Source of the DNA: an uncultured Verrucomicrobia subdivision 3 bacterium
Lineage (GTDB): Bacteria; Verrucomicrobiota; Verrucomicrobiia; Limisphaerales; UBA8199
Reading direction: 5' to 3'
Length of the DNA: 58,661 bases
NCBI GenBank assembly: GCA_903912925.1
Contig: CAIWJG010000374.1
Location: forward strand, 1-58,661
In this document: positions 1 through 58,661 of the stretch, in pieces
Position numbering within the stretch: the first letter of the stretch is position 1
Layout of the letters: every line of letters begins with the position of its first letter
Made by a program: the position numbers and the translations under genes
Notes under the pieces: model-generated
Databases searched by the model: none
What the model saw: only the letters and a program-made list of their open reading frames with translations
What the model was told of the DNA's origin: nothing

Positions 1-88
1 CCGAACAGACCCTGTGCGATCTAGAATGATCGAACTCACGTTCGATGCTACGTTCATTTCGGACTTCCGAACAGACCCTGTGCGATCT
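1..88. repeat. 22-bp perfect direct repeat (copies at 1-22 and 67-88) bracketing the rsmA stop codon
   Basis: CCGAACAGACCCTGTGCGATCT is read at 1-22 and again at 67-88. The second copy encodes the last residues of rsmA; the first lies just 3' of its stop (54-56). The repeat may extend past the window edge. Confidence 0.8.
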
Positions 89-899
89 GGGCGAACTGTT
101 CCAGTGAGACTGCCTCCGCGCGGATTTGAGGCGATAGCTTCAACCGCTCGAATTCCTCGACCAACCGCTGCCCAGGCCAGTCTTGCTTTAGCAGTTTGAG
201 CATCATCTTGCGTCGCTGCGAGAAGCTCCGTTTCACAATTCGGATGAACGCCCCGCGCGCTTCATCCCTCAGCAGCGGCTCCGCGCGGCGCACCAGGCAG
301 ACGCAGGCCGAATCCACGTCCGGCTCCGGGAAGAAACAACTGGCCGGAATCTTGAACCAGGGCTGCAGTTCGTAATTGAGTTGGATCAGCAGAGTGAGCA
401 CGCCGTAATCCGACGCGCCCGGTTTGGCGTGTAATCGCTTCGCCACCTCGACCTGCAGCGTGCCCACCATGCGCTCCGGACCACGAGCCGCCAGCGCCAG
501 TTCTACCAGCAGGGGCGAGGCAACCGAGAAGGGCAGATTGGCAACCAACTTCCACCCGCTCCAATCGCGTGCTTCGTGTTTCAGGTAGTCGAGGGCGTCG
601 TCGTGGAGCAAACGCAGAACCGGCGTCCCCCCGTTCTCGGTCTGGAAACGCTCCTTGAGCACCGCCACCAATCGAGCGTCCTTCTCGATGGCCAGAACCT
701 CGCTCACTTGCTCCAGCAATATCTCAGTCAGCGGCCCCAGCCCCGGCCCAATCTCCAACACTCGATCGGCTTTCTTCAGGTCCGCCGCCGCCACGATCCG
801 CCGTAACTGGTTGGCGTCATGGAGAAAGTTCTGTCCGAGCGACTTGGTCAGTTGGATGCTGCGCTCCGCCAGCACTTGCTTCATCTCGGTGAGCTTCAT
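54..899 (-). CDS. rsmA: 16S rRNA adenine dimethyltransferase RsmA/KsgA
   Basis: 281-aa ORF with 'LGQNFLHD', SAM-binding 'VLEIGPGLGPLT' and 'VANLPFSVASPLL', the KsgA/Erm family hallmarks. Its start overlaps the upstream stop by ATGA (896-899). Confidence 0.9.
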   Translation of the reverse strand: MKLTEMKQVLAERSIQLTKSLGQNFLHDANQLRRIVAAADLKKADRVLEIGPGLGPLTEILLEQVSEVLAIEKDARLVAVLKERFQTENGGTPVLRLLHDDALDYLKHEARDWSGWKLVANLPFSVASPLLVELALAARGPERMVGTLQVEVAKRLHAKPGASDYGVLTLLIQLNYELQPWFKIPASCFFPEPDVDSACVCLVRRAEPLLRDEARGAFIRIVKRSFSQRRKMMLKLLKQDWPGQRLVEEFERLKLSPQIRAEAVSLEQFAQIAQGLFGSPK

Positions 900-2269
900 C
901 GGGGTAAAAGCAATCCCAGCGCATGGACTGCCATCCAGAGTTGGTTCGAAGAAATGGTCAGCGGCGGGGTGAAGCCAATGACGTTCGAGTGCTCGCCCTC
1001 GGGCAGCAGAATGAACCCGCGCTCGTGAACCATGGCCTTAACCAGATTCAGCGCGACCTCTGTAGCGGGAGAGCCGTCCGGCAGACAAACTTCCAACCCA
1101 GCCAACAAGCCCAGGCCGCGCGGCGTCACAACGAGGGTCGAGGGCTGAGGGTCGAGGGCCGAGAGGGAGGCGAGCAAGAGTTCGCCAAGCTCCGCGCTGC
1201 GCTGCACCAGCTCGCGGTCTTTGATCTCCTTTATCTGCGCCAGCGCCATGGCGCAGCCGACGGGGTGGCCCAGGAATGTGCTGGTGTGGATGGCCTCGCC
1301 GCTGGACGGAGCCCACGCCGCGTCCATCAAGTCCGCATGTCCGACGCAGGCGGAGAGCGGGAAACCGCCCGTCAATGCCTTGCCCAGGCAAATTACGTCC
1401 GGCACCGTCCCGGAGTGTTCGCAGGCAAACCATCTGCCGGTGCGACCGAAGCCCGTGTAAATCTCATCCAGAATCAGCAGCGCGTGGTGCTCGTTGCAAA
1501 GCCGTCGCAGCAGGGGCAGAAACCCCGGCGGCGGAAGGTTGATGCCACCGCGCACTTGAACCGGTTCGACCAGAACCGCACCTATTCTCTCGCGCTGGAA
1601 AAGGCTCTGCATCTGGGCTTCAGTTTCTGCCAGAATAGAACCAGGTTGCTGCCCGCCCGGTGCGGCGGTATTTGCCTTGGGAAACGGCACAAAGTGCCCG
1701 AACTCGCGAAGCTGGTTGCGGAAAGGCGCCCGGAAATGTGCCCGCTGCGTCACATTGAGCGCGCCGTAGCCAAGGCCGTGATAGGCGCCTTCAAAGGCAA
1801 TCACGCCCGGCTTGCCCGTCGCCAACAGCGCTGTTTTGAGCGCGGCCTCCACTGCCTCGGAGCCTGAGTTGCAGAAGATGGTCTTGCCGGTGGTTGCCGG
1901 CGTGCGCCGATCGGCGACCTTGGACTTTGAACTTTTGGCTTCGGATTTGCCCTGCCACCGCTCGAAGGTGATTCGGCTCAACTCCCGCGCCAGCTCTGCC
2001 TTCAGCGCGTGTGGATGGACGTCGCCCATCGCATGCAGCAGCTTTGCCATTTGCTGCTGCCCGGCTTTGACCACGCGCGGGTTGGCGTGTCCAGTCGCCG
2101 CCACGCCGAATGCCGCTGTAAAATCCAGGTAATCCCTCCCATCCGCGTCCCAGACGCGCACTCCGCGCGCCCGCTCCCACACGATGGGCCACGAGCCATC
2201 CGGCGCGATGAACGTAACATTGCGCGACTCATAGGCGCGCAGCAGTTGAAGTGTTTCGCGAGTGGTCAT
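896..2269 (-). CDS. Class-III PLP-dependent aminotransferase (ArgD/GabT-like; substrate not assignable)
   Basis: 457-aa ORF with 'NSGSEAVEAALK', 'ILDEIYTGFGRTGRWFA' and the PLP-lysine context 'VICLGKALTGGFPLSA'. It carries an unusual Lys/Ser-rich segment 'QGKSEAKSSKSKV' (see findings). Confidence 0.8.
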   Translation of the reverse strand: MTTRETLQLLRAYESRNVTFIAPDGSWPIVWERARGVRVWDADGRDYLDFTAAFGVAATGHANPRVVKAGQQQMAKLLHAMGDVHPHALKAELARELSRITFERWQGKSEAKSSKSKVADRRTPATTGKTIFCNSGSEAVEAALKTALLATGKPGVIAFEGAYHGLGYGALNVTQRAHFRAPFRNQLREFGHFVPFPKANTAAPGGQQPGSILAETEAQMQSLFQRERIGAVLVEPVQVRGGINLPPPGFLPLLRRLCNEHHALLILDEIYTGFGRTGRWFACEHSGTVPDVICLGKALTGGFPLSACVGHADLMDAAWAPSSGEAIHTSTFLGHPVGCAMALAQIKEIKDRELVQRSAELGELLLASLSALDPQPSTLVVTPRGLGLLAGLEVCLPDGSPATEVALNLVKAMVHERGFILLPEGEHSNVIGFTPPLTISSNQLWMAVHALGLLLPR

Positions 2270-2275
2270 CGGCAG

Positions 2276-3016
2276 CTAAACTCCGCGCTCCTCCGGTGGC
2301 CAAATGACCTTGTGCAACTGCACTTGAAACCGCACGGGTAAGGCATCAGCGATGATCTTCTCCGCCAGTTGCCGACGCGAAATCAGCGTGTGCCCCGGCG
2401 GCACGAGCTTGAGCGACTTGTCCCGCTGCTCAGCAGCAAGCGGATGGGCCCACGAGAACAGCAACGGACAAAGGGATTCGAGCTTGTATTCGGCGATGCG
2501 TTCCCTGGCCCACTGGTAGTCTTCCCAGGTGGTGATGACGAACTTGATTTCATCCGTGCTCTTGAGATGAGACAGGTTCTCCCAGCGGTTGCGCCCGGCT
2601 TCGCCGCTGGAGGGGCATTTCAGGTCCATGATCCGCCGCACGCGCGGGTCAACGGGCGCAATGTCGTGTGCGCCGCTGGTTTCGAGCAGCACGGTGATGC
2701 CGTCGTCGCACAGCCCCTGCATCAGCGGAAGCGAGTTCTTCTGCAGCAAAGGTTCGCCGCCAGTCAGTTCGACGAGCGGCAAACGCTGCCCCACCGGGTT
2801 GCCGAATGGTTTGGCCAACTGGTGGACTTCAGCGCGTATGTCTGCCAGTGACTTCTTGGCGCCTTCAGTAAACGCATACGCCGTGTCGCAATACGAGCAG
2901 CGCAAATCACAGGCACCGAGCCGGACGAAGATGCACGGCAACCCCGCAAACGTGCTCTCGCCTTGCAGGCTCAGATAGATCTCGTTGACGACCAGCGTGT
3001 CAGACATCGCGCTCAA
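2276..3016 (-). CDS. queE: 7-carboxy-7-deazaguanine synthase QueE (radical SAM)
   Basis: 246-aa ORF. 'EIYLSLQGESTFAGLPCIFVRLGACDLRCSYCDT' matches the QueE N-terminus and contains the CX3CX2C radical-SAM cluster motif. Confidence 0.85.
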   Translation of the reverse strand: MSAMSDTLVVNEIYLSLQGESTFAGLPCIFVRLGACDLRCSYCDTAYAFTEGAKKSLADIRAEVHQLAKPFGNPVGQRLPLVELTGGEPLLQKNSLPLMQGLCDDGITVLLETSGAHDIAPVDPRVRRIMDLKCPSSGEAGRNRWENLSHLKSTDEIKFVITTWEDYQWARERIAEYKLESLCPLLFSWAHPLAAEQRDKSLKLVPPGHTLISRRQLAEKIIADALPVRFQVQLHKVIWPPEERGV

Positions 3017-3052
3017 TGTAATGGCCCGACGGGCGCGAGGGAAGCGGCATGA

Positions 3053-3169
3053 GTTGGGTTAGTTGCATGGTTGCACGGTTACAAGGTTACATGGTTACAC
3101 GGTTATCAAGTGCGCTTCCCCTTGTAACCATGTAACCGTGTAACCATGCAACTCTTGTAACCATGCAAC
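3053..3169. repeat. Two convergent arrays of ~6 octamers (GTTRCANG x6, 10-nt centre, CNTGYAAC x6) in the queE/gdh divergent intergenic region
   Basis: 3062-3110 reads GTTGCATG GTTGCACG GTTACAAG GTTACATG GTTACACG GTTATCAAG. 3121-3169 reads CTTGTAAC CATGTAAC CGTGTAAC CATGCAAC t CTTGTAAC CATGCAAC. This is a large imperfect inverted repeat made of tandem 8-mers. Confidence 0.85.
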
Positions 3170-3219
3170 TCACTTCCCGCACTCTCTTTTCTCTTTACCA
3201 AATCCCGGCCACTGACCCT

Positions 3220-4488
3220 ATGATGCCGGCCATGGAAATCTACGATCATCCCACCTTCCGGATGGCCTGCCAGCAGTTCGACCTGGTGGCGGACCGTCTG
3301 CAAATGCCCGCTGCCGAGCGCGACCGCATCAAATACCCCAAGCGCGCCATGACCGTGGCCCTGCCGATTCATCGTGACGACGGCTCCACGCAGGTATTCA
3401 CCGGCTACCGCGTGCAGCATCACCTCACCCTTGGCCCGACCAAGGGCGGCTTGCGCTTTCATCCCGACGTGACGATTGGCGAAGTCGCGGCGCTGGCGAT
3501 GTGGATGAGCTGGAAATGCGCCCTGACCGGTTTGCCCTACGGCGGCGCCAAGGGTGGGGTTGCCTGCGATCCCGGCAAATTGTCCATCACCGAGTTGGAG
3601 CGTGTGACCCGCCGTTACACGCAGGAGATGATCCCGTTCATCGGCCCGCAGGTTGATGTGATGGCGCCCGATCTGGGCACCAACGAACAGATCATGGCCT
3701 GGATGATGGACACCTACTCCGTCCACGTCGGCGCCACCGTGCCCAGCATTGTCACCGGCAAACCGGTCGCATTGGGCGGCTCGCTTGGCCGGCGCGAGGC
3801 CACCGGTCGCGGCGTCGGCTATCTCGTCAACCGCGCCACCGACACTATCGGGCTGGACATCAGCAAAGCCACCGCCGCAATCCAGGGCTTTGGCAACGTC
3901 GGCTCCGTCGCCGCGCTCTCCCTCGCTCGCTATGGAGTCAAGATTGTGGCCGTAACCGATGCCTTTGGCGGAGTCTATAACTCGAACGGCTTGGACCTCT
4001 GGGGACTCGAAAAGCATGTCGCCGGCAACAAGACCGTGGCCGGCTTTGCCGAAGCCGAGCCCATCACCAACGACCAATTGTTGGTGCTGCCCTGCGATAT
4101 CCTTGTGCCTGCCGCTATCGAGCGCCAGATCACCGCCGACAACGCCCCCAAGATCCAGTGCCGCATCATCGCCGAGGCCGCCAACGGCCCCACCACTCCC
4201 GAAGCGGACGTCATCCTGGACCAGCGCTCTGAAATCTTCATCATCCCCGACGTGCTGTGCAACGCCGGTGGCGTGGTGGTATCCTACTTCGAGTGGGTGC
4301 AGGACTTGCAGAGCTTCTTCTGGGGCGAGACCGAAGTTGTGGACAAACTGTTCCGCATCCTGGAGACGGCCTACACGCAAGTCGTGTCCCTAAGTCGCAA
4401 GCAGAAGATCTCCATGCGGCTGGCGGCCCTGAGCCTCGGCATCAAACGCGTGCAGGAGGCGAAGCGGCTCAGAGGGCTGTTCCCATGA
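3220..4488 (+). CDS. gdhA: Glutamate dehydrogenase (Glu/Leu/Phe/Val dehydrogenase family)
   Basis: '[47 protein letters not shown]' contains the catalytic Lys box; 'IQGFGNVGS' is the dinucleotide fold. The ORF is open from 3163, but that ATG lies inside the octamer array. ATGs at 3220, 3223 or 3232 give a normal-length N-terminus, so the start is uncertain. Confidence 0.85.
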
Positions 4489-5183
4489 TTACTTCAGAAG
4501 TGGGGTTCTTTACAGGGAAGCGGGCGCTGCGTGGCTTTACGCTGATCGAGCTGCTCGTCGTGATCGCCATTATCGCCATCCTGGCTGCGCTTCTGTTGCC
4601 GGCGCTGGCCAAAGCGAAGGCGAAAGCTCAAAGCATTTCCTGTTTGAACAACCTCAAGCAGTGGGGCTTGGCGACGCATCTCTACGTTTTGGATCACGAA
4701 GATTACCTGCCGCCAGACGGCGCTCCCAACCCGACCGATACCATGACCAACGTCGGCTGGTATGTGCAGCTTCCGGAGGTGCTCGGGATTCCCCGCTATT
4801 TCGACCTGCCCTGGCGCAAGGACTCCAATGCCGCGCCCGGCAATTCGGTCTGGATTTGTTCCTCCAATCCCAGGCGCAGCAATGGCAACAACCTCTTCCA
4901 CTACTGCCTCAACGAACATGTGAACGGGACCGGCGCCAACAATCGGCCGGCCAGGATAAGCTCCATTCCCAAGCCCTCGGCCGTCGTGTGGCTCTTTGAC
5001 ACGAAGAACCTCCCCGGCGTTGGCGCGTGGACTTACGTCCATACCAACCTGCACGGCCAGGGCGCGCAGTTCACGTTTCTTGACGGCCACGCCGCCCGCT
5101 TCCGCTGTTCAGCGTACTTGGATCTGACTACCGGTCATGCCCGCACTAATAACGTTGACCTGGTCTGGATACCATCACCATAA
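4485..5183 (+). CDS. Prepilin-type N-terminal cleavage/methylation domain protein of the H-X9-DG type (pseudopilin-like)
   Basis: The internal start at 4485 overlaps the gdh stop (ATGA). '[25 protein letters not shown]' is a type IV pilin-like leader and hydrophobic helix. The C-terminal '[13 protein letters not shown]' fits H-X9-DG exactly. The track ORF 4257-5183 begins in gdh in another frame. Confidence 0.8.
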
Positions 5184-5195
5184 CTCAGGCCCAGC

Positions 5196-6563
5196 TCACC
5201 TCGCGCCCGCAGCCGGGGATTCAATCCGGTAGAGGTGTGTCTTGGTTCTCAGGAAGAACGCCTTGCCGGAGACCGCCGGCGAAGCCATGAACCCGTCTTC
5301 CAGGATGTTCTTCGCCAGGACTTCGAAAGTGCGCCCGGGTTTGAGCACGGTGGTCGTGCCTTGCTGGCTGAAGAAATACAGCCGCCCATCGGCGTAGATC
5401 GGTGAAGCCGCGTCCTTGCCGCCGATTCTTTCCGTCCAGACCAGCTTCCCCGTCGCGGCTTCGAGGCAGGTGACGTAGTTGTCCTCGGCGACCGTGTAGA
5501 TCAAGCCGTCAACGAGCAGCGGCGAGCCGTAAACGCCCACATGGTTCTTGGACTTCCACGCTACGCCGGTGTCAGTGATGTCTCCCTGGCCGTCCGTCTT
5601 CACCGCCCACAATTCTCTCATGCCGAGGCCGGTGACAAAGAAGGCCAAGCCGTCGCCGAAAATCGGTCGGGGCGCGGTTGACCAGTCTTTATATTGCACC
5701 TTCCAGAGCTCTTTCCCAGTCCGCGGATCGTAGCCATAGGCGGCCTTGGCACCCGCGCTGAGCATCAGGGGCTTGCCGGCCGCGGTCACGATCAACGGCG
5801 TGCTGTGGGCCTTGCGCTGGTCCCCGTCTCGGGCCATCTGGCCAGGGACGTTTTCGTCGTTCCAGACCACGGAGCGGTTGACCTTCCAGACGGTCTCGCC
5901 GGTCTTCTTGTCCAGCGCGACGTGGTACTGCACGTCCACGCCGTCCATTGTCAGGATCAGCAGGTTCTCGAAGGTGATGAGCGATGACGCTGGGCCGCGG
6001 TAATGACGGCACTGTATGTCTTCCCGTTTCCAAAGTGCCTTGCCCGTGTTCGCGTCCAGACAGGCCGTCCCAAATCTGCCAAAGTGGACATAGACCCGCC
6101 CCGGCTCAATCACCGGCGAAGGCGTGGCATAACAGTTCATCGAGGCGCCGTTGTTGAGCGGTTCCGGGTTATCGCTGTGAAACACTTTCTCATTGAAGCG
6201 AATTGCGCCGGTTTCGGCGTCCAGGCCGATGGCGAAGAAGTCGTGGCCGTCGATAGTCGCAGTGGTCAGCCAAACTTGTCCTCCCATCACAACCGGCGTG
6301 GACCAGCCGCGATAGGGAATCTCCGTCTTCCATTTGACATTATTCGTCTCGCTCCAGTCAAGCGGCAGCCCCATGAGCTGCGTGTCGCCCGGTGCTGAGG
6401 CGTGGCCGTCGCCCCACGGCCCGCGGAACTCCGGCCAATCCGCTCGCGCCGCCACCCCGCCAACGACCACCAGTGCCAGCGTCAACCGGGAAAGCAATCT
6501 GCGTGGAACGCCGCGGCTTAACGCTTTGGCCGAATCGAATAACTGGCCTCTATCATAACTCAT
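5196..6563 (-). CDS. PQQ-like / BamB-like beta-propeller repeat protein, secreted
   Basis: 455-aa ORF with an N-terminal signal-like region ('RRLLSRLTLALVVVGGVAARA'), then 'DWPEFRGP...WSTPVVMGGQVWLTTA' and recurring propeller-blade patterns ('GKALWK', 'GKELWK', 'GKLVWT'). Confidence 0.7.
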   Translation of the reverse strand: MSYDRGQLFDSAKALSRGVPRRLLSRLTLALVVVGGVAARADWPEFRGPWGDGHASAPGDTQLMGLPLDWSETNNVKWKTEIPYRGWSTPVVMGGQVWLTTATIDGHDFFAIGLDAETGAIRFNEKVFHSDNPEPLNNGASMNCYATPSPVIEPGRVYVHFGRFGTACLDANTGKALWKREDIQCRHYRGPASSLITFENLLILTMDGVDVQYHVALDKKTGETVWKVNRSVVWNDENVPGQMARDGDQRKAHSTPLIVTAAGKPLMLSAGAKAAYGYDPRTGKELWKVQYKDWSTAPRPIFGDGLAFFVTGLGMRELWAVKTDGQGDITDTGVAWKSKNHVGVYGSPLLVDGLIYTVAEDNYVTCLEAATGKLVWTERIGGKDAASPIYADGRLYFFSQQGTTTVLKPGRTFEVLAKNILEDGFMASPAVSGKAFFLRTKTHLYRIESPAAGAR

Positions 6564-6603
6564 GGCGCCAGCGTGCCATGACGACCTTGCCAGGTCAATT
6601 ATC

Positions 6604-9600
6604 TCAGTATCCCAGCTCTTTGAGGGTCGCTTCGAAATCCGCCGGCAACGGTGCTGGCGCTGGCTTGACGGCCTTGGCGGCGTAGGCCACCAGGTTGAGC
6701 ACTAAGCGGTCCGCCGCCGGATGCTTGTCCAGGTTGGCAACCAGGTTGAAGGTGTTCAGCACAATCTTCCCCGCGCCCAGCGGATAGGCGCCCAGCATCA
6801 CGCCTGCGGCATAGCCGTCGGGGCGGCTGGAATGGCAGACGGCGAAAGCCGCCGCGGCCACATCCTCCGGCGTGTCCTGTCCTTCAAAGAAGCGGCTGCT
6901 GATCAGCGGCCCGTAATAGTCCCAATCCATGACGCCCTGCGGCGCCAACCCCGCAAACAGGGCGTGCTTCCTGGCGACGCATTCCTTGTGATAGAGCCAG
7001 TCGGAGAAGCTGGTCAGGTGCCCCTTGTTCTTCAGCGGCAGCCAGCCCACGGCATCGTTCCCCTTGCGGAATACGCCCGGGTCAAGAAACACCGCGACGC
7101 TCCCTTGTGCGACGCGCCGCAAGACCTCCGCGCGCTGGGTCGGCGTCACAGAAGGCTCGGGCGCGTTCCCCACCAGGATGACCCGGCAGGCTTCCGCGGG
7201 AGCTTTGTCCAACGGCACCGCGGAGATGTTTCGCCCCTTCAACCACTCCTGCACCCAGGAATCTATCGCCACGACCGCCACCTCAACTGCCACTTCCGCC
7301 TTGGGCGCTTCGCTGACCTGGAACATCAGTCTGCCGGCAGCCGGCGCGCCGCCACGTTCGAGCGTAGCGGCAAATTCATATCGCCCCGCAGGACCAGGAA
7401 TCGTCACCTCTTCTGCGAAGACAGGAACCGCCAATGGCCCGTCCTCCCCGGCCGCTGGCTGAGGGATGACCACCTCGATGCGCTTCTCCCATGCGACGCC
7501 CGCTGGCCCCAACACCCGCAGCCGCGCCGGGTAAGTGCCCGGCCCCAGCACGTCTTCGTTTGCCAGCACCGCTTCCAGTTTCACCGGTCGTCCTGCATAG
7601 GCGTGCATCGGTGCCGCGAACAGGCACCACCGCAGCGGCGCCCAACCCTCTTGCAGCGTGTCCATGATGCCGGGCTTGAACTCGCGCCAGAACGTCCACA
7701 ACCCTTCGCCCGTGTATCCGTGGTCCAGCAGCCCCGTCAGGTTATACCCGCAAATCTTCGGGTTCGAGCGTATCAAACTGAACCCCAACTCCCGCTGCCG
7801 GCAATGCAACCGCTGGCTCGCCCGGAGCATCTCCTCGGGGAACGCATACACCGCGTCCATACCCAGCCGCGTCCAGTCAGCGGTCAGCTTCTCCTCGGTT
7901 TGCTTGAAGAACTTGAAGTCATCCGCTTCCGGGTTCGCGCCGTTTTGTTCGTAATACCGCAGCTCGCGGATGGCGTTCATTAGGCTGCCGATGCCGTATT
8001 CGGAGAGAAACACCGGCTTGCTCTCCTTGCCCAGGTTGCGGATGCCCGCCTCGATGGATGGGGTGTGCGGCGTCGCCGGATACACATGCGCATCGCCCGC
8101 GCCCACAAAATAGCCGCCCCACGGACCGCCTTTGGCCGAGCCCTTGTAGTCCGGTCCCTCGACACCCCACACATACTCCCACTGCGCACCGCCGGGATTG
8201 CAGACCGACCCAATGTTGTATTGCCCGTCCCACCGTCCGCTCTGCTGCAACACCAGCCGCGAATCGTCCAGCGACCGCAGCAGCCCCAGGCTCGCCACCG
8301 CATGTTGGACCATCGGGCCGTTGCCCATCTCGTTGACCAGCCCGAAGATGACCACGCTCGGATGATTCCGGTCCCGCAGCACCATCTCCCGCAGATCGGC
8401 GTCAAAGCGTTCCGCCATCTTCGGCGAGTCGGCCAGCAACCACGACGCCAGGTTCTCTTCATAAACCATCAGCCCGATTTCGTCGCACAGCTCAAGCTGG
8501 TAGGGATGGGCGATCCCCGCAATGAACCGCACCGTATTGAACCCGCACGACTTCATATACAGCAAATCTTTGCGCAGGAGGTCCAGCGCCCCGGCGGGGG
8601 GAACAATTGCACCTATCGGACAATGGTTGCCGGTGTGCGAGCTTTTCAGAAAGACGCGTTTGCCGTTCAAGCGGAAATAACCCCGCTCCACACGGAAATC
8701 GCGGAACCCAAACCGCACCGCGCTTTCATGGCTGTCCGCGCTGCCGCCTGCACTCACCCGCGTGGTCAATCGATACAGACACGGCTCCTCCAACCGCCAC
8801 AAACGGTGCTGCGGCACGCTCAACCGACACTCCACCGTGCTGCTGCCGAGCGGGATCTCCTGGCTAAGCTGCATCCGCGCCACCGGCTCGCCGGCCCTGA
8901 CCGAGTCTTCAGTAATGACGAATTGAAACTGGCCGGACACTGCCGCCGGACCCGTGTTGCTCAGCGTCACTTGCACGCGCACCTCGCCGCTCTTCCAATC
9001 CGGGCGCACATACACATCATCAATCCGCGCCGCCGGGGTCCAGAAGACCTTGACTGGTTCAGTGATCCCGCCGCTGTTGTAAGAACCTCCGACGCCAATA
9101 CCAGTCGGGACCTTGTTCCGATGAGGCGTCTCGCCCAGGACGATGCCATCAATCGCCTGCCCCGTCGGGTTCAACACGCGCACCGCCAGCCGGTTCGCCA
9201 AGCCGGGCTTCACTGCGCTCGTGATATCCAGCGTGAACGGAGTCTCACCGCCCTCGTGGCCACCAACGGGGATGTCGTTCACCCAGACCTGCGCGAGGTA
9301 ATCCACCGTGTCAAACCGCAGCAGGCAACGCCCGTCCACATAGCCACTCTCGGGAGCGATGAACTCGCGCCAATACCACGCCACACCGTGATAGCCTGGC
9401 AGCGCCTCCTGCATGATACCCGGCACGCGCACGGGCCGGGCGTCCGCGACCGGCCCTTTCCACCACCCCTCCTCGCGTCCGGCGTTCTTCGGGTCCGCCG
9501 CCACCTTCCAATCGTTTCCTTCCAGCGAAACGACCGTCGCCGGCCACGTTCGGTTTTCCGCCTGTGCCACGCCCACAACGACCATGAGCGTCATCAGACC

Positions 9601-9630
9601 AATGAATCTCTCAGCATGCCTGCAGTTCAT
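6604..9630 (-). CDS. Glycoside hydrolase family 2 protein with a long C-terminal extension
   Basis: 1008-aa ORF with signal peptide '[12 protein letters not shown]'. The GH2 sugar-binding domain is 'GVAWYWREF...[35 protein letters not shown]'. The TIM-barrel acid/base region is '[16 protein letters not shown]'. Confidence 0.8.
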   Translation of the reverse strand: [1008 protein letters not shown]

Positions 9631-10095
9631 AAACGGAGCGATCTGCGCGCCTCAGCGCGCGCTCCAGCTTACAGACCCCCGTCAGCGATGCGAGCGGGAA
9701 GTAGCCGTTAGGGTCGCCTCGCCGAGACGGCCGCGCCCAGTCGTTTCAGCGAAACGCCTCTTCGACACTTCGGCAGAATCAATCGCCCGACGCTTTCCTC
9801 CCCGCTCGGCAACTCAGAAGCACCAGTTCAATACCAGCACCCCGAGAATCAGCACGCGATAGAGACAGCGGTCATTAATGACCTGCTTCATCGTTTTGAC
9901 CGGGTGCAATTGCGCGTAAATGACGGCTTTCATGCTCAGGTACATTCTCATGAACTGTTAGCCGCCCACTATTGCACACGGGGCGCCTCTCAATTCAGAG
10001 AATTGGGCCGTTTTGGCCCGAAAACAGACAAATCCTGAGGAAAACCGCAGACGGTTCAGCATCCCCACCCGCACACATCCCAAGCACCTCGCTAG

Positions 10096-10150
10096 TCCCT
10101 TAATGGTACCTTGATAGTACCTTGATAGTCCCTTAATAGTCCCATAATAC
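10096..10150. repeat. 11-bp tandem repeat x5 in a ~700-bp less GC-rich intergenic region
   Basis: TCCCTTAATGG TACCTTGATAG TACCTTGATAG TCCCTTAATAG TCCCATAATAC. The period is about one helical turn. It lies between the P1 stop (10326) and the GH2 start (9630). Confidence 0.85.
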
Positions 10151-10325
10151 CAACGGCAGACATCATGGCTTGCATGTCCCAATAGGCGGGCTGGTTCATC
10201 GCACCGGTTCCTTGCGGCGGCAGGCATCCCTTTATTTTGCGTTTCACGAGCGCAAATACGTGTCATCAGAAGGTGGGCTGACAGTCCTTTAAGCCGGATG
10301 ATCCAAATTCCCGGTCTGTTTCAAA

Positions 10326-12587
10326 TCAGGGGCTGGTAGATGTGCCTGGCGGGTGGGAGGAAGGGGCCGGAGCGGCAAGCGCGGCGTCCAGGTTCTTGCG
10401 GGCCTCCGCATAATCAGGCTTGAGTCTCAGGGCCTCCTGAAACTCCCGGATCGCCTCCCCGGTGCGTCCTTGCTTGTAAAGAGCGCTGCCCAGGTAATTG
10501 TGGGCCTCGGGGTAGCCGGGCCTCGCTTTCAGGGCTGCCTCAAAATGACGAACTGCCTCGGCCGTTTCGCCTCTCAGGCCGAGGGCAAGACCGAGGTTGA
10601 ACTGGGCCTCGGCATAATCCAATTTCAACCGGACCGCTTCCTGGAATTGGCGGATCGCCTCGTCCATTTGGCCCTTCCTGCCGAGGGCGATACCCAGCTC
10701 GTTGTGGGCCTCGGCGTAATCCGGTTTCAAGCGGATGGCCTCCTCCAATTGGCGGATGGCCTCCTCCATCTGGCCTTTCCTGTTGAGGACAATACCGAGG
10801 CCGTAGTGGGCGCCGACTTGATTTGGTTTCAAGCGGATAGCTTCCCGGAATTCGCGAATTGCCTCGTCCACCTGGCCGTTCTTGTTGAGGGCAATGCCGA
10901 GGTTGCAGTAGGCGCTGGAGTAACGCGGTTTCAAGCGGATGGCCTCCTCGAATTGGCGGATCGCCCCATCCATCTGGCCCTTCTGATCGAGCGCGATGCC
11001 AAGGCCATTGTGCGCGCCGTCATTGTTCTCGGTTACAGCGAGCGCATGTCGGAACAGGACCTCACTGTCGTGCCAATAGCCGATCTGTTGCCGCGTCATT
11101 GCCAGGCAGGCGAAGACCGCCACCCCGCCGGCCACCGATAGGAGGATGGGCGTGGAACGTGAAGCGTGGAGCGTGGAGCGTGCAAGCGCGTGTCCTACGC
11201 TCCCACGCTCCTCACGCTCCTCACGCTCCACGCCCCCTGCGGCCTTCCCCTGCATCAGTGCATACGCGCCCCAGACGGCGAGGATCACCACCCCCAGTGA
11301 CGGAAGATAAGTATAGCGATCTGCCATCGCGTGGCTGCCGGTCTGGATTATTTGGCTAACGGGCACCAGGGTCCCGCAATACCACAGCCAGCCCATCAGC
11401 AAGCAGGGATACCGCCGCCGCGCCGCCCAAAACAGCACCGAAATGCCCAGGATCACCGCCCCGGCCAGCAGCACCTTCTCCAATGGCCATTGCCCGGGGT
11501 GCGGATACACCACCGCCAGCTCCGCGGGCCAGAACAGCTTCCCCAAATAGCGGCCATAAGAAATCAGCGCGTTCCCGGCGCGCGCGCCCAAAGGCAGGCT
11601 TTCCCCCGCGTCCAACGCGCCGGTGTGCCGCTGCACCACGAAGGTCACCACGCTCGCCAGCGCCACGAGGAAAAAGAACGGGATCTTCTCGAAGAGCAAT
11701 GGAAGGTGAAACGTGAAACGTGAAATGGGTTGCGTGCCGGTGCCCGCTTCATTCTGCTTTCTGCATTCTGCATTCTGCATTCTTCGTAGCGGCCAATAAT
11801 CCAGTAGCAACATCACGAACGGCAACGTCACCAGCATCGGCTTGCTCATCAAGCCCAGGGCGAGGAAGCACAAGGATAGGAGATAGAAGATGCCGGTGTG
11901 AAACGTGAAACGTGAAACGTGAAACGTGAAACGGGTTGCGGGTTGCGTGTCGGTGGCCGCTTCATTCTGCATTCTGCCTTCTGCATTCTGCATTCTCCGT
12001 TGCGCGTAGCGGACGTAAGCGATTAAGGAAAGCAGTCCGAAGAACCCGCTGAGCACATCCTTCCGTTCGGACACCCAGGCCACCGATTCCACATGCAGCG
12101 GGTGCCACCCAAATAGCGCCGCCGCCAATACGCTCCGCCAAAGCGCTCCGGTAAGACCCCACAGAAACAGAAAGAATAGCATCGTGTTGACCGCGTGCAG
12201 CAGCACACTGGTCAGGTGATGTCCCCAGGGGTTCAAGCCAAACAGTTGGCAGTCCGCCATGTGCGACAAAACCGTCACCGGATGCCAAATGCAGTTTACC
12301 GGGGTGAGCAACGCCCACTTCACGCTTTCCCAGGTCAATCCCTTTTGGACCTGAGCATTTGCGGTGACGTGCAGATCGTCATCGTAGTTGACAAAGTCAC
12401 CGCGCGTCGCCGGCCAATAAATGGCAATTGTCACCAGCAACAGCAGTGCGGCAATCAGCCACAGCGGGATGCGCGGGGAATGGGAGTGAGGGGAGTGAGG
12501 GGCGGTATGGGGTGCGGCTTGAAACGTGAAACGTGAGGTCCGACCTTGGACCTCGGACTTCGGACTTTTGCCTTCTGCCTTCTTCAT
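10326..12587 (-). CDS. P1: TMTC-like GT-C membrane domain + ~8 TPR protein (putative protein O-glycosyltransferase)
   Basis: 753 aa. First-loop acidic motif 'FVNYDDDLHV'; 'WHPLHVESVAWVSERKDVLSGFFGLLSLIAY' is a DUF1736/TMTC-type block. C-terminal TPRs read 'AHNGLGIALDQKGQMDGAIRQFEEAIRLKP...'. The start lies 6 nt after the P2 stop. Confidence 0.75.
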   Translation of the reverse strand: MKKAEGKSPKSEVQGRTSRFTFQAAPHTAPHSPHSHSPRIPLWLIAALLLLVTIAIYWPATRGDFVNYDDDLHVTANAQVQKGLTWESVKWALLTPVNCIWHPVTVLSHMADCQLFGLNPWGHHLTSVLLHAVNTMLFFLFLWGLTGALWRSVLAAALFGWHPLHVESVAWVSERKDVLSGFFGLLSLIAYVRYAQRRMQNAEGRMQNEAATDTQPATRFTFHVSRFTFHTGIFYLLSLCFLALGLMSKPMLVTLPFVMLLLDYWPLRRMQNAECRKQNEAGTGTQPISRFTFHLPLLFEKIPFFFLVALASVVTFVVQRHTGALDAGESLPLGARAGNALISYGRYLGKLFWPAELAVVYPHPGQWPLEKVLLAGAVILGISVLFWAARRRYPCLLMGWLWYCGTLVPVSQIIQTGSHAMADRYTYLPSLGVVILAVWGAYALMQGKAAGGVEREEREERGSVGHALARSTLHASRSTPILLSVAGGVAVFACLAMTRQQIGYWHDSEVLFRHALAVTENNDGAHNGLGIALDQKGQMDGAIRQFEEAIRLKPRYSSAYCNLGIALNKNGQVDEAIREFREAIRLKPNQVGAHYGLGIVLNRKGQMEEAIRQLEEAIRLKPDYAEAHNELGIALGRKGQMDEAIRQFQEAVRLKLDYAEAQFNLGLALGLRGETAEAVRHFEAALKARPGYPEAHNYLGSALYKQGRTGEAIREFQEALRLKPDYAEARKNLDAALAAPAPSSHPPGTSTSP
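11148..11235 (-). repeat. In-frame imperfect palindromic insert (GGAGCGTG / CACGCTCC units) in P1
   Basis: GGGCGTGGAACGTGAAGCGTGGAGCGTGGAGCGTG-CAAGCGCGTGTCCTA-CGCTCCCACGCTCCTCACGCTCCTCACGCTCCACGCCC. It encodes 'GGVEREEREERGSVGHALARSTLHASRSTP' just before the last TM helix. Confidence 0.85.
11706..11785 (-). repeat. Heptamer cassette, P1 second loop site: (GTGAAAC)n - spacer - (TTCTGCA)n
   Basis: GTGAAAC GTGAAAC GTGAAAT GGGTTGC GTGCCGG ... TTCATTC TGCTTTC TGCATTC TGCATTC TGCATTC. It encodes 'RRMQNAECRKQNEAGTGTQPISRFTFH'. Confidence 0.9.
11898..11996 (-). repeat. Heptamer cassette, P1 first loop site
   Basis: GTGAAAC x5 (11898-11932), then GGGTTGC-type decayed units, then TTCTGCA-type units at 11961-11996. 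It encodes 'RRMQNAEGRMQNEAATDTQPATRFTFHVSRFTFH'. Confidence 0.9.
12531..12587 (-). repeat. Heptamer-built 5' end of P1
   Basis: GAAACGT x2, then CTTGGAC CTCGGAC TTCGGAC TTTTGCC TTCTGCC TTCTTCA up to the start codon. It encodes 'MKKAEGKSPKSEVQGRTSRFTF'. Confidence 0.8.
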
Positions 12588-12593
12588 TCTGCC

Positions 12594-15293
12594 TCAGCGG
12601 TTGGTGGCGGTGCCCGGAAGCCGCACAGAACCTGCGTGGGTGGCCAGCGCGGCCGCCAGGTTCGTGCGGGCATTGGCATAGTCAGGATTGAGTCTCAGGG
12701 CTTCCTGGAACTCTCGGATCGCTTCGCTCGTGCGTCCGTTCTGGCCGAGGGCAATTCCGAGGTTGTTGTGGGCGTTAGCCTGATCCGGTTTCAAGCGCAG
12801 AGCTTGCTGGAATTGGCTGATCGCCTCGTCCATCTGGCCTTTGCTCATGAACGCGGCGCCGAGGTTGTTGTGGGCGCTGGCGTAATCCGGTTTCAGGCGG
12901 ACGGCTTCCTGGTAATGGCGGATCGCTTCGTCAATCCGGCCTTTCCTGAAGAGGGCGATGCCGAGGTTGTAGTGCGCCTCCGCGTCAGCCGGTTTGAGTC
13001 GGACGGCTTCCTGGAATTCGCCTATCGCCGTGTCAACCTGGCCTTTCTTGAGGAGAGCGTGGCCAAGGTTATTGTGGGCGTCGGCGTAATCCGCTTTTAG
13101 GTGGATGGATAGCAAGTATTGGCCAATCGCCTCGTCAGTTTGGCCTCTCTGCTCGAGGGCGGCGCCAAGATTGTTGTGCCGGCTGGCGACTCCAGGCTTC
13201 AGGAGAAGCGCTTGCCGGAATTGACTGATCGCCTCGTCAATTTGGCCCTTCTTGACGAGGGCCGCGCCGAGGTTATCGCGGGCATCGGCATGTTCCGGGC
13301 TCAGGCGGAGCGCTTCCCGGTAGCGGCTCATCGCCGCATCAACCTGGCCTTCTTTGAAAAGCGCGATGCCAAGGTAGTTGTTAGCATCGGCAGAGTCGGG
13401 ATTGAGCTTCAGAGCTTCCTGGAGCTCCGGGATCGCTTCGCTGGGGTGGCCTTTCTGGCCGAGAGCAATTCCGAGGTTTCGGTGGGCATCGGCGCTATCC
13501 GGTTTCAGGCGGAGTGCTTCCCGTAATTGGCTGATCGCTGCGTCCACTTGGCCCTTCATGGCGAGGGCCTCGCCCAGGTGGTTGTGGGCATCGGCGTCCT
13601 CCGGTTTTAGGCGGAGGAATTCCTGCAAACGGTTAATCGCCTCGTCAACTTTGCCATTCTTGAGCAGCGCGAGGCCCAGGTTGTAGCGGCCGTAAATGTT
13701 ATCAGGTTTCAGGCGCAGCCCTTCCTGGAATTCGACGACCGCCTCACCGGCTTGGCCTTTTTCGACGAGGGCGATGCCGAGGTTGTTATGTGCGGCGGCA
13801 TTGTTCTCGGTGACTTCAAGCACATGGCGGAATAGGGTTTCGCTGTCCTTCCAATAACCAATCTGTTGCCGCGTCAACCCCAGGCACAGCACGATCGCCA
13901 CACCTCCTGCCACCGACAACGCCAGCACGGGATATCGCCAGCGTCGGGTCAGTTCGCAGGCGCCCCAAACCGTGATCATCAGCACCCCAACGGACGGCAA
14001 ATAAGTGAAACGATCCGCCATGAATGAAACCCAGCCCTTGGTCAAGCCAATCACCGGGATCAAGGTTCCCAAGAACCAGCACCAACCAACCAGCAGGTAA
14101 GGCCGCCGCCGCCCAAACCACAAGACGGCCAAACCCACGCCAACCAGCACCACAACCGATCCCCCCACCTCCAGCCACGACCAATGGCCGGGATTCACAT
14201 AGGGCACGGCCAGTTTGACTGGGCAGAAGGTCTTGCCCAGATAACGGGTGTAGGCCACCAACGCGTTCTCCAGCCGAAGCAGCGCCGGGGCCTCCTCAAA
14301 ACCAGCCGCTATCTGTCTCCCCCTTTCTGTCGAGTACGTGACGAAGCACGAGATCACGCTCAATGCAAAGAATGGGATCTTCTCGAAGAGCAAGGGGCGG
14401 ACGTGATGCGTGAAACCTGAAACGTGAAACGTGAAGGGTGTTGCGGGTTGCGTGTCGCTGGCTTCCACATTCTGCATTCTCTTCAGCGGCCAATAATCCA
14501 GCAGCAACATCACAAACGGCCAAGTCACGAGCGTCGCCTTGCTCATCAACCCGCAGGCGAAGAAGCACAAGGATAGGAGATAGAAGATGGAAGTTGGGAC
14601 TCGAACATCCAACATCCAACATCCAACATCGAACGCCGAACCTGGCACTACGGCCCGCGCCGCGCCCTCCGACTTCGGATTTCGGGTTTCGGGTTTCGGA
14701 TTTCCTTCGGATTTCGGGTTTCGGGTTTCGGATTTCCGCCTCCCCCTCCCTTGCGCGTAGCAGGCGTAAGCGATTAAGGAAAGCAGGCCAAAGCAGCCAC
14801 TGAGCACATCCTTCCGTTCCGTCACCCACGCCACCGACTCCACCCGCAGCGGATGCAGGGCAAACAGCGCCGCCACCACCACACTCCGCCACATCGCCCC
14901 CGTCAACCTCCGAAGCAGCAGGAACAACAACACGCCGTTGGCGGCGTGAAACGCTACATTCGTAAAGTGAAACCCCCCGGCCTTCCGGCCAAAGAGGCTC
15001 GCGTCCAACATCAACGAAAGCCAGGTCAGCGGATGCCAGTAATCCCCCTCATTCAGGCTAAACGCCCATTTCACCCCCTCCCAGTTCAAACCGCCCTGCA
15101 CGTGGGCGTTGGAGGTGACAAATTGAGGATCATCGTAGTTGATGAAATCAAAGCCCGTCACCGGCCAATACAGGACCAGCGTCACCAGCGCCAGCAAGAC
15201 GCCCATCAGCCACGCTGGTAGATGCGGCCAAGCCATCGCCGCGGTGGCTGCCCTCGTCGGGGTGGGTTCAGATTCGGTCTCTGGTTGGCGCAC
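12594..15293 (-). CDS. P2: TMTC-like GT-C membrane domain + ~13 TPR protein
   Basis: 899 aa with 'FINYDDPQFV' and 'LHPLRVESVAWVTERKDVLSGCFGLLSLIAY'. It has a long TPR domain and ends 'LPGTATNR'. Confidence 0.75.
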   Translation of the reverse strand: MRQPETESEPTPTRAATAAMAWPHLPAWLMGVLLALVTLVLYWPVTGFDFINYDDPQFVTSNAHVQGGLNWEGVKWAFSLNEGDYWHPLTWLSLMLDASLFGRKAGGFHFTNVAFHAANGVLLFLLLRRLTGAMWRSVVVAALFALHPLRVESVAWVTERKDVLSGCFGLLSLIAYACYAQGRGRRKSETRNPKSEGNPKPETRNPKSEGAARAVVPGSAFDVGCWMLDVRVPTSIFYLLSLCFFACGLMSKATLVTWPFVMLLLDYWPLKRMQNVEASDTQPATPFTFHVSGFTHHVRPLLFEKIPFFALSVISCFVTYSTERGRQIAAGFEEAPALLRLENALVAYTRYLGKTFCPVKLAVPYVNPGHWSWLEVGGSVVVLVGVGLAVLWFGRRRPYLLVGWCWFLGTLIPVIGLTKGWVSFMADRFTYLPSVGVLMITVWGACELTRRWRYPVLALSVAGGVAIVLCLGLTRQQIGYWKDSETLFRHVLEVTENNAAAHNNLGIALVEKGQAGEAVVEFQEGLRLKPDNIYGRYNLGLALLKNGKVDEAINRLQEFLRLKPEDADAHNHLGEALAMKGQVDAAISQLREALRLKPDSADAHRNLGIALGQKGHPSEAIPELQEALKLNPDSADANNYLGIALFKEGQVDAAMSRYREALRLSPEHADARDNLGAALVKKGQIDEAISQFRQALLLKPGVASRHNNLGAALEQRGQTDEAIGQYLLSIHLKADYADAHNNLGHALLKKGQVDTAIGEFQEAVRLKPADAEAHYNLGIALFRKGRIDEAIRHYQEAVRLKPDYASAHNNLGAAFMSKGQMDEAISQFQQALRLKPDQANAHNNLGIALGQNGRTSEAIREFQEALRLNPDYANARTNLAAALATHAGSVRLPGTATNR
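14403..14484 (-). repeat. Heptamer cassette, P2 second loop site (partly decayed)
   Basis: GTGATGC GTGAAAC CTGAAAC GTGAAAC GTGAAGG GTGTTGC GGGTTGC GTGTCGC ... CACATTCTGCATTCTC. It encodes 'KRMQNVEASDTQPATPFTFHVSGFTHH'. Confidence 0.85.
14603..14737 (-). repeat. Alternative heptamer cassette, P2 first loop site: ([CG]AACATC)n + (CGG[AG]TTT)n
   Basis: GAACATC CAACATC x3 GAACGCC (14603-14644). CTTCGGATTTCGGGTTTCGGGTTTCGGATTTC is duplicated in tandem (14672-14737). It encodes 'RRKSETRNPKSEGNPKPETRNPKSEG...SAFDVGCWMLDVRV'. Confidence 0.9.
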
Positions 15294-15311
15294 GGGACTC
15301 GCCAGAATAAC

Positions 15312-17519
15312 TCAGCGATTAGTGGAAACGCCGGACGGGCGGGGAGAGCCTGACTTGGCGCCAAGCGCGATGCCCAGGTTCGTACGGGCATCGGCAAAGT
15401 CAGGCCTGAGTCTCACGGCCTCCTCGAACTGCTTAATCGCATCGTCCAGTTGGCCTTTCCCGACGTAAGCGATGCCGAGGTTGTTATGAGCATCCGCGTA
15501 ATTCGTCTTCAGTTGAATGGCCGCCTTGAATCCAGCGATCGCCATCTCAATTTGGCCTTTCCCTAAGAGGGCGTTGCCGAGGTTATTGTGGGCATCCGCG
15601 TAATCGGGTTTCAGACGGACGGCTTGCTGGTATTGGCGAATCGCCTCGTTTATTTGGCCTTTCATGGCCAGGGCATTGCCAAGGTTGGAATGGAACCTGG
15701 CGTCCTCCGGTCTTAGGCGGACGGCTTCCTGAAGCTGGCGGATCGCCTCGTCGAGCCGGCCCCTCCTGCCGAGGACAACGCCGAAGTTGTTACGGGCCTC
15801 GGCATGATTCGGTTTCAGGCGGATGGCATCCTGGAAGTGGCGGATTGCCTCGTCGATTTGGCCTTTGTTGATGAGTGTGGCGCCAAGACTGTAGTAGGCC
15901 TCGGCGTAATCCGGCTGCAGGCGAATGGCTTCCTGGAACTGCCGGATCGCCTCGTCCAATTGGCCTTTCAGGTTGAGGGCGATGCCGAGGTTGTTGTGGG
16001 CGAGGGCGTAACCTGGCTCAATCCGGAGGGCTGCTTGGTATTCGCCGATCGCCTCGTCCATCTGGCCTTTCCTACCAAGCGCGTCGCCGAAAGCCGCGTG
16101 CGCGATTTGATTGTCTTTTGCGACTTCCAGCGCGTGTCCGAACAGGGCTACCCCGTCCTTCCAATAACCAATCTGTTGCCGCGTCAATGTCAGGCACAAA
16201 ACGATTGCCACCCCACTCGCCACCGACAACGCGATCACGTGATACCGCCAGCCTCGGGTTAATTCGCACACGCCCCAGACCGCCAGGATCAGCACCCCAA
16301 GCGTCGAAAGATAAGTGTAGCGATCCGCCATGGCCTGCTGGCCCACTTGCACCAAGCCAATCACCGGGACCAGCATCCCCAAAAACCAAAACCACCCCAT
16401 TAGCAAATAGGGATGCCGACGTCGCTGCATCCAGACCAGCACCGAAATCCCCAGGAGCACCCCCCCTGCCAGCAGCACCTTCCCCAGCGGCCATTGCCCG
16501 GGGTGCCAATAACAGGCCACCAAATCCACTGGGCGGAAGAGCTTCCATAGGTAGCGGCAATACGAAATCAGCGCGTTCCCCAGGCGCGCGCCCAGGGGCA
16601 GGCTGGTAACCCCCGTCATAGCGCCCCCTTGTCTCTGCACCACGAAGGTCACAGCGCTCATCAAGGCCACGAGCACGAAGAACGGGATCTTCTCGAAGAT
16701 CAAAGGGAGGAGCGCGGGGCGTGGAACGTGAACCGTGCTGCGTGGCGCTTGTTGCGTGCCGGTGGCCTCGGCATTCTGCATTCTTCGTAGCGGCCAGTAA
16801 TCCAGCAGCAACATCACCAGCGGCCAAGTCACCAGCATCGGCTTGCTCATCAAGCCCAAGGCGAGGAAGCACAAGGAGAGAAGATAGAAGAGGGAAGAGG
16901 GAAGAGGGGAGAGCGGGAGCGGACCACGAGCTTCCGGCTGCTGGCTTCCGCTTTCTGCATTCTGCATTCTCCGCTGCGCGTAGCGGACGTAAGCAATCAG
17001 CGCAAGCAGACCGAAGAAGCTGCTAAGCACATCCTTGCGTTCGGACACCCAAGCCACCGATTCGACGCGCAGCGGGTGCAGGGCGAACAAGGCCGCCACC
17101 AATAGACTCCGCCAGGGCGCGCCGGTCAACAGGTACAGCAACACGAAGACCAGGCCCGCGTTGAGCCCGTGCAGCAACACGCTGCTCAAATGATGTCCCC
17201 ACGGCTTCAAACCGAACATTTGACAGTCCAGCATGTGCGACATCCAGGTAAGCGGATGCCAGTTGGCGGCGTAGTCACTCCGAAATGCCCACCGGACATT
17301 TTCCAGGGTCAGTCCGCTGGTTACGTGCGTGTTATCCAGCACGTACATATAGTCATCATAGGTGACGAAATCACATCGCGTCGCCGACCAGTAAACGGCA
17401 ATCGTCACCAACACCAGAAATACGGCCATCAGCCACGCCGGGAAATGCCGCCGAGTCATCACATGGGGTGCTTCCGTCGCGGGATGGGTTTCGGCTTGGG
17501 TCGATGGTCGGGGCGGCAT
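15312..17519 (-). CDS. P3: TMTC-like GT-C membrane domain + ~8 TPR protein
   Basis: 735 aa with 'FVTYDDYMYV' and 'LHPLRVESVAWVSERKDVLSSFFGLLALIAY'. It ends 'PSGVSTNR'. A GGGGAG Shine-Dalgarno-like site lies upstream of the ATG. Confidence 0.75.
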   Translation of the reverse strand: MPPRPSTQAETHPATEAPHVMTRRHFPAWLMAVFLVLVTIAVYWSATRCDFVTYDDYMYVLDNTHVTSGLTLENVRWAFRSDYAANWHPLTWMSHMLDCQMFGLKPWGHHLSSVLLHGLNAGLVFVLLYLLTGAPWRSLLVAALFALHPLRVESVAWVSERKDVLSSFFGLLALIAYVRYAQRRMQNAESGSQQPEARGPLPLSPLPSSLFYLLSLCFLALGLMSKPMLVTWPLVMLLLDYWPLRRMQNAEATGTQQAPRSTVHVPRPALLPLIFEKIPFFVLVALMSAVTFVVQRQGGAMTGVTSLPLGARLGNALISYCRYLWKLFRPVDLVACYWHPGQWPLGKVLLAGGVLLGISVLVWMQRRRHPYLLMGWFWFLGMLVPVIGLVQVGQQAMADRYTYLSTLGVLILAVWGVCELTRGWRYHVIALSVASGVAIVLCLTLTRQQIGYWKDGVALFGHALEVAKDNQIAHAAFGDALGRKGQMDEAIGEYQAALRIEPGYALAHNNLGIALNLKGQLDEAIRQFQEAIRLQPDYAEAYYSLGATLINKGQIDEAIRHFQDAIRLKPNHAEARNNFGVVLGRRGRLDEAIRQLQEAVRLRPEDARFHSNLGNALAMKGQINEAIRQYQQAVRLKPDYADAHNNLGNALLGKGQIEMAIAGFKAAIQLKTNYADAHNNLGIAYVGKGQLDDAIKQFEEAVRLRPDFADARTNLGIALGAKSGSPRPSGVSTNR
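16891..16971 (-). repeat. Heptamer cassette, P3 first loop site: (AGGGAAG)n ... (TTCTGCA)n
   Basis: AGGGAAG AGGGAAG AGGGGAG AGCGGGA (16891-16918) and TTCTGCATTCTGCATTCTC (16952-16971). It encodes 'RRMQNAESGSQQPEARGPLPLSPLPSS'. Confidence 0.8.
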
Positions 17520-17577
17520 ACAACTCCCCTAACTATTGCTCAACCGCAGGACAAGGTCGGGACTTTAGCATGGCGAT

Positions 17578-17607
17578 TCTATAGCTGGAAAGCCGGTGCG
17601 TTGACAA
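17578..17607 (-). promoter_or_regulatory. Candidate sigma70-like promoter upstream of P3 in the 114-nt P4-P3 gap
   Basis: The minus strand reads AGCTTGTCAACGC-...-TATAGA: -35 TTGTCA, 18-nt spacer, -10 TATAGA. The 13-mer GCGTTGACAAGCT (plus strand, 17598-17610) recurs at 30633-30645 in front of P9. Confidence 0.35.
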
Positions 17608-17633
17608 GCTTGATCGTGCTGCCACCGGCACGG

Positions 17634-19922
17634 TCACTTCGCAGCATCGGTCTTGGCGGCGAGCACAGCGTTCAGGTTCTTGCGGGCCTCGGCATAGTCA
17701 GGCTTCAGTTTCAGAGCCTCCTGAAACTCGCGGATCGCCTCCCTGGGGCGGCCTTGCTGGTACCAGGCGCTGCCCAGGTAATTGTGCGCCTCGGGGTAGT
17801 CGGGTTTCGCTTTTAGGGCCGCCTCAAACTGGCGGATGGCCTCGGTCCTTTGGCCTTTCAGGCCGAAGGCGAGGCCGAGGTTGAAGTGCGCCTCGGCGTA
17901 ACCCGGTTTCAGCCGGGTGGCTTCCTGTAAATGGCGGAGCGCCTCTTCCATTTGACCTTTTCTGACAAAGGCGATGCCAAGGTCGTTATGAGCCTCGGCA
18001 TAATCGGGTTTGAGCTCGATGGCTTCCTGGAATTCGCGGATCGCTTCATCCATTTGGCCTTTCCGGCTGAGGACGATGCCGAGGTTGTAGCGAGCCTCGA
18101 TGTAAGCCGGGTTCAGGCGGACGGCTTCCTGGAATTGGCGCAGCGCACCCTCCATTTGGCCTGCTTTGTCGAGGGCGATGCCGAGATTGTAGTGGGCGTT
18201 GGCATGATCCGGCTTGAGCCGGAGGGCTTCCCGGAATTCGCGGATCGCCTCATCGGTTTGGCCTCGCTTGGCGAGGGCGACCCCGAGGTTGCTGTGAGCG
18301 TCGGCGTAACCTGGTCTCAGGCGGATGGCTGCCTGGAATTGCTGAATCGCTTCGTCGGTTTGGCCCTTCTTGTCGAGCGCGTCGCCGAGGACTTTGTACG
18401 CGATTTGATTGTTCCCCGTGACCTCGATCGCATGCCGGAACAGGGTTTCCCCGTCCTTCCAATGCCCGAGCTGCTGCCGTGTCAGCGCCAGGCACGCGAA
18501 GACCGCCACCCCGCCGGCCACCGATAGGAGGATGGGCGTGGAGCATGAAGCGTGGAGCGTGGAGCGTGCAAGCGCGTGTCCTACGCTCCCACGCTCCTCA
18601 CGCTCCTCACGCTCCACGCCCCCTGCGGCCTTCCCCTGCATCAGTTCATACACGCCCCAGACGACGAGGATCAGCACCCCGAGCGACGGAAGATAAGTAT
18701 ATCGATCCGCCATCGCCTGGCCGCCGGCTTGCACCAGCCCAATCACCGGTACCAGCGTCCCAACAAACCACAGCCACCCCATCAGCAAATAGGGATGCCG
18801 CCACCGCCGCACCCAAACCAGCACCGAAAGGCCCAGGATCAACCCGCCCGCCAGCAGCACCTTAACCAGCGGCCATTGGTCAGGGCGCGGATAGTAAACC
18901 GCCAGATCCATGGGCCAGAACAGTTTCCCCAGATAGCAGCCGTACGAAATCAGCGCGTTGGCGACGCGCGCGCCGACGGACAGCCTTTCAGCCCCCATCA
19001 CAGCGCCTGCCTGCTTCTGCACCAGGAAGGTCACGACGCTCACCGCCGCGGCAAGGGCAAAGAAGGGGAGTTTTTCGAGGAGCAGGGAAACGTGAGGCGT
19101 GAAACGTGAAACGTGAAACGTGAAACGTGAAACGTGTTGCGTGTCGGTGGCCTCTTCATTCTGCATTCTCCGTAGCGGCCAGTAATCCAGCAGCAACATC
19201 ACGCACGGCCACGTCACCAGCATCGGTTTGCTCAGCAAGCCGAGGGCGAAGAAGCACAAGGATAGGAGATAGAAGTTGCCGGTGTGAAACGTGAAACGTG
19301 TTGCGTGTTGTGTGTCGGTGGCCTCTTCATTCTGCATTCTGCATTCTGAATTCTGCATTCTCCGTTGCGCGTAGCAGGCGTAAGCGATTAAGGAAAGCAG
19401 GCCAAAGCAGCCACTGAGCACATCCTTGCGTTCCGACACCCAGGCCACCGACTCGACGCGCAGCGGGTGAACTGCGAACAACGCCGCCACCCACAGGCTC
19501 CGCCACGTCGCTCCCGTCAACAGTTGCAGCAACGCCAGGACCAGCCCGGCATTGAGCGCGTGCAGCACCACGTTGGTCAAATGATGCCCCCAGGGCTGCA
19601 AACCGAACAGTTGGCAGTCGGCCATGTGGGACCACACCGTTACGGGGTGCCAATTGGCGGCCACCGGGTTCAAACAAGCCCATTTTATGCTCTCCCAGGT
19701 CAGCCCGTTTTGGACGTGAACATTCGAGGTAACGTAGGAATCATCATCATAGTTGACGAAGTTACCTCGCGTCGCCGGCCAGAACGTGGCAATCGTCACG
19801 AGCACCAGCAATGCGGCCAGCAGCCACACCGGGGGAGGGGAGATTTGCGATTTGCGATTCGCGACTGCACCCTGGTGCGTGTTGCATGCCGTCTTCTGCA
19901 TTCTGCATTCTGCATTCTTCAT
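17634..19922 (-). CDS. P4: TMTC-like GT-C membrane domain + ~8 TPR protein
   Basis: 762 aa with 'FVNYDDDSYV' and 'VHPLRVESVAWVSERKDVLSGCFGLLSLIAY'. The start lies 5 nt after the P5 stop. Confidence 0.75.
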   Translation of the reverse strand: MKNAECRMQKTACNTHQGAVANRKSQISPPPVWLLAALLVLVTIATFWPATRGNFVNYDDDSYVTSNVHVQNGLTWESIKWACLNPVAANWHPVTVWSHMADCQLFGLQPWGHHLTNVVLHALNAGLVLALLQLLTGATWRSLWVAALFAVHPLRVESVAWVSERKDVLSGCFGLLSLIAYACYAQRRMQNSECRMQNEEATDTQHATRFTFHTGNFYLLSLCFFALGLLSKPMLVTWPCVMLLLDYWPLRRMQNEEATDTQHVSRFTFHVSRFTPHVSLLLEKLPFFALAAAVSVVTFLVQKQAGAVMGAERLSVGARVANALISYGCYLGKLFWPMDLAVYYPRPDQWPLVKVLLAGGLILGLSVLVWVRRWRHPYLLMGWLWFVGTLVPVIGLVQAGGQAMADRYTYLPSLGVLILVVWGVYELMQGKAAGGVEREEREERGSVGHALARSTLHASCSTPILLSVAGGVAVFACLALTRQQLGHWKDGETLFRHAIEVTGNNQIAYKVLGDALDKKGQTDEAIQQFQAAIRLRPGYADAHSNLGVALAKRGQTDEAIREFREALRLKPDHANAHYNLGIALDKAGQMEGALRQFQEAVRLNPAYIEARYNLGIVLSRKGQMDEAIREFQEAIELKPDYAEAHNDLGIAFVRKGQMEEALRHLQEATRLKPGYAEAHFNLGLAFGLKGQRTEAIRQFEAALKAKPDYPEAHNYLGSAWYQQGRPREAIREFQEALKLKPDYAEARKNLNAVLAAKTDAAK
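18534..18621 (-). repeat. In-frame palindromic insert in P4 (same element as in P1)
   Basis: GGGCGTGGAGCATGAAGCGTGGAGCGTGGAGCGTGCAAGCGCGTGTCCTACGCTCCCACGCTCCTCACGCTCCTCACGCTCCACGCCC. It has the same flanks as the P1 copy. Confidence 0.85.
19085..19170 (-). repeat. Heptamer cassette, P4 second loop site
   Basis: GGGAAAC GTGAGGC then GTGAAAC x5 (19099-19133), then GTGTTGC GTGTCGG ... TTCATTCTGCATTCTCC. It encodes 'RRMQNEEATDTQHVSRFTFHVSRFTPHVS'. Confidence 0.9.
19284..19372 (-). repeat. Heptamer cassette, P4 first loop site
   Basis: GTGAAAC x2, GTGTTGC, GTGTTGT, GTGTCGG ... TTCATTC TGCATTC TGCATTC TGAATTC TGCATTC. It encodes 'RRMQNSECRMQNEEATDTQHATRFTFH'. Confidence 0.9.
19842..19922 (-). repeat. 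Heptamer-built 5' end of P4
   Basis: GATTTGC GATTTGC GATTCGC (19842-19862) and a (TTCTGCA)n tract running into the start codon (19893-19927). It encodes 'MKNAECRMQKT...ANRKSQI'. Confidence 0.9.
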
Positions 19923-19927
19923 TCTGA

Positions 19928-22609
19928 CTAGCGGTTAGTGGCGGCTCCGGGCGGCGGTAAAGCAGCGGCCTGAGTGGCGAGCGCGGCTTCCAGGTTGGTG
20001 CGGGCATTGGCGTAGTCAGGATTGAGTCTCAGGGCTTCCCGGAACTCGCGGATCGCTTCGCTGGTGCGGCCGTTCTGGCCGAGGGCAATTCCGAGGTTGT
20101 TGTGGGGGTTGGCCTGATCCGGTTTCAGGCGGAGCGCGTGCTGGAATTGGCCGATCGCCTCGTCAATTTGGCCTTTGCTCATGAAGGCGGCCCCGAGGTT
20201 ATTGTAGGCACTGGCGTAATCCGGTTTGAGGCGGAGGGCTTCCTGGTAATGGCGGATCGCTTCGTCAATCTGGCCCTTCCTGAAGAGGGCGATGCCGAGG
20301 TTGTAGTGGGCCTCAGCGTCAGCCGGCTTGAGACGGACAGTTTCCTGGAATTCGCCTATCACCGTGTCGATTTGGCCTTTCTTGAGGAGGGCGTGCCCGA
20401 GGTTGTTGTGGGCGTCAGCGTAATCCACTTTCAGGTGGATGGCCTGTTGGTATTGGACAATCGCCTCGTCAATTTGGCCTTTCTGCTCGAGGGCGGCGCC
20501 AAGATTGTTGTGCATGTTGGCATCCATCGGCTTCAGGCGGCCGGCTTCCCGGAATTGACTGATCGCCTCATCAACTTGGCCCTTCTTGATGAGGGCCGCG
20601 CCGAGGTTGTCGCGGACGCCGGCATGATGCGGTCTCAGGCGAAGGGCCTGCTGGTAGTGGCTGATCGCCTCATCAACCTGGCCTTGTTTGAAAAGGGCGA
20701 CGCCGAGGTGGTTGTGGGCCTCGGCGTGATCCGGCTTCAGGCGGAGCGCTTCCCGAAACTCCGGGCTCGCCTCACTGGTGCGGCCGTCCTGGCCCAGGGC
20801 AATTCCGAGGTTGTTGTGGGCATCGGCATTATCCGGTTTAAGGCGGAGGGCTTCCCGTAGTTGGCTGATCGCTGCGCCGACCTGGCCTTTCATGGCGAGT
20901 GCCTCACCGAGGTGGTTGTGGGCATCGGCGTCATCCGGTTTCAGGCGGAGAGTTTCCTTCAATTGGTGAATCGCCTCGTCGCTTTGACCTTGCTTTGCGA
21001 AGACGGCGCCGAGGTTGTAGTGGTTCGCCGCATCGTCAGGTTGCAACACCACGGCCTTTTGCAAATGCTCGACGGCCTCGTCAACCTGCCCGCGATCGAG
21101 AAGCAAGCTGCCGAGCCTCGAGTGATATTCCGCATGATAGATAGCGCTCGCCAAGAGGTTAAAGGCCAGCGAGATAGCCAGGAGCAGGCCCCAGGCACAT
21201 CGGGCCACCCACCGCCAAGCCAACCGGCTGACCAGAGTGCGCTCCAAGCCGAGGATGCCAACGACGGCCAGCAGTACCAACGCGGGACAGAAGTCCACCT
21301 CATAGCGAAGACTCCCGTTCAAGAAGAGGCCAAGCACCAAGGCGCGAGCCGCGAAGAGCAAAGCGACGGCCACCAGAAACCCGCGCAGAATGCGGCGCCC
21401 GTCTGCCGAGCGATCTCGCCAGGCCAGTGGCGCCGCTAGCGCTAGCCAAACTAAAGGATTGCTGGTCAGGACGCCAAAGGGATGCTCACAGTTCCCATAG
21501 CCGTCCGGCAGGGGTGGCAACTTGATGTCCTGAACGAAAGGAAAATGAGCACTCCAGCGGGCCGGCGCCAGGAAGTAAACCCAGAAGTTGGCTCCCAGGA
21601 AGTGATAACTCCAGGCGTGAGCAAACCGGACCGAGGCTAACAGATAGGGTTGCCCGAATTCCAACGGATTCTCAAATCGCAGGGTGTTGTAGAGCATGAG
21701 TCCCAGCCCGATGCACGTGATCGGACCAGTCGCCGCCAGCAAGGAAACCCAAACCCGGTGAAACGTGAAACGTGAAACGTGAAACGTGAAGCCAGACCCG
21801 ACGCAGCGCGGCGAGCCCTCCCGCCAGGCCAGCGCCACCGGCAGCAACAGAATCACGGCCCCAAATAGCACGTTCGGTCGCGCCCCAATCGCCAACCCGT
21901 ATGCCAGACTGGCCGCGGCCAACCATCGCCCCCGTTGATTGGGGCGGTGGCACGCCCCCCAAAGCGCCAGCAAGGCCAGCATCGTCAACGCATAGCAGCA
22001 AGTGATCGCCACCTCGTAAACCTCAGCCCTTGGCAGAATGATCGGCGTGAACCCCGCCAGCCCCAGCGCCAGCGTGCCCGCCGCCACCACCGCGAGGCCG
22101 ATTCCCGGGAAGTAGCGGCACCGCATCAACCAGAGCAAGCCGACGCTGGCTAAAAAACCTACAGCGCAAAAGACCACCACGGCAGCTTTATGCCCGAGGT
22201 AATGGCCCGTCAGGGCCGCATAGGGCCAAAACAGCACCAGGGCAGGCGTAATCCCATAATAGAGATATAGTTTGCCGTGATAGTAACTCAGATCCCATAA
22301 CGGATGCCCGTCAATCAGCAGGTAGTCGGCGTTGGCTATCGGATCATAGGGATCGGCCAACCGAGCAAGTCCGGGAGGCACCTCTGTTTTCAAATCGAGC
22401 TGGCCAGCGCGAAACCCCCGCACCAATAGGTTGTAGTAGGCGTCCTCGGCACGCATGGTACGCATTCCCAGGAATCCCGGTCTGGCGCTCCAAGCGAAAA
22501 AGCCGATCACCACCGCGCAAATTGCACCTATAGTCACCCACGGTGCCCAGCGCATGCTGCGACCGGATGCTCCCACTTGGTTTTGACTGTTTGGCACGTC
22601 ACTGTTCAT
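19928..22609 (-). CDS. P5: different polytopic membrane domain (GT-C/ArnT-like candidate, family unassigned) + ~12 TPR protein
   Basis: 893 aa. The N-terminal ~480 aa ('EDAYYNLLVRGFRAGQLDL...ADPYDPIANADYLLIDGHPLWDLSYYHGKLYLYYGITPAL') lack the YDD / HPLRVES blocks of the other eight paralogs. The TPR domain is collinear and nearly identical to that of P2. It ends 'PPGAATNR'. Confidence 0.7.
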   Translation of the reverse strand: MNSDVPNSQNQVGASGRSMRWAPWVTIGAICAVVIGFFAWSARPGFLGMRTMRAEDAYYNLLVRGFRAGQLDLKTEVPPGLARLADPYDPIANADYLLIDGHPLWDLSYYHGKLYLYYGITPALVLFWPYAALTGHYLGHKAAVVVFCAVGFLASVGLLWLMRCRYFPGIGLAVVAAGTLALGLAGFTPIILPRAEVYEVAITCCYALTMLALLALWGACHRPNQRGRWLAAASLAYGLAIGARPNVLFGAVILLLPVALAWREGSPRCVGSGFTFHVSRFTFHRVWVSLLAATGPITCIGLGLMLYNTLRFENPLEFGQPYLLASVRFAHAWSYHFLGANFWVYFLAPARWSAHFPFVQDIKLPPLPDGYGNCEHPFGVLTSNPLVWLALAAPLAWRDRSADGRRILRGFLVAVALLFAARALVLGLFLNGSLRYEVDFCPALVLLAVVGILGLERTLVSRLAWRWVARCAWGLLLAISLAFNLLASAIYHAEYHSRLGSLLLDRGQVDEAVEHLQKAVVLQPDDAANHYNLGAVFAKQGQSDEAIHQLKETLRLKPDDADAHNHLGEALAMKGQVGAAISQLREALRLKPDNADAHNNLGIALGQDGRTSEASPEFREALRLKPDHAEAHNHLGVALFKQGQVDEAISHYQQALRLRPHHAGVRDNLGAALIKKGQVDEAISQFREAGRLKPMDANMHNNLGAALEQKGQIDEAIVQYQQAIHLKVDYADAHNNLGHALLKKGQIDTVIGEFQETVRLKPADAEAHYNLGIALFRKGQIDEAIRHYQEALRLKPDYASAYNNLGAAFMSKGQIDEAIGQFQHALRLKPDQANPHNNLGIALGQNGRTSEAIREFREALRLNPDYANARTNLEAALATQAAALPPPGAATNR
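21743..21792 (-). repeat. Heptamer tract inside the unrelated membrane domain of P5
   Basis: GGAAACC CAAACCC G then GTGAAAC x4 (21758-21785) and GTGAAGC. It encodes 'SGFTFHVSRFTFHRVWV'. Confidence 0.9.
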
Positions 22610-22655
22610 GCTTTAGATCTTGGTCGCGGCTTGGCTCATAGAACTCCCAACCAAC

Positions 22656-24581
22656 TCACCGGTTGGTGGCCGAGGCGGGCGGCAGCGCAGAACGGACCTT
22701 GGCAGCAATTACAAGGTCCAGGTTCTTCCGGGTTTCGGCATTGTCCGGCTGGAGCCGGAGGGCTTCCTGGAACTGGCGGATCGCCTCCTCGGTTTGGCCG
22801 CTCCTGGCGAGGGCGACGCCGAGGTTATTGTACGCCATGGTGTAATTCGGTTTCAGGCGAGTCGCTTGCTGGAATTGCCGGATCGCCTCGGCGACGCGGC
22901 CTTGCTGGTAGAAGGCGATGCCGAGGTGGTAGTACGCGATGGCAATATCCGGTCTCAAACGGACGGCTTCCTGGAATTGGATGGTCGCCTCGTCTAGCCG
23001 GCCTTTTTCGAAGAGAGCGATGCCCAGGTTCTTGTGGGCGACATAATTGTCCGCCGTGACTTCCAGGGCGTGGCGGAGAAGGGCTTCACTGTTAATCCAA
23101 TAACCAATTTGGTACCGCGTCAACGGCAGGCAGAGGACGATTACCGCACCACCCGCCACGCATGAAATCCGAAGCCCGAAACCTGAAATAAGGCCTGCGG
23201 GACCGCCCTTCGGATTTCCTTCGGCCTTCGGATTTCGGATTTCGGCCTTCCCCTGCATCAGTTCACACGCGCCCCAGACCGCGAGGATGAGCACCCCCAG
23301 AGACGGAAGGTAAGTATAGCGGTCTGCCATTGGGTGGGCGCCGGTCTGGACCAATTGGCTCACCGGCACTAGCGTCCCGCAATACCACAGCCAGCCCATG
23401 AGCAACCAGGGATGCCGCCGCCGCTGCACCCATCCCAACACCGATATTCCCAAAATCAACCCAGCCGCCAGCAGCACCTTACCAAGTGGCCAGTGCCCGG
23501 GATGCACATAGCAAACCGACAGACCCGTGGGCCAGACCAACTTCCCGAGGTAGCGGCCATAGGAAACAATCGCGTTCCCGCTGCGAACACCCAAAGACAG
23601 TCTCTCACCGACCGCCAAAACGCCGGCGCTCTTCTGCACCAGGAAGGTCACCACCCCCATCACCGCCGCGAGGAAAAAGAACGGCAGCTTTTCGAGGAGG
23701 AGGGAAGGGTGAAACGTGAAACGTGAAACGTGAAACGTGTTGCGTGGCGCGTGTTGCGTGTCGGTGGCCTCTTCATTCTTCATTCTGCATTCTGCATTCT
23801 GCATTCTCCCCAGCGGCCAGTAATCCAGCAGCAACATCACAAACGGCCACGTCACCAACATCGGCTTGCTCATCAAGCCCAGAGCGAAGAAGCACAAGGA
23901 TAGGAGATAGAAGATGCCGGTGTGAAACGTGAAACGTGAAACGTGAAACGTGTTGCGTGTTGCGTGTCGCGTGTCGGTGGCCTCTTCATTCTGCATTCTG
24001 CATTCTGCATTCTGCATTCTCCGTTGCGCGTAGCGCACATAAGCAATCAGCGCGAGCAGTCCGAAGAACCCGCTAAGCACGTCCTTGCGTTCCGCCACAA
24101 AGGCTACCGATTCCACCCGCAGCGGGTGCCACCCGAACAGCGCCGCCACCAACAGGCTCCGCCAAACCGCTCCCGTTAGACCACGCAGCAACAGAAAAAC
24201 TAGCGCGGTGTTAACTGCGTGAAGCAACACGCTGGTCAAGTGATGCCCCCAGGGCTTCAAACCAAACAGTTGGCAGTCCAACATGTGGGACCATACCGTT
24301 AGCGGATGCCAAAGGCAGTTTACAGGGTTCAGCAAGCCCCATTTGATGTTTTCCAAGGTCAGCCCCTTTTGGACCTGCACATTCGCGGTAACGTGGAGAT
24401 TGTCGTCGAGGTTGACGAATTCACAGTGCGTCGCCGGCCAGAACGTGGCAATCGTCACGAGCACCAGCAATGCGGCCAGCAGCCACACCGGGGGAGGGGG
24501 GATTTGCGATTTGCGATTCGCGACTGCACCCTGGTGCGTGTTGCATGCCGTCTTCTGCATTCTGCATTCTTCATTCTTCAT
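22656..24581 (-). CDS. P6: TMTC-like GT-C membrane domain + ~4 TPR protein
   Basis: 641 aa with 'FVNLDDNLHV' and 'WHPLRVESVAFVAERKDVLSGFFGLLALIAY'. It ends 'PPASATNR'. Its N-terminal 50 aa are almost identical to P4 and P7. Confidence 0.75.
   Translation of the reverse strand: MKNEECRMQKTACNTHQGAVANRKSQIPPPPVWLLAALLVLVTIATFWPATHCEFVNLDDNLHVTANVQVQKGLTLENIKWGLLNPVNCLWHPLTVWSHMLDCQLFGLKPWGHHLTSVLLHAVNTALVFLLLRGLTGAVWRSLLVAALFGWHPLRVESVAFVAERKDVLSGFFGLLALIAYVRYAQRRMQNAECRMQNEEATDTRHATRNTFHVSRFTFHTGIFYLLSLCFFALGLMSKPMLVTWPFVMLLLDYWPLGRMQNAECRMKNEEATDTQHAPRNTFHVSRFTFHPSLLLEKLPFFFLAAVMGVVTFLVQKSAGVLAVGERLSLGVRSGNAIVSYGRYLGKLVWPTGLSVCYVHPGHWPLGKVLLAAGLILGISVLGWVQRRRHPWLLMGWLWYCGTLVPVSQLVQTGAHPMADRYTYLPSLGVLILAVWGACELMQGKAEIRNPKAEGNPKGGPAGLISGFGLRISCVAGGAVIVLCLPLTRYQIGYWINSEALLRHALEVTADNYVAHKNLGIALFEKGRLDEATIQFQEAVRLRPDIAIAYYHLGIAFYQQGRVAEAIRQFQQATRLKPNYTMAYNNLGVALARSGQTEEAIRQFQEALRLQPDNAETRKNLDLVIAAKVRSALPPASATNR
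23164..23258 (-). repeat. In-frame inverted repeat of GAAATCC/GGATTTC heptamers in P6, at the same site as the P1/P4/P7/P8 palindromic insert
   Basis: GAAATCCGAAGCCCGAAACCTGAAATAAGGCCTGCGGGACCGCCCTTCGGATTTCCTTCGGCCTTCGGATTTCGGATTTCGGCC. It shares the 'LMQGKA' flank and encodes 'EIRNPKAEGNPKGGPAGLISGFGLRIS'. Confidence 0.85.
23709..23810 (-). repeat. Heptamer cassette, P6 second loop site
   Basis: GTGAAAC x4, GTGTTGC GTGGCGC GTGTTGC GTGTCGG ... TTCATTC x2, TGCATTC x3. Confidence 0.9.
23922..24022 (-). repeat. Heptamer cassette, P6 first loop site
   Basis: GTGAAAC x4 (23922-23949), GTGTTGC x2, GTGTCGC, GTGTCGG, spacer, then (TTCTGCA)~5 (23986-24021). Confidence 0.9.
24501..24581 (-). repeat. 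Heptamer-built 5' end of P6
   Basis: GATTTGC GATTTGC GATTCGC, then CTTCTGCATTCTGCATTCTTCATTCTTCATTCTGA running into the start codon. It encodes 'MKNEECRMQKT...ANRKSQI'. Confidence 0.9.
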
Positions 24582-24586
24582 TCTGA

Positions 24587-26563
24587 CTAGCGGTTGGTGG
24601 AGGAGGCGGGCGGCGGTGAAGCAGTGCCTCTGGTGGCCAGCACAATCGCCAGATTCTTGCGGGCCTCGGCATAGTCCGGCCTCAGTCTCAGGGCTTCCTG
24701 GAAGTGGCGGATCGCCTCGTCGGTTTGGCCCGTTAGGCCCAGGGCGGTGCCCAGGTTGTTGTGGGCCTCGGCGTAATCCGCGTTCAGGCGGATGGTTTCC
24801 TGGAATTGACGGATCGCCTCGCCGGTGCGGCCCCGCTGGAAGAAGGCGACCCCAAGGTTGTAGTGGACGCTGGCGTTAGCCGGGCTGAGGCGGAGGGCTT
24901 CCTCCAGTTGGCGAATCGCCTCGTCAATCTGGCCTCTTTCGTCGAGCGCGACGCCGAGGCCATAGTGAGCGAGCGTGTTGTTCTGCGTGACTTCGAGCGC
25001 ATGCCGGAAAAGGGCTTCACTGTCTCTCCAGTAACCAATCTGTTGCCGCGTCAACGCCAGGCACGCGAAGACCGCCACCCCGCCGACCACCGATAGGAGG
25101 ATGGGCGTGGAGCGTGCAAGCGCGTGTCCTACGCTCCCACGCTCCTCACGCTCCTCACGCTCCGCGCCCCCTGCGGCCTTCCCCTGCATCAGTTCATACG
25201 CGCCCCAGACAGTGAGGATCAGCACGCCAAGCGAAGGAAGATAAGTATAGCGATCCGCCATTGCCTGCGCGCCCACTTGCACCAACCCAATCACCGGGAC
25301 CAGCATCCCGACAAACCACAGCCATCCCACTAGCAAATAGGGATGCCTCCGCCGCTGCACCCAAGCCACCACCGAAAGGCCCGCGATCACCCCCCCCGCC
25401 AGGGCCACCTTCCCCAATGGCCAATGCCCCGGGTGCGGATAGTAAACCGCCAGATCCGCGGGCCAGAACAGCTTCCCCAGATAGCGGCCATACGAAATCA
25501 ACGCATTCACAACGCGTGCGCCGACGGACAGGCTTTCAGCCCCCATCACCGCGCTTGCCTGCTTCTGCACCAGGAAGGTCACCACACTCGACAACGCCGC
25601 GAGGAAAAAGAATGGCAGCTTTTCGAGGAGGAGGGAAACGTGAGGCGTGAAACGTGAGGCGTGCTGCGTGTCGGTGGCCGCTTCATTCTGCATTCTGCAT
25701 TCTGCATTCTGCATTCTCCCCAGCGGCCAGTAATCCAGCAGCAACATCACCAACGGCCACGTCACCAGCATCGGCTTGCTCATCAAGCCCAGAGCGAAGA
25801 AGCACAAGGATAGGAGATAGAAGATGCCGGTGTGAATCGTGAAACGTGAAACGTGAAACGTGAAACGTGTTGCGTGTTGCGTGTCGGTGGCCTCTTCATT
25901 CTGCATTCTGCATTCTGCATTCTGCATTCTCCGTTGCCCGTAGCGGGCGTAAGCGATTAAGGAAAGCAGGCCGAAGAACCCGCTGAGCACATCCTTGCGT
26001 TCCGACACCCAGGCCACCGACTCGACGCGCAGCGGGTGAAGGGCGAACAGCGCCGCCACCAACAGACTCCGCCACGCCGCGCCGGTCATAAGTTGCAGCA
26101 AGGCGAAGACCAACCCGGCGTTGAGCGCGTGCAGCAACACGCTGGTCAAATGATGTCCCCACGGCTTCAAACCGAATAGCTGGCAGTCCACCATGTGAGA
26201 CCACACCGTTAGGGGATGCCAATTGCAGTTCACCGGGTTAAACCAGGCCCATTTCAGGCTTTCCCAGGTCAGTCCCTTTTGGACCTGCATATTCGCGGTG
26301 ACGTGGGGACCGTCATCGTAGTTGACGAAGTCACCGCGCGTCGCCGGCCAGAACGTGGCAATCGTCACGAGCACCAGCAATGCGGCCAGCAGCCACACCG
26401 GGGGAGGGGGGATTTGCGATTCGCGATTCGCGACTGCACCCTGGTGCGTGGTGCATGCCGTCTTCTGCATTCTGCATTCTTCATTCTTCATTCTTCTCCC
26501 TAGTGGCAGCGGCATCCTGCCGCTCACAGGAGTCTTCTGCATTCTGCATTCTTCATTCTTCAT
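24587..26563 (-). CDS. P7: TMTC-like GT-C membrane domain + ~4 TPR protein
   Basis: 658 aa with 'FVNYDDGPHV' and 'LHPLRVESVAWVSERKDVLSGFFGLLSLIAY'. It has a duplicated leader 'MKNEECRMQKT...RRMKNEECRMQKT' and ends 'PPASSTNR'. The stop lies 5 nt before the P6 start. Confidence 0.75.
   Translation of the reverse strand: MKNEECRMQKTPVSGRMPLPLGRRMKNEECRMQKTACTTHQGAVANRESQIPPPPVWLLAALLVLVTIATFWPATRGDFVNYDDGPHVTANMQVQKGLTWESLKWAWFNPVNCNWHPLTVWSHMVDCQLFGLKPWGHHLTSVLLHALNAGLVFALLQLMTGAAWRSLLVAALFALHPLRVESVAWVSERKDVLSGFFGLLSLIAYARYGQRRMQNAECRMQNEEATDTQHATRFTFHVSRFTIHTGIFYLLSLCFFALGLMSKPMLVTWPLVMLLLDYWPLGRMQNAECRMQNEAATDTQHASRFTPHVSLLLEKLPFFFLAALSSVVTFLVQKQASAVMGAESLSVGARVVNALISYGRYLGKLFWPADLAVYYPHPGHWPLGKVALAGGVIAGLSVVAWVQRRRHPYLLVGWLWFVGMLVPVIGLVQVGAQAMADRYTYLPSLGVLILTVWGAYELMQGKAAGGAEREEREERGSVGHALARSTPILLSVVGGVAVFACLALTRQQIGYWRDSEALFRHALEVTQNNTLAHYGLGVALDERGQIDEAIRQLEEALRLSPANASVHYNLGVAFFQRGRTGEAIRQFQETIRLNADYAEAHNNLGTALGLTGQTDEAIRHFQEALRLRPDYAEARKNLAIVLATRGTASPPPASSTNR
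25103..25169 (-). repeat. In-frame palindromic insert in P7 (short left arm)
   Basis: GGGCGTGGAGCGTGCAAGCGCGTGTCCTACGCTCCCACGCTCCTCACGCTCCTCACGCTCCGCGCCC. Confidence 0.85.
25633..25718 (-). repeat. Heptamer cassette, P7 second loop site
   Basis: GGGAAAC GTGAGGC GTGAAAC GTGAGGC GTGCTGC GTGTCGG ... then (TTCTGCA)~5. Confidence 0.85.
25832..25931 (-). repeat. Heptamer cassette, P7 first loop site
   Basis: GTGAATC, GTGAAAC x4, GTGTTGC x2, GTGTCGG, spacer, then (TTCTGCA)~5. Confidence 0.9.
26411..26563 (-). repeat. Heptamer-built, internally duplicated 5' end of P7
   Basis: GATTTGC GATTCGC GATTCGC (26411-26431). Two TTCTGCA/TTCTTCA tracts (26462-26496 and 26534-26575) are separated by a short hairpin-capable spacer. 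Confidence 0.9.
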
Positions 26564-26575
26564 TCTTCATTCTGA

Positions 26576-28681
26576 CTAGCGGTTGGTGGTAGTGCCCGGC
26601 GGCGGCGAAGCCCGGGCCTTGGTCGCCAGCACCACGGCCAGGTTCGTGCGGGCCTCGCCATAGTCCGGCTTGAGGCGCAGGGCTTCCTGGAAGTGCCGGA
26701 TCGCCTCGTCCGTTTGCCCGTTCAGACCCACCGCCGTGCCCAGATTGTTGTGGGCCTGGTGGTGATCCGGTTGCAGGCGGATCGTTTCCCGAAATTGGCC
26801 GATTGCCTCGGCGGTGCGGCCTTGCTGGAAAAAGGCGACGCCGAGATTGTAGTGGGCGTCGGCGTAATCCGGTTCCAGGCGGAGGGCTTCCTGCAATTGG
26901 CCGATGGCTTTGTCACCTTGGCCTTGCTTGTCGAAGGCGATGCCGAGGTTGTAGTGGGTGTAGGCGTCATCCGGTTTCAAGCGAACGCCTTCCTCGAATT
27001 GGATGATCGCCTCGTCGGTTTGTCCTTTCTCGTAGAGCGCAACCCCAAGGTTTCTGTGTGCAAGCTCATTGTTCTCAGTCACTTCGATCGCATGCCGAAG
27101 CAGGACCTCGCTGTCCCGCCAATAGCCTAATTGGTAACGCGTCATGGCCAGGCACGCGAAGACCGCCACCCCGCCGACCACCGATAGGAGGATGGGCGTG
27201 GAGCGTGCAAGCGCGTGTCCTACGCTCCCACGCTCCTCACGCTCCTCACGCTCCAAGCCCCCTGCGGCCTTCCCCTGCATCAGTTCATACGCACCCCAGA
27301 TCGCCAGGATCAGTATCCCCAGCGACGGCACGTAGGTCCACCGATCCGCCATTGCGTGGCCGCCCGTTTGGATTACCTGGCTCACCGGCACCAGCGTCCC
27401 GCAATACCACAGCCAGCCCACCAGAAGAAAGGGATGCCGCCGCCGCTGCATCCAAACCAGCACCGAAATGCCCACAATCAAACCGGCTGCGGCCACCACC
27501 TTCCCCAGCGCCCAATGTCCGGGGTGCGGATAGACCACGGCCAGGTCCGAGGGCCAGAACAGCTTCCCCAGATAGCGGCAATAGGAAATCACCGCGTTCC
27601 CCAGGCGCGCGCCCAAGGGCAGGCTCTCGCCGGCCGCCAAAGCGCCGCCACGGTGCTGCACCACAAAGGTCAGGATGCTCATCAACGCCGCGAGGACAAA
27701 GAACGGGATCTTCTCGAAGAGCAAAGCGCGGGGAAGGTGAAACGTGAAACGTGAAACGTGAGGCGTGATGCGTGGCGCTTGTTGCGTGCCGGTGGCCTCT
27801 TCATTCTGCATTCTGCATTCTGCATTCTGCATTCTCCCCAGCGGCCAGTAATCCAGCAGCAACATCACCAAGGGCCACGTCACCAGCATCGGCTTGCTCA
27901 TCAAGCCCAAGGCGAGGAAGCACAAGGAGAGAAGATAGAAGATAGAAGATGGGGCTCGAACATCGAACGCCGAATCTGGCAATGCGGCCCGCGCCGAGCC
28001 TTCCGGCTTCGGATTTCGGGTTTCGGGTTTCGGATTTCCTTCGGGCTTCGGGTTTCGGGTTTCGGATTTCCGCCTCCCCCTGCCTTGCGCGTAGCAGACG
28101 TAAGCAATCAGCGCGAGCAAACCGAAGAAGCCGCTGAGCACATCTTTGCGTTCAGTCACCCAAGCCACCGATTCGACGCGCAACGGGTGAAAGGCGAACA
28201 ACGCCGCCACCAACAGGCTCCGCCACGCCGCGCCGGTCATCCGTTGCAGCAGGGCGAACACCAGCCCCGCGTTAAGCGCATGCAACAACACGTTAGCCAA
28301 ATGATGTCCCCAGGGATTCAAACCGCACATTTGACAGACCGCCATGTGAGACAACGCGGTTAAGGGGTGCCAATTGTTGGCGACCGGATGTAAGAGAACC
28401 CAGCTTATCCCCTCCCAGGTCAGTCCCTTTTGCACCAGAACATTCGAGGTGACGTGGAGACTGTCATCCAGGTTGACGAAGTCACATCGCGTCGCCGGCC
28501 AGTACAGGGCAACCGTCCCCAGCACCAGCAATACGCCCATCAGCCACCAGGGGATTTGCGATTTCCGATTTCCGATTTCCGATTGAGCGGTAAGGGCTGT
28601 GGCCTGCGGCGGGAGCGGCACTTCTACCTTCTGCATTCTGCATTCTGCATTCTGCATTCTCTGGGTCGTTGGTCGGCGCAT
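26576..28681 (-). CDS. P8: TMTC-like GT-C membrane domain + ~4-5 TPR protein
   Basis: 701 aa with 'FVNLDDSLHV' and 'FHPLRVESVAWVTERKDVLSGFFGLLALIAY'. It ends 'PPGTTTNR'. Confidence 0.75.
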   Translation of the reverse strand: MRRPTTQRMQNAECRMQKVEVPLPPQATALTAQSEIGNRKSQIPWWLMGVLLVLGTVALYWPATRCDFVNLDDSLHVTSNVLVQKGLTWEGISWVLLHPVANNWHPLTALSHMAVCQMCGLNPWGHHLANVLLHALNAGLVFALLQRMTGAAWRSLLVAALFAFHPLRVESVAWVTERKDVLSGFFGLLALIAYVCYAQGRGRRKSETRNPKPEGNPKPETRNPKPEGSARAALPDSAFDVRAPSSIFYLLSLCFLALGLMSKPMLVTWPLVMLLLDYWPLGRMQNAECRMQNEEATGTQQAPRITPHVSRFTFHLPRALLFEKIPFFVLAALMSILTFVVQHRGGALAAGESLPLGARLGNAVISYCRYLGKLFWPSDLAVVYPHPGHWALGKVVAAAGLIVGISVLVWMQRRRHPFLLVGWLWYCGTLVPVSQVIQTGGHAMADRWTYVPSLGILILAIWGAYELMQGKAAGGLEREEREERGSVGHALARSTPILLSVVGGVAVFACLAMTRYQLGYWRDSEVLLRHAIEVTENNELAHRNLGVALYEKGQTDEAIIQFEEGVRLKPDDAYTHYNLGIAFDKQGQGDKAIGQLQEALRLEPDYADAHYNLGVAFFQQGRTAEAIGQFRETIRLQPDHHQAHNNLGTAVGLNGQTDEAIRHFQEALRLKPDYGEARTNLAVVLATKARASPPPGTTTNR
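27194..27260 (-). repeat. In-frame palindromic insert in P8
   Basis: GGGCGTGGAGCGTGCAAGCGCGTGTCCTACGCTCCCACGCTCCTCACGCTCCTCACGCTCCAAGCCC. Confidence 0.85.
27737..27835 (-). repeat. Heptamer cassette, P8 second loop site
   Basis: GTGAAAC x3, GTGAGGC GTGATGC GTGGCGC ... then (TTCTGCA)~5. Confidence 0.9.
27958..28071 (-). repeat. Alternative heptamer cassette, P8 first loop site (as in P2)
   Basis: GAACATC GAACGCC GAATCTG, then a (CGG[AG]TTT)n block at 28007-28071. It encodes 'RRKSETRNPKPEGNPKPETRNPKPEG...SAFDV'. Confidence 0.9.
28552..28661 (-). repeat. Heptamer tracts in the 5' end of P8
   Basis: GATTTGC then GATTTCC x3 (28552-28584, 'SEIGNRKSQI') and (TTCTGCA)~5 (28628-28661, 'RMQNAECRMQK'). 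Confidence 0.9.
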
Positions 28682-28702
28682 AGAGCAGCTCGGTAAATGA
28701 AC

Positions 28703-30550
28703 TCAGGGCTTCAGAGCGCCGCCGGGCGGCGGCGAAGCCGCGGCCTTGTTGGCCAGCAGGAGGTTCAGGTTCTTACGGGCCTCGGCATTGTCCGGCTGGA
28801 GTCTCAGGGCTTCCTGGAACTGGCGGATCGCCTCGTCAGTTTGGCCCTGCCGGCCAAGAGCGGCCCCCAGGTTGTTGTGGGCCTGGGGGTGATCCGGCAC
28901 CAGCCGGAGGGCTTCCTGAAATTGGCGGATCGCCTCGTCGATGCGGCCCCGCTGGAAAAAGGCGACCCCGAGGTTGTAGTGGGCGTTAGCATACGCCGGA
29001 TTCAAGCGGACGGCTTCCTGGAATTGGCAAATCGCCTCGTCGATCTGGCCTTGGTTGTTGAGGGCGACACCGAGACCGTCGTGCGCGACGGCATTGTTCT
29101 GCGTGACTGCAAGCGTATGCCGAAACAAGGTCTCTCCGTCCTTCCAATAACCAATTTGTTGCCGCGTCAAGGCCAGGCACAGGAAGATCGCAGCCCCTCC
29201 TGCTACCGACCATGCCACCACCTGATACCGCCAGCCTCGCGTCAGGTCGCACCCGCCCCAGACCACCAGGATCAGCACCCCAAGGGACGGCAGATAAGTC
29301 CACCGATCCGCCATCGCGTGGGTGCCGGTCTGGATCACCTGACTGAGCGGCACCAGCGTCCCACAATACCACAACCACCCCATCAGCAAAAACGGAAAGC
29401 GCCGCCGCTGCGCCCAAACCAGCACCGAGATGCCGAGGATCAACCCGCCCGCCAGCAACACCTCGCCCAGCGGCCAATGCCCGGGATGTGGATAATAGAC
29501 CGCCAGATCCGTTGGCCAGAGCAGCTTCCCCAAATAGCGGCTATAGGAAATCAGCGCGTTCGCGAGGCGCGCGCTCAGGGGCAGGCTTTCGCCGACCGCC
29601 AAACCGCCGCCATGCTTCTGCACCACGATGGTCACGACGCTCTCCAAGGCCGCGAGCACAAAGAACGGGATCTTCTCGAAGAGCAAAGGGCGTGGAACGT
29701 GAAACGTGAAACGTGAGGTGTGAAACGTGAAACGTGAAACGTGAGGCGGGGTGCTGGCGGCTGCATTCGGCATTCGGCATTCGGCATTCGGCATTCTTCG
29801 TAGCGGCCAATAATCCAGCAACAACATCACGAACGGCCACGTCACCAGCGTCGGCTTGCTCATCAAGCCGAGGGCGAGGAAGAACAGGGAGAGGAGGTAG
29901 AAGATAGAAGATGGGATTCGAACATCCAACATCGAACATCCAACATCGAACGCCGAACCCAGACCGGCGGCCTGCACGGAGCCTTCGGGCTTCTGCATTC
30001 TGCATTCTGCATTCTGCATTCTCCGTTGGGCGTAGCCCACGTAGGCCATGAGCGAGAGGAGGCCGAAGAACACGCAGAGCACCTCCCGGCGTTCCGTCAC
30101 CCAGACGACAGCTTCGACGCGCAGCGGGTGAACGGCGAAGCAGGCCGCCACCAACAGGCTCCGCCACCTCGCGCCGGTCATCTGTTGCAGCAGGGAAAAA
30201 ACCAGCGCCACGTTGAGGGCGTGCAGCAGCACGTTGACCAAATGATGTCCCCCGGGGGCTGAACCGCACACCTGATAGACCAGCATGTGGGACCACACCG
30301 TTAGGGGAAGCCACCCCCCGTTCAGCGGGTGGAACAATGCCCATTTTATGCTTTCCCAGGTCAGTCCCTGTTGGACGTGAACATTCGCGGCAACGTTGAC
30401 CCCGTCATCCAGGTTGACGAAGCCGCAGCGCGTGGCGGGCCAGTACACGGCCAAAGTGACCAGCACCAGCATCACCGCCAGCAGCCACGTCGCCAACGGC
30501 GCAGCGGCCTTCATCCGAACAGGCGAGGCTTGGGTCACGGGTCGGCGCAT
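28703..30550 (-). CDS. P9: TMTC-like GT-C membrane domain + ~4 TPR protein (first gene of the array)
   Basis: 615 aa with 'FVNLDDGVNV' and 'VHPLRVEAVVWVTERREVLCVFFGLLSLMAY'. A strong GGAGG Shine-Dalgarno site lies ~8 nt upstream of the ATG (30557-30561). Confidence 0.75.
   Translation of the reverse strand: MRRPVTQASPVRMKAAAPLATWLLAVMLVLVTLAVYWPATRCGFVNLDDGVNVAANVHVQQGLTWESIKWALFHPLNGGWLPLTVWSHMLVYQVCGSAPGGHHLVNVLLHALNVALVFSLLQQMTGARWRSLLVAACFAVHPLRVEAVVWVTERREVLCVFFGLLSLMAYVGYAQRRMQNAECRMQKPEGSVQAAGLGSAFDVGCSMLDVRIPSSIFYLLSLFFLALGLMSKPTLVTWPFVMLLLDYWPLRRMPNAECRMPNAAASTPPHVSRFTFHTSRFTFHVPRPLLFEKIPFFVLAALESVVTIVVQKHGGGLAVGESLPLSARLANALISYSRYLGKLLWPTDLAVYYPHPGHWPLGEVLLAGGLILGISVLVWAQRRRFPFLLMGWLWYCGTLVPLSQVIQTGTHAMADRWTYLPSLGVLILVVWGGCDLTRGWRYQVVAWSVAGGAAIFLCLALTRQQIGYWKDGETLFRHTLAVTQNNAVAHDGLGVALNNQGQIDEAICQFQEAVRLNPAYANAHYNLGVAFFQRGRIDEAIRQFQEALRLVPDHPQAHNNLGAALGRQGQTDEAIRQFQEALRLQPDNAEARKNLNLLLANKAAASPPPGGALKP
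29702..29808 (-). repeat. Heptamer cassette, P9 second loop site, with a (GGCATTC)n variant
   Basis: GTGGAAC, GTGAAAC x2, GTGAGGT, GTGAAAC x3, GTGAGGC ... CTGCATTC then GGCATTC x4. It encodes 'RRMPNAECRMPNAAASTPPHVSRFTFHTSRFTFH'. Confidence 0.9.
29920..30022 (-). repeat. Hybrid heptamer cassette, P9 first loop site
   Basis: GAACATC CAACATC GAACATC CAACATC GAACGCC (29920-29954), then (TTCTGCA)~4 (29990-30022). It encodes 'RRMQNAECRMQKPEGS...SAFDVGCSMLDVRI'. Confidence 0.9.
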
Positions 30551-30612
30551 AGGAGTCCTCCAGCATACTACTGCGGGACCACACCCGGAGGTCGAAACTT
30601 AAGCACAACCAC

Positions 30613-30642
30613 TTTGTAGCGGCAAGGCAGGGGCGTTGACAA
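30613..30642 (-). promoter_or_regulatory. Candidate sigma70-like promoter for the P9-P1 array
   Basis: The minus strand reads AGCTTGTCAACGC-...-TACAAA: -35 TTGTCA (30637-30642), 18-nt spacer, -10 TACAAA (30613-30618). It sits immediately 3' of the giant-gene terminator and shares a 13-mer with the P3-upstream site. Confidence 0.4.
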
Positions 30643-30650
30643 GCTCCAAC

Positions 30651-30678
30651 AAAAAACCGGGCCCCACTGGGGGCCCGG
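30651..30678 (-). terminator. Rho-independent terminator of the giant gene
   Basis: The minus strand reads CCGGGCCCC-CAGT-GGGGCCCGG followed by TTTTTT. This is a perfect 9-bp GC stem and 4-nt loop, starting ~66 nt after the stop codon. Confidence 0.8.
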
Positions 30679-30743
30679 CTGTAATTGCTTTCTATTCTAT
30701 CGCGCCGTTCTTCTCAAAGGTTCGAAGTCCGGGCGCAGTCCGG

Positions 30744-33700
30744 TTACGGAGCCGGGTTAACTGCGATCGACCGGTAGAAGACCGGCGCAGGATTGCTCAC
30801 CACGCAGGACCACGTGCCGCTCGGGCTGGACGCGGTATTCGTGCCACCCACCACCGGTATCCACGCCGACATGGGCGCCTTGATATTTCCGCTCGCCACC
30901 ACGTAATACAGCGCTCCCGGCGTGCCGAGCGCGTTGAGGCTGTAGGTGCCGATGCCGTTCTTGGTGAGGGACTTAATCACGTTGACGTAACTGTAGATAA
31001 CACTGCTCGTCACCACTTGATCCAGCGCGCTGGAAGAGTTGGCCGGGAAAGCACCATTGCCCAGATACTGAGCTATGATGGCGTTGTGCCCTATCGGCAG
31101 GGCGGTGGTGCTGGCAGTGGCGATCCCGCCGCTCAGCGCGTTGGTGGCAAACGGCGTGCCGTTGGCCAGGAAGACCACATTCCCCGTCGGGAGAGCCAAC
31201 GGCGGCACTCCGGTCACCGTGGCAGTAAACGTCACGCTGGCCAACTCCACCGAAGGATTGGTGCTGGAGACGAGGCCCACTGAGCTGCTCGATCCGGTAA
31301 TGACGCCGGTGTGGTCCGGAGCGTAGGTGTAGCTGTAATTGGCTCCACCATTGCCGTCATTAACCAGGCCCGCCGGGGTCAGCGTCTTGCTCACACCCGC
31401 GTTCGAGTTGTCATAGCTCTCGGTCCAGGCTGGCGCAGTGTCGCCGTGCTGAATGTTGCCCGCCGTGAGGGCCGGTATCGCCGCTGCCGTGGTCGTGCCG
31501 TCGTAGGCCTTGGTGTTGGTGGCTGCCGTCACCGTCAGGTTCGTCGCAACGACCGTCACCGTGCCGCTCACACCGGCCACCGTGTAGTTGGCCGCTGCTG
31601 ACCCGCCCAGTGACAGGCCAGGCACACCATAGAAGGTCGCCACCGCGCCCGCCCAGATCGCAGGCCCGCTGATCGTGCCGCCCGAATTCGCGGTTCCAGT
31701 TCCCGAGACGATCTTTTCGAGCGCATACACCCTCGAGTTAAAGGTCGACTGGAAGTAGCTGGACTGCGCATTGGTGACCGTGCTGAAGGAGTTCAAGACA
31801 CTCCCCAGCGTTTGGGCGCTGTTGGTAAGCCCGATCGCGCCGATCCACAGCTCGTTCCCCAGCGACGTGCTGGACGTAGTGCCGGTTACCGCGTTGGTGC
31901 CGATGCCCGTTGCATTGGCCGTCTGATCCACAGCGGCGCTCGTCAACATCCCGCTATACTCGACCACGATCGCACAGGAGCGGAGCGATGCGGCCTGACT
32001 GATGGTCACCGCGGTACCCGCACTGGCGCCGACTGGCGCATACCAGATTTCGGTGGTCACGCCGTTGGTATTATTCCCCGGGTTCGCCGCTTGTGACGCA
32101 CGTTTCCAAGTGGTCACATTGGCCTGGGTAATCGAGGTGACAGTGTTGTTAGTGGTGCCGCGCGTGGCGATCACCGCGACCAGGGTGTTCCCGCTCGTGG
32201 GAGCACGGCCCAAGGTCACCGCGAAGGTGGCCGCGCCGTTGCCGGAGACGCCGAAGGTAGCGACCTGCACCCGCGCCGGTGCCGCGTAGGTGGCGGACAG
32301 GACAGCTTCCGGTCCGGCATTCCTGCCGGCAATCACCGCGGTGCCCGACAGAGTCAGATTCGCACCATCAAGGTTGTTCGGAATCGAGAGGTTGCTCGAA
32401 TCGATCACCGGGAACCCATCGTAGTTCTTGCTGCCGGCCACCGTGATCGGCCGGGCGGTAATGACTAGATTGGAAACCGCCGACGAGCTACCCGCATAAA
32501 CCACTGCCGGATCGCTGAACAGCGCCTGGATGGCGTGAGGCGCCCCACCGTTGACCGCGAGGTTAACGGTCAGACTGGCCGTCCCGCCACTCACCGGTGC
32601 CGTGCCCACAACGATTCCGCTGTCCTTGAACGACACGTTCCCGCTCACCGTGCTAAGATCGCTGGCGACAACGTTCGCGCTCAGGACCGTAGCGCCGTAA
32701 ACCTGCGGTGTGGCAATCGTGCCCAGAGTCGTGGTCGTCGGAGTCGCGGTGGAGATGATATGGAGATTCACCTGACCGCCGCTGACTACGATGCTGCCGG
32801 CAAATCCGAGCCCAATGCTCGTGCCGATGACCGTGCAAGGGCCGGTGGCGACGACATCGCCGCTGGCCTGCTGGATCACCGGGTAATCGCCCACCTCTAA
32901 CGGGTTGGCGGTGTTGACCGTGAACTGGTTGCCGCCCAGCGACACCGTGCCCTGCGAGACGCTGATGGCAGGATGCGTCCCGTCGTAAGTTAGAACGATC
33001 GGCCGTGAACCCAGATCGACCGTGCCGCCAACCGGCCCGACGATCGTGGCGGCGCTGGCGTTTCCATCCGCGGTTATTGTCGCGGCGCCGCCCAGCGTGT
33101 AGGTGCCCGAGACAGCAGACACGTCAAGGGTCGCGCCGGCCGCCAGGGTGACACTGGAGGAGCTGGCTAGCGAATGGCCCAGTGCCAGCGTGCCCGCGTT
33201 GATGAGGGTGTTGCCGGCGTAGGTGTTGACGCCCGATAGCGTCTGCTTGCCGATGCCGTTCTTGATCACGGCCAGGTGGCCGTCCACCGTGCCGCTGTAG
33301 GCATAGGCACCCGAGCCGCCGAGCGTCAGGAGGCTCGCCGTGCCACTCGAATTGCGGACGCTACGGATGCCCGCGGTCGCCCCGAAGTCGGCCACGCCAA
33401 CCAGGGTCTGGCTGTTGCCGTTGAGATCCAGCACCGAGCTGTTGCCCGGAGCCGACAAATACACCACGGTGCTGGCAGGCAACCGGTTGTTGCCGCCGCT
33501 GAGTTTCACGTCCGCGATGGCGCCCGAGTTGGTGATGTAGGTGTTGCCGCCATAGGTGGCGATGTTCGTGACTGTGGTCGCCGTAAAGAAGTTCGCGCCA
33601 GGGATCGGACTGAAGTCTACGTCGCTGGGCGCCTTCCACAGCACCTGCAAGCCGTTGCCGCCAGTGCCCTCATTGTAACGAACGATAATATCGTGGTAAC

Positions 33701-36700
33701 CGACCGACATATCTTTGCTGCCACTGGCCAATACATTGACACTACCGTTATACGCCGTGGCCTGAGCCGTGATCGGATTATCCGAAGGCGGGTCAATCCA
33801 TATAGAGCTGCTGTCGTCGCTTATGGTCCCGAACGAGTAAGTGCCGGCGCTGGCAATGTAAACCTTGCCGCGGTATTCCACCGTGTAGGTATTCACGTAG
33901 TTCGTCGGGAACGGCCCCGGGGCAGCCACACCGCAGCCATTGGTCTCGCTGAAGGCCTCTTGGTCCACGAGCGCCATGTTGATAGACTGCGTCGCGTAGC
34001 CGATCGTCCCGGCGGCCGTGGAATCGGTCGGCGCGGGACTGGGACTGGTTACGCTGAATCTTGCGCCCTGTAACAAGGCATCAGATACGTTTGCCCAGGC
34101 CCGAATGGATAGGCCATTCGCGTAAGTGGTGCTGTAACTATAATTAGTCCCCAGCGTGTAGCTATTCGCAGCGGCCACCACAAACGTGACCTGATCGCTG
34201 CCATCGCCCGCGCCAAAGAACGTGACGTCGCCACTTCCGCTAATGGCTGAGTCAAAGTTCACCGTGGAGGACGCCGCGGCTTGCCCGCGAATCTGGGTAT
34301 TGCCCTGCAACGTCAGCGGACCGGTGAAGGTGATCTCGCCACCAGGCACGAAGGTGTGCAACGCACCGCCGTCAACACCCATGCCGCTAAGCTGCATTGG
34401 CGTGCTGACGGTCTGACCAGCAAAGCCTGAGGCAAAGCTCACCTCAGCTCCATTCTGCACGGTGATTGCGCTCGTGGAGCCCATGGCGCCCAAAGCACTG
34501 TATTCCAACGTGCCGGCGCCAACGGTCGTCGCACCAGCGTAGGTGTTCACGCCCGAGAGCGTCAGCTTGCCGCCGCCCCACTTGTTGAGGCTGCCCGACA
34601 CAATCGCGCCGGAGATGACCGCGTCCGCGTCGTTCGTGATGGCGCTCTGGCTCGCCAGTGACAGCGAGCTGCCCGTGATGGTGTGGCCCGCGCCCTGGAT
34701 GTCAAGCGCACCTGCCGTCATCGGCTGGACCAGCGTGACTGTCCCGGTCTTGTTCGACGGGAAGATGGCGGTGTCCGTGGCGCCCCGGTTATTGTCCCAA
34801 GCCGTCGAGCCATTATTCCAGTTGAGGTCGATGCTGTTCCACTGGCCGGTGCCGGCGCCGTTGTTCCACACCATGTAGCGCGGCACAGTCGTCCGCCCGG
34901 TCGCATCAATGACGACGTGGAAGGCGGCGAAGCCCGTGACTTGCAGCTCGCCGCTCACGAGGAAGTACTCGTAGACCGTGTAGTCCATATGCACCGAGGC
35001 TACCTCATTGCTGACCGCGATCGTGCCCGGCACGTCATTCGTGAGTGCTGCTCCGTAGCCGCTCAAGTCAATGCTGCCACTGGCCGTCCCGCCGTAGTAG
35101 GCCAGGGCGGACACAGCAAACACCACGTTGGACAACGTGAATGACCCGTCGGCGGGGTTGATCGGGGCTAGCGTCGCTTTGCCCGGGTTGCCATTGTAGA
35201 GCGTGGCGGGCTGTTCGAGCGTGCCGACCGTGGCGGTCACTGGAACTACCAGTGAACCCAGTGTCCACGTCAGACTCAGGACATAGGGTTGCATGGCGAC
35301 GTAGCGGAAGTCCTGCATCGCGATCTGCGTCGGGTGGCTGATCGAATCAAGCTGGAAGGACATAGAACCATTCAGGTTCTGCGTCTGGTTGGTACATTGC
35401 ATCCCGAGGTCAATAATAGTGCCCCCCAGGTCGCTGCTCGGATCGAGGCAGATGTTAATGTTCAGGGAGCTATTGGTCGCCAACTGCAGCGTGAACTCCG
35501 GCATGACGGTGAACATCATGCTGCTGGTTGCGCTGCCACATGGCGAGCCGGTGCTGGTCAGGGTCAGCGCCCAAGAGCCCGCCGATTTCTCCGATGCCGA
35601 CGGGGTGTAGGCCGCGTTCAACGTGGTGGCATCCGGGCTGAAAGTGCCCGCACCGCCGCTCCACGTGCCGCCCGTGGCCGTGCCGCCCACGCTGCCAGCC
35701 AACACGATATTGGTCGACAGCGAGGCGAGCAGGGTCTGGTTCGGCCCCGCGTTGGCGGTAGGCAGCGCCCGAATGGTCACGATCACTTGCGCCGTGCCCG
35801 GTGAGACCTCCGCAGGTTGGCCCGTGGTCGTTAGGGTGAGCGTAACCGTGCCGCTCGAATCATCCGCTGCCGACGGAGCATAGCTCGCGTTCAGCGTGGT
35901 ATTGTCTGGCGCGAAGGTGCCCGTGCCCAAAGACGTCCAGATGCCGCCCGTGGCGCCGTTGCCCACCGAGCCCCCTAGCCCCGCTGTGCTATGCGTAGCG
36001 CAGATGGTCTGGTCGCCGCCCGCACTCGCGGACGCCGCCGAACGGATCGTCACTACCACTTGTGCCGTAGCGCCCGCGCAAGGCAGGGCGGTCAACGTCA
36101 GTGTGACGGTGCCCGCCGTATTGTCGGCTGCCGTCGGAGTATAAGTCGCGTTCAGCGTCGTTGCATCCGGCACGAAGGTGCCCGTGCCCGAAGACGTCCA
36201 GAGGCCGCCCGTGGCGGTGGCGCCCACGCTGCCGCCCAACGGCGCCGTGCTGTGGCCCACGTAGATCGTCTGGTTGCCGCCCGTGCTGGCCGCCTCCAGC
36301 GGGTTCACCGTCAGCACCGCCGGCGGCACCGAGGTCTGCGAAGGAGTGCAGGCGCCACTAACGATCACCTGGTATTGGTTACCGCTGTTGGCCACCGTTG
36401 TGACTTCGTTGGTGTAGCAGGCATTCGTCGCCGTGTCGCTGATGTTGGTGAACGTCACCCCGCCATCCGCGCTCACCTGCCATTGATAGGTCAAGGCTGT
36501 GCCCGTGGCCGTCACGCAGAAGCTGGCTGGCGATCCGGCGCAAACCGTGGCATTGGCCGGGTGGCCTGCAATCGCTGGCAGCGCATGGATGGTCACCACC
36601 ACGTGCGCCGTGGCCGCGCTGCAAGGCGCTTGTTGACCCGTCGAGGTCAGCGTCAGCGTCACGGTGCCCGCCGAATTATCCGCCGCCGACGGAGTATATG

Positions 36701-39700
36701 TTGCGCCCAGCGCAGTCGCATCCGGCGCGAACGTGCCGGTGCCCGTGGACGACCAGTCGCCGCCCGTGGCGCCGCCGCTCACGGTGCCGCCCAAAGCAGC
36801 TGTGCTCTGGCCCGCACAGATCGTCTGGTTAGCCCCCGCGCTGGCCACCGCCGCCGCGTGGATGGTGATCGTCATCGCGGAACTCACCGGCCCGCAAGGC
36901 GCAACCTGACCGCTCGTGGTCAAAGTCACCGTCGCGCTACCAGCCGAGATCTCGGCCGCCGTGGGAGTGTAGGTCGCGCTCAGGCTCGTATGGTCCGGCG
37001 CGAAGGCGCCTGCGCCGCTCCAGGCTGCACCGGTCGCCCCGCCGCCGATTGAGCCGGCCAGCGTCACGGTCGGGCTGCTCGAGCAGACCGTCTGGTTAGC
37101 ACCGGCGTTAGCCGTGGCCACCGGGTGGATGGAGACAATGACGTGCGCCGTCGCTGCGCTGCAAGGTTCCTGGCCTGTCGTGGTCAGTGTCAGCGTCACG
37201 GTGCCCGCCGAGGTATCGGCTGCCGTCGGAGTATAGCTCGCGTTGAGTGTCGTCGCGTTCGGCACGAAGGAGCCTGTGCCCGAGGACGTCCATGTGCCAG
37301 TCGTCGCACCGCCGCTCACCGTGCCGCCCAGGCCCGCTGTGGGGGTATCCGAGCAGATTGTCTGGTTGCCGCCGGCGCTGGCGGTGGCCGCCTGGTGGAT
37401 CGTAATCGTCATCGACGCGCTCACCGCCCCGCAAGGGCCGATTGGATCGTCGGTCGTCAACGTCACCGTTGCGGTGCCCGCCGCAATTTCGGACGCCGTG
37501 GGAATGTAAACCGCGTTCATAATAAACGCGTTCTGCACAAACCGGCCGGCCCCGGACCACTTCGCGCTGGTCGCCGCGCCACCGAATGAGCCCGCCAACT
37601 GCGTGTTGGGGCTGGTCGCGCAAACCGTCTGGTTCGGCCCCGCATTCACCTGCGCTGCCGGGTTAATGGTAATCGTGCTGGTCGCGATCGCTGGCGTGCA
37701 AATCGCCGTCGGATCATGTGCCGTCAAGGTCACCGTCGTGGTGTGCGCGGCGATTTCATCCGCGCTGGGCGTGTAAACCGCGTTCAGGGACGTGGCATTC
37801 GGCGCGAATGTGCCGGCGCCGCTCCACGCGGCGGTGGTTGCTCCGCCACCGAACGAGCCCAGCAACGGGACGCTAGGACTGCTCGCACAAACCACCGTCT
37901 GATTCCCGACGATCACGATCTGGGCCGTAGGCGGCTGATCAACGGTCAGTTCGGCTGGCGGTGCGGAAGTAACCGCCGGACTGCAGGCGCCACTGACGAT
38001 GACCTGGTAGAACTTCCCGCTGTCGGCCAGCGTGGGAGTCAGGTTCGTGTAGTTCGCATTGGTTGCGGTGTCGCTCACGTTCGTGAAGGTGACGCCGTAA
38101 TCGAGGCTCACCTGCCACTGATAGGTCAAAGCCGTGCCCGTGGTTTCCACGGAGAGGACGACCGGGGATCCGGCACAAACCGTCTGGTTGGCCGGTTGAC
38201 CCGTGATGGCCGGCAGCGCATGGACAGCTACCACCAATTGCGCCGTGGCTGGCGTGCAAGGCGTAAGCTGGCCCGTTGTGCTCAGGGTCAGCGTCGCCGC
38301 GCCCGCCGTCTTATCGGCGGCCGACGGAGTGTAGGTCGCATTGAGTGCCGTCGCGTTTGGCGTGAAGGTGCCGCCCGTGGTTGACGACCAGGTGCCGCCC
38401 GTGGCCCCGCCGCCCACCGTGCCGCCCAGCCCGGTCGTGATCTGGTCCGCGCAGATGGTCTGGTTGCCGCCCGTGCTGGCCGTTGCCGCCGGATGGATGG
38501 TGACCGTCACATGCGCGACGGCTTCGGCGCAAGGCGTAAGCTGGCCCGTCGAACTGAGCGTCAGCGTCACCGCGTTCGCCGAAATATCGGCTGCCGACGG
38601 AGTGTAGGTCGCATTGAGCGTCGTTGCGTTTGGCGTGAAGGTGCCGCCCGTCGCCGACGACCAAGTGCCGCCCGTAGCAGCGCCGCCCACCGTGCCGCCC
38701 AGGCCCGCTGTGCTGCTGCCCGCACAGATCGTCTGGTTGGCGCCCGCGCTGGCCGTCGCCACCGGGTGGATCGTAATCGTCATCGTGGAAGTCACTGCCT
38801 CGCAAGGCCCAACCGGATCATTGCTCGTCAAGGTCACCGTCGCGCTGCCCGCTGAGATTTCGGACGCGGTAGGTGTATAGGTCGGGCTCATACCGAATGG
38901 ATTCGGCGTAAACCTGCCGGCACCACTCCAGACCGCGTTGGTTGCCGCGCCACCGAATGACCCAGCCAACTGCGTGATCGGACTGCTCGCGCAGACCGAC
39001 TGGTTCGGCCCCGCATTCACTGTCGGCGCCGGGTCGATCTTAATGGCCGTCGTGGAGACTGCCGGCCGGCAATCGCCGAGATCGCTCACGGCCGTTAAAC
39101 TGACCGTTGCGGTGCCCGCCAGGATTTCGGCGGCGGTGGGAGTGTAAGTGACGTTCAGGACGTTGTTGGTCGGCGAGAACGTGCCGGCACCGCTCCAGGT
39201 GGCGCTGGTCGCCGAGCCTCCGGTCGAGCCGATCAGCGCCGTCGCGGCACTGGTGGCGCACACCGTGTGATTGACGCCGGCGTCAGCCGTCGGCGCTGTC
39301 AGTATGGTCAGCCACACCGGCGAGGAGGTCAGCGGCGGACAGGAGGCCACCGTGACAACGACCTGGTAGAGGTTGTTGTCCTCGGCGAATGAAGGCGCCG
39401 GGTTCGTGTAGCTCGCGTGGGTCGCGTTGACAATGAGGTTCGTGAAGGTGATGCCGTAATCGACGCTCACCTGCCACTGATACGTCGCGCCCACGCCCGT
39501 CGCGATCACGGAGTACACCGCGGGCGTGCCCGCGCAAACGGTCACGCTGGCCGGCTGCCCGGTAATCGCCGGAGCCGCATGGATGGTCACGGTCATTTGC
39601 GTCACGGCTGCACTGCAAGCCGGATTCTGGCCCGAGGTGGTCAACGTCAGCGTCGCCGTGCCCGCCGCAACTTCGGCGACCGACGGAGTATAGGTCGCGT

Positions 39701-42700
39701 TCAAGGTCGTCGCGTTCGGCGTGAAGACGCCCGCGCCCGACGATGTCCAGGTGCCGCCCGTGGCGCCGCCGCCCACCGTCCCGCCCAAGCCCGCCGTGGG
39801 GCTGCCCGCGCAGATGGTCTGGTTGCCGCCCGAACTCGCCGTGACCGGCGCGCCAGTGGTCAGCACCGCCGGCGGTGCGGACGTCACCGAGCCCGTGCCT
39901 TCGGCAACAATCACCTGGTATTGTTTGCCATTGTCGACGGGCGGCGTGGTTAGGTTCGTGTAGCTGGCATACGTCCCGTTGGCGAGGATGTTGGTGAAGG
40001 TCACGCCGTTATCCATGCTCGCCTGCCATTGATAGGTCAAACCCACCGCGTTGGTCAGCACCACGGTAAAGATGGCCGGGGTCCCGGAACAAACTTCCAC
40101 ATTGGTCGGTTGCTGGGAAATCTGCAGCAGGCTGATCTCACCCGTGCTCACGGGCGTGTAGGTGTAGCTGTAATTCAGCCCGGTGTTGCCGTCGGTCACC
40201 TTGAGCGCCACCGGAGTCATCGTCTTGCCCGTGCCCGGGTTCGAATTGTCGTAGGTCTCCGTCCAGGTTGGCGCGGTGTCGCCGGTCTGAATGGTGCCCG
40301 CCGTGATGGTGGGATTCGCCGCGGCGCTGGTCGTGCCGTCGAAGATCTTGGTGTTGGCCACGGCCGTCACCGTCAGGTTGGTCGCGTTGATCACACCCGT
40401 GATGATCGGCGCGTAGGTGTAGCTGTAATTATTGCCGCTATTGCCGTCGGTCACCTTCAGCGGCGCCGGCGTCAGCGTCTTGCCCGTGCCCGCGTTCTTG
40501 TCGCTGTAAGCCTCCGTCCAGATCGGCGCACTGTCGCCGGCCTGAATGGCACCCGCCGTGATGGTGGGATTCGCCGCGGCACTGGCCGTGCCATCGTAGA
40601 TCTTGGTGTTGACCGCAGCCGTCACCGTCAGGTTGGTCGCGTTGATCGCGCCCGTGACCACCGGCGTGTAGGTGTAGCTGTAGTTGTTGCCGCTATTGCC
40701 GTCGGTCACCTTCAGCGCCGCCGGGGTCAGCGTCTTGCCCGTGCCCACGTTCTTGTCGCTGTAGGCCTCCGTCCAGGTCGGCGCACTGTCGCCGGTCTGG
40801 ATGGCGCCTGCCGTGATGGTGGGATTTGCCGCGGCAGTCGCATTGCCGTTGTAGATCCTAGTGTTGACCACCGCCGTCACCGTCAGGTTGGTCGCGTTGA
40901 TCACACCCGTGATGATCGGCGTGTAGGTGTAGCTGTAGTTGTTGCCGCTGTTGCCATCGGTGACTACACCGGCCGGCGTCAGCGTCTTGCCCGTGCCCGC
41001 GTGCTTGTCGCTGTAGGTCTCCGTCCAGCTCGTGGCCGTATCGCCGGTCTGGATGGTGCCCGCTGTGATCGTCGGTATAGCGGCAGCGCTGGTCGTGCCA
41101 TTGTAAACCTTGGTGTTAGCGGCGGCCGTCACCGTCAGGTTGCTCTGCGCGACCGCCACCGTGCCGCTGGTAGTCAGCGTGTAGTTGGATGCTGCGGCCC
41201 CAGCCAGGGTCAACACTGAGTATTTCGCCCGGAAGGTCGCAATCGCGCCCGACCATTGCGAGGACGCGCTGACCGTGCCGCCCGAAGTCGCGGCTCCCGA
41301 TGCCGCCACAACCAGCTCGAGCGCATAGACCTTGGCATTGGCGCTGGCGCTGGCACCAGCGGACACTGCATTGGTGGGCGAGGTGAATCCACCATTAGTG
41401 CTCGTCAAGGTATAGGTGCTGTTGACAAGCCCGATGCCGCCCACCCACACCTCGTTCGCCTGCGTGGTCGCGGGCGTCGTGCCCGTGACTGCGGCCGTAC
41501 TGTTGGCGTTGGAATTGGCAACCTGGTCCAGCGCGCCGGCAGTCAGCACGCCGCTATATTCCATCACGATCGCCGCGGAACGAAGGCTGGCCTGAGTGAT
41601 GGTCACCAACGCTGCCGCGTTCAACACATTGGGCGCATACCAGATTTCGGTGGTCGAACCGCCAGTGCCCACGGATTGCGACGCGCGCGACCACGTGGCC
41701 CCGGTTTGTGCGATACTTGTCACCCTGCCGCTGGAAGTGCCGCGCGTGGAGATCACCGCGATCATCGTGTTCCCGTTGGCCGGAGCAGCCGACATTGTCA
41801 CCGCGATGGTGGTTGCGGCCGCGGCGGGCGTGGCGCCAGTGGCAAACCGCACGCGCGTCGGCGTAGTCGGCGTGTAGCTGACGGCCTGTGATCCGCTATT
41901 CCTGCCGGCCAACAGAACGAGACCGGTGGCGGGCGCCAGAGAAACACTGTCTCCACCAACGACGCCCGACAGGGCCAGACCTTGCGCGGGCGTAACGTTA
42001 GTTCCGCCGTCGTAGGTCTTGGTGCCGGCCAGCGTTAGCGCCTTGGCCGTGATGACCACGTTGGAGACTGCGGACACACTGTTCGTATAACGACCGGTGG
42101 GGTCATTGAACAGGGCTTGGATGGGATGAGCTGCTCCCCCGTTTACCGTCAGGTTAGTGGCCAGACTAGCTGTTCCGCCGGACAATGGGACGACCGCCAG
42201 GGTGGTGGTGCTGTCCATGAACGTCACGCTCCCGGTCGCTCCGCTGGGGAGAACCGTAGCGCTCAGGACCGTGGTGCCGTAGGCCTTTGGAGAGCTAACA
42301 CTGGCAGGAACCAGCGCTACGGTCGTGTTAGTCGGGGTCAGGATAGTCACGACCAAATTCGTCGTAGCGACACAAGGCGCCTGCTGGCCCGTGGCGGTCA
42401 ACGTCAGCGTGACCGTGCCGGCCGTCTTATCGGCTGCCGACGGAGTATAGGTCGCGTTGAGCGTCGTCGCGTTCGGATTGAATGTTCCGAGGCCCGGGGA
42501 CGACCAGGTGCCGCCCGTGGCACCGCCGCCATAGGTGCCGCCCAAGCCCGTCGTGCTTACGCCCGCGTAGATCTGCTGGTTGCCGCCCGCGCCCACCGTG
42601 GCCGCCAGGCGAATCGTCACCACCACTTGCGCCGTCACGGCACCGCAAGGCGTTTGCTGGCCCGCCGTAGTCAGCGTCAGCGTCACCGTCCCGGCACTGA

Positions 42701-45700
42701 TATCCGCTGCCGTCGGCGTATAGGTCGCGCTGAGCGTGGTCGCGTTCGGCGTGAACGTGCCACTGGTCGGAGACGACCACGTCCCGCCCGTAGCCCCGCC
42801 GCCCACGGTGCCGCCCAGGCCCGCCGTCACACCGGTCGAGCAGATCGTCTGGTTGCCGCTCGCGCCCACCGTGGCCGCCGGGCGAATCGTCACTACCACT
42901 TGCGCCGTCGCGGCGCCGCAAGGCGTTTGCTGGCCCGTTGTCGTCAGTGTCAGCGTGACCGTGCCCGCCGTCTTATCGGCTGCCGACGGAGTATAGGTCG
43001 CGTTGAGTGTCGTCGCGTTCGGAGTGAATGTTCCGGCGCCCGGAGACGACCAGGTGCCGCCCGTGGCGCCGCCGCCCACCGTGCCGCCCAAACCGGCTGT
43101 CAGACCACTCGAACAGATCGTCTGATTGGCACCCGCGCTGGCGGTAGCCAGCGCGTTCACGGTCAGCACTGCCGGCGGGGTGGAGGTCTGCGCCGGACTG
43201 CACGCGCCGCTGACGATGACCTGGTACTTGAGGCCGCTCTCCGCCAACGTGGTGGCGGCGATCGTGTAGCTCGTATTCGTTTCGGTGTCGCTGATGTTGG
43301 TGAAGGTCACCCCACCATTGGCGCTGACCTGCCACTGGTAGGTCAGGTCCGTGCCGGTGGCCGTTACGGAGAAGGTCGCCGCCGAGCCCGCACACTTCGT
43401 CAGGCTCGCCGGTTGCGACGTAATTGTCGGCAACCCGTGGACGGTCAGGACCGCCGGCGGCGCTGAGGTAATCGCGCTGCATGCGGCGTTGTCAATGATG
43501 ACGTGATATTGATAGCCGCTTTCCGCTACCGTGGTGGCCGCTATCGTGTAGCTCGTATTGGTCGCGGTGGAGCTGACATTCGCGAAGGTCGCTCCGCCGT
43601 TCGTGCTGACCTGCCATTGATACTGCAAGCCGGTGCCCGTGGCGGTCGCCGTGAGGGTCGCCGGTGATCCGGCGCAATTGGTCTGACTCTGCGGCTGCCC
43701 TGTAATGTGCGGCGGCGCATTGATGGTCATGGTCATGGACGCGGTGGCTGCTCCGCAAGGTGCAAGCTGTCCACTGCTGGTCAGCGTCACTGTGGCGCTA
43801 CCCGCCGCCAGCTCCGTCTCGGTGGGAGAGTAGGCTGCGTTCATCGTCGTGCTATTCGGTGCGAATGAGCCCGCCCCGCTCCAGGTCGCGCCGGTCGCCG
43901 CGCCCCCATACGAGCCGTTGAGCGTCACCGTGCTGCCGCTGGCGCAGATCGTCTGGTTGCCGCCCGCGTTGACCGTGGCCGCTGCGCGGATCGTCACCAC
44001 CACTTGCGCGGTGGCTGCCAGACAAGGCGACTGCTGGCCGGTCGAGGTCAGCGTCAGCGTCACTGTCCCGGACGTAATGTCGTTTGCCGACGCCTGATAG
44101 GTCGCGTTCAACGTGGTAGCATTCGGGTTGAAGGTGCCCGAGCCGCCACTCCAGGTGCCGCCCGTGGCGCCGCTCACCGTGCCGCCCAGGCCCGCCGTGG
44201 CGCTGCCCGCGCAGATCGTCTGGTTGCCGCCTGCGCTGGCCGTGGCCGCCGGGTGGATGGTAATCGTCATGGAATTAGTCGCCGCGCCGCAAGGCCCGGG
44301 CGGATCATTGCTAAACAAGCTCAACGTCGCGCTGCCGGCCGCAATTTCGGTTGCGGTAGGAGTGTAAATGGCGTTGGTCGCATAGATGTTCGGCAGGAAC
44401 AAGCCCGCGCCGCTCCAGTAGGCCAGCGTCGCCCCGCCGCCGAATGAGCCGGCCAACTGAGTGGCCGGACTGATCGAGCAAACTGTCTGGTTCGGCCCCG
44501 CATTCACCTGCGCGGTCGGGTTGATCGTAATGGTCATGGTCGAGCTCACCGATCCGGGCGGGTGGGTCGTCAAAGTCAGCGTCGCACTGCCCGCCGAGAT
44601 TTCACTCGCGCTCGGGGTGTAAATCGCGTTCATGGTCGTGCTGTTTGGCGCGAAGCTGCCGCCACTGGTCCAGATGGCGCCCATCGCGCCATTCCCGTAC
44701 TGGCCGGCCAACTGCGTGGATTCGCCCGCACAAATCGTCTGATCCGGGCCGGCGTAAACCGTGTACGGCAAGCCCACGGTCAGCACCGCCACCGTTGACG
44801 TCTGCCCCGGGCTGCACGAGCCCGTGACGACCACCCGGTATTGCTTGGCGTCGTCGGCCAGCGTCGTGGCCGGGTTCGTATAGCAGGCATTCGTGGCGAT
44901 GGCGCTGATATTGGTGAAGGTTACGCCGTTGTTCCCGCTCACTTCCCACTGATAGGACAGGCTCGCGCCCGTGGCTCCCACGCAGAAGGTCGCCGGCACG
45001 CCGGAGTTCACCGTTACATTGGCGGGCTGGCTCTCAATGGCCGGCGTGGCGTTGATAGCCACGATGACCTGCGCCGTGAGGGCGCCGCAAGGCGTCTGCT
45101 GGCCCGTCGAGGAGAGCGTCAGCGTCACCGAGCCGACGGTGATGTCGTTTGCCGACGGCTGGTAAGTCGCGTTCAACGTGGTGGCGTTCGGGCTGAAGGT
45201 TCCCGAGCCGCCACTCCAGGTGCCGCCCGTGGCGCCGCCGCCCACCGTGCCGTTCAGGCTAGCGGTGGCGCTGCCCGCGCAGATCGTCTGATTCCCGCCC
45301 GCGCTGGCCGTGGCCGCCGGGTGGATGGTGATAGTCATGGACGCGTTCACCGACCCGCAAGGTCCGGATGGACGCAGAGTTTGCGGTTCATCCGTCGTCA
45401 ACGTCACCGTGGCGCTCTGCGCCGCAATCTCACCCGCGGTCGGCGTGTAGGTAGCGTTCATGGTCGTGCGATTCGGCGCGAATGAGCCCGCTCCGCTCCA
45501 GGTGGCACTGGGCGCCCCGCCACCGAAGCTGCCGGCCAGCGTGACGCTGGGGCTGCTCGAACACACCGTCTGATTCGGGCCCGCCGCCACCGTGGCCGCC
45601 GGGCTGATCGTAATGGTCATGGACGCGCTCGCCAGCCCGCAAGGCCCAGGCGGGTTGTCCGTCGTCAGGGTCACCGTCGCGTTGCCGGCGGTAATCTCAC

Positions 45701-48700
45701 CCGCGGACGGCGTGTAGGTCGCGTTCATGGCCGAGTTATTCGGCGCAAACGAGCCCGCTCCGCTCCAGGTGGCACTGGTCGCCCCGCCACCGAAGCTGCC
45801 GGCCAGCGTGACGGTGGGACTGCTCGAGCACACCGTCTGGTTCGGACCGGCATTCACCTGCGCCGCCGGGTTGATGGTCACCACCACTTGCACCGCGACC
45901 TGGGGGCAGGGCGCCGGCGCGTCTGTCGTAATCAGCGTCAGGGTCACCGTGCCCGCGGTGATGTCCGCGGCCGACGGAGTATAGATCGCATTGGGCGTGA
46001 TGCTGTTCGGCGTGAAAGCGCCGCTGCCCGAAGTCGTCCAGATGCCATTGGTGGCGCTGCCGTCAACGATGCCGCCCAGGGCCGCCGTGGGCAGTCCCGA
46101 GCAGATCGTCTGGTTGCCACCCGCGCTCGCTGTGGCTTCCGGGTGGATGGTCACCACCACGGTCGCCGTGGCCGCGCCACAAGGCGCCTGCTGGCCCGTC
46201 GCGGTCAGCGTCAGCGTCACCGTCCCCGTTCCGATTAGATCATCCATGGACGGAGTATAGGTCGCATTCAACGACGTTGCGTCCGGGATGAAGTCGCCCG
46301 TGCCGGAGGATGTCCACGTGCCGCCCGTGGCGCCGCCGCCCACCGTGCCGCCGAGCGCGGCCGTGTCGTTGCCCGAGCAGATTGTCTGCGGACCGATCGC
46401 GCTTGCCGTGGCCGGCGCGTAAACGGTCAGCGCCGCAATCTCGGAGGTCTGGGACGGCGTGCAGGCGCCGCCGACGACGACCTTATATCTATTGCCGTTG
46501 TCGGCCAGGGCGGTCACTGCGTTGGTGTAGCTTGCATTGGTCGCCGTGGCGCTGACGTTGGTGAACGTGAGACCGCTATCCTGGCTCACCTCCCACTGAT
46601 AGGTCAAACTGGCACCCGTGGCGGTCGCCGCGAAGATCGCCGGCGAGCCGGCGCAAACTGTCAGGTTGTTCGGCTGGCTCGTAATCGCCGGCACCGCGTG
46701 GATGGTCACCACGAGATTCGTCGAGGTGGCGCTGCAAGGCGATAGCTGCCCCGTAGTGGTCAGCGTCAGCGTCACCGTGCCCGCTGACTTATCGGCATCC
46801 GACGGACTATACGTTGCATTCAGCGTCGTCGCGTCCGGCGTCAGCGTGCCCGTGCCCGAGGAGGTCCAAGTGCCGCCGGTGGCGCCGCCGCTCACCGCGC
46901 CGCCCAGACCGGCCGTGCTTTGGTTGGCGCAGATCGTCTGGTTGCCGCCCGTGCTCGCCACGGCCGCCTTATGCACTGTCACTACCACTTGCGCGGTCTG
47001 CGCCGTGCAGGTGGACAGGTCGCCCGTCGAAGTCAGCGTCAGCGTCACCGTGCCCGCCGTCGCATCGGCCGCAGTCGGCGCATAGGTCGCGTTCAGAGTC
47101 GTTGCGTTCGGCGCAAACGTGCCGGTGCCCGAGGTCGTCCACTGGCCCGTCGTCGTGCCGCCGCTCACGGTCCCGCCTAATCCAACGGTGGTTCCACTCG
47201 AACAGATCGTCTGGTTGCCGCCCGCACTCACCACGGCCACCTTATGCACCGTCACTACTACCTGTGCGGTCTGTGCGGCGCAGGTTGACTGGTTGCCCGT
47301 CGAAGTCAGCGTCAACGTCACCGTGCCCGCCGTCGCATCGTCCGTGGACGGCGCATAAGTCGCGTTCAGAGTTGTCGCATCCGGCGAGAACGTGCCGGTG
47401 CCCGCGGTCGTCCACTGGCCCGTTGTCGTGCCGCCGCTCACCGCCCCGCCTAAACCGAGGGTGGACGCAGTGGAACAGATCGTCTGATTGGCCCCCGCGC
47501 TAACCACCGCCACCGGCTGGATGGACACCACCATTTGCGAGGTGACTGCCGGACAAGGAGTTAGCTGGCCCGTCGTGGTCAGCGTCAGGGTCACTGATCC
47601 CGCGGAGATATCTGCCGGCGAGGGGTGATACGTTGCGTTGAGCGCGGTTGGGTTGGGCTGGAAGGAGCCCGTGCCGCCGCTCCATTTGCCGCCGGTAGCC
47701 CCGCCGTTGACCGTGCCGCTCAAGTCGGCGGTGCCGATGGAGCAGATCGTCTGGTTGGCGCCCGCGCTGGCCGTGGCAGGCGTGTGAATAGTCAGCACCG
47801 CCGGCGGCGCGGAGGTGGCCGACGGAGTGCAGGTGCCGCTAACGATGACCCGGTATTCATTGCCGTTTTCGGCCACCGTGGTGACATATTCCCCGTAGGT
47901 TGGATTGGTCGAGGAATAGCCATTGCTCGCGTCGGGGAGGATGTTGGCGTAAGTCGTGCCGCCATCGGTACTCACCTGCCATTGATAGCTCAGGCCCACA
48001 CCCGTGGAGGTGGAGTAGAAGATGGCCGGGGACCCGGCGCAGAGCGTCAGGTTGGTCGGTGAGCTGGTAACTGCCGGCAGTTCATAAACTGTCAGCGTCG
48101 CCGCGTCAGAAGTGTGGGAGCCGGGGCACCCGGCGCTGCTGACGATGACCTGGAATTGATTGCCGCTCTGGCTGATCGTGGGGGCCGGGATCGTGTAGCT
48201 CGCGTTGGTCGCGCTGTCGCTGATGGGCGTCCAGTTCGTGCCGTTATCCTGGCTTAGCTGCCAGAGATAGAGCCAGCCCGTGCCCGAGGCGGCCACGGTG
48301 AAGGTCGCTGGAGAGCCGGCGCAATTGGTCAGGCTAACCGGTTGGCTGGTAATGGCTGACGGGTGATTGATGGTAACCGTCATGGTCGAGATAGCCCTCG
48401 GGCAAGGCCCGTTCGGATCGTCGGTAGTCAGGGTCACCGTCGCGCTGCCCGCGGTAATTTCGGCCGCTGAGGGAGTGTAAACCGGGTTCATGACGTAAAT
48501 GCTTGGCACAAACGTGCCTGCGCCGCTCCAGGTTGCGCTGGTCGCAACTCCACCGAAGGAGCCCCCCAATTGCGCGGCCGGGCTGATCGAGCAAAGCGTC
48601 TGGTTCGGCCCTGCGTTCGCCGTCGCCACCGGGTTGATCGTAATCGTCATTGACGCAAACGCCGCCGGGCAGGTCCCGCCCGGGTTGTCGGTCGTCAGGG

Positions 48701-51700
48701 TCACCGTTGCGCTGCCCGCCGCGATCTCGGTAGCCGTGGGGGTGTAAACCGCGTGCAAGGTCGTGGCGTTCGGCACGAAGGCGCCGGCGCCGCTCCAGGT
48801 GGCGGTGGTCGCCAGGCCACCGAACGAGCCCGCCAACAGGGTGGCCGGGCTGCTCGCACAAACGGTCTGGTCGGGGCCGGCCTGAACCGTCGGCGCTTCG
48901 TTGACCGTCAACTCAGCCGGCGGAGTGGAGGTAACTGCCGGAACGCACGCGCCACTGACGATGACCTGGATGAGCTTGCCATCGTCGGTGATCAACCCAG
49001 CGGCCGGGATCGTGTAGCTCGCATTAGTCGCGTCGGTGACGCTGCTCCAGCTCCCGCCGAAATCAAGGCTCTCCTGCCACTGATAGGTTAGGGCGGTTCC
49101 CGTGGTGGATACGGCGAACGCCGCCGGATGACCGGCGCAAACGGTCAGGTTGACCGGCTGACTCGTTATGGCTGGCAGAGCATGGATGGTTACTACCAAT
49201 TGGATGGTGGCGGGCGTGCAAGGCGAAAGCTGGCCCGTCGTGGTCAGGGTCAGCGTCTCCGCGCGCGCCGTCTTATCGCTCGCCAAAGGATGGTAGGTTG
49301 CGTTCAGCGCGGTATTGTTCGGCACGAAGGTGCCCGTGCCGGCCGTGGACCACGTGCCGCCCGTGGCGCCGCCGCCCACCGTGCCGCCCAGGCCGGCCGT
49401 GACCTGGTCCGCGCAAATCGTCTGGTTGCCGCCCGTGGTGACGGTGGCCAACGGGTGGATGGTGACCAGCACATGGGCCGTCTCCAAACAAGGCAGAAGC
49501 TGGCCCGTGGCGTGCAACGTCAGCGTGACCGCTTGCGCCGTCTTATCGGCTGCCGACGGCGTATAGGTCGCATTCAGCGACGTCGCGTCTGGCAGGAACG
49601 TGCCGCCGCCCGGCGACGCCGTCCAGAGTCCGCCCGTAGCCGCGCCGCCCACTGTGCCGCCCAGGGCGGCCGTAACGTCGCTCGAGCAGATGGTCTGATT
49701 GGGACCCACCGCGGCCGTTGCGGCCGGGCTGATCGAGATTGTCATCGTGGAAGTCACCGGCGCGCAAGGCCCGCTCGGAGCATTGGCCGTCAAGGTCACC
49801 GTCGCGCTGCCCGCCGCGATTTCGCCCGCGGTGGGGACGTAAATCGCGTTCGTCTCATAGACGTTCTTTACGAACGTGCCGGCGCCGCTCCAGTAGAAGG
49901 AGTTCGCCGTGCCGCCGATGGCACCCGCCAACTGCGTTCTGGGTGCGTCCGCGCAAACCGTCTGGTTCGGGCCCGCATGTACAACCGGCCCCGGCAGGAT
50001 CACAATCGTTGCCGTCGAGACGGCCGGCACGCAAACCGAGCCCGGTTGGCTGCCCGTCAAACTCACCGTCGCGCTGCCTGCCGAGATTTCGGAGGCGCTG
50101 GGAGTGTAGGTCACGTCCAGGACGTTGTTGGTCGGCGAGAAGGTGCCAGCGCCGCTCCACAGGGCCACGTAGGCCCCGTTCCCGATAATGCCGTGCAATA
50201 CGGCCGTCGGCGCACCCGAGCAGACCGTCTGGTTCACCGGGTTGGCCGAGGACGAAAGCCCGATGCTCACGGTCAATTCGGCTGGCGGGGCGGAGGTAAT
50301 GGTCGCAGTGCCCGGGCCGCTCACAATGACCTGGTAGAAGTTGCCGCTGTCGGCTAGCGTGACCGCGGGGTTCGTGTAGCTCGCATTGGTCGCATTGACC
50401 AGGTTGGTGTAGGTGAGGGCGTAATCATAGCTCACCTGCCACTGATAGCTCAGGCCCACACCCGGCACGGTCGTCGTGAAGACGGCCGGGGAGCCGAGAC
50501 ACCCGGTGAAGCTTACTGGCTGCTCGCTGGGAGTGATCACCAGGTTGGTAATCGCGCCCGCATGGTTCTGCACGTAATTGTAGCTGTAATTCAACCCGGC
50601 GTTGCCGTCAGCCACCACGCCGGACGGCGTCAGTGTCTTGCTCGTGCCCACATTGATATTGTCGTAGGTCTCCGGCCAGACGGACACGATGTCCGGGCTG
50701 ATGATATTGGTGACCGCCAGAATCCCGCGCGTCACCGCGGTCGTCGTGCCATCGTACATCTTGGTGTTGGGCTGTGCCGTGATCGTCAGCGGTATCTGGG
50801 TGATCGTGCCGATATTCTGCGGCACGTAGCTGTAGGCATAATTCGCCCCGCTATTGCCGTCGCTCACCAGCAGCGCCGCCGGGGTCAGCGTCTTACCCGT
50901 GCCCGCGTTCCGGTTGTCGTAGGTCTCTGTCCAACTCGGCGCGATGTCACTCGGCTGGATGCCGCCCGGCTGCACCGTGGCCACGGCCAAGGCAATAATT
51001 GCACCGTCGTAAAGCTTGGTGTTGGCGCTCGCCGTCACGGTCAGGTTGGTCTTTGCAACCGCTACGGTGCCGCTCGCACCGACCAGTGTATAGTTGGTTG
51101 ACAACGCGCCTCCCAAGGTCAGCCCATTAGTGCTAACGATAGCTATCGTCCCCCCGATATTCCGGTTGCCTAGTGTCGCGCTGCCCGACAAGGTGAGATT
51201 TCCGCCGTCCAGGTTGTTGGGAGCAGTCAGGTTCCCGGCTATCACGGCTGTAATGCCGTTATAGGTTTTTGTGCCGACCAACTGCACGGGCCGGGCCGTG
51301 ATAGTGGCGGTCAGCCCCGTCTGCTGGGTCACGCTGTAATTGCTTGCCCCCGACCCGGTGGCGGTTACGCCCGAGACAGTCACCGGTTTGGCTGCTCCTA
51401 CATATGGGGTCGCAAACACCCCGACTGGCGGTCCGAGCGCGGCCACCGAGTCCACCGTGTAGGGCTTGCCGTCGGCCGTGGTGCCGGTGCCCGCGGCCTC
51501 GCCGGCTTGGAAGGCCGGCGTGCCGCTTAAAACATCCGCCGTCGTAGCATCATACGTCTTGTTGCTCGCAATCGAGCCGCTCACCGTCAATGCCTTCGGA
51601 GTTATGGTGCCGGTGCCATTGACTCTCACGGCCGTGTAGTTGGCGCCTGCATTCCCGTCAGTAAAGACGAGGTTCGGTATAAGATTTATACCCGAGCCCA

Positions 51701-54700
51701 CGCCTCGCGTCGCATATGTCTGGCTAGCCACCGCAGTATCTCCGCAATAGAGTTGCCCGGTATCGTAGGTCGGTAACACGGCACTGGTCGTAGTGCCGTC
51801 ATATATCTTGGTAGCTGTCGCCGCCGTCACCGTTATCGGCTTCCCGGTGACCGCCACGGTTCCGCCGACCGCGGTCGAGTTGGTGTAGTTCGAAGCTGCT
51901 GAACCGCTCAGGGCGAGCGTGTTTACCCATTGGTTCTGCCGGAAGGTGGCAATACACGAAGCCCAATCCACAGCCCAGCCGGCAGTAAAGTTGTTCATCG
52001 GAGCGTTGAATTGCGCCGAGCCTGCGGACGGCGCCGCATAATAGTATCCCAGGGTCCTGATTCGATCCGAATAGTTACAGGAGCTGCTGCCCGAGTCCGT
52101 CGTCCCGATCGAGACAAACAAGCTGGGAGTCGTAGGCGTCGGATAGGACAAGCCGCCAGTGGCGCAGGAGGATGTGGAGGTCGTGCCAGAACCGTAACCC
52201 TTCATACTTCCGCCGGCCACCCAAAGTTCCGGCGCCGCTGTCGTCGTGATCGCCGGGCCGGAGTCAAAGGCGCCATTTGGGCCCGAGTTGCCGGAGTTGC
52301 CTCCCGACACGTCCAGCGGGCTGCCATACAATACGCCACTGAATTCTGAAATCTGAGCGCCGGCCCGAACCGTGTAAGAACCGAAATTGATCGTCACGGC
52401 CGTGCCAGGAGTGCCCCGGCACGTAACGTTGCCATACCAGATTTCTTCGGAGATCAGGCCGTTGGGCTTATACCACCCTGCGGCGCGAGTCCAGGTCACT
52501 CCGGTCTGAGTAACGTTCAGCACGGCGTTAGACGTATCGGTAGCATTGCGGTAGCCGATCGTCGCGATCAGGGTGTTCCCGATCGCCGGAGCGGCACTCA
52601 GAGTTATCGGTATGGACGTGCCGGTATCGATGAGGCCGGTGCCGCGGTTGGCCACAAAACTCGGGGTTTGACTGCCGGGTGCCTGGACTATGGTGGATCC
52701 GGCATTCTGGTTGCCCGCCTTGGCGTCGCCCGATACAAACAACGCCGCGCCGTCCAGGTTGCCCACGACCGACATGTTCGTGCCGGACAGGACCGTGGTG
52801 TTATCGAACGCCTTGGTGCCGCTTAGGGTCACCGGCTTGGGACTGATGGTCAGCGGGGCCGGATCGGAAACACTTCCTGCATAACCTATGATACCCAGAC
52901 CCGGATTACCTTCGCGACCGCTGTACACGGCAACGATGGCATGCGGATTATCCGGCACCGTCAACTGGGTGGGGGTGGGTGTGTAATGCGCGACCCCAGT
53001 GGTCCCATCCAGGGTAACGACGCCCACGACAACGCCGTTGTCCTTGAAGGTTACCGTCCCGGTTGCATCGATAGGGGTCACTCTGGCGGTAAACTGTGCC
53101 ACGGAACCGTAGATCTGCGGCGTGGCAACCGGGTCCAACGTGGTAGTCGAGGGCAGTGACAGTTGCACCACGTTGAGCATCAGAGTATTGCCGTTGACTT
53201 CGATAAAGCCACCAAACCCGGTGGCAATGGCCGGACCACTCGCCGTGAATGTCCCGTTCGTCGCCAGGCTGCCGGTGGCGACCTGGATCAACGGGTAGAT
53301 GCCTACGCGCAGCGGCGCATCGGCGTCGATCGTAAAGGCGTTGCCGTTCAAGGACAAGCTGCTCTGCGAAACGGTTAGGGCTGGTCGCACCGTATCGATG
53401 TACAGGTAGATAGGCTGGACGGCATCGATCGTGCCGCCGGCGGGGCCTTTAAGGGTGGCGACACCCGTGTTGTCGGCAAGACCGCCCAGCGGAGGGCTGA
53501 AGAACGGGCTGGCCTGGGCAGAAACGTCAAAGGTCGATCCCGGTCCGACCCGGACCTGAGAAAGGAGCGAACCGCCGCTGAGCAAAGCTAGCGTGCCGCC
53601 ATTGACGAGGGTATTGCCGACGTAAGAGTTGGCATTGGCGAGACTGAACGTGCCCGTGCCGATCTTGGTGAGAGCCACTGTGCCGGCGGTGTTCTGCATA
53701 ATGCCGCTGAACGTGCTGCTGGCATTGCCATTCCCCACCGTTAGCGTCGCAGCGCCTGCGGCCAAGTTGTCCACGATCGCATTGGCGCCGCCGGTGAGGC
53801 GGGCGACCGTGTTGGCGGTGCCGTGGAGGTCGAGGCTCGCAGTGTTCGCGTTCGCGCTGGTACCGAAGATCAGATCGGTCCCGGGCAAAGCGCCCGAGCG
53901 GTTCAGTTGCAGCGTGGGATTGGCGCCCGCGCTATTGTTAAAGGCGTTTCCGGTCACGCCGATGGTGGTGACGCCCGCGTAAGAGCCTGCGCCATTCAGC
54001 ACCACGGTGCCACTATCCCAAACCACGCCCAGGCCGTCTGCGCCGCTAATGGCACCATTGATCGTGAAGGTGGTGCCCGCACCCGCAGCGAGGTACGCGC
54101 CGCCGCCCGGCAGGGAGACGCTGCGGTTGGCAGCCAGTGACAGCGACGAGCTGCTCAATAGTTGGCCGCCGCTGAGGGTGACGTTGACGGCTGGGGTGCC
54201 CGGCACAGCGCCCAACGCGGCGTTGTCGTTGATTTCGAGCACGCCGGCGTTGACGAAGGTCCCGCCGCTGTAGGTGTTCGCGCTGGAGAGTACCAGGGTG
54301 CCGACGCCCCATTTGCGCCAGCCGGCACTGCCCGCAATTGAGGCGGAGATTAGAGCGTTCGCGTCGTTTGTAATGGCGGGTAGATTGGCTAGAACGTTGT
54401 CCAGAACCTGAACCGAGCTGGGGGCCAGGGTCAGAACATTAGCGCCACTGCCCACAACCGTGTAGCCCGGAACCTGGAACCAGATCGAGCCGGCAGTAAT
54501 GGGAGTGTTCAGATTGACCGTGCCGCTCCCGGTTGCGCCGAAGGTGGCGGAGTCAGGCCGCATGTTATTCCATTTAGCCGTACCTAAATTCCAGTTCGTG
54601 TCGGTGGTATTCCAGTTGAAGGTGCCGCCATTCCACACCATATTGCGGGGCAGGATCGTCGGTCCGACCATGTCGGCGTGGCCCACAAAAGTGGGCACCG

Positions 54701-57353
54701 CTGAGACGGAAATGCTGCCGGTGACCACGATATTCGTAGTGATCGTGAAGTCAATATGCGCCGTCGCCATGTCGTTGGTGACATAGATACTGCCGGTCAT
54801 ATTGACCGGAGCATAGTCCAAGCTTAGGTCCAAGACGCCGCTGGCCGTGCCACCGTAATAGGCCACGCCGGAGCTGCTAAAGGGCAGACTTACGGTGAAC
54901 GTGCCACCATTGGCCCCGGGGGTCTGGCTAATCGTGGTTGTCGCCGCAGGGCTCGCCACAGTTTTGAGGATCGAAAACGGATGGCCAGGGCCGCCGATCG
55001 TGGCCGTTACGGGAATATTCACACTCGCAAAAGTGAACGTGTACGCAAAAAGATACGGGGCCAGAGCGGTCATTTGAAGGTTCTGCACCGTGATCTTCGT
55101 CGGGCTGTCGGGGTTGTCCAATTCGACCGCGAGATAGCCAGTTACCTTGTTGTTTCCGCTGGTGGTCTTCGAGCCAAGGTCCGTGCTGCCGCTGGCAGGG
55201 TGCATCATGAGGGAAATGGCGAGCGTGGAGGTGTTGGTATTGAAGGGCAGCGATACCAACTGCTGATAGGTGATGGTCAATGAACTCGACGGGGTGCCGC
55301 CGCCGCACGGCGAGGCGTCAGCGGTCAGGGTCATCACCCACGAGCCCGCCGCGCGCTCGACGGCACTCGGCGTATAGACCGCGTTCAACTGCCGGGCATT
55401 CGGGCTGTAGGTGCCCGAGCCGCCACTCCAGGTGGCGCCGGGGCTGTTGCCGATGCTGCCGGCCAGTTGCACGGCGCCGTAGGTGCCGGATACCATCTGG
55501 TTCGGCCCCGCGTTGACGGTCGCGTTGCCGGTGGCCAGGTAGGCCGTGACCGGGTTAGCCGCACCCTGGCAGCCAATCGCGCTGGTTTCAGTCACGTAGT
55601 AAGTCGTCGTGGCGCTGATGTTCGGGCTAAAGGTGGGGCCCGTGCCTACCTGCGAAGTCGCGCCCGCATTGGACCACCACTTCAACACGGCCCCGGGGCT
55701 GCCGGTGCCGATGGCGCTCAGGTTCACCACGCCGGGGCCGCAGGTGGCGCCCCCAGTCGTAAGCGGCGCGACGGGTGGGACACCGTAGCCGAGCACGACC
55801 TGCGAGGTCGCATCGCCGCAAGGCTGCGCGGTTAGTGTCAGCGTGACGCCGCCCGACACCACCTCCGCCAGCGTGGGCGTGTAGGTTGCGTTCAGGGTCG
55901 TGTTATTCGGGGAGAACGTGCCGGCCCCGCCGCTCCAGATTGCCCCGGTCGCCCCGCCGCTTTTCGTGCCGGCCAACTGCACTGGGAGTCCGGTGGGACG
56001 GAAGAACAGGCTGCCCGGGATGTTGGCCCAGCTTGTGCCGCCGGTCGGATCCCAATACACAGCCAAGCCGTTCCCGCCGCCGCCCTGATTAAAACGAATA
56101 ATGATGTCGTGGTAACCCGCCGTCAAGGCGATCTGGCCGGAACTCACGGGAGTATTGTAGCCTTGACAAAAGTTGTTCTTCACAATGGCCTGGGCGAAGG
56201 TCGGATTAGCCGTGCCCGGGTCAATCCAAACCGCGCTGCCGTCGTCGCTCTGGGTTGCGAAGTTATAATTGCCGTCGGTGGCGATGTAGAGTTTGCCGCG
56301 GTATTCCACCGCATAGTTGGTCGTGTAGCCCGTCGGGAACGGGCCAGGAGAGGCCACGCCGCAACCGTTGCCCGCCAGGAAGTGCTCCAAGGGACCGGCG
56401 CCACTCATGCTGAGGGACTGCGTCGCGTAGCCGATCGTCCCGGCGGCCGTGGAAGCGGTCGGCGCCGGATTAGGACTGGTGGCATCGAACTGCACGCCCT
56501 CCATGGTGCCGCCACACTGATCGCCCGCGGGCAACCCAGTTGCGGCATTCCACTGGTTCCACGCCCGAACGAGGAGCCCCGCCGGAGCCGTGGGGTTGCA
56601 GACCGGCGGAATCGTGCCCGCATTCACCGTCGCCGCCGCCCGAATGGTCACCACCACCTGCGCCGACGCCGGCGAGCACAGCACATTCTGGCCCACCGAG
56701 GTTAGCGTCAAGGTCACCGTCGCAGCGTCGCCCGCTGAAGGTGTGTAGGTCGCGTTCAGTGTGGTCGCGTCCGGTACAAAGCTGCCCGTGCCGGTGGTTG
56801 TCCAGGTGCCGCCCGTCGCGCCGCCGCCCACCTGGCCGCCCAAGCCGGTAGTGCTGGCGTTTCGACAGATCGTCTGGTTGGGACCCACCGCCACCGTGGG
56901 AGGCGCATAAACCGTCAGCGTCACCGGGGTGGTTTCCTGCATGTCCTCATCGTCGGCCAGAATGACCTTGACCAGCCAGCCGTTCTCGCTCGCCGTGGTA
57001 GGCGAGAACGCAGTGCTGAGATTGTTGCCGCCATCCGGGGTAGCGGTCCAATTGGCGCCAGCATCCGAACTATACTGCCACTGAATGAGCAGGGTGCCTG
57101 CCGACGCTGTGGCGTCCACCGTGAAGGTGGCCGTCGTCGGGGCGCAAACCGTCTGGGCGGTTGGCGGGCTATTAATGGTCACCATGGCCTGGGCCACCTG
57201 GCTCAGGGCAAACAACACTCCGAGCACGGCAAGCCAGCCGAGCGCGAAGCGTGGGCGTGACGCGGCGCATCTCGGTTTGATGTTGATGGCTGTTTTAGGG
57301 GATGACTGTTTCATGGCAATACTTGGGCGGGGGGTCACCTGTGAGGTTTTCAT
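30744..57353 (-). CDS. Giant secreted repetitive surface/adhesin-like protein (8869 aa)
   Basis: A single uninterrupted ORF with a Sec-like N-terminus ('FALGWLAVLGVLFALSQVAQA'). By my manual count it has ~38 modules of ~85 aa ('NAGPNQTIC...GGATGGTWS..G.GTF.PNATTLNATYTPSAAD..AGTVTLTLT..GQ..C...AQVVVTI') and at least 13 Ig-like modules ('...LTYQWQVS.DGG.TF.N....TNASYT......D.G..Y.V.VSG.C'). It also has MBG-like 'K.YDGTT' modules, Big_3-like modules ('G.V.F.D......'), two PATR regions ('G.GTL.LSG.NTY.G.T.V.AGTL') and two PA14 domains. An alternative start at codon 14 (MKQSS) is possible. Confidence 0.9.
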   Translation of the reverse strand: MKTSQVTPRPSIAMKQSSPKTAINIKPRCAASRPRFALGWLAVLGVLFALSQVAQAMVTINSPPTAQTVCAPTTATFTVDATASAGTLLIQWQYSSDAGANWTATPDGGNNLSTAFSPTTASENGWLVKVILADDEDMQETTPVTLTVYAPPTVAVGPNQTICRNASTTGLGGQVGGGATGGTWTTTGTGSFVPDATTLNATYTPSAGDAATVTLTLTSVGQNVLCSPASAQVVVTIRAAATVNAGTIPPVCNPTAPAGLLVRAWNQWNAATGLPAGDQCGGTMEGVQFDATSPNPAPTASTAAGTIGYATQSLSMSGAGPLEHFLAGNGCGVASPGPFPTGYTTNYAVEYRGKLYIATDGNYNFATQSDDGSAVWIDPGTANPTFAQAIVKNNFCQGYNTPVSSGQIALTAGYHDIIIRFNQGGGGNGLAVYWDPTGGTSWANIPGSLFFRPTGLPVQLAGTKSGGATGAIWSGGAGTFSPNNTTLNATYTPTLAEVVSGGVTLTLTAQPCGDATSQVVLGYGVPPVAPLTTGGATCGPGVVNLSAIGTGSPGAVLKWWSNAGATSQVGTGPTFSPNISATTTYYVTETSAIGCQGAANPVTAYLATGNATVNAGPNQMVSGTYGAVQLAGSIGNSPGATWSGGSGTYSPNARQLNAVYTPSAVERAAGSWVMTLTADASPCGGGTPSSSLTITYQQLVSLPFNTNTSTLAISLMMHPASGSTDLGSKTTSGNNKVTGYLAVELDNPDSPTKITVQNLQMTALAPYLFAYTFTFASVNIPVTATIGGPGHPFSILKTVASPAATTTISQTPGANGGTFTVSLPFSSSGVAYYGGTASGVLDLSLDYAPVNMTGSIYVTNDMATAHIDFTITTNIVVTGSISVSAVPTFVGHADMVGPTILPRNMVWNGGTFNWNTTDTNWNLGTAKWNNMRPDSATFGATGSGTVNLNTPITAGSIWFQVPGYTVVGSGANVLTLAPSSVQVLDNVLANLPAITNDANALISASIAGSAGWRKWGVGTLVLSSANTYSGGTFVNAGVLEINDNAALGAVPGTPAVNVTLSGGQLLSSSSLSLAANRSVSLPGGGAYLAAGAGTTFTINGAISGADGLGVVWDSGTVVLNGAGSYAGVTTIGVTGNAFNNSAGANPTLQLNRSGALPGTDLIFGTSANANTASLDLHGTANTVARLTGGANAIVDNLAAGAATLTVGNGNASSTFSGIMQNTAGTVALTKIGTGTFSLANANSYVGNTLVNGGTLALLSGGSLLSQVRVGPGSTFDVSAQASPFFSPPLGGLADNTGVATLKGPAGGTIDAVQPIYLYIDTVRPALTVSQSSLSLNGNAFTIDADAPLRVGIYPLIQVATGSLATNGTFTASGPAIATGFGGFIEVNGNTLMLNVVQLSLPSTTTLDPVATPQIYGSVAQFTARVTPIDATGTVTFKDNGVVVGVVTLDGTTGVAHYTPTPTQLTVPDNPHAIVAVYSGREGNPGLGIIGYAGSVSDPAPLTISPKPVTLSGTKAFDNTTVLSGTNMSVVGNLDGAALFVSGDAKAGNQNAGSTIVQAPGSQTPSFVANRGTGLIDTGTSIPITLSAAPAIGNTLIATIGYRNATDTSNAVLNVTQTGVTWTRAAGWYKPNGLISEEIWYGNVTCRGTPGTAVTINFGSYTVRAGAQISEFSGVLYGSPLDVSGGNSGNSGPNGAFDSGPAITTTAAPELWVAGGSMKGYGSGTTSTSSCATGGLSYPTPTTPSLFVSIGTTDSGSSSCNYSDRIRTLGYYYAAPSAGSAQFNAPMNNFTAGWAVDWASCIATFRQNQWVNTLALSGSAASNYTNSTAVGGTVAVTGKPITVTAATATKIYDGTTTSAVLPTYDTGQLYCGDTAVASQTYATRGVGSGINLIPNLVFTDGNAGANYTAVRVNGTGTITPKALTVSGSIASNKTYDATTADVLSGTPAFQAGEAAGTGTTADGKPYTVDSVAALGPPVGVFATPYVGAAKPVTVSGVTATGSGASNYSVTQQTGLTATITARPVQLVGTKTYNGITAVIAGNLTAPNNLDGGNLTLSGSATLGNRNIGGTIAIVSTNGLTLGGALSTNYTLVGASGTVAVAKTNLTVTASANTKLYDGAIIALAVATVQPGGIQPSDIAPSWTETYDNRNAGTGKTLTPAALLVSDGNSGANYAYSYVPQNIGTITQIPLTITAQPNTKMYDGTTTAVTRGILAVTNIISPDIVSVWPETYDNINVGTSKTLTPSGVVADGNAGLNYSYNYVQNHAGAITNLVITPSEQPVSFTGCLGSPAVFTTTVPGVGLSYQWQVSYDYALTYTNLVNATNASYTNPAVTLADSGNFYQVIVSGPGTATITSAPPAELTVSIGLSSSANPVNQTVCSGAPTAVLHGIIGNGAYVALWSGAGTFSPTNNVLDVTYTPSASEISAGSATVSLTGSQPGSVCVPAVSTATIVILPGPVVHAGPNQTVCADAPRTQLAGAIGGTANSFYWSGAGTFVKNVYETNAIYVPTAGEIAAGSATVTLTANAPSGPCAPVTSTMTISISPAATAAVGPNQTICSSDVTAALGGTVGGAATGGLWTASPGGGTFLPDATSLNATYTPSAADKTAQAVTLTLHATGQLLPCLETAHVLVTIHPLATVTTGGNQTICADQVTAGLGGTVGGGATGGTWSTAGTGTFVPNNTALNATYHPLASDKTARAETLTLTTTGQLSPCTPATIQLVVTIHALPAITSQPVNLTVCAGHPAAFAVSTTGTALTYQWQESLDFGGSWSSVTDATNASYTIPAAGLITDDGKLIQVIVSGACVPAVTSTPPAELTVNEAPTVQAGPDQTVCASSPATLLAGSFGGLATTATWSGAGAFVPNATTLHAVYTPTATEIAAGSATVTLTTDNPGGTCPAAFASMTITINPVATANAGPNQTLCSISPAAQLGGSFGGVATSATWSGAGTFVPSIYVMNPVYTPSAAEITAGSATVTLTTDDPNGPCPRAISTMTVTINHPSAITSQPVSLTNCAGSPATFTVAASGTGWLYLWQLSQDNGTNWTPISDSATNASYTIPAPTISQSGNQFQVIVSSAGCPGSHTSDAATLTVYELPAVTSSPTNLTLCAGSPAIFYSTSTGVGLSYQWQVSTDGGTTYANILPDASNGYSSTNPTYGEYVTTVAENGNEYRVIVSGTCTPSATSAPPAVLTIHTPATASAGANQTICSIGTADLSGTVNGGATGGKWSGGTGSFQPNPTALNATYHPSPADISAGSVTLTLTTTGQLTPCPAVTSQMVVSIQPVAVVSAGANQTICSTASTLGLGGAVSGGTTTGQWTTAGTGTFSPDATTLNATYAPSTDDATAGTVTLTLTSTGNQSTCAAQTAQVVVTVHKVAVVSAGGNQTICSSGTTVGLGGTVSGGTTTGQWTTSGTGTFAPNATTLNATYAPTAADATAGTVTLTLTSTGDLSTCTAQTAQVVVTVHKAAVASTGGNQTICANQSTAGLGGAVSGGATGGTWTSSGTGTLTPDATTLNATYSPSDADKSAGTVTLTLTTTGQLSPCSATSTNLVVTIHAVPAITSQPNNLTVCAGSPAIFAATATGASLTYQWEVSQDSGLTFTNVSATATNASYTNAVTALADNGNRYKVVVGGACTPSQTSEIAALTVYAPATASAIGPQTICSGNDTAALGGTVGGGATGGTWTSSGTGDFIPDATSLNATYTPSMDDLIGTGTVTLTLTATGQQAPCGAATATVVVTIHPEATASAGGNQTICSGLPTAALGGIVDGSATNGIWTTSGSGAFTPNSITPNAIYTPSAADITAGTVTLTLITTDAPAPCPQVAVQVVVTINPAAQVNAGPNQTVCSSSPTVTLAGSFGGGATSATWSGAGSFAPNNSAMNATYTPSAGEITAGNATVTLTTDNPPGPCGLASASMTITISPAATVAAGPNQTVCSSSPSVTLAGSFGGGAPSATWSGAGSFAPNRTTMNATYTPTAGEIAAQSATVTLTTDEPQTLRPSGPCGSVNASMTITIHPAATASAGGNQTICAGSATASLNGTVGGGATGGTWSGGSGTFSPNATTLNATYQPSANDITVGSVTLTLSSTGQQTPCGALTAQVIVAINATPAIESQPANVTVNSGVPATFCVGATGASLSYQWEVSGNNGVTFTNISAIATNACYTNPATTLADDAKQYRVVVTGSCSPGQTSTVAVLTVGLPYTVYAGPDQTICAGESTQLAGQYGNGAMGAIWTSGGSFAPNSTTMNAIYTPSASEISAGSATLTLTTHPPGSVSSTMTITINPTAQVNAGPNQTVCSISPATQLAGSFGGGATLAYWSGAGLFLPNIYATNAIYTPTATEIAAGSATLSLFSNDPPGPCGAATNSMTITIHPAATASAGGNQTICAGSATAGLGGTVSGATGGTWSGGSGTFNPNATTLNATYQASANDITSGTVTLTLTSTGQQSPCLAATAQVVVTIRAAATVNAGGNQTICASGSTVTLNGSYGGAATGATWSGAGSFAPNSTTMNAAYSPTETELAAGSATVTLTSSGQLAPCGAATASMTMTINAPPHITGQPQSQTNCAGSPATLTATATGTGLQYQWQVSTNGGATFANVSSTATNTSYTIAATTVAESGYQYHVIIDNAACSAITSAPPAVLTVHGLPTITSQPASLTKCAGSAATFSVTATGTDLTYQWQVSANGGVTFTNISDTETNTSYTIAATTLAESGLKYQVIVSGACSPAQTSTPPAVLTVNALATASAGANQTICSSGLTAGLGGTVGGGATGGTWSSPGAGTFTPNATTLNATYTPSAADKTAGTVTLTLTTTGQQTPCGAATAQVVVTIRPAATVGASGNQTICSTGVTAGLGGTVGGGATGGTWSSPTSGTFTPNATTLSATYTPTAADISAGTVTLTLTTAGQQTPCGAVTAQVVVTIRLAATVGAGGNQQIYAGVSTTGLGGTYGGGATGGTWSSPGLGTFNPNATTLNATYTPSAADKTAGTVTLTLTATGQQAPCVATTNLVVTILTPTNTTVALVPASVSSPKAYGTTVLSATVLPSGATGSVTFMDSTTTLAVVPLSGGTASLATNLTVNGGAAHPIQALFNDPTGRYTNSVSAVSNVVITAKALTLAGTKTYDGGTNVTPAQGLALSGVVGGDSVSLAPATGLVLLAGRNSGSQAVSYTPTTPTRVRFATGATPAAAATTIAVTMSAAPANGNTMIAVISTRGTSSGRVTSIAQTGATWSRASQSVGTGGSTTEIWYAPNVLNAAALVTITQASLRSAAIVMEYSGVLTAGALDQVANSNANSTAAVTGTTPATTQANEVWVGGIGLVNSTYTLTSTNGGFTSPTNAVSAGASASANAKVYALELVVAASGAATSGGTVSASSQWSGAIATFRAKYSVLTLAGAAASNYTLTTSGTVAVAQSNLTVTAAANTKVYNGTTSAAAIPTITAGTIQTGDTATSWTETYSDKHAGTGKTLTPAGVVTDGNSGNNYSYTYTPIITGVINATNLTVTAVVNTRIYNGNATAAANPTITAGAIQTGDSAPTWTEAYSDKNVGTGKTLTPAALKVTDGNSGNNYSYTYTPVVTGAINATNLTVTAAVNTKIYDGTASAAANPTITAGAIQAGDSAPIWTEAYSDKNAGTGKTLTPAPLKVTDGNSGNNYSYTYAPIITGVINATNLTVTAVANTKIFDGTTSAAANPTITAGTIQTGDTAPTWTETYDNSNPGTGKTMTPVALKVTDGNTGLNYSYTYTPVSTGEISLLQISQQPTNVEVCSGTPAIFTVVLTNAVGLTYQWQASMDNGVTFTNILANGTYASYTNLTTPPVDNGKQYQVIVAEGTGSVTSAPPAVLTTGAPVTASSGGNQTICAGSPTAGLGGTVGGGATGGTWTSSGAGVFTPNATTLNATYTPSVAEVAAGTATLTLTTSGQNPACSAAVTQMTVTIHAAPAITGQPASVTVCAGTPAVYSVIATGVGATYQWQVSVDYGITFTNLIVNATHASYTNPAPSFAEDNNLYQVVVTVASCPPLTSSPVWLTILTAPTADAGVNHTVCATSAATALIGSTGGSATSATWSGAGTFSPTNNVLNVTYTPTAAEILAGTATVSLTAVSDLGDCRPAVSTTAIKIDPAPTVNAGPNQSVCASSPITQLAGSFGGAATNAVWSGAGRFTPNPFGMSPTYTPTASEISAGSATVTLTSNDPVGPCEAVTSTMTITIHPVATASAGANQTICAGSSTAGLGGTVGGAATGGTWSSATGGTFTPNATTLNATYTPSAADISANAVTLTLSSTGQLTPCAEAVAHVTVTIHPAATASTGGNQTICADQITTGLGGTVGGGATGGTWSSTTGGTFTPNATALNATYTPSAADKTAGAATLTLSTTGQLTPCTPATAQLVVAVHALPAITGQPANQTVCAGSPVVLSVETTGTALTYQWQVSLDYGVTFTNVSDTATNANYTNLTPTLADSGKFYQVIVSGACSPAVTSAPPAELTVDQPPTAQIVIVGNQTVVCASSPSVPLLGSFGGGATTAAWSGAGTFAPNATSLNAVYTPSADEIAAHTTTVTLTAHDPTAICTPAIATSTITINPAAQVNAGPNQTVCATSPNTQLAGSFGGAATSAKWSGAGRFVQNAFIMNAVYIPTASEIAAGTATVTLTTDDPIGPCGAVSASMTITIHQAATASAGGNQTICSDTPTAGLGGTVSGGATTGTWTSSGTGSFVPNATTLNASYTPTAADTSAGTVTLTLTTTGQEPCSAATAHVIVSIHPVATANAGANQTVCSSSPTVTLAGSIGGGATGAAWSGAGAFAPDHTSLSATYTPTAAEISAGSATVTLTTSGQVAPCGPVSSAMTITIHAAAVASAGANQTICAGQSTAALGGTVSGGATGGDWSSTGTGTFAPDATALGATYTPSAADNSAGTVTLTLTSTGQQAPCSAATAHVVVTIHALPAIAGHPANATVCAGSPASFCVTATGTALTYQWQVSADGGVTFTNISDTATNACYTNEVTTVANSGNQYQVIVSGACTPSQTSVPPAVLTVNPLEAASTGGNQTIYVGHSTAPLGGSVGATATGGLWTSSGTGTFVPDATTLNATYTPTAADNTAGTVTLTLTALPCAGATAQVVVTIRSAASASAGGDQTICATHSTAGLGGSVGNGATGGIWTSLGTGTFAPDNTTLNASYAPSAADDSSGTVTLTLTTTGQPAEVSPGTAQVIVTIRALPTANAGPNQTLLASLSTNIVLAGSVGGTATGGTWSGGAGTFSPDATTLNAAYTPSASEKSAGSWALTLTSTGSPCGSATSSMMFTVMPEFTLQLATNSSLNINICLDPSSDLGGTIIDLGMQCTNQTQNLNGSMSFQLDSISHPTQIAMQDFRYVAMQPYVLSLTWTLGSLVVPVTATVGTLEQPATLYNGNPGKATLAPINPADGSFTLSNVVFAVSALAYYGGTASGSIDLSGYGAALTNDVPGTIAVSNEVASVHMDYTVYEYFLVSGELQVTGFAAFHVVIDATGRTTVPRYMVWNNGAGTGQWNSIDLNWNNGSTAWDNNRGATDTAIFPSNKTGTVTLVQPMTAGALDIQGAGHTITGSSLSLASQSAITNDADAVISGAIVSGSLNKWGGGKLTLSGVNTYAGATTVGAGTLEYSALGAMGSTSAITVQNGAEVSFASGFAGQTVSTPMQLSGMGVDGGALHTFVPGGEITFTGPLTLQGNTQIRGQAAASSTVNFDSAISGSGDVTFFGAGDGSDQVTFVVAAANSYTLGTNYSYSTTYANGLSIRAWANVSDALLQGARFSVTSPSPAPTDSTAAGTIGYATQSINMALVDQEAFSETNGCGVAAPGPFPTNYVNTYTVEYRGKVYIASAGTYSFGTISDDSSSIWIDPPSDNPITAQATAYNGSVNVLASGSKDMSVGYHDIIVRYNEGTGGNGLQVLWKAPSDVDFSPIPGANFFTATTVTNIATYGGNTYITNSGAIADVKLSGGNNRLPASTVVYLSAPGNSSVLDLNGNSQTLVGVADFGATAGIRSVRNSSGTASLLTLGGSGAYAYSGTVDGHLAVIKNGIGKQTLSGVNTYAGNTLINAGTLALGHSLASSSSVTLAAGATLDVSAVSGTYTLGGAATITADGNASAATIVGPVGGTVDLGSRPIVLTYDGTHPAISVSQGTVSLGGNQFTVNTANPLEVGDYPVIQQASGDVVATGPCTVIGTSIGLGFAGSIVVSGGQVNLHIISTATPTTTTLGTIATPQVYGATVLSANVVASDLSTVSGNVSFKDSGIVVGTAPVSGGTASLTVNLAVNGGAPHAIQALFSDPAVVYAGSSSAVSNLVITARPITVAGSKNYDGFPVIDSSNLSIPNNLDGANLTLSGTAVIAGRNAGPEAVLSATYAAPARVQVATFGVSGNGAATFAVTLGRAPTSGNTLVAVIATRGTTNNTVTSITQANVTTWKRASQAANPGNNTNGVTTEIWYAPVGASAGTAVTISQAASLRSCAIVVEYSGMLTSAAVDQTANATGIGTNAVTGTTSSTSLGNELWIGAIGLTNSAQTLGSVLNSFSTVTNAQSSYFQSTFNSRVYALEKIVSGTGTANSGGTISGPAIWAGAVATFYGVPGLSLGGSAAANYTVAGVSGTVTVVATNLTVTAATNTKAYDGTTTAAAIPALTAGNIQHGDTAPAWTESYDNSNAGVSKTLTPAGLVNDGNGGANYSYTYAPDHTGVITGSSSSVGLVSSTNPSVELASVTFTATVTGVPPLALPTGNVVFLANGTPFATNALSGGIATASTTALPIGHNAIIAQYLGNGAFPANSSSALDQVVTSSVIYSYVNVIKSLTKNGIGTYSLNALGTPGALYYVVASGNIKAPMSAWIPVVGGTNTASSPSGTWSCVVSNPAPVFYRSIAVNPAP
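30747..31010 (-). other. Unassigned ~88-aa C-terminal domain of the giant protein
   Basis: 'SSVIYSYVNVIKSLTKNGIGTYSLNALGTPGALYYVVASGNIKAPMSAWIPVVGGTNTASSPSGTWSCVVSNPAPVFYRSIAVNPAP'. No PEP-CTERM, LPXTG, beta-barrel or RTX-type signal was recognised. Confidence 0.5.
31620..32240 (-). other. Unassigned 'X' domain, copy 3 of 3 (giant protein)
   Basis: 'TFAVTLGRAPTSGNTLVAVIATRGTTNNTVTSITQANVTTWKRASQ...TEIWYAPVG...AIVVEYSGMLTSAAVDQTANATG...NELWIGAIGLTN...RVYALEKIVSGTGTANSGGTISGPAIWAGAVATF'. It is collinear with the copies at 41225-41840 and 51935-52620. Confidence 0.6.
32760..34870 (-). other. PATR (autotransporter-associated beta-strand repeat) region 2, interrupted by PA14 #2
   Basis: Contains 'GGGKLTLSGVNTYAGATTVGAGTLEY' and 'GIGKQTLSGVNTYAGNTLINAGTLALG', and ends '...VVSGGQVNLHII'. 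Confidence 0.65.
33585..34080 (-). other. PA14 domain #2
   Basis: 'YTVEYRGKVYIASAGTYSFGTISDDSSSIWIDPPSDNP...SVGYHDIIVRYNEGTGGNGLQVLWKAP'. This is the PA14/GLEYA-type pattern and a paralog of 56005-56510. Confidence 0.7.
34880..35500 (-). other. Unassigned 'U' domain, copy 2 of 2
   Basis: 'EFTLQLATNSSLNINICLDP...VVPVTATVGTLEQP...ALAYYGGTASGSIDLSGYGA...VASVHMDYTVYEYFLVSGELQV...PRYMVWNNG'. It is collinear with 54640-55260. Confidence 0.6.
35500..40130 (-). repeat. Module array 2: alternating ~85-aa Cys-pair modules and Ig-like modules
   Basis: Repeated 'NAGPNQT[IV]C...[LM]NA[TV]Y.P[ST]...TLT...C' modules interleave with 'YQWQ[VA]S' Ig-like modules. Several neighbouring copies are very similar at the DNA level. 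Confidence 0.8.
40135..41160 (-). repeat. ~4.5 tandem copies of a 252-255-bp repeat (MBG-like modules)
   Basis: GTAGGTGTAGCTGTA recurs at 40158, 40413, 40668 and 40923 (spacing 255 nt). The protein reads 'NLTVTA.ANTK[VI]Y[ND]GT.SAAA.PTITAG.IQ.GD.A..WTE.YSDK..GTGKTLTPA...VTDGNSGNNYSYTYTP..TG.INAT'. Confidence 0.9.
41225..41840 (-). other. Unassigned 'X' domain, copy 2 of 3
   Basis: 'TIAVTMSAAPANGNTMIAVISTRGTSSGRVTSIAQTGATWSRASQSVGTGGSTTEIWYAPNV...AIVMEYSGVLTAGALDQVANSNANS...NEVWVGGIGLVN...KVYALELVVAASGAATSGGTVSASSQWSGAIATF'. Confidence 0.6.
42345..50545 (-). repeat. Module array 1: ~22 Cys-pair ~85-aa modules interleaved with ~8 Ig-like modules
   Basis: Same module types as array 2. For example, 46960-47480 holds two nearly identical adjacent modules ('SAGANQTICSTASTLGLGGAVSGGTTTGQWTTAGTGTFSPDATTLNATYAPS...'). 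Confidence 0.8.
51935..52620 (-). other. Unassigned 'X' domain, copy 1 of 3
   Basis: 'IPITLSAAPAIGNTLIATIGYRNATDTSNAVLNVTQTGVTWTRAAGWYKPNGLISEEIWYGNVT...AQISEFSGVLYGSPLDVSGGNSGNSG...PELWVAGGSMKG...WAVDWASCIATF'. Confidence 0.55.
53170..54560 (-). other. PATR (autotransporter-associated beta-strand repeat) region 1
   Basis: Contains 'WGVGTLVLSSANTYSGGTFVNAGVLEINDNAALG' and 'GTGTFSLANANSYVGNTLVNGGTLALL', and ends '...IEVNGNTLMLNVV'. Confidence 0.65.
54640..55260 (-). other. Unassigned 'U' domain, copy 1 of 2
   Basis: 'LVSLPFNTNTSTLAISLMMHP...NIPVTATIGGPGHP...GVAYYGGTASGVLDLSLDYA...MATAHIDFTITTNIVVTGSISV...PRNMVWNGG'. Confidence 0.6.
56005..56510 (-). other. PA14 domain #1
   Basis: 'YAVEYRGKLYIATDGNYNFATQSDDGSAVWIDPGTANP...TAGYHDIIIRFNQGGGGNGLAVYWDP'. 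It is preceded by 'SPNPAPTASTAAGTIGYATQS', matching 'SPSPAPTDSTAAGTIGYATQS' in copy #2. Confidence 0.7.
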
Positions 57354-57438
57354 AACAGAACGCGGGCTATAGCTTTTCGTTTGTTTCCTGGCACTATTTT
57401 GCTACTGAAACTGCACTACTAGATTCCACACTGTCACG

Positions 57439-57466
57439 GTTGTAGCAAATTTCGGCAATTTGTCAA
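57439..57466 (-). promoter_or_regulatory. Candidate sigma70-like promoter of the giant gene in an AT-rich 150-bp stretch
   Basis: The minus strand reads GGTGTTGACA-AATTGCCGAAATTTGC-TACAAC: a perfect -35 TTGACA, 16-nt spacer, and TGC immediately before TACAAC (extended -10-like). It lies ~85 nt upstream of the first ATG. Confidence 0.45.
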
Positions 57467-57661
57467 CACCTTTGTGGTTTATTTGTTTCACTATTTATGA
57501 CCTATTATTCTGCCATGAAGCGACTTAACTCATGCATTGTCCCGGCGCTGGTCGCGGCGGGGAGGAATGGGAGGAAGGATGGCGATCCGGGCACGGGCAC
57601 GGCGCTGGGCGAGGTTGTCCGCCGCCGCCGCAGGCCCGACAGGGATGCGGCTGCGGCGCGC

Positions 57662-58108
57662 TCAGGCAGCCGCGACCAGCCGCAACTCCGGCCGGCGCAA
57701 GAGCCGTTGACATTGGCGGAGCCCGAGGCGGACGTCGTAATGCTGGCTGAGATGCTGGGCGAGCAAGGAGCCGTCCCAGGTGTCCTGATCGTAGCCCAGC
57801 GCGCGCGGGGAAGCCCGCAATTCCTGCGCGACTTTCTCCCAATCCACCGCGGCCAGCCGGCCAGGACGGCCGGCGCGGGGGCCTTCCCGCAACGCGCCGC
57901 GGCCGCCGGCGGCAAAACGATGCACCCACCGCTGGACCGTGGCCGGATGCTCGCCCAGCCACGCGGCCACCGCCGCACAAGGGTGGCCCTGGCATACCAG
58001 CAGCACCCCGTGCAGCCGATGATCATACCGCGATTCCACCGAGCGGCCGATCTCTTGCTGCAAGGAGATCCTCGCCGCCTCCGCATTGGCGATTCGCAAT
58101 GCTTTCAT
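57662..58108 (-). pseudogene. Truncated IS630-family transposase gene (N-terminal HTH part only)
   Basis: From the ATG at 58108: 'MKALRI...HGVLLVCQGHPCAAVAAWLGEHPATVQRWVHRFAAGGRGALREGPRAGRPGRL...DTWDGSLLAQHLSQHYDVRLGLRQCQRLLRR'. This is the typical IS630/Tc1-like paired HTH region. The ORF stops after 148 aa, and no DDE-domain-like sequence was seen in any downstream frame. Confidence 0.6.
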
Positions 58109-58567
58109 GCCCCCACCGTCAGGGAACAACGGAACAATGGCAAGCGCATTATGCCGCACCACTTCTGTCGCCAAGGAAATCGAAGGCGGCGGCAGCGCCG
58201 AAGATCTCGATCTAATCCCTCGAAAGAAGGCACTTTCATGGCTGCGAATGGACCAGAAATTGCAGAAGCCCAGCCTATTTGCCGGCAATTCTCATTTTGG
58301 CTGGTCTGGGAAGTTTGGAGTCCACCCTTGTTAGCGTGTCTGAGGCCGCAACCACGCTAAAGCGTGAACTCCGAACCTGGGGTGCCTCGATCTCGGATTA
58401 ACACATTCCGGCGCGGGGTGAGCCTCTCATATTGGTCCGGAGCGCGGACATTCTTGCCCAATGCCGCTAGGATTTGAGCGACATGTTCCAGTGGCAATGA
58501 TTCTGTCGCTTCCGGTAATAGCTTTCCCCAAGATCCCGCATAGCATCGAACAACTTCCACCAATTGA

Positions 58568-58612
58568 GACGCCAAGGGCGTCGCTCATACCAGCCCAGGG
58601 CAACGCCCTGGG
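58568..58612. repeat. Two adjacent short GC-rich hairpins (REP-like) at the window edge
   Basis: GACGCC-AAG-GGCGTC (58568-58582) and CCCAGGGC-AAC-GCCCTGGG (58594-58612). The element is possibly cut by the window end. Confidence 0.4.
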
Positions 58613-58661
58613 TTCATGGCCCCAACAACCATCTGGAGCGCTGAAGGCGCGGCTCATCCTC

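Follow-up and report, generated by a model that had tools for sequence, protein, structure and literature searches.

Predicted GT-C/TPR glycosyltransferases encoded in tandem beside a giant repeat protein gene in a Limisphaerales-type bacterium

Introduction

Does a tandem array of TMTC-like membrane enzymes glycosylate the giant secreted protein whose gene lies next to it? Eukaryotic TMTC1-4 (CAZy family GT105) are the O-mannosyltransferases of cadherins and protocadherins. Bacterial TMTC/PMT-like GT-C enzymes carrying TPRs are among the largest uncharacterised glycosyltransferase families, and in the literature that we located such prokaryotic or distant bacterial homologs are mentioned only, with no substrate named. 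With a true enzyme-client pair the family would become accessible to experiment, and light would be thrown on how TMTC O-mannosylation arose in eukaryotes. If the array described here does glycosylate the giant protein, the locus would be a bacterial equivalent of the O-mannosylation of cadherins by TMTCs, and its client would be known. A preliminary description of the window (the whole 58,661-nt stretch of DNA that was analysed) had proposed such a pairing, and we have evaluated it by domain, structure and gene neighbourhood comparisons.

Organization of the locus

The features of the locus are as follows.

30744..57353, minus strand: giant secreted repeat protein gene, 8869 aa, with signal peptide, PA14, Ig_7, PATR, YDG and Ig-like modules
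30655..30680, minus strand: terminator-like hairpin, 11 bp stem with 9 GC, T-run, 64 nt past the giant gene's stop codon
28703..30550, minus strand: p1, GT-C/TPR paralog, 615 aa, about 4 TPRs
26576..28681, minus strand: p2, GT-C/TPR paralog, 701 aa
24587..26563, minus strand: p3, GT-C/TPR paralog, 658 aa
22656..24581, minus strand: p4, GT-C/TPR paralog, 641 aa
19928..22609, minus strand: p5, 893 aa, another kind of polytopic membrane domain fused to about 12 TPRs
17634..19922, minus strand: p6, GT-C/TPR paralog, 762 aa, about 8 TPRs
15312..17519, minus strand: p7, GT-C/TPR paralog, 735 aa, about 8 TPRs, the protein modelled
12594..15293, minus strand: p8, GT-C/TPR paralog, 899 aa, about 12-13 TPRs
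10326..12587, minus strand: p9, GT-C/TPR paralog, 753 aa

The layout first described, an 8869-codon minus-strand ORF followed by nine genes on the same strand, is correct: the ORF encodes 8869 aa, the array occupies 10326..30550, and the two are separated by 193 nt. Spacing within the array is 5-114 nt. The gap between giant gene and array does contain, as noted earlier, an intrinsic-terminator-like hairpin with a T-run at 30680-30655, but the separate promoter-like site also placed there was not recovered, a promoter scan returning none. Given the predicted terminator between the stop codon of the giant gene and p1, the two are probably not co-transcribed.

The membrane domain of eight array proteins

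The nine genes had been taken for paralogs of one another. This is true of eight, which share an 11-helix membrane domain, and not of p5, whose membrane domain is unrelated (discussed below). Both sequence motifs originally reported, F-[VI]-[NT]-[YL]-D-D and HPL[RH]VE[SA]V..V.ER[KR][DE]VL, are indeed common to the eight. All nine genes encode strong C-terminal TPR arrays, and the protein lengths fit about 4-5, 8 and 12-13 repeats, in line with the earlier estimates. The "DUF1736-type" label given to the second motif must be withdrawn. When the nine N-terminal domains were scanned against Pfam and NCBIfam, neither DUF1736 nor PMT_2 was recovered and Pfam gave no match at E ≤ 1, and none of 120 homologs has DUF1736 in its precomputed Pfam list; in this respect the window proteins differ from TMTC1-4. 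The block corresponds instead to another TMTC motif, the RxD of EL2. A homolog, P0068, is 59% identical and matches Pfam PMT_2 (PF13231) over TM2-TM4 with an E-value of 7.7e-6 and 26.6 bits against a cut-off of 26.1.

A search of PDB sequences with a profile of the paralog alignment gave no matches. Foldseek results with the full-length p7 model were dominated by TPR proteins, so the membrane domain (residues 1-465) was modelled again alone with AF2 (pLDDT 80, pTM 0.84). The top 21 PDB matches of this model are all GT-C enzymes, among them CtPmt4, AftA, STT3, ArnT, PglB, DPY19, Pmt1/2 and AglB, in agreement with the fold first proposed (probability 0.95-1.0, TM-score 0.33-0.50, E-value 1e-3 to 1e-1). 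The E-values are weak, yet the list of matches is uniform.

In p7 the 11 TM helices are followed by TPRs beginning at residue 456. K and R are enriched in the short cytoplasmic loops, CL4 being QRRRH and CL5 TRGWRY, and with 11 helices and the N-terminus inside, the C-terminus with its TPRs is expected to lie outside. The prediction from helix number and positive-inside loops thus upholds the suggestion that the DD loop and the TPRs face the same non-cytoplasmic side. Among 93 aligned sequences at 53-72% identity, residues D55, D56, W87, P89, H148, P149, E153, E160, R161, Y337, P385, D399, R400 and Y403 are completely conserved, and K226 and T231 are conserved in 92. The D55-D56 pair lies in EL1, 7-8 residues past TM1, and provides the conserved acidic first outer loop that is a feature of GT-C enzymes. 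That this pair and some 14 further residues of the membrane domain do not vary suggests that an active site has been conserved. These observations support the prediction that the eight products are lipid-sugar GT-C enzymes with periplasmic TPRs.

Comparison with TMTC, PMT and ArnT enzymes

Seven motifs, M1-M7, have been defined in TMTC1-4: DD; SHKSYRP; RxD; KE(T/Q)xxT; DW; PxxP; and ERxxY (PMC7801869). DUF1736 (PF08409) corresponds in the TMTCs to the TM7-TM8 loop containing the DW motif (PMC7801869). Like TMTC1-4, the eight paralogs have an N-terminal region of roughly 450 aa that contains 11 TM helices, followed by C-terminal TPRs predicted to be non-cytoplasmic. By motif and by nearly equal spacing, they also resemble TMTC1 in the DD pair, R161-x-D163 (EL2), K226..T231 (EL3), P385 (TM9) and D399-R400..Y403 (EL5). 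Other motifs differ. The SHKSYRP of M2 is replaced by N-W-H-P-L-T in the bacterial paralogs, the Glu of M4 is Pro, and the second Pro of M6 is missing. At the position of the M5 DW, the bacterial proteins have D, N or E (85 of 93) followed by Leu in place of Trp; the equivalent Asp is itself conserved in only 64 of 93, p4 having Gly and p8 Lys at this position. The family further differs from TMTC1-4 in being bacterial, in occurring in dozens of copies per genome and in tandem arrays, and in having cytoplasmic loops encoded by heptamers.

The loss of the metal-binding Glu of M4 could indicate that the products are pseudoenzymes or inactive TPR scaffolds, and some homologs have been named "Flp pilus assembly protein TadD" or "Tfp pilus assembly protein PilF" by JGI, as if they were pilus-assembly TPR proteins. 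We consider this explanation very improbable: the PilF and TadD names derive from the TPR part only, and the invariance of the membrane-domain residues listed above, at 53-72% identity, speaks for an active site. Many close homologs have been named "protein O-mannosyl-transferase" by JGI, a KO-type label.

The eight paralogs share with the PMT/POMT protein O-mannosyltransferases (GT39; Pfam PMT_2 clan) the GT-C_A fold and an acidic pair in loop 1, and a best Foldseek match is Pmt4 of C. thermophilum, but a TPR array replaces the MIR domain and the window's own proteins fall short of PMT_2. The likeness to ArnT (GT83) is structural, 5f15 and 5ezm being among the top matches; ArnT differs in having no TPRs and in acting on lipid A.

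The eight products are probably inner-membrane GT-C glycosyltransferases with 11 TM helices, the N-terminus in and the C-terminus out. The DD of loop 1, R161/D163, K226/T231 and D399-R400-Y403 are predicted to line a site resembling the one for polyprenol-phosphate-sugar in ArnT, PMT and TMTC. The enzymes would take a single sugar from a polyprenol-phosphate-hexose. A GT2 synthase whose gene lies elsewhere in this genome would make that donor at the cytoplasmic side of the membrane, and the donor would then be flipped. The acceptor that receives the sugar would be bound by the periplasmic superhelix of TPRs (4-5, 8 or 12-13 repeats). The TPRs and the TMTC/PMT analogy suggest that the acceptors are most likely Ser/Thr residues of exported proteins, and different paralogs may serve different sets of clients.

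ArnT, the Gtr-type enzymes and the arabinofuranosyl GT-C enzymes act on non-protein acceptors. The array enzymes might likewise glycosylate lipid A or LPS core, peptidoglycan or a polysaccharide that is periplasmic or exported, with the TPRs serving as scaffolds for envelope partners. The presence of ArnT and AftA among the best structural matches favours this possibility, as does the recurrence near family members of GT2 and sugar-nucleotide epimerase genes (described below), the partners found in three-component glycan-modification systems. It is nevertheless unlikely, because a protein O-mannosyltransferase is also a best Foldseek match, and because numerous protein clients would account better than a few glycan acceptors for dozens of paralogs that differ in TPR length. 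TPR arrays are protein-binding, and in both characterised TPR-bearing glycosyltransferase families, TMTC and OGT, they bind protein clients.

The ninth gene

Profile-profile comparison of p5 with the eight-paralog family gave an hhalign probability of 1.3%, and a comparison of its single sequence with the family profile aligned only the heptamer-encoded insert. The assignment of p5 as a divergent member of the GT-C/TPR family was rejected. A PDB sequence search with p5 returned TPR matches only. The membrane domain of p5 represents a second large Verrucomicrobial family with no Pfam match; p5 is thus a different, uncharacterised membrane domain joined to the same kind of TPR array.

The giant repeat protein

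The giant protein has the Sec-type N-terminus ascribed to it, with a signal-like h-region (...FALGWLAVLGVLFALSQVAQA), and the richness in Thr, Ser, Ala and Gly is confirmed (T 16.2, A 14.2, G 11.9, S 9.6%). Self-BLAST of the protein gave no off-diagonal HSPs, and we therefore counted modules from the periodicity of a conserved Cys pair, which places a lower bound of at least 41 on the Ig-like modules of about 91 aa and bears out the reported abundance of beta-sandwich-type modules. Several columns of the module are 70-90% Ser/Thr. The only domains recognised by Pfam and NCBIfam are YDG, PATR/TIGR02601, Ig_7, PA14 and Ig_3. A search of GTDB genomes for orthologs with the C-terminal 600 aa recovered nothing closer than remote repeat-domain matches from Bacteroidota, Terriglobia and archaea, and the last 900 aa as a protein query identified shorter repeat-protein relatives.

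Gene neighbourhoods and the pairing with the giant protein

The preliminary description proposed that the nine enzymes are a dedicated O-glycosylation system for the adjacent giant, whose different classes of module could be addressed by TPR arrays of different lengths. The giant protein would make a suitable substrate, being exported by the Sec route, 26% Ser+Thr and full of Ig-like modules, and the enzymes are predicted to be TMTC-like in architecture with periplasmic TPRs. The giant gene and the array are on the same strand and adjoin in every same-species contig seen. These contigs, however, come from near-identical strains of one species, and as the strains are at least 99.9% identical, the conserved adjacency carries no independent weight. 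At 78 loci from other genomes no giant of the PATR or Ig-repeat kind was seen beside the array, contrary to what a dedicated system would lead one to expect. P0123, a relative of the C-terminus of the giant, is followed by a UvrD helicase and has no GT-C/TPR neighbour. The terminator between giant gene and array and the unrelated membrane domain of one of the nine enzymes also speak against dedication to the giant, and we regard it as unlikely.

Some family members may pair with large exoproteins, as hinted by two other MAGs (L062 and L067) in which a single family member directly follows a gene for a large FHA-type secreted protein. Six large ORFs located upstream on the same strand in other genomes were tested, and only two are of secreted type; the rest encode SMC, carbamoyl-phosphate synthase and a Kelch protein.

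The GT-C/TPR family is hugely expanded. More than 8000 matches were obtained in a homolog search, and the family comprises 95,234 cluster representatives at E ≤ 1e-3. Dozens of copies occur per Limisphaerales genome, and tandem arrays are common and lie at many unrelated places, with up to 7-8 genes per 21 kb in other MAGs and at least 11 loci in one MAG among the best 80 loci. The family is already catalogued, and the present locus adds one of its many tandem arrays. We favour the explanation (probability roughly 0.6) that the nine-gene block belongs to a family expanded in Limisphaerales-type Verrucomicrobiota, in which many such tandem arrays occur, and that it was not built around its neighbouring gene. 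With dozens of family members per genome, adjacency of an array to a giant gene by chance is likely, and is best read as a coincidence in a genome crowded with both kinds of gene. The giant Ig-repeat protein is still a plausible client, as one among many. The only tie between the enzymes and the giant is adjacency within one species, and the locus does not yet provide an enzyme-client pair.

Over 79 loci, the most recurrent neighbours are GT2 genes (8 loci) and NAD epimerase genes (9 loci). The best matches of the GT2 proteins are AglJ, dolichyl-P-hexose transferase, PpgS and ArnC, and at L017, L021, L027, L059, L065 and L083 the GT2 gene is on the same strand as a GT-C/TPR gene and within a few hundred nt of it. 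The proximity of polyprenyl-phosphate-hexose-synthase-like GT2 genes to these relatives fits a lipid-linked sugar donor. A GT2 polyprenyl-P-sugar synthase and a sugar-nucleotide epimerase are partners in three-component glycan-modification systems (PMC11127046). The three components of polyprenol-P-sugar GT-C systems are a GT2 synthase, a flippase and the GT-C enzyme. In adjoining ArnC/AglJ/PpgS-like GT2 and epimerase genes, the relatives elsewhere resemble such systems; the window differs in having no GT2 synthase or flippase, the absence of a polyprenol-P-sugar synthase and flippase from its 58,661 nt having been noted at the outset. Better leads than the present locus are the compact cassettes of epimerase, GT2 and GT-C/TPR genes in other MAGs, such as that at L027, and the pairs of FHA-type exoprotein and GT-C/TPR genes at L062 and L067.

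Heptanucleotide repeats in the array genes

The window has 26 perfect heptanucleotide tandem tracts, every one of which falls inside the nine genes. The in-frame repeats encode cytoplasmic loops and vary among strains. Every family member has several different heptamers, located at three or four cytoplasmic-loop sites and at the 5' end of the gene; p5 also carries a tract, (GTGAAAC)4. The 5' (AGAATGC)n tract of p2 (28629-28660), which supplies ATG in all three frames, differs by one unit (-7 nt at 28660) in strain contig L086. Strain contig L090 has 21 nt more at 16970 and at about 11725, the latter in the (TTTCACG)n tract of p9. Population variants of p4 (641 aa) are 634 and 648 aa long, differing by 7-aa units, and those of p6 (762 aa) are 755, 749 and 748 aa. 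Indels of 7 aa separate variants that are 98-100% identical, and whole loop cassettes are swapped between variants.

The 7-nt units are inside the reading frame, which is therefore preserved only when three units (7 aa) are gained or lost. Only one gene among about 180 was found to be split at a repeat-bearing loop (L031). Change of repeat number among close strains, inside or 5' of the ORF, is a property of contingency genes, and heptanucleotide repeats have a precedent in NeuO of E. coli K1 (PMC13001214). The array genes resemble neuO in having tandem 7-nt units within the reading frame, strain variants here differing by exactly 7 aa (21 nt); they differ in having several heptamers each, across a large family, and in exchanging loop cassettes.

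The tracts in the cytoplasmic loops and at the 5' ends may act as a contingency or diversification device, with slippage and cassette exchange switching or reshuffling family members. If so, the result would be a variable pattern of surface glycosylation from a reshuffled GT-C/TPR repertoire. That at least one of the two proposals is true, glycosylation of the neighbouring giant by the array or a contingency role of the heptamer tracts, seems to us rather doubtful. The family-wide link to hypervariable heptanucleotide repeats merits a study of its own.

We also considered whether the heptamer blocks are hairpins or MITE-like elements. Since (ATGCAGA)n, (CAACACG)n and (GTTTCAC)n lack complementarity to one another, this idea was rejected for the commonest block. 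Some TM10-11 loop cassettes (RNPK.. followed by ..GFGLRIS) resemble inverted heptamer arrays.

Gene arrangement

The ORF map agrees with the layout given in the preliminary description, an 8,869-codon ORF followed by nine ORFs on the same strand. The first encodes a secreted repeat protein, here called the giant, and the nine array genes, p1 to p9, each encode a membrane domain with TPRs:

30744..57353, minus strand, giant ORF, 8,869 codons
28703-30550, minus strand, p1
26576-28681, minus strand, p2
24587-26563, minus strand, p3
22656-24581, minus strand, p4
19928-22609, minus strand, p5
17634-19922, minus strand, p6
15312-17519, minus strand, p7
12594-15293, minus strand, p8
10326-12587, minus strand, p9

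All ten ORFs lie on one strand, with 193 nt between the giant ORF and the array and 5-114 nt between successive ORFs of p1 to p9. The strong intrinsic terminator described between the giant and the array is represented by a terminator-like hairpin (11-bp stem with 9 GC pairs, and a T-run) located 64 nt past the giant stop codon. A separate promoter-like site had also been placed in this gap; a consensus scan of the gap found none.

The GT-C/TPR paralogs

Eight of the nine proteins (p1-p4 and p6-p9) are 55-69% identical across their first ~480 residues and carry the motifs attributed to them, F-[VI]-[NT]-[YL]-D-D and HPL[RH]VE[SA]V..V.ER[KR][DE]VL. Their C-termini are strong TPR arrays, and the protein lengths fit about 4-5, 8, and 12-13 repeats, close to the ~4, ~8, and ~12-13 first proposed. 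The anatomy was largely read correctly.

The Pfam DUF1736 match anticipated for the N-terminal domains was not obtained: the membrane domain matched no Pfam family at E<=1, including DUF1736 and PMT_2, no NCBIfam family, and no PDB sequence. One homolog with 59% identity scored barely above the PMT_2 threshold, across TM2-TM4, and many close homologs carry the JGI label "protein O-mannosyl-transferase". AlphaFold2 modelling of p7 residues 1-465, for which 93 sequences were used, gave a confident model (pLDDT 80, pTM 0.84), and the full-length model has a pLDDT of 85. When the 1-465 model was compared with the PDB using Foldseek, the top 21 matches were all GT-C glycosyltransferases, as expected from the proposed GT-C fold; they include C. 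thermophilum and yeast Pmt4, AftA, STT3, ArnT, PglB, DPY19, Pmt1/Pmt2, and AglB, with probabilities of 0.95-1.0 and modest E-values (1e-3 to 1e-1).

The p7 model contains 11 transmembrane helices (TM1, 28-48; TM2, 106-132; TM3, 135-147; TM4, 158-~180; TM5, 208-225; TM6, 227-241; TM7, 278-297; TM8, 345-364; TM9, 370-390; TM10, 405-420; TM11, 427-452), and TPR helices begin at residue 456. Basic segments, namely the RR beside TM1 in the N-terminal tail and the short cytoplasmic loops CL4 (QRRRH) and CL5 (TRGWRY), predict an N-in/C-out orientation, which would make both the DD loop and the TPR domain periplasmic. The helix model and the basic CL4 and CL5 thus agree with the earlier proposal that the two share a non-cytoplasmic side.

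We compared the 93 p7-family sequences with the seven motifs (M1-M7) of the TMTCs, the eukaryotic GT105 O-mannosyltransferases, at their TMTC1 positions (PMC7801869). Counterparts at near-TMTC1 spacing were identified for the M1 DD (D55/D56), the RxD of outer loop EL2 (R161/D163), the K..T of EL3 (K226/T231), the proline of TM9 (P385), and the [DE]RxxY of EL5 (D399/R400/Y403), most of them invariant across the 93 sequences. In contrast, the M4 glutamate is a proline in the p7 family, NWHPLT stands in place of SHKSYRP, and where the DUF1736 loop has DW the family has D/N/E-L (Gly in p4, Lys in p8). The HPL..VL block had been labelled "DUF1736-type". We reject this label, since DUF1736 is the TM7-TM8 loop of the TMTCs (PMC7801869), whereas the block is the EL2 helix bearing M3.

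In our reading, the membrane domain would work as a GT-C of the TMTC/PMT/ArnT type; membership in GT105 proper is not established. The enzymology first suggested, a periplasm-facing GT-C of this kind with TPRs, is therefore upheld as a prediction. Prokaryotic TMTC-like homologues have already been noted (PMC7801869). The GT-C/TPR family is of a known kind yet uncharacterised, and members already carry an O-mannosyltransferase annotation at JGI.

The ninth gene

The description of nine paralogs holds for the eight proteins that share a membrane domain and fails for p5. The p5 membrane domain has a nominal identity of 27% to the others in an alignment, and the hhalign profile-profile probability is 1.3%; outside the TPRs, neither Pfam nor PDB sequences gave a match for p5, which is a member of a second large family of Verrucomicrobial membrane and TPR proteins, with at least 2,003 matches. 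Conserved motifs of p5 (19928-22609) include AEDxYYNLL and DLSYYHGKLYLYFG.

The giant protein and its pairing with the array

At the N-terminus of the giant, a long n-region precedes a classical hydrophobic core that ends in AQA. The protein contains 16.2% Thr, 14.2% Ala, 11.9% Gly, and 9.6% Ser. Pfam and NCBIfam matches (10 YDG stretches, four PATR/TIGR02601 repeats, and one each of PA14, Ig_7, and Ig_3) cover just a small fraction of it. Its cysteines are regularly spaced (63-65 / 26-29), giving at least 41 modules of ~91 aa, mostly within residues ~2285-7118; in the module consensus the Cys pair is conserved and several columns are 70-90% Ser/Thr. Given this periodicity and the weak Ig matches, "dozens of small beta-sandwich modules" is fair wording. 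The consensus, ..NQT.CA..PT..L.G..GGGAT...WS..G.GTF.PN.T.LNATYTP.A..I.AG..T.TLT..G...PC.., retains, in 41 or more modules, two N-x-T triplets together with several Thr positions that hardly vary; it resembles the repeats of Bacteroidota giant adhesins, the distant matches of the search with the giant C-terminus.

Contigs encoding the exact p1 protein also encode p2 and the giant, whose ORF is truncated there by the contig ends (8,771-8,856 aa). Sharing 99.9% identity or more with the window, these contigs are from the same species. The gene neighbourhood of P0021, a homologous protein, matches the window arrangement. The C-terminal region of the giant has shorter relatives in other Limisphaerales, and the one context read had a UvrD helicase downstream; no ortholog of the giant was found in GTDB representatives. 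Conserved co-occurrence of array and giant among relatives was thus not observed, the pairing being confined to contigs of one species. Adjacency is itself weak evidence, because a terminator lies between the two units and there are dozens of family members per genome. Beyond this adjacency in one species, the proposal of nine enzymes dedicated to the giant is not supported; the giant is possibly one client among many.

Array gene number varies between strains. The close strain L090 (97-100% nucleotide identity to the window over aligned blocks) carries an extra GT-C/TPR gene of 740 aa between p8 and p9 (L090 6006-8329, corresponding to window ~12590), so copy number varies within the species group. 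L090 also has a response-regulator gene ahead of the GH2 gene.

Family size and gene neighbours

A profile of the eight paralogs matched more than 8,000 proteins among 90% clusters. Among 50% clusters, the representatives matched numbered 95,234 at E<=1e-3, 60,179 at 1e-10, and 22,257 at 1e-30. Two subfamily-specific peptide patterns gave 380 sites in GTDB species genomes, mainly in Verrucomicrobiota, with a few in Geobacteraceae, Desulfuromonadaceae, and other "delta" MAGs; among the best 80 of these 380 loci, 11 or more come from one MAG. Tandem arrays are the rule across 78 fetched loci, with up to 7-8 genes per 21 kb and about 13 consecutive genes on CAWIGO010000015.

Just 14 of the 78 loci contain an open frame of 1,200 aa or more, counting those that run off locus ends. 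Among six large same-strand upstream frames tested from such loci, none was a PATR/Ig giant: two were FHA-type (DUF3739) exoproteins, and the other four were an SMC, a carbamoyl-phosphate synthase, a Kelch-repeat protein, and one without a Pfam match. The two DUF3739 filamentous-haemagglutinin-type proteins (1750-2124 aa; L062 3550-9921 and L067 4713-9962, both from Verrucomicrobial MAGs) abut the start of a single same-strand GT-C/TPR gene.

When neighbour ORFs from 79 loci were clustered all against all, no partner family extended beyond nine loci. The commonest recurrent neighbours were a GT2 and an NAD-dependent, GDP-fucose-synthase-like sugar epimerase. The best NCBIfam matches of the GT2, all sub-threshold, were AglJ, dolichyl-phosphate hexose transferase, PpgS, and ArnC, which are polyprenyl-phosphate sugar synthases. 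In six loci the GT2 is within a few hundred nt of a same-strand GT-C/TPR gene, and L027 has the compact order epimerase, GT2, GT-C/TPR:

L027 7766-12055
L065 9013-12178
L059 6260-9172
L083 3863-6527
L017 6981-8692
L021 17219-18939
(loci with GT2/epimerase and GT-C/TPR genes)

These neighbourhoods favour a lipid-phosphate-monosaccharide donor for the family and lend no support to a giant-protein partner; the enzymes probably use a polyprenol-phosphate sugar. The six loci offer a better starting point for experiments than the window.

Heptanucleotide repeats

The most surprising feature of the locus is a set of hypervariable loops encoded by heptamers. Tandem Repeats Finder identified dozens of period-7 arrays within the nine genes and none of the same unit types in 1..10300, where the sole period-7 array is an unrelated CGAGGGC tract (1132-1163). 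All 26 perfect tracts of three or more units that the window contains fall inside the nine genes, with none in the 26.6-kb giant gene. All nine genes carry in-frame heptanucleotide tandem repeats, for example at:

23709-23807
23922-24020
25832-25930
28629-28660
29691-29796

Coding-strand units include (ATGCAGA)n, (CAACACG)n, (GTTTCAC)n, and (CGAAATC)n, and are translated in frame into peptides with a 7-residue period, such as MQNAECR and FTFHVSR. The encoded segments are the N-terminal tail and the TM4-5, TM6-7, and TM10-11 loops, all predicted to be cytoplasmic, and are low-confidence parts of the p7 models. A heptamer tract is also present in p5, despite its unrelated membrane domain. Across the 79 loci, perfect period-7 tracts occur at 0.26 per kb in GT-C/TPR ORFs versus 0.027 per kb in 913 kb of flanks, a tenfold difference, and perfect tracts of period 5, 6, 8, or 9 are essentially absent.

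Among protein variants with 98-100% identity to p4, p6, and p7, the differences are of exactly 7 residues within these tracts, or a whole loop cassette is swapped. Relative to the window, L090 has an additional 21 nt (three units) at 16970 and at 11725, and L086, another close strain, has one AGAATGC unit fewer in the 5' tract of p2. This tract supplies ATG in all three frames, so that the downstream ORF keeps a start codon. Among about 180 genes, only one was found split at a repeat-bearing loop. On/off phase variation of the heptamer-bearing genes is possible. There is a precedent for heptanucleotide coding repeats in E. coli K1 NeuO (PMC13001214); a limited keyword search of the literature found no published parallel to the family-wide, multi-site pattern.

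Flanking regions

The window flanks encode housekeeping or unrelated proteins (KsgA, a class-III aminotransferase, a radical-SAM protein, glutamate dehydrogenase, a PQQ beta-propeller, and a GH2 hydrolase) and a DUF1559 prepilin-like protein of a type characteristic of the PVC group. As stated in the preliminary description, no polyprenol-phosphate sugar synthase or flippase is among the window genes. The names given to homologs point to a Limisphaerales-type member of the Verrucomicrobiota.

In the 695-nt gap from p9 to the GH2 gene, an 11-nt unit (TAGTACCTTAA-like) is repeated five times in tandem (10086-10149); the tract can alternatively be read as 22-nt units. An imperfect palindrome at 3062-3171, with ~45-nt arms made of GGTTACAN octamer repeats, sits between the divergent radical-SAM-like gene (2276-3016, minus strand) and glutamate dehydrogenase gene (plus strand), and could serve as an operator array or form a hairpin.

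What the first reader, a model, noticed from the sequence alone, without database searches (positions are those of the whole stretch)
11148..11235. Palindromic repeat element sitting in-frame at one conserved site in five of nine paralogs (presence/absence and two different cores)
Seen: P1 (11148-11235), P4 (18534-18621), P7 (25103-25169) and P8 (27194-27260) carry an imperfect inverted repeat built from GGAGCGTG / CACGCTCC(T) units: GGGCGTGGAGCGTG...CAAGCGCGTG...CACGCTCCTCACGCTCCACGCCC. It lies between conserved flanks (coding strand CTGATGCAGGGGAAGGCC ... ATCCTCCTATCGGTGG) and encodes '...LMQGKAAGG.EREEREERGSVGHALARST..PILLSV'. P6 has a different inverted repeat made of GAAATCC/GGATTTC heptamers (23164-23258) at exactly the same site, with the same 'LMQGKA' flank. 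P2, P3 and P9 have no insert there and read 'ELTR[RG]WRY..' straight into the last TM helix before the TPR domain. Established precedent: Rickettsia palindromic elements (RPE) reside in-frame inside ORFs. Inference: this is either a small hairpin-forming insertion element with a shared target or flank and exchangeable core, tolerated in a loop, or a selected mRNA hairpin that pauses translation between the membrane domain and the TPR domain.
Basis: partly seen in the sequence, partly recalled or inferred. Interest (0 to 1): 0.65.

Follow-up and report, generated by a model that had tools for sequence, protein, structure and literature searches.

The report
Repeat-armed hairpin element inside genes
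A hairpin-forming DNA repeat whose arms are runs of a 7-base unit sits in frame in a floppy loop of five neighbouring membrane-protein genes. It belongs to a widespread, apparently undescribed class of repeats in Verrucomicrobiota, Planctomycetota and Acidobacteriota that mostly lie just after genes but also turn up inside unrelated conserved genes.

Summary
P1, P4, P7 and P8 carry a GAGCGTG/CACGCTC-armed palindrome, and P6 carries a GAAATCC/GGATTTC one. All sit at one codon-exact site, which is empty in P2, P3 and P9 and in 56 of 105 scorable homologues.

It is not a private oddity of this gene family. The same hairpin type occurs more than 100 times in metagenome contigs, with unrelated flanks and varied loops. 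In seven cases checked with Pfam it lies in frame inside conserved genes: a COX1-type oxidase, an RND pump, CstA, sulfite reductase, a histidine kinase, MutS and GlnE. Most other copies lie 30-40 nt downstream of stop codons. The P6-type hairpin occurs more than 116 times in Verrucomicrobiota, Planctomycetota and Acidobacteriota genomes. Same-genome pairs are about 92% identical with unrelated flanks.

Best reading: a REP/RPE-like passenger repeat tolerated in a disordered, probably cytoplasmic loop of a GT-C-type glycosyltransferase with a TPR domain. Arm length changes by slippage in frame-keeping steps (9 and 21 nt). The core is exchanged between closely related gene copies, probably by homologous recombination rather than by a shared insertion target.

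A selected translation-pausing hairpin is not supported. Phase variation is not supported but could not be properly tested. How the elements move is unknown. Verdict: new variant of a known kind.

The parts
11148..11236 (-). P1 type-A hairpin (long form). Arms are GAGCGTG-type units (9-nt period in the 5' arm, 7-nt in the 3' arm). Loop AGGACACGCGCTTGC at 11182-11196.
   Evidence: (-71.5 kcal/mol, z -7.1)
11130..11255 (-). P1 whole variable cassette (126 nt, aa 445-486), from ATGCAGGGGAAGGCC to just before GGCGGGGTGGCGG. Encodes MQGKAAGGVEREEREERGSVGHALARSTLHASRSTPILLSVA.
18534..18622 (-). P4 type-A hairpin (long form). Cassette is 18516-18641.
   Evidence: (-72.1 kcal/mol, z -7.2)
25103..25169 (-). 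P7 type-A hairpin (short form: the 3' arm lacks 21 nt, i.e. 3 heptamers). Cassette is 25085-25189.
   Evidence: (z -3.2)
27194..27260 (-). P8 type-A hairpin (short form). Cassette is 27176-27280.
   Evidence: (z -3.5)
23158..23258 (-). P6 type-B cassette. Arms are GAAATCC/GGATTTC units (inverted repeat at 23164-23243). Loop GGGCGGTCCCGCAGGCCTTATTTC at 23185-23208. Same 5' flank ATGCAGGGGAAGGCC at 23244-23258. Encodes MQGKAEIRNPKAEGNPKGGPAGLISGFGLRISC.
   Evidence: (z -1.7)
13917..13949 (-). P2 empty site (TRRWRYPVLAL), the short basic loop that is the ancestral state.
16227..16259 (-). P3 empty site.
29210..29242 (-). P9 empty site.
10326..30550 (-). Tandem array of nine paralogs: P1 10326-12587, P2 12594-15293, P3 15312-17519, P4 17634-19922, P5 19928-22609, P6 22656-24581, P7 24587-26563, P8 26576-28681, P9 28703-30550. 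Each has a multi-helix membrane N-domain (GT-C-like fold) and C-terminal TPR repeats. P5 has a different N-domain.
11695..12000 (-). Example (P1 loops 2 and 1) of the other in-frame heptamer arrays present in every paralog: (AGAATGC)n ... (CGTTTCA)n, encoding RRMQNAECRMQNE..TRFTFHVSRFTFH. These are not hairpins (z about 0).
3062..3171 (.). Intergenic hairpin of the same architecture with an 8-nt unit: (GGTTACAN)n - loop - (NTGTAACC)n.
   Evidence: (DNA fold -36.6 kcal/mol, z -8.5)

Best explanation
The insert is one copy of a dispersed class of palindromic repeats. Each arm is a short tandem array of a 7-nt unit, and the loop varies. I call these heptamer-armed hairpins.

In related bacteria most copies lie just downstream of genes, as REP-type or terminator-like hairpins do. 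A minority sit in frame inside genes. In this gene family one such element came to occupy the short basic loop between the last two membrane helices of a GT-C-type glycosyltransferase-like domain. This loop is probably cytoplasmic and comes just before the periplasmic TPR domain.

The element survives there for three reasons (inferred):
- Its units contain no stop codon in any frame.
- Its length is a multiple of three.
- The loop is disordered.

After that it evolves as DNA, not as protein:
- Arm units are gained and lost by replication slippage. Only frame-keeping steps are seen (9 nt = EER, 21 nt = LHASRST).
- The two arms drift apart independently.
- The whole cassette, with either core (GAGCGTG type or GAAATCC type), is passed between closely related gene copies. 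The likely route is homologous recombination (gene conversion) through the identical flanking sequence. That is why different cores sit at exactly one site.

Shown: dispersal of the class, in-frame copies in unrelated genes, an ancestral empty state, the step sizes, the core swap with identical flanks, and the disordered loop.

Inferred: that the first arrival was an insertion or ectopic exchange, that the loop is cytoplasmic, that the insert is neutral, and that the core swap happened by gene conversion. The enzyme or process that copies these elements is unknown.
For: The ancestral state is empty. Of 105 scorable homologues, 56 have an invariant 57-aa segment without insert. Filled alleles occur only among closer relatives.

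Type A is dispersed. The pattern GGAGCGTG..GGAGCGT..loop..ACGCTCCACGC gave 107 metagenome stretches and 4 genome hits. Only about 14-20 are family genes, and the rest have unrelated flanks and several loop types. In lake metagenomes holding this sequence, contig word depth over one arm is about 1500, against 40-90 in the flanks, and loose ends carry unrelated flanks.

Copies lie in frame in unrelated genes, confirmed by Pfam: COX1, AcrB/RND (two internal copies), CstA, NIR_SIR, a histidine kinase, MutS and GlnE. Third-codon-position G+C (GC3) is mostly about 0.6-0.9 on either side.

Type B gave more than 116 genome stretches in Verrucomicrobiota, Planctomycetota, Acidobacteriota and others. 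Most are intergenic.

Copying within one genome is shown. Pairs from the same MAG are 92% identical over 133 nt or 202 nt with unrelated flanks.

Intergenic copies favour gene 3' ends. Convergent versus divergent neighbours were 23:4 (type A) and 15:5 (type B), with a median of 30-42 nt from the stop codon.

Slippage is visible. Insert lengths are 75, 78, 82, 85, 88, 95 and 98 aa. Arm unit counts are uncorrelated.

The core swap is documented. P7 and P0003 are 92.5% identical with identical flanks but core A versus core B. Insert state is patchy on the N-domain tree.

The loop is disordered. The AF2 model has pLDDT about 60 at site C and below 50 at the other heptamer-coded segments, against 85-97 in the helices. 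The N-domain model matches only GT-C enzymes.

The same pattern appears in another gene. One MutS position is empty in most Verrucomicrobiota orthologues and filled by varied inserts in others.
Against: - No target-site duplication, terminal inverted repeat or clean empty/filled junction exists at this site. The filled allele replaces 33-39 nt, so insertion is inferred rather than seen.
- The exact family loop (AGGRCMCGMGCTTGC) was found only in family genes. A local origin of this particular copy is therefore not excluded.
- The rest of the source genome is not available. Other copies are shown in metagenomes and in related genomes, not in this genome outside the window.
- No transposase or other copying mechanism was identified.
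- Neutrality is inferred from variability, not measured.
- The genic and intergenic counts rest on a crude gene caller of my own. Only seven genic cases were verified with Pfam.
Confidence: 0.62

Rival explanations
1. Local origin. The palindrome arose in situ in this gene family by slippage of a proto-repeat plus template switching (inverted duplication), independently of the similar hairpins elsewhere. The class would then be a recurrent mutational product of these genomes' replication machinery, not a family of copied elements.
For: - No target duplication or clean junction at the site.
- The family loop sequence was found only in family genes.
- Dozens of different heptamer units and unit lengths of 6-11 nt build the same architecture in related genomes. 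This fits a process better than a single element.
- Published work attributes heptamer over-representation in bacteria to polymerase slippage (PMC4692102).
- Hairpins with identical arms have very diverse loops.
Against: - Same-genome pairs are 92% identical over 133-202 nt, loop and outer sequence included, with unrelated flanks. This shows real copying for at least some families.
- Type-A copies in different contexts share loop types (GGAGCGATGGTTGG; GAGGGCATCG[CT]AGC[AG]CTTG[CT]C) and, in one sub-family, outer termini.
- The family loop resembles that recurrent loop.
Confidence: 0.15
2. Contingency locus. The heptamer arrays, being 7 nt and not a multiple of 3, serve as slippage-prone switches that turn individual paralogs of a surface-glycosylation family on and off (phase variation).
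For: - There are at least four heptamer arrays per gene in nine tandem paralogs.
- Copy number differs between close relatives.
- Two family genes in related genomes break frame at a heptamer array. One more does so in a long-read MAG.
- Heptanucleotide repeats drive phase variation in other bacteria (PMC8262952 and PMC13001214, listed).
Against: - All nine paralogs in the window are intact.
- Only 2 of about 200 aligned N-domain segments break frame at an array.
- Arrays are short (3-5 units) and imperfect.
- The same arrays occur in housekeeping genes such as MutS, GlnE and a COX1-type oxidase, where switching would be harmful.
- It could not be tested on reads. Only assembled contigs were available, and the tool refuses (CATTCTG)n stretches.
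Confidence: 0.08
3. Selected nucleic-acid structure. The mRNA (or DNA) hairpin is kept because it pauses translation or transcription between the membrane domain and the TPR domain, or controls mRNA decay.
For: - P1 and P4 have a very stable hairpin (-72 kcal/mol, z -7).
- The position is just before the last membrane helix.
- P1 and P4 orthologues from many lakes keep it.
Against: - It is absent in 3 of 8 paralogs and in most homologues.
- P7 and P8 lost three units of one arm without compensation. The P6 core folds no better than 11 of 200 shuffles.
- Arm lengths vary independently.
- A loop change in L124/L129 breaks a pair without compensation.
- Rfam gives no match.
Confidence: 0.07
4. 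Selected protein feature. The encoded charged, disordered peptide (EREEREER..., or EIRNPK...GFGLRIS) has a function in the cytoplasmic loop, for example a regulatory or interaction segment, as proposed for tandem repeats in Borg elements.
For: - The inserts are disordered and charged.
- They are kept in frame across many relatives.
- There is a precedent for repeats creating new disordered regions (PMC9879509).
Against: - Three unrelated peptide types occupy the same site.
- The peptide is dictated by the nucleotide palindrome, and the two arms give unrelated peptides.
- The same DNA element gives the same peptides in unrelated proteins and is mostly non-coding elsewhere.
Confidence: 0.06

Closest known systems
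Rickettsia palindromic elements (RPE; Ogata et al. 2000, as summarised in PMC10969869)
   Same: Palindromic repeats that occur both between genes and in frame inside unrelated, functional genes. They add a peptide segment at a tolerated surface or loop position, show presence/absence between relatives, and have no known transposase.
   Different: - RPEs are about 100-150 bp non-repetitive palindromes in ten sequence families, confined to Rickettsia.
- Here the arms are tandem arrays of a 7-nt unit, and the arm unit defines the type while the loop varies.
- Length changes by unit slippage.
- The hosts are free-living Verrucomicrobiota, Planctomycetota and Acidobacteriota.
- Most copies are intergenic at gene 3' ends.
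- No sequence comparison with RPEs was made.
REP/BIME-type repetitive extragenic palindromes (PMC3733652, listed)
   Same: Abundant short imperfect palindromes concentrated downstream of genes. Convergent neighbours outnumber divergent ones, and copies lie tens of nt from the stop codon. There are several copies per genome with unrelated flanks.
   Different: - REPs are 20-40 bp, carry a GTAG or CGTC tag, are linked to RAYT transposases, and are extragenic by definition.
- Here the elements are 55-230 nt with repeat-built arms, and a sizeable minority are in frame in genes.
- Neither the tag nor a RAYT link was tested.
Heptameric simple-sequence repeats: cyanobacterial STRR and Xanthomonas/Nostoc G-rich heptamers (PMC4692102)
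   Same: Tandem 7-nt units over-represented in particular lineages. They show length and sequence variation between close relatives, occasional inverted pairs that can form stem-loops, and a preference for positions near gene ends.
   Different: - The published arrays are described as under-represented in coding regions and are discussed as G-quadruplex formers.
- Here the typical form is an inverted pair of arrays (a hairpin).
- There are many unit sequences, and frequent in-frame residence in genes.
MITEs (review PMC10969869)
   Same: Small non-autonomous repeats that can create in-frame fusions. Some sub-families here have conserved outer termini.
   Different: No target-site duplication was found at the site studied. 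No parent insertion sequence was identified. The arms are internally repetitive.

Membership tests
Rickettsia palindromic elements (RPE) | Palindromic sequence able to form a long hairpin | tested here: met
   P1 and P4 fold at -72 kcal/mol with 0 of 200 shuffles as good. P7 and P8 are weaker, and P6 is marginal.
Rickettsia palindromic elements (RPE) | Copies inserted in frame in unrelated protein-coding genes as well as between genes | tested here: met
   Searches show copies in COX1, RND, CstA, NIR_SIR, a histidine kinase, MutS and GlnE. One search shows the intergenic majority. This was shown for the class in metagenomes, not for this genome.
Rickettsia palindromic elements (RPE) | Sequence membership of one of the RPE families; Rickettsia host | tested here: not met
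   The host is a freshwater Verrucomicrobiota lineage. The arms are tandem heptamers, unlike the roughly 150-bp RPEs described in PMC10969869. No direct alignment to RPE sequences was made.
REP / BIME | High-copy short palindromes in extragenic positions, mainly after genes | tested here: inconclusive
   The 3'-end bias is shown, and there are multiple copies per MAG. However, elements are longer (55-230 nt), many are genic, and copy number per genome was not measured.
REP / BIME | GTAG or CGTC tetranucleotide tag; association with a RAYT (HUH Y1) transposase | not tested
   GTAG and CGTC strings occur in some copies, but no systematic test was done. No transposase search was run.
MITE | Terminal inverted repeats flanked by a target-site duplication; a related autonomous insertion sequence | tested here: not met
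   Comparing empty and filled alleles (P0061 vs P0058; P2/P3/P9 vs P1/P4/P7/P8) shows replacement of 33-39 nt and no duplication. No parent IS was looked for.
Phase-variable simple-sequence contingency locus | Tandem unit not divisible by 3 inside a reading frame, with copy-number polymorphism | tested here: met
Phase-variable simple-sequence contingency locus | Alleles that differ by single units and switch the frame on and off within a population | tested here: inconclusive
   All nine paralogs are intact. Only 2 of about 200 aligned N-domain segments break frame at an array.
GT-C-fold glycosyltransferase with TPR domain (PMT/TMTC-like), the host gene | GT-C membrane fold | tested here: met
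   The AF2 N-domain model has pLDDT 79 and pTM 0.83. The top Foldseek hits are almost all GT-C enzymes: AglB, PglB, AftA, Pmt4, STT3, DPY19 and Pmt1/2. TM-scores are modest (0.28-0.48, best 0.48) with E from 1e-3 to 3e-1.
GT-C-fold glycosyltransferase with TPR domain (PMT/TMTC-like), the host gene | Acidic motif in the first extracytoplasmic loop; C-terminal TPR repeats | tested here: met
   An invariant DD (P7 residues 83-84) follows the first helix in 74 sequences. TPR families score strongly.
GT-C-fold glycosyltransferase with TPR domain (PMT/TMTC-like), the host gene | Match to a curated PMT/GT39/DUF1736 sequence family | tested here: not met
   Pfam, NCBIfam and PDB sequence searches return only TPR or nothing for the N-domain. 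JGI names homologues 'protein O-mannosyl-transferase'.

The most novel reading that the evidence does not exclude
Heptamer-armed hairpins are a previously undescribed, phylum-spanning superfamily of self-copying palindromic elements in Verrucomicrobiota, Planctomycetota and Acidobacteriota. They normally act as 3'-end hairpins. Their arms are modular, so the unit can be exchanged while the site and flanks stay. They repeatedly seed new disordered loops in conserved proteins, an RPE-like process operating on a much larger scale in free-living bacteria. A structure-directed mechanism that remains to be found would drive it, such as an HUH/RAYT-type enzyme or template switching at hairpins.
Probability: 0.35. 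Interest if true: 0.75.

Novelty: new variant of a known kind. Interest (0 to 1): 0.58.

Why it matters
In-frame 'selfish' palindromes in functional genes have been treated as a peculiarity of Rickettsia. Here the same behaviour appears in abundant free-living soil and freshwater bacteria, with a different element design: tandem 7-nt units forming the stem.

Three consequences follow if this holds:
- It gives a concrete source of new disordered loops in conserved proteins.
- It explains many odd low-complexity peptides in proteins predicted from metagenome-assembled genomes of these phyla, such as ERGSVGAW/TLHAPRS, EIRNPK/GFGLRIS and MQNAECR/RFTFHVS.
- It warns that such segments, and start codons called inside (AGAATGC)n arrays, are DNA-repeat products rather than protein motifs.

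It also offers a tractable case of core exchange at a fixed site for studying how such repeats move.

Tried and rejected
- **Exact 36-nt core in species-representative genomes:** no hit. The source genome is not in that collection, and the best family relatives are only 59% identical.
- **Hidden G-U-paired RNA hairpins in the other heptamer arrays** (MQNAECR/RFTFHVS type): rejected. Folding z-scores are about 0 on both strands.
- **Stop-codon-free units as a special adaptation:** rejected. 67% of random heptamers at 62% G+C are stop-free on both strands.
- **Laying runs on the whole paralog block:** Only Logan contigs were available, so population-level +/-7-nt variation could not be measured.
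- **Rfam:** no family match in the window.
- **Fold search with the full-length model:** swamped by TPR hits. Repeated with the N-domain alone.
- **Sequence searches for the N-domain:** Pfam, NCBIfam and PDB gave nothing beyond TPR.
- **DNA for P0014 (closest empty allele to P7) and P0023 (third core type):** not retrievable. The third core is therefore known only as protein.
- **Literature searches for heptamer-armed hairpins or in-frame repeats in these phyla:** nothing found.
- **A single ancestral insertion followed only by vertical descent:** rejected, because insert state and core type are patchy on the N-domain tree.


Full report
**What is in the window.** The minus strand carries nine tandem paralogs between 10326 and 30550, followed by an 8869-aa ORF. 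Eight paralogs share a multi-helix N-domain and C-terminal TPR repeats. P5 has a different N-domain. Sequence libraries recognise only the TPR part. JGI names homologues 'protein O-mannosyl-transferase'. An AlphaFold model of the N-domain alone (pLDDT 79, pTM 0.83) matches GT-C glycosyltransferases almost exclusively among its confident hits: AglB, PglB, AftA, Pmt4, STT3 and DPY19, with best TM-scores of 0.40-0.48. An invariant DD follows the first helix. Relatives come from Verrucomicrobiota (Limisphaerales, 'subdivision 3') metagenome-assembled genomes. The sequence itself is present in many lake and freshwater metagenomes.

**Checking the observation.** The inverted repeats are at the stated coordinates, and so are the flanks and peptides.
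- P1 and P4 fold at -72 kcal/mol (z about -7, 0 of 200 shuffles as good).
- P7 and P8 fold at about -46 kcal/mol (z -3.2 and -3.5).
- P6 is marginal at -42 kcal/mol (z -1.7).

The unit is 7 nt (GAGCGTG/CACGCTC), and one arm has drifted to a 9-nt period. P7 and P8 lack exactly three heptamers (21 nt, 'LHASRST') of one arm. P2, P3 and P9 have a short basic loop, ELTR[RG]WRY.

**The site in relatives.** Of the 120 best homologues, 105 could be scored at this site:
- 56 have an invariant 57-aa empty segment.
- 31 have core A, with segment lengths of 75, 78, 82, 85, 88, 95 or 98 aa. These differ in steps of 3 and 7 aa.
- 15 have core B, 72-111 aa.
- 2 have a third heptamer-built core, 'EVRGQRT..RVQSQI'.
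- One further homologue (P0001, the near-identical P7 orthologue) has a type-A insert with one substitution that my filter missed.

The empty loop is therefore ancestral, and the segment is not an old protein feature. Filled alleles always begin L[MVT]QGK[AS].

At DNA level the filled allele replaces 33-39 nt of the empty one, and there is no target duplication. P7 (core A) and P0003 (core B) are 92.5% identical over the whole gene. Their flanks are identical on both sides of the swapped core...ATGCAGGGGAAGGCC | core | GGCGGGGTGGCGGTCTTCGC.... On a tree of the N-domain, closest relatives differ in state: P7(A) pairs with P0014 (none), P4(A) with P0003 (B), and P8(A) with P0033 (B). Both cores coexist in this one genome. 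The simplest account of 'different cores at one site' is therefore homologous exchange between related gene copies, not a shared insertion target. The GAAGGCC in the common flank is itself a variant unit of the type-B arm and recurs inside the P6 and P0058 arms. This suggests that the type-B element was there first. That step is inference.

**The element is not private to this family.** In lake metagenomes that hold this sequence, contig word depth rises from 40-90 in the flanks to about 1500 over one arm. Loose ends there carry unrelated sequence.

A loop-agnostic pattern for the type-A hairpin found 4 stretches in species-representative genomes (Chthoniobacteraceae and Verrucomicrobia MAGs, and one MAG labelled Thermomicrobiales) and 107 in metagenome contigs. 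Only about 14-20 of these are family genes, and all of those carry the family loop and flanks. The rest have other flanks and several loop types, some recurring in different contexts.

Seven hosts were verified with Pfam. In each the hairpin lies in frame with coding sequence on both sides:
- a COX1-family oxidase subunit
- an AcrB/RND pump, with two internal copies
- CstA
- a nitrite/sulfite reductase
- a hybrid histidine kinase, inside the ATPase domain
- MutS, between domains II and III
- GlnE

At that MutS position most Verrucomicrobiota orthologues are empty (a 20-aa segment), while others carry varied inserts that extend the segment to 22-87 aa.

Most of these are intergenic.

Within single MAGs, pairs of type-B-armed elements are 92% identical over 133 nt (Acidobacteria) or 202 nt (Verrucomicrobiia) with unrelated flanks. 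This shows copying.

In loci related to the window, hairpins of the same design occur with many different units of 6-11 nt. One is an intergenic 8-mer version in the window at 3062-3171.

**Where the class sits.** I used a crude gene caller of my own. Intergenic copies lie between convergent genes far more often than between divergent ones: 23:4 for type A and 15:5 for type B. The median distance to the nearest stop codon is 30-42 nt. That is the placement typical of REP-type or terminator-like hairpins. Genic copies look like strays that survive where a loop tolerates them.

**Why it is tolerated here.** In the AlphaFold model of P7 (pLDDT 80.7), confidence drops at the heptamer-coded segments: the N-tail 1-42, loop 1 around 222-240, loop 2 around 279-308, and site C around 460-480. 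The surrounding helices score 85-97. Site C lies between the last two membrane helices. If the TPR domain is periplasmic, as the C-terminal domains of GT-C enzymes are, this loop is cytoplasmic. The basic residues of the empty allele agree with that. This topology is inferred, not tested. The units have no stop codon in any frame, but 67% of random heptamers of this composition share that property, so it is not a special adaptation.

**Against a selected structure or a switch.** The two arms vary independently, with unit counts such as 4/1, 5/3, 6/5 and 7/4. Three units were lost from one arm in P7 and P8 without compensation. Stability ranges from -72 to -42 kcal/mol. Most homologues lack the insert. 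Rfam has no match.

For phase variation, all nine paralogs are intact, and only 2 of about 200 aligned N-domain segments break frame at an array. The same arrays sit in housekeeping genes. A proper test needs raw reads, which were not available.

**Comparison with what is known.** The behaviour matches Rickettsia palindromic elements (PMC10969869). The element design does not match: the arms are tandem heptamers, the loops vary, the hosts are different, and most copies are intergenic. Placement resembles REP elements, but length, genic copies and the untested RAYT link differ. Heptameric repeats are known to be over-represented in some bacteria and occasionally form inverted pairs, but they are described as avoiding coding regions (PMC4692102). 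I found no description of this class in these phyla in the held literature.

**Verdict.** This is a new variant of a known kind. How the elements are copied, and whether this genome carries copies outside the window, remain open.

Noticed in passing
window 11695-12000, 14395-14745, 16700-16975, 19080-19366, 23700-24025, 25630-25935, 27730-28075, 29685-30027: Every paralog carries in-frame heptamer arrays in two more loops. Most are (AGAATGC)n...(CGTTTCA)n, encoding RRMQNAECRMQNE..TRFTFHVSRFTFH. P2, P8 and P9 instead have (GAAAYCC)n and/or (GGATGTT)n. These are not hairpins (fold z about 0). The composite also occurs outside the family, in L306 next to a prepilin-like ORF.
   Followed up: partly
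window 12475-12594, 19835-19930, 24495-24590, 26405-26580, 28545-28665: The called N-termini (MKNAECRMQK...NRKSQI) are themselves heptamer arrays lying directly after the stop of the upstream paralog. (AGAATGC)n contains ATG in every unit. The annotated starts may therefore be artefacts, and these arrays may be intergenic 3'-end elements.
   Followed up: no
window 3062-3171: Intergenic hairpin of the same architecture built from an 8-nt unit, (GGTTACAN)n / (NTGTAACC)n. The DNA fold is -36.6 kcal/mol, z -8.5. It overlaps the called TTG start of ORF 3106-4380.
   Followed up: partly
window 10086-10149: Tandem repeat of period 11/22 (TAGTACCTTAA-like) in the 700-nt gap between ORF 6604-9630 and P1.
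   Followed up: no
window 19928-22609 (P5) vs 12594-15293 (P2): P5 has an unrelated membrane N-domain, but its long TPR domain is highly similar to that of P2 (seen by eye in the translations, not computed). This suggests domain shuffling or gene conversion of the TPR part. P5 also carries an in-frame (GTGAAAC)4.7 array at 21758-21790.
   Followed up: no
window 30744-57353: A giant 8869-aa ORF directly upstream of the paralog array, with internal 255-273-nt tandem repeats (for example 40133-41142 and 42373-43138). It may be a substrate or partner of the glycosyltransferase-like paralogs.
   Followed up: no
L097 (metagenome contig WNGA01010377.1): One RND efflux-pump gene carries two internal type-A hairpin inserts. 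It also has related heptamer-coded peptides at both termini (PSERAPRSDAPTF..., ...GRESVEASEQRF).
   Followed up: partly
P0121-P0240 (MutS homologues), position after 'LLRG': One position between MutS domains II and III is a hot spot in Verrucomicrobiota. It is empty in most orthologues and holds varied low-complexity inserts (segment extended from 20 aa to 22-87 aa) in others. Some inserts contain the recurrent 'LSPSDGERG'-type peptide, which looks like another translated repeat.
   Followed up: partly
L198/L208 and L205/L224 (Acidobacteria gp5 MAGs): A sharply bounded palindromic element of about 133 nt (TTTTGAAATTGGACGAATCCTGCATCTCAAATCCGAAATCCGAAAT...). (GAAATCC)n forms its inner stem and it has a second small palindrome in the loop. 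There are several copies per MAG.
   Followed up: partly
L026 14306-14496; L030 17370-17541: Long pure heptamer arrays of 16-27 units, (GACGTTG)n and (TGAACCY)n, in related Verrucomicrobiales MAGs. These are much longer than the arrays in the window.
   Followed up: no

Follow-up and report, generated by a model that had tools for sequence, protein, structure and literature searches.

Heptanucleotide repeat arrays within a family of glycosyltransferase-like genes of Verrucomicrobiota are probably tolerated insertions held in frame by selection

A stretch of DNA from an uncultured Verrucomicrobia subdivision 3 bacterium (58.7 kb, hereafter the window) raises the question of why a block of nine genes should carry tandem repeats of 7 nt, a unit that is not a multiple of three, inside intact reading frames. 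The original prediction had offered two answers, nine INDEPENDENTLY switchable glycosyltransferases or a family of repeat cassettes colonising permissive loops. Using TRF and an exact-period scan, we found 46 perfect period-7 tracts of at least 2.5 copies in the window, all 46 within the nine-gene block (10326 to 30550) and none in the remaining 38 kb. The same exact-period scan of the window gave no tracts with periods of 5, 8, 10, or 11, and dinucleotide shuffles of the block (n = 100) gave 0 tracts compared to the 46 real ones; 7-nt tandem direct repeats were far more frequent in the block than expected by chance. All nine ORFs (P1 to P9) were intact and carried at least one tract, with perfect runs of only 2 to 5 units, and the heptamer units listed in the original prediction were correct. 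A single imperfect heptamer-type tract was located outside the block, in frame in an aminotransferase gene (1132 to 1163). The coordinates of the host genes and cassettes are given in Table 1.

Table 1. Host genes and repeat cassettes of the nine-gene block
Feature	Position	Strand	Basis
P1, putative GT-C-fold membrane domain + TPR	10326..12587	-	ORF call, TPR by Pfam, family analysis
P1 site-3, inverted 9-nt/7-nt arrays, hairpin z -5.6	11150..11237	-	
P1 site-2 loop, type A	11700..11786	-	
P1 site-1 loop, type A (AGAATGC..CGTTTCA)	11889..11999	-	
P1 5'/N-terminal tract (CGTTTCA, AGTCCGA, GAAGGCA units)	12520..12594	-	
P2, host gene	12594..15293	-	ORF call, TPR by Pfam
P2 site-2 loop, degenerate type A	14394..14483	-	
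P2 site-1 loop, type B (CCCGAAA/ATCCGAA ... GGATGTT)	14586..14750	-	
P3, host gene	15312..17519	-	ORF call, TPR by Pfam
P3 site-2 loop, degenerate type A; another type in orthologue P0068	16704..16787	-	
P3 site-1 loop, TGCAGAA then CCTCTTC units	16890..16973	-	
P4, host gene; identical in sister contig L001	17634..19922	-	ORF call, TPR by Pfam
P4 site-3, inverted 9-nt/7-nt arrays	18536..18623	-	
P4 site-2 loop, type A	19086..19172	-	
P4 site-1 loop, type A	19275..19364	-	
P4 5' tract (AGAATGM)n..(GCAAATC)n, begins 2 nt past P5 stop codon	19842..19926	-	
P5, different N-terminal membrane domain + TPR	19928..22609	-	ORF call, TPR by Pfam
P5 (GTTTCAC)4.7 in turn empty (AWRE-RRIW) in most homologues	21758..21790	-	
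P6, host gene, structure modelled	22656..24581	-	ORF call, model
P6 site-3 loop, inverted heptamers (GAAATCC../..GGATTTC), hairpin z -2.3	23160..23258	-	
P6 site-2 loop, type A; +21 nt in L002	23703..23810	-	
P6 site-1 loop, type A	23913..24023	-	
P6 5' tract, supplies start codon; one unit (7 nt) different vs L002	24501..24585	-	
P7, host gene	24587..26563	-	ORF call, TPR by Pfam
P7 site-3, 9-nt array arm	25127..25177	-	
P7 site-2 loop, type A	25634..25720	-	
P7 site-1 loop, type A	25823..25933	-	
P7 5' tracts, two AGAATGM arrays + GAATCGC	26411..26574	-	
P8, host gene	26576..28681	-	ORF call, TPR by Pfam
P8 site-3 loop, hairpin cassette z -3.3	27182..27280	-	
P8 site-2 loop, type A	27725..27838	-	
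P8 site-1 loop, type B; another type in 94% orthologue P0046	27941..28084	-	
P8 N-terminal tract (TGCAGAA)4.6..(GAAATCG)3.7	28553..28660	-	
P9, host gene	28703..30550	-	ORF call, TPR by Pfam
P9 site-2 loop, (CGAATGC)4.9..(GTTTCAC)	29687..29800	-	
P9 site-1 loop, hybrid (TGCAGAA + GGATGTT-type)	29903..30025	-	

The arrangement of the cassettes was largely as predicted. The composite (TGCAGAA)n-middle-(GTTTCAC)m was found after LLLDYWPLxR in eight paralogs and a second cassette after AY..YAQRR in P1, P4, P6, and P7, while the CGGATTT/AACATCC cassette of P2 and P8, the hybrid of P9, the AGGGAAG version of P3, and the (GTTTCAC) tract of P5 were likewise recovered. The middle part, previously regarded as a separate spacer, was a multiple of 7 nt in 93 of 99 cassettes, and the whole cassette is therefore one continuous 7-nt-phased array (AGAATGC > AGCGGCC > CGCAACA > CGTTTCA) rather than two arrays around a unique sequence. 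Along its approximately 8 to 15 units, of fixed polarity, perfect AGAATGC units give way to diverged units and then to perfect CGTTTCA units; the boundaries were ragged and the unit counts varied continuously. We refer to this composite as type A and to CCCGAAA/ATCCGAA ... GGATGTT as type B. Since three units equal seven codons, a perfect array gives one cyclic peptide in every frame. A constant reading frame for the spacer had also been proposed, which applied to the first middle units (E-E/A-A-T/S-D/G-T) but not to the right array, which was entered in all three codon phases (39, 19, and 15 of the 73 loops of sites 1 and 2 taken together). Nor was every coding-strand unit free of stops, since AAGAATG (=AGAATGA) carries a TGA; arrays of this unit with at least 2.9 copies were confined to 5' ends, and a 2.4-copy stretch was present within the P6 site-2 cassette.

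A third in-ORF site, preceding the last TM helix, contained 9-nt plus 7-nt inverted arrays. Hairpins were restricted to these site-3 cassettes (z -2.3 to -5.6), while type A lacked both hairpins and terminal inverted repeats, folding no better than shuffled sequences (z 0.15 to 1.65). At the other end of the genes, the 5' tracts of P6 and P4 started at most 2 nt from the upstream stop codon, and those of P7 and P8 fell within ~55 codons of the start of the called ORF.

What kind of proteins tolerate these arrays? The hosts have a C-terminal TPR array and a membrane domain without any match in Pfam or NCBIfam. For the N-domain model of a host protein, the 14 best PDB matches were all GT-C enzymes (probability 0.94 to 1.0), although these fold matches were weak (E 5.5e-3 to 0.16, TM-scores 0.3 to 0.42); the earlier label "TMTC-like" is supported at the level of the fold only. 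Two aspartates, D59 and D60, located after TM1 in loop 1, were conserved in at least 90% of 56 homologues, and this acidic pair, placed in the first external loop, is, judged by sequence, a candidate catalytic motif. The multi-pass N-domain, the acidic pair in loop 1, and the C-terminal TPR array resemble TMTC/PMT-type GT-C O-mannosyltransferases, from which the hosts differ by the unmatched membrane domain and weak fold-search E-values. We regard them as putative GT-C-type glycosyltransferase-like proteins. The putative GT-C fold, D59-D60, and the Arg residues flanking each cytoplasmic site together point to an 11-TM topology with the N terminus inside and the TPR array outside. All cassettes would then face the cytoplasm, at four positions, i.e., the N-terminal tail and three inter-TM turns. 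The P6 model had four segments of low pLDDT, and these were the four cassette positions.

Comparison with homologues indicated that the cassettes are additions. Site 3 was a 16-aa minimal turn in 47 of 56 homologues and site 2 was minimal in 10 of 56, the shortest site-1 loop was 11 aa, and the P5-type turn AWRE-RRIW was empty in most homologues, among them P0335, which clusters with filled orthologues at 90% identity. A control lineage (L202) with at least nine tandem paralogs contained one tract. Given these minimal repeat-free turns and the nearly tract-free L202 array, we conclude that the cassettes are insertions. The cassette type had also been exchanged at one site between 90 to 95% identical orthologues. 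With empty turns at every site in homologues, type swaps, unrelated hosts, the probable cytoplasmic face, and low pLDDT, the predicted colonisation of permissive, Arg-flanked loops was well supported.

Related loci beyond the window were picked via the cassette itself, the source genome being represented by the 58.7 kb only. Among these loci, the AGAATGC..CGTTTCA composite was found in prepilin leaders, upstream of a conserved FT(L/M)IE motif, and in a loop of a soluble CxxxCxxC protein (L133), by eye likely a radical-SAM enzyme resembling the rRNA methyltransferase RlmN. Altogether, the polarised array occurred in at least five unrelated gene contexts, at non-homologous positions and on many contigs, with identical unit series and constant polarity. 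In the Verrucomicrobiota lineage most copies were inside ORFs and only the 5' tracts fitted an intergenic/start-codon pattern; composites outside long ORFs amounted to at most ~2 of 99, in short open frames of <70 codons. The (GTTTCAC)3 repeat was found in >119 stretches compared to 0.27 expected, across many phyla (Chloroflexota, Nitrospirota, Desulfococcaceae, Gemmatimonadota, Verrucomicrobiota, and others). Hosts with internal (GTTTCAC)n tracts included PMT_2 and TMEM260-like proteins, and in other phyla ~47 of 135 such tracts lay at the 5' end of a gene on the same strand.

Almost all indels between close strains fell within tracts. Those inside ORFs measured 21, 21, and 9 nt, with 9-nt units at site 3 (P1 site 3 differed from L003/L004 by 9-nt and 21-nt indels), and a single 7-nt step separated the P6 5' tract from that of L002. 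Together with a series of alleles that had 2, 4, or 5 units (L128/L134/L167), these strain differences showed 7-nt increments. Loop lengths formed ladders with 21-nt rungs, and the proteins within a cluster were 634/641/648 aa or 748/755/762 aa long. In ~35 tracts compared with a 99.9% identical sister assembly, no gaps and no length change were observed. Substitution rates in cassettes were no higher than in the flanks, i.e., there was no hypermutation.

The reading frame was almost always kept. In metagenomes, 76 of 79 cassettes (~96%) were in frame, and the three others came from two different alleles, of which one is a decayed pseudogene (L137). Three frameshift alleles were tied to a tract or cassette (L134=L148, P0331/P0329, and P0263/P0265); in the 2/4/5-unit series only the 4-unit allele was frameshifted. 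Unit changes other than multiples of three were rare but present between close strains (L128/L134/L167; P0331/P0329), at least two split-gene pairs were found among the cluster members listed (up to 15 per cluster), and single-unit changes compensated inside a cassette have occurred. Frameshifted (OFF) alleles were not common among the strains compared. Changes solely by multiples of three units had been named as an outcome that would refute phase variation; this pattern prevailed but did not hold strictly, the in-ORF indels between close strains being divisible by 3 nt and mostly 3-unit steps, with the three frameshift alleles as exceptions.

Taken together, we consider it probable that the tracts belong to a known, dispersed class of heptanucleotide SSR arrays, which permissive loops tolerate and which change by slippage under selection for the frame. 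Arrays would persist only where harmless, i.e., in stop-free orientation and in the cytoplasmic N-terminal tail, tight cytoplasmic inter-TM turns, prepilin leaders, or occasionally a soluble-enzyme loop, translated as floppy low-complexity heptad peptides whose neutrality we assume. Units would be gained and lost through replication slippage, and selection for the downstream frame would let only net 3-unit (21-nt) changes survive in ORFs; single-unit changes could survive if they fall in the 5' tract or are offset in the same cassette, and uncompensated ones would give rare null alleles. Cassettes are lost, gained, or swapped for other types at one site, copies within one gene may recombine, and spread between paralogs may have occurred by ectopic recombination. 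In-place slippage cannot produce the composite at non-homologous sites, and some copy mechanism is therefore needed. This counts against the reading as tolerated arrays, as do the glycosyltransferase and pilin hosts, the three frameshifted alleles, and the coding rather than intergenic copies. Glycosyltransferases and pilins are classic contingency-gene classes.

The closest known systems are the TAACTGA repeats of Beggiatoaceae, Cyanobacteria, and Bacteroidetes and the STRR heptamers of cyanobacteria (PMC4679880; PMC4692102). Long SSRs most often have units of 7 nt, for which slippage has been suggested, and 7-nt increments between strains have been reported (PMC4679880, PMC4692102). These known repeats are dispersed over many loci, and, as here, they form tandem arrays of 2 to tens of copies with related units mixed per array, often lie just upstream of or at start codons, share one unit between distant phyla without a known vector, and occasionally lie in ORFs, encoding surface loops. 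However, they lie overwhelmingly between genes, with ORFs containing fewer than expected, and TAACTGA has stops in its forward orientation, whereas the present cassettes are mostly translated, long polarised composites in few membrane-protein families, at fixed, probably cytoplasmic turns and changing in 21-nt steps.

An alternative is an active mobile element, the composite being non-autonomous and copied to new sites by a dedicated enzyme, with selection keeping the in-frame sense copies. Rickettsia palindromic elements (RPEs) and intragenic MITEs provide the precedent, being short in-frame repeats in unrelated genes, with a fold-compatible peptide and many copies per genome, and RPEs show that frequent in-frame coding insertion is possible (PMC10969869). 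Unrelated ORFs with in-frame insertions were indeed found here, homologues had the corresponding sites empty, and the recurrence of the polarised array in unrelated contexts, presence or absence of whole cassettes within one 90%-identity cluster, replacement by another type at one site, and the spread of the GTTTCAC unit over many phyla are all in line with mobility. Nevertheless, we judge this rather unlikely. RPEs are palindromic, ~150 bp long, and of conserved unique sequence, while type A consists of direct 7-nt arrays of variable unit number with ragged boundaries and neither terminal inverted repeats nor a hairpin (z >= 0). Random transposition would leave many intergenic composites, and these were rare. 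Furthermore, no transposase or reverse transcriptase was identified among the window ORFs searched with Pfam, a search that covered 4000 of the 8869 residues of the giant ORF and gave no match for the ORFs at 3106 to 4380 and 57497 to 58360.

Could the tracts instead be contingency loci, with slipped-strand changes switching glycosyltransferase and pilin genes for combinatorial surface variation and the 5' tracts tuning expression? Such loci in Haemophilus, Neisseria, and Campylobacter likewise have non-triplet SSRs within or upstream of surface-related genes, where gaining or losing a unit changes the frame, and natural frameshifted alleles are known; heptamer repeats govern phase variation of the HMW adhesins of Haemophilus (hmw1A; PMC8262952). 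The tracts within ORFs and at 5' ends, the nature of the hosts, the frameshift alleles (L134=L148, P0331/P0329), and the one-unit polymorphism in the P6 5' tract would all agree with switching, and several arrays per cassette would offer several routes of reversion. On the other hand, the perfect runs are short, nearly all cassettes and all nine window genes are in frame, in-ORF variation between strains proceeds in 3-unit steps, the sister tracts were unchanged, cassettes also lie deep downstream in ORFs, likely housekeeping enzymes (the RlmN-like L133 and the aminotransferase) carry arrays, and one OFF copy is a decayed pseudogene. We hence regard contingency loci as unlikely, and routine phase variation of the nine paralogs was mostly unsupported. 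Given the three frameshift alleles, slow or sub-clonal switching may occur.

It is very unlikely that the RMQNAEC and FTFHVSR heptads are selected as functional cytoplasmic linkers or interaction motifs, with the DNA repetition secondary. The constant frame of the first middle units, the recurrence of the positions beside TM helices, and the AF2 model, in which helices after TM4 and TM6 extend into the RMQNAEC part, would fit such modules. However, the peptides are missing from most homologues and from the whole L202 lineage, one site can accept different cassette types, and pLDDT is low. The repeats are also perfect at the DNA level, indicating recent expansion, and the prepilin cassette is in a leader that is normally cleaved during processing. 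Finally, although contigs often terminate in tracts and deletions between cassette copies may be repeat collapse, an assembly or sequencing artefact has a negligible chance of being the explanation, as independent ENA, JGI, and NCBI assemblies contain the same cassettes with the same numbers of units, and ORFs remain open across them.

As tolerated arrays, the tracts would be mutation hot spots under frame selection rather than tuned on/off switches, and a known 7-nt repeat class would have become fixed within coding sequence in a lineage-specific manner in this group of Verrucomicrobiota. Should the composite, improbably, be an actively propagating, coding-competent module, i.e., a mobile element that lacks inverted repeats and inserts copies of itself into sequence encoding cytoplasmic turns and leaders, it would supply its own ATG codons and be frame-robust, since the peptide of a perfect array is independent of frame and slippage in one array could therefore be rescued by the next. 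Such a module would be an engine of paralog diversification and of slow, reversible inactivation of surface-related glycosyltransferase and pilin genes in Verrucomicrobiota.

The nine neighboring genes P1 to P9, which encode TPR membrane proteins with a putative GT-C fold (P5 with a different membrane domain), form tandem minus-strand open reading frames (ORFs), none of which is broken. TRF and an exact-period scan detected 46 perfect tracts with a period of 7 nt (2.5 copies or more). Every one is inside this block, and the remaining 38 kb of the window has none; periods of 5, 8, 10, and 11 gave no such tracts. Dinucleotide-preserving shuffles of the block (n = 100) yielded no tracts. On the coding strand, TGCAGAA (17 tracts) and GTTTCAC (13 tracts) were the most frequent units, besides about 20 minor ones. 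Comparison of the ORFs and loops of P1 to P9 bore out the original prediction in its assignment of cassettes (7-nt-phased repeat arrays) to the paralogs. No Rfam match was found across the whole window.

Positions of repeat tracts, cassette sites, and accompanying features in the window and in related loci
Feature	Coordinates or position	Observation
P1 to P9	10326-30550 (-)	Nine tandem ORFs
5' tract of P6 and P4	Begins 2 nt past the stop codon of the upstream gene	Seen on DNA
5' tracts of P7 and P8	Within ~55 codons of the start of each called ORF
Site 1	After ..YAQRR
Site 2	After ..DYWPLxR
Site 3	Ahead of the last transmembrane helix
5' tract and start of P6 in the source annotation (P0244)	24553-24585	634 aa; start is the last ATG of the 5' tract
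TPR arrays of P1 to P9	e.g., 10581-10983, 12757-13274, 20091-21023	102-nt repeats
Large ORF	30744-57353 (-)	8869 aa; PATR, Ig-like, PA14, and YDG repeats; no heptamer tract
Tract in class-III aminotransferase gene	1132-1163	Imperfect heptamer-type tract GCCCTCG/ACCCTCA, in frame, encoding SLSALDPQPSTL; sole heptamer-like tract outside the paralog block; similar to STLNSQL-type cassettes of homologues
Intergenic hairpin	3056-3180	Strong (-65 kcal/mol); inverted 8-nt-unit arrays, (GGTTACAN)n facing (NTGTAACC)n; between a radical-SAM gene (2276-3016) and ORF 3106-4380; architecture like heptamer hairpins, different period (8 nt)
11-nt-unit tandem array	10086-10149	TAGTACCTTAA, ~5 copies; intergenic, 3' of P1
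Control paralog array	L202:1-22553	Another Verrucomicrobiota lineage; adjoins a PEP-CTERM-domain protein and a PMT_2 protein
Y1 transposase	L204:279-707	142 aa; PF01797, IS200/IS605 or REP-associated type
Tandem prepilin-type genes	e.g., L130:5460-7286	Also in L176 and L182; each gene has its own cassette, with different unit types, in the leader just before a (F/Y)T(L/M)(I/V/L)E motif

Searching metagenomes for the composite pattern, whether or not the ORF was intact, recovered 99 cassettes. In 7-nt register, the type A cassette (the AGAATGC..CGTTTCA composite) reads (AGAATGC)n AGAATGA AGAGGCC ACCGACA CGCGACA (CGCAACA)2 (CGTTTCA)m. Because the stretch between the two perfect arrays was an exact multiple of 7 nt in 93 of the 99, and the same polarized unit series (AGAATGC > AGAAKCC/AGCGGCC > AGCATCA/CGCAMCA > CGTTTCA > CGCMTCA) was common to every context, the cassette is a single phased array with diverged middle units, and not two arrays parted by a unique spacer as originally described. 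A hairpin or terminator nature was rejected for type A cassettes, which folded no better than shuffles (z of 0.15 to 1.65); site-3 cassettes, built of 9-nt and 7-nt inverted arrays, gave strong hairpins (z of -5.6, -3.3, and -2.3).

Every AGAATGM unit of the 5' tract offers an ATG. The repeat units had been described as stop-free on the coding strand, which does not hold for AGAATGA: it contains TGA, and three or more such units therefore cannot be coding. AGAATGA arrays of at least 2.9 copies occurred at 5' ends only, and the site-2 cassette of P6 contains a stretch of 2.4 copies. Judging from the called start, one extra AGAATGA unit at the related locus L002 probably creates an upstream in-frame TGA. 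Given this and the annotated start, the P6 5' tract is probably mostly 5' UTR, supplying the start codon.

Pfam models matched only the C-terminal TPRs of P1 to P9, and no Pfam or NCBIfam model matched the N-terminal 450 to 480 residues, the membrane domain. TPR matches dominated both the PDB profile search and the fold search with the full-length protein, and the N-domain model alone was informative. In the AlphaFold model of P6 (pTM 0.82), the low-confidence stretches (residues 1-30, 191-220, 261-290, and 441-470) are the four cassette positions. The 14 best PDB matches of its N-domain were all GT-C glycosyltransferases (AftA, ArnT, Pmt4, PglB, Pmt1/2, AglB, and STT3), with Foldseek probabilities of 0.94 to 1.0, weak E-values (5.5e-3 to 0.16), and TM-scores of 0.3 to 0.42. 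Two aspartates following TM1, D59 and D60, were conserved in at least 90% of 56 homologues. GT-C enzymes usually have an N-in/C-out layout. From this layout, the helix order in the model, and the arginines at the proposed inner ends, we infer 11 transmembrane helices with all four cassette sites cytoplasmic, opposite the conserved periplasmic loops, in line with the original prediction that the host loops are probably cytoplasmic.

Immediately upstream of the nine genes, and on their strand, is the 8869-aa ORF, whose product could, by analogy with TMTC enzymes and cadherin repeats, be the glycosylation substrate of the proteins they encode. The TPR arrays change by whole 34-aa repeats among orthologues at least 90% identical (clusters of P0122 and P0126), which gives these genes a second way of varying in length, one compatible with triplets.

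Comparison with 56 diverse homologues shows that the cassettes are insertions. Site 3 was a turn of invariant length (16 aa; L-T/I-RGWRYQ..L.VAG) in 47 of them and 34 to 85 aa in the other nine. Site 2 had a minimal 16 aa in 10 homologues (e.g., PLGRFKHGSIWRLVME) and was longer in the others, reaching 65 aa, and site 1 ranged from 11 to 63 aa. The longer loops contained heptad peptides of many kinds (MQNAECR/FTFHVSR, STLNSQL, KSKVQSP, WSVVRGP, SVISNQW...ITDHRLL, and ETRNPKS). Most P5 homologues have a tight turn, ..AWRE(R/G)RRIWAPLLAATGP..; at this turn P5, P0141, and P0223 carry GFTFHVSRFTFH, and P0143 and P0152 a different composite cassette. The turn is empty in P0335, whereas orthologues of the same 90%-identity cluster carry a cassette in three different lengths. 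P0002, P0331, P0257, P0254, and P0335 were analyzed from protein sequences and gene coordinates, on which the deletion junctions, one frameshift, and the insertion boundaries accordingly rest. Minimal turns in the homologues, together with the empty and filled P0335 orthologues, lend good support to the earlier suggestion that cassettes colonize permissive loops. Because the control lineage L202, with at least nine tandem family paralogs in 22.5 kb and site-2 loops of 13 to 16 aa, carries a single heptamer tract, the tracts are a lineage-specific overlay and no property of the protein family as such. The L204 transposase gene lies ~9 kb from a cassette-free family member.

Outside the family, 17 of the 99 composite cassettes lacked the family flanks, and about 12 of these were located in prepilin-type proteins, where they occupy the N-terminal leader up to an FTMIEIAISLA(I/V)IGFALVAI motif. 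Another (L133) sits in a loop of a CxxxCxxC protein, read by eye as a putative radical-SAM, RlmN-like enzyme. The flankless loci also held other heptamer tracts of many unit types, mostly again in leaders of tandem pilin-like genes. Tract density in the metagenome loci was 1.49/kb in family ORFs versus 0.20/kb elsewhere, a qualitative comparison biased by the choice of loci via the cassette. More than 119 stretches of species-representative genomes contained (GTTTCAC)3, where chance would give 0.27; they came from Chloroflexota, Nitrospirota, Desulfococcaceae, Gemmatimonadota, Acidobacteriota, Verrucomicrobiota, and others. These loci held 247 period-7 tracts versus at most 12 for any other period. 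The (GTTTCAC)n array often had an inverted (GTGAAAC)n array opposite it. Of 135 tracts, about 47 were at the 5' end of a same-strand gene, and a PMT_2 protein and a TMEM260-like GT-C protein are among the hosts of internal tracts. Two candidate explanations may account for the arrival of the same composite array at non-homologous sites: ectopic recombination that starts from shared units, and a dedicated mobility function, which is rather unlikely.

The independent sister assembly L001 matched window positions 11981-27254 at 99.935% identity without gaps and without a length change in ~35 tracts; both ends of its contig lie inside tracts. In ~9 kb of orthologous DNA at 97 to 98% identity, the clean in-ORF indels measured 21, 21, and 9 nt, all in tracts, and the only single 7-nt unit indel lay in the P6 5' tract, where frame is irrelevant. 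(A 1-nt gap opening the L002 alignment, 5 nt from the match end, was taken for an alignment-edge effect.) Between 90 to 95% identical orthologues, the cassette type differed at the same site (wP8/P0046, wP1/P0059, wP3/P0068, and wP7/P0010, w marking the window gene). Loop lengths between fixed protein anchors formed ladders with 21-nt rungs (93/114/135, 96/117/138, 99/120/141, and 102/123/144), and members of 90% clusters measured 634/641/648 aa and 748/755/762 aa. Internal cluster indels mostly comprised 7 aa, 6 aa (interpreted as a pair of 9-nt units), or one or more complete TPR repeats of 34 aa.

The original prediction also held that the spacer is read in the same frame in every copy. This is true of the first middle units, which translate as E-(E/A)-A-(T/S)-(D/G)-T, the left array starting in codon phase 0 in 62 of 73 loops, but not beyond them. 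Because the number of later CGCAACA-type units varies in steps of one and all three codon phases occur at the entry into the right array (39, 19, and 15 of the 73), single-unit changes have been compensated inside cassettes. Such a change would be cheap for the protein, since a perfect heptamer array yields one and the same cyclic peptide whichever frame is read. There was no signal of recent cassette homogenization beyond that of the flanks (same-site identity of 0.86 versus 0.81 to 0.87), and the similarity of site-1 to site-2 cassettes (0.88; noise level ~0.73) shows common origin only.

Nine independently switchable glycosyltransferases had been proposed. Tract changes are not confined to multiples of three units: others occur and truncate paralogs. 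At the locus represented by L128, L134, and L167, whose flanks are ~97% identical, the cassette has two (116 nt, in frame), four (130 nt, frameshifted), or five (137 nt, in frame) AGAATGN units; the L134 frameshift leads to a stop ~50 codons downstream, and the same allele was found in a second sample (L148). In a P5-type orthologue, P0331 and P0329 overlap mid-contig in different frames, with the break within a shortened (GTTTCAC)n tract, and in P0263/P0265 a site-1 cassette is joined out of frame to a site-2 end. L137 looks like a decayed pseudogene with additional stops. P0257 and P0254 were rejected as frameshift alleles, their genes starting 78 and 112 nt from a contig end. However, 76 of 79 metagenome cassettes having both conserved flanks were in frame, and all nine window ORFs are intact. 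Since only a few percent of assembled alleles are frameshifted, these alleles fit better with a mutational hazard under purifying selection than with a maintained ON/OFF system; unlike at contingency loci, OFF alleles are not common, and phase variation kept as a strategy is unlikely. In-frame deletions from site 1 to site 2, with loss of two transmembrane helices and ~71 aa, occurred in P0002, P0005, and L138 (~878-948) and may reflect recombination between cassette copies or assembly collapse; P0005 resembles a P1/P6 chimera. Targeted hypermutation of the DGR type was rejected, the substitution density in cassettes being no higher than in the flanks.

Heptamer direct repeats (TAACTGA) are known from Beggiatoaceae, Cyanobacteria, and Bacteroidetes, mostly a few nucleotides upstream of start codons and occasionally in ORFs, where they encode surface loops; strains differ mostly by 7-nt increments, and the distribution suggests horizontal spread, "but no mechanism is evident" (MacGregor 2015, PMC4679880). 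Earlier work cited there found 7-nt units to be the most abundant long simple sequence repeats (SSRs) in most genomes and proposed polymerase slippage. Heptameric SSRs, then without detailed literature, were reported to be over-represented and to lie mostly between genes; the coding strand of ORFs is depleted in them (Rehm 2015, PMC4692102). None of the literature searched describes heptamer arrays from Verrucomicrobia. The arrays of this lineage resemble the class in the length of the unit, in changing by 7 nt, in favoring 5' ends, in having units that recur across phyla, and possibly in dispersal, but they are mainly coding, form long polarized composites, and are concentrated at probably cytoplasmic turns of GT-C-like/TPR paralogs and in pilin leaders. 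In-frame intragenic insertions can be frequent for Rickettsia palindromic elements (PMC10969869); unlike these and MITEs, the type A cassettes are not palindromic. We favor, with moderate confidence, heptanucleotide SSR arrays of this known dispersed class: slippage would change the unit number, the reading frame would filter the outcome, and arrays would become fixed in frame at positions tolerated by the product. Now and then null alleles would arise and cassettes be exchanged, and deletions between cassettes may occur.

In many large bacterial genomes, heptanucleotide arrays outnumber every other kind of long microsatellite. Accounts of them deal mainly with intergenic copies, and where they come from, how they spread, and what they do is essentially without explanation to date. 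In practical terms, the tracts interrupt metagenome contigs, displace the start codons that are called, and make proteins look more diverse than they are in Verrucomicrobiota annotations. In this lineage translation of the arrays is routine, both at defined, probably cytoplasmic turns of putative membrane enzymes present in multiple copies and in the leaders of pilins. They provide a natural experiment on which protein positions tolerate arbitrary insertions, on how frame selection quantizes microsatellite evolution into 21-nt rungs, and on how, as paralog families expand, non-triplet repeats give rise to null alleles, to deletions, and perhaps to chimeras.
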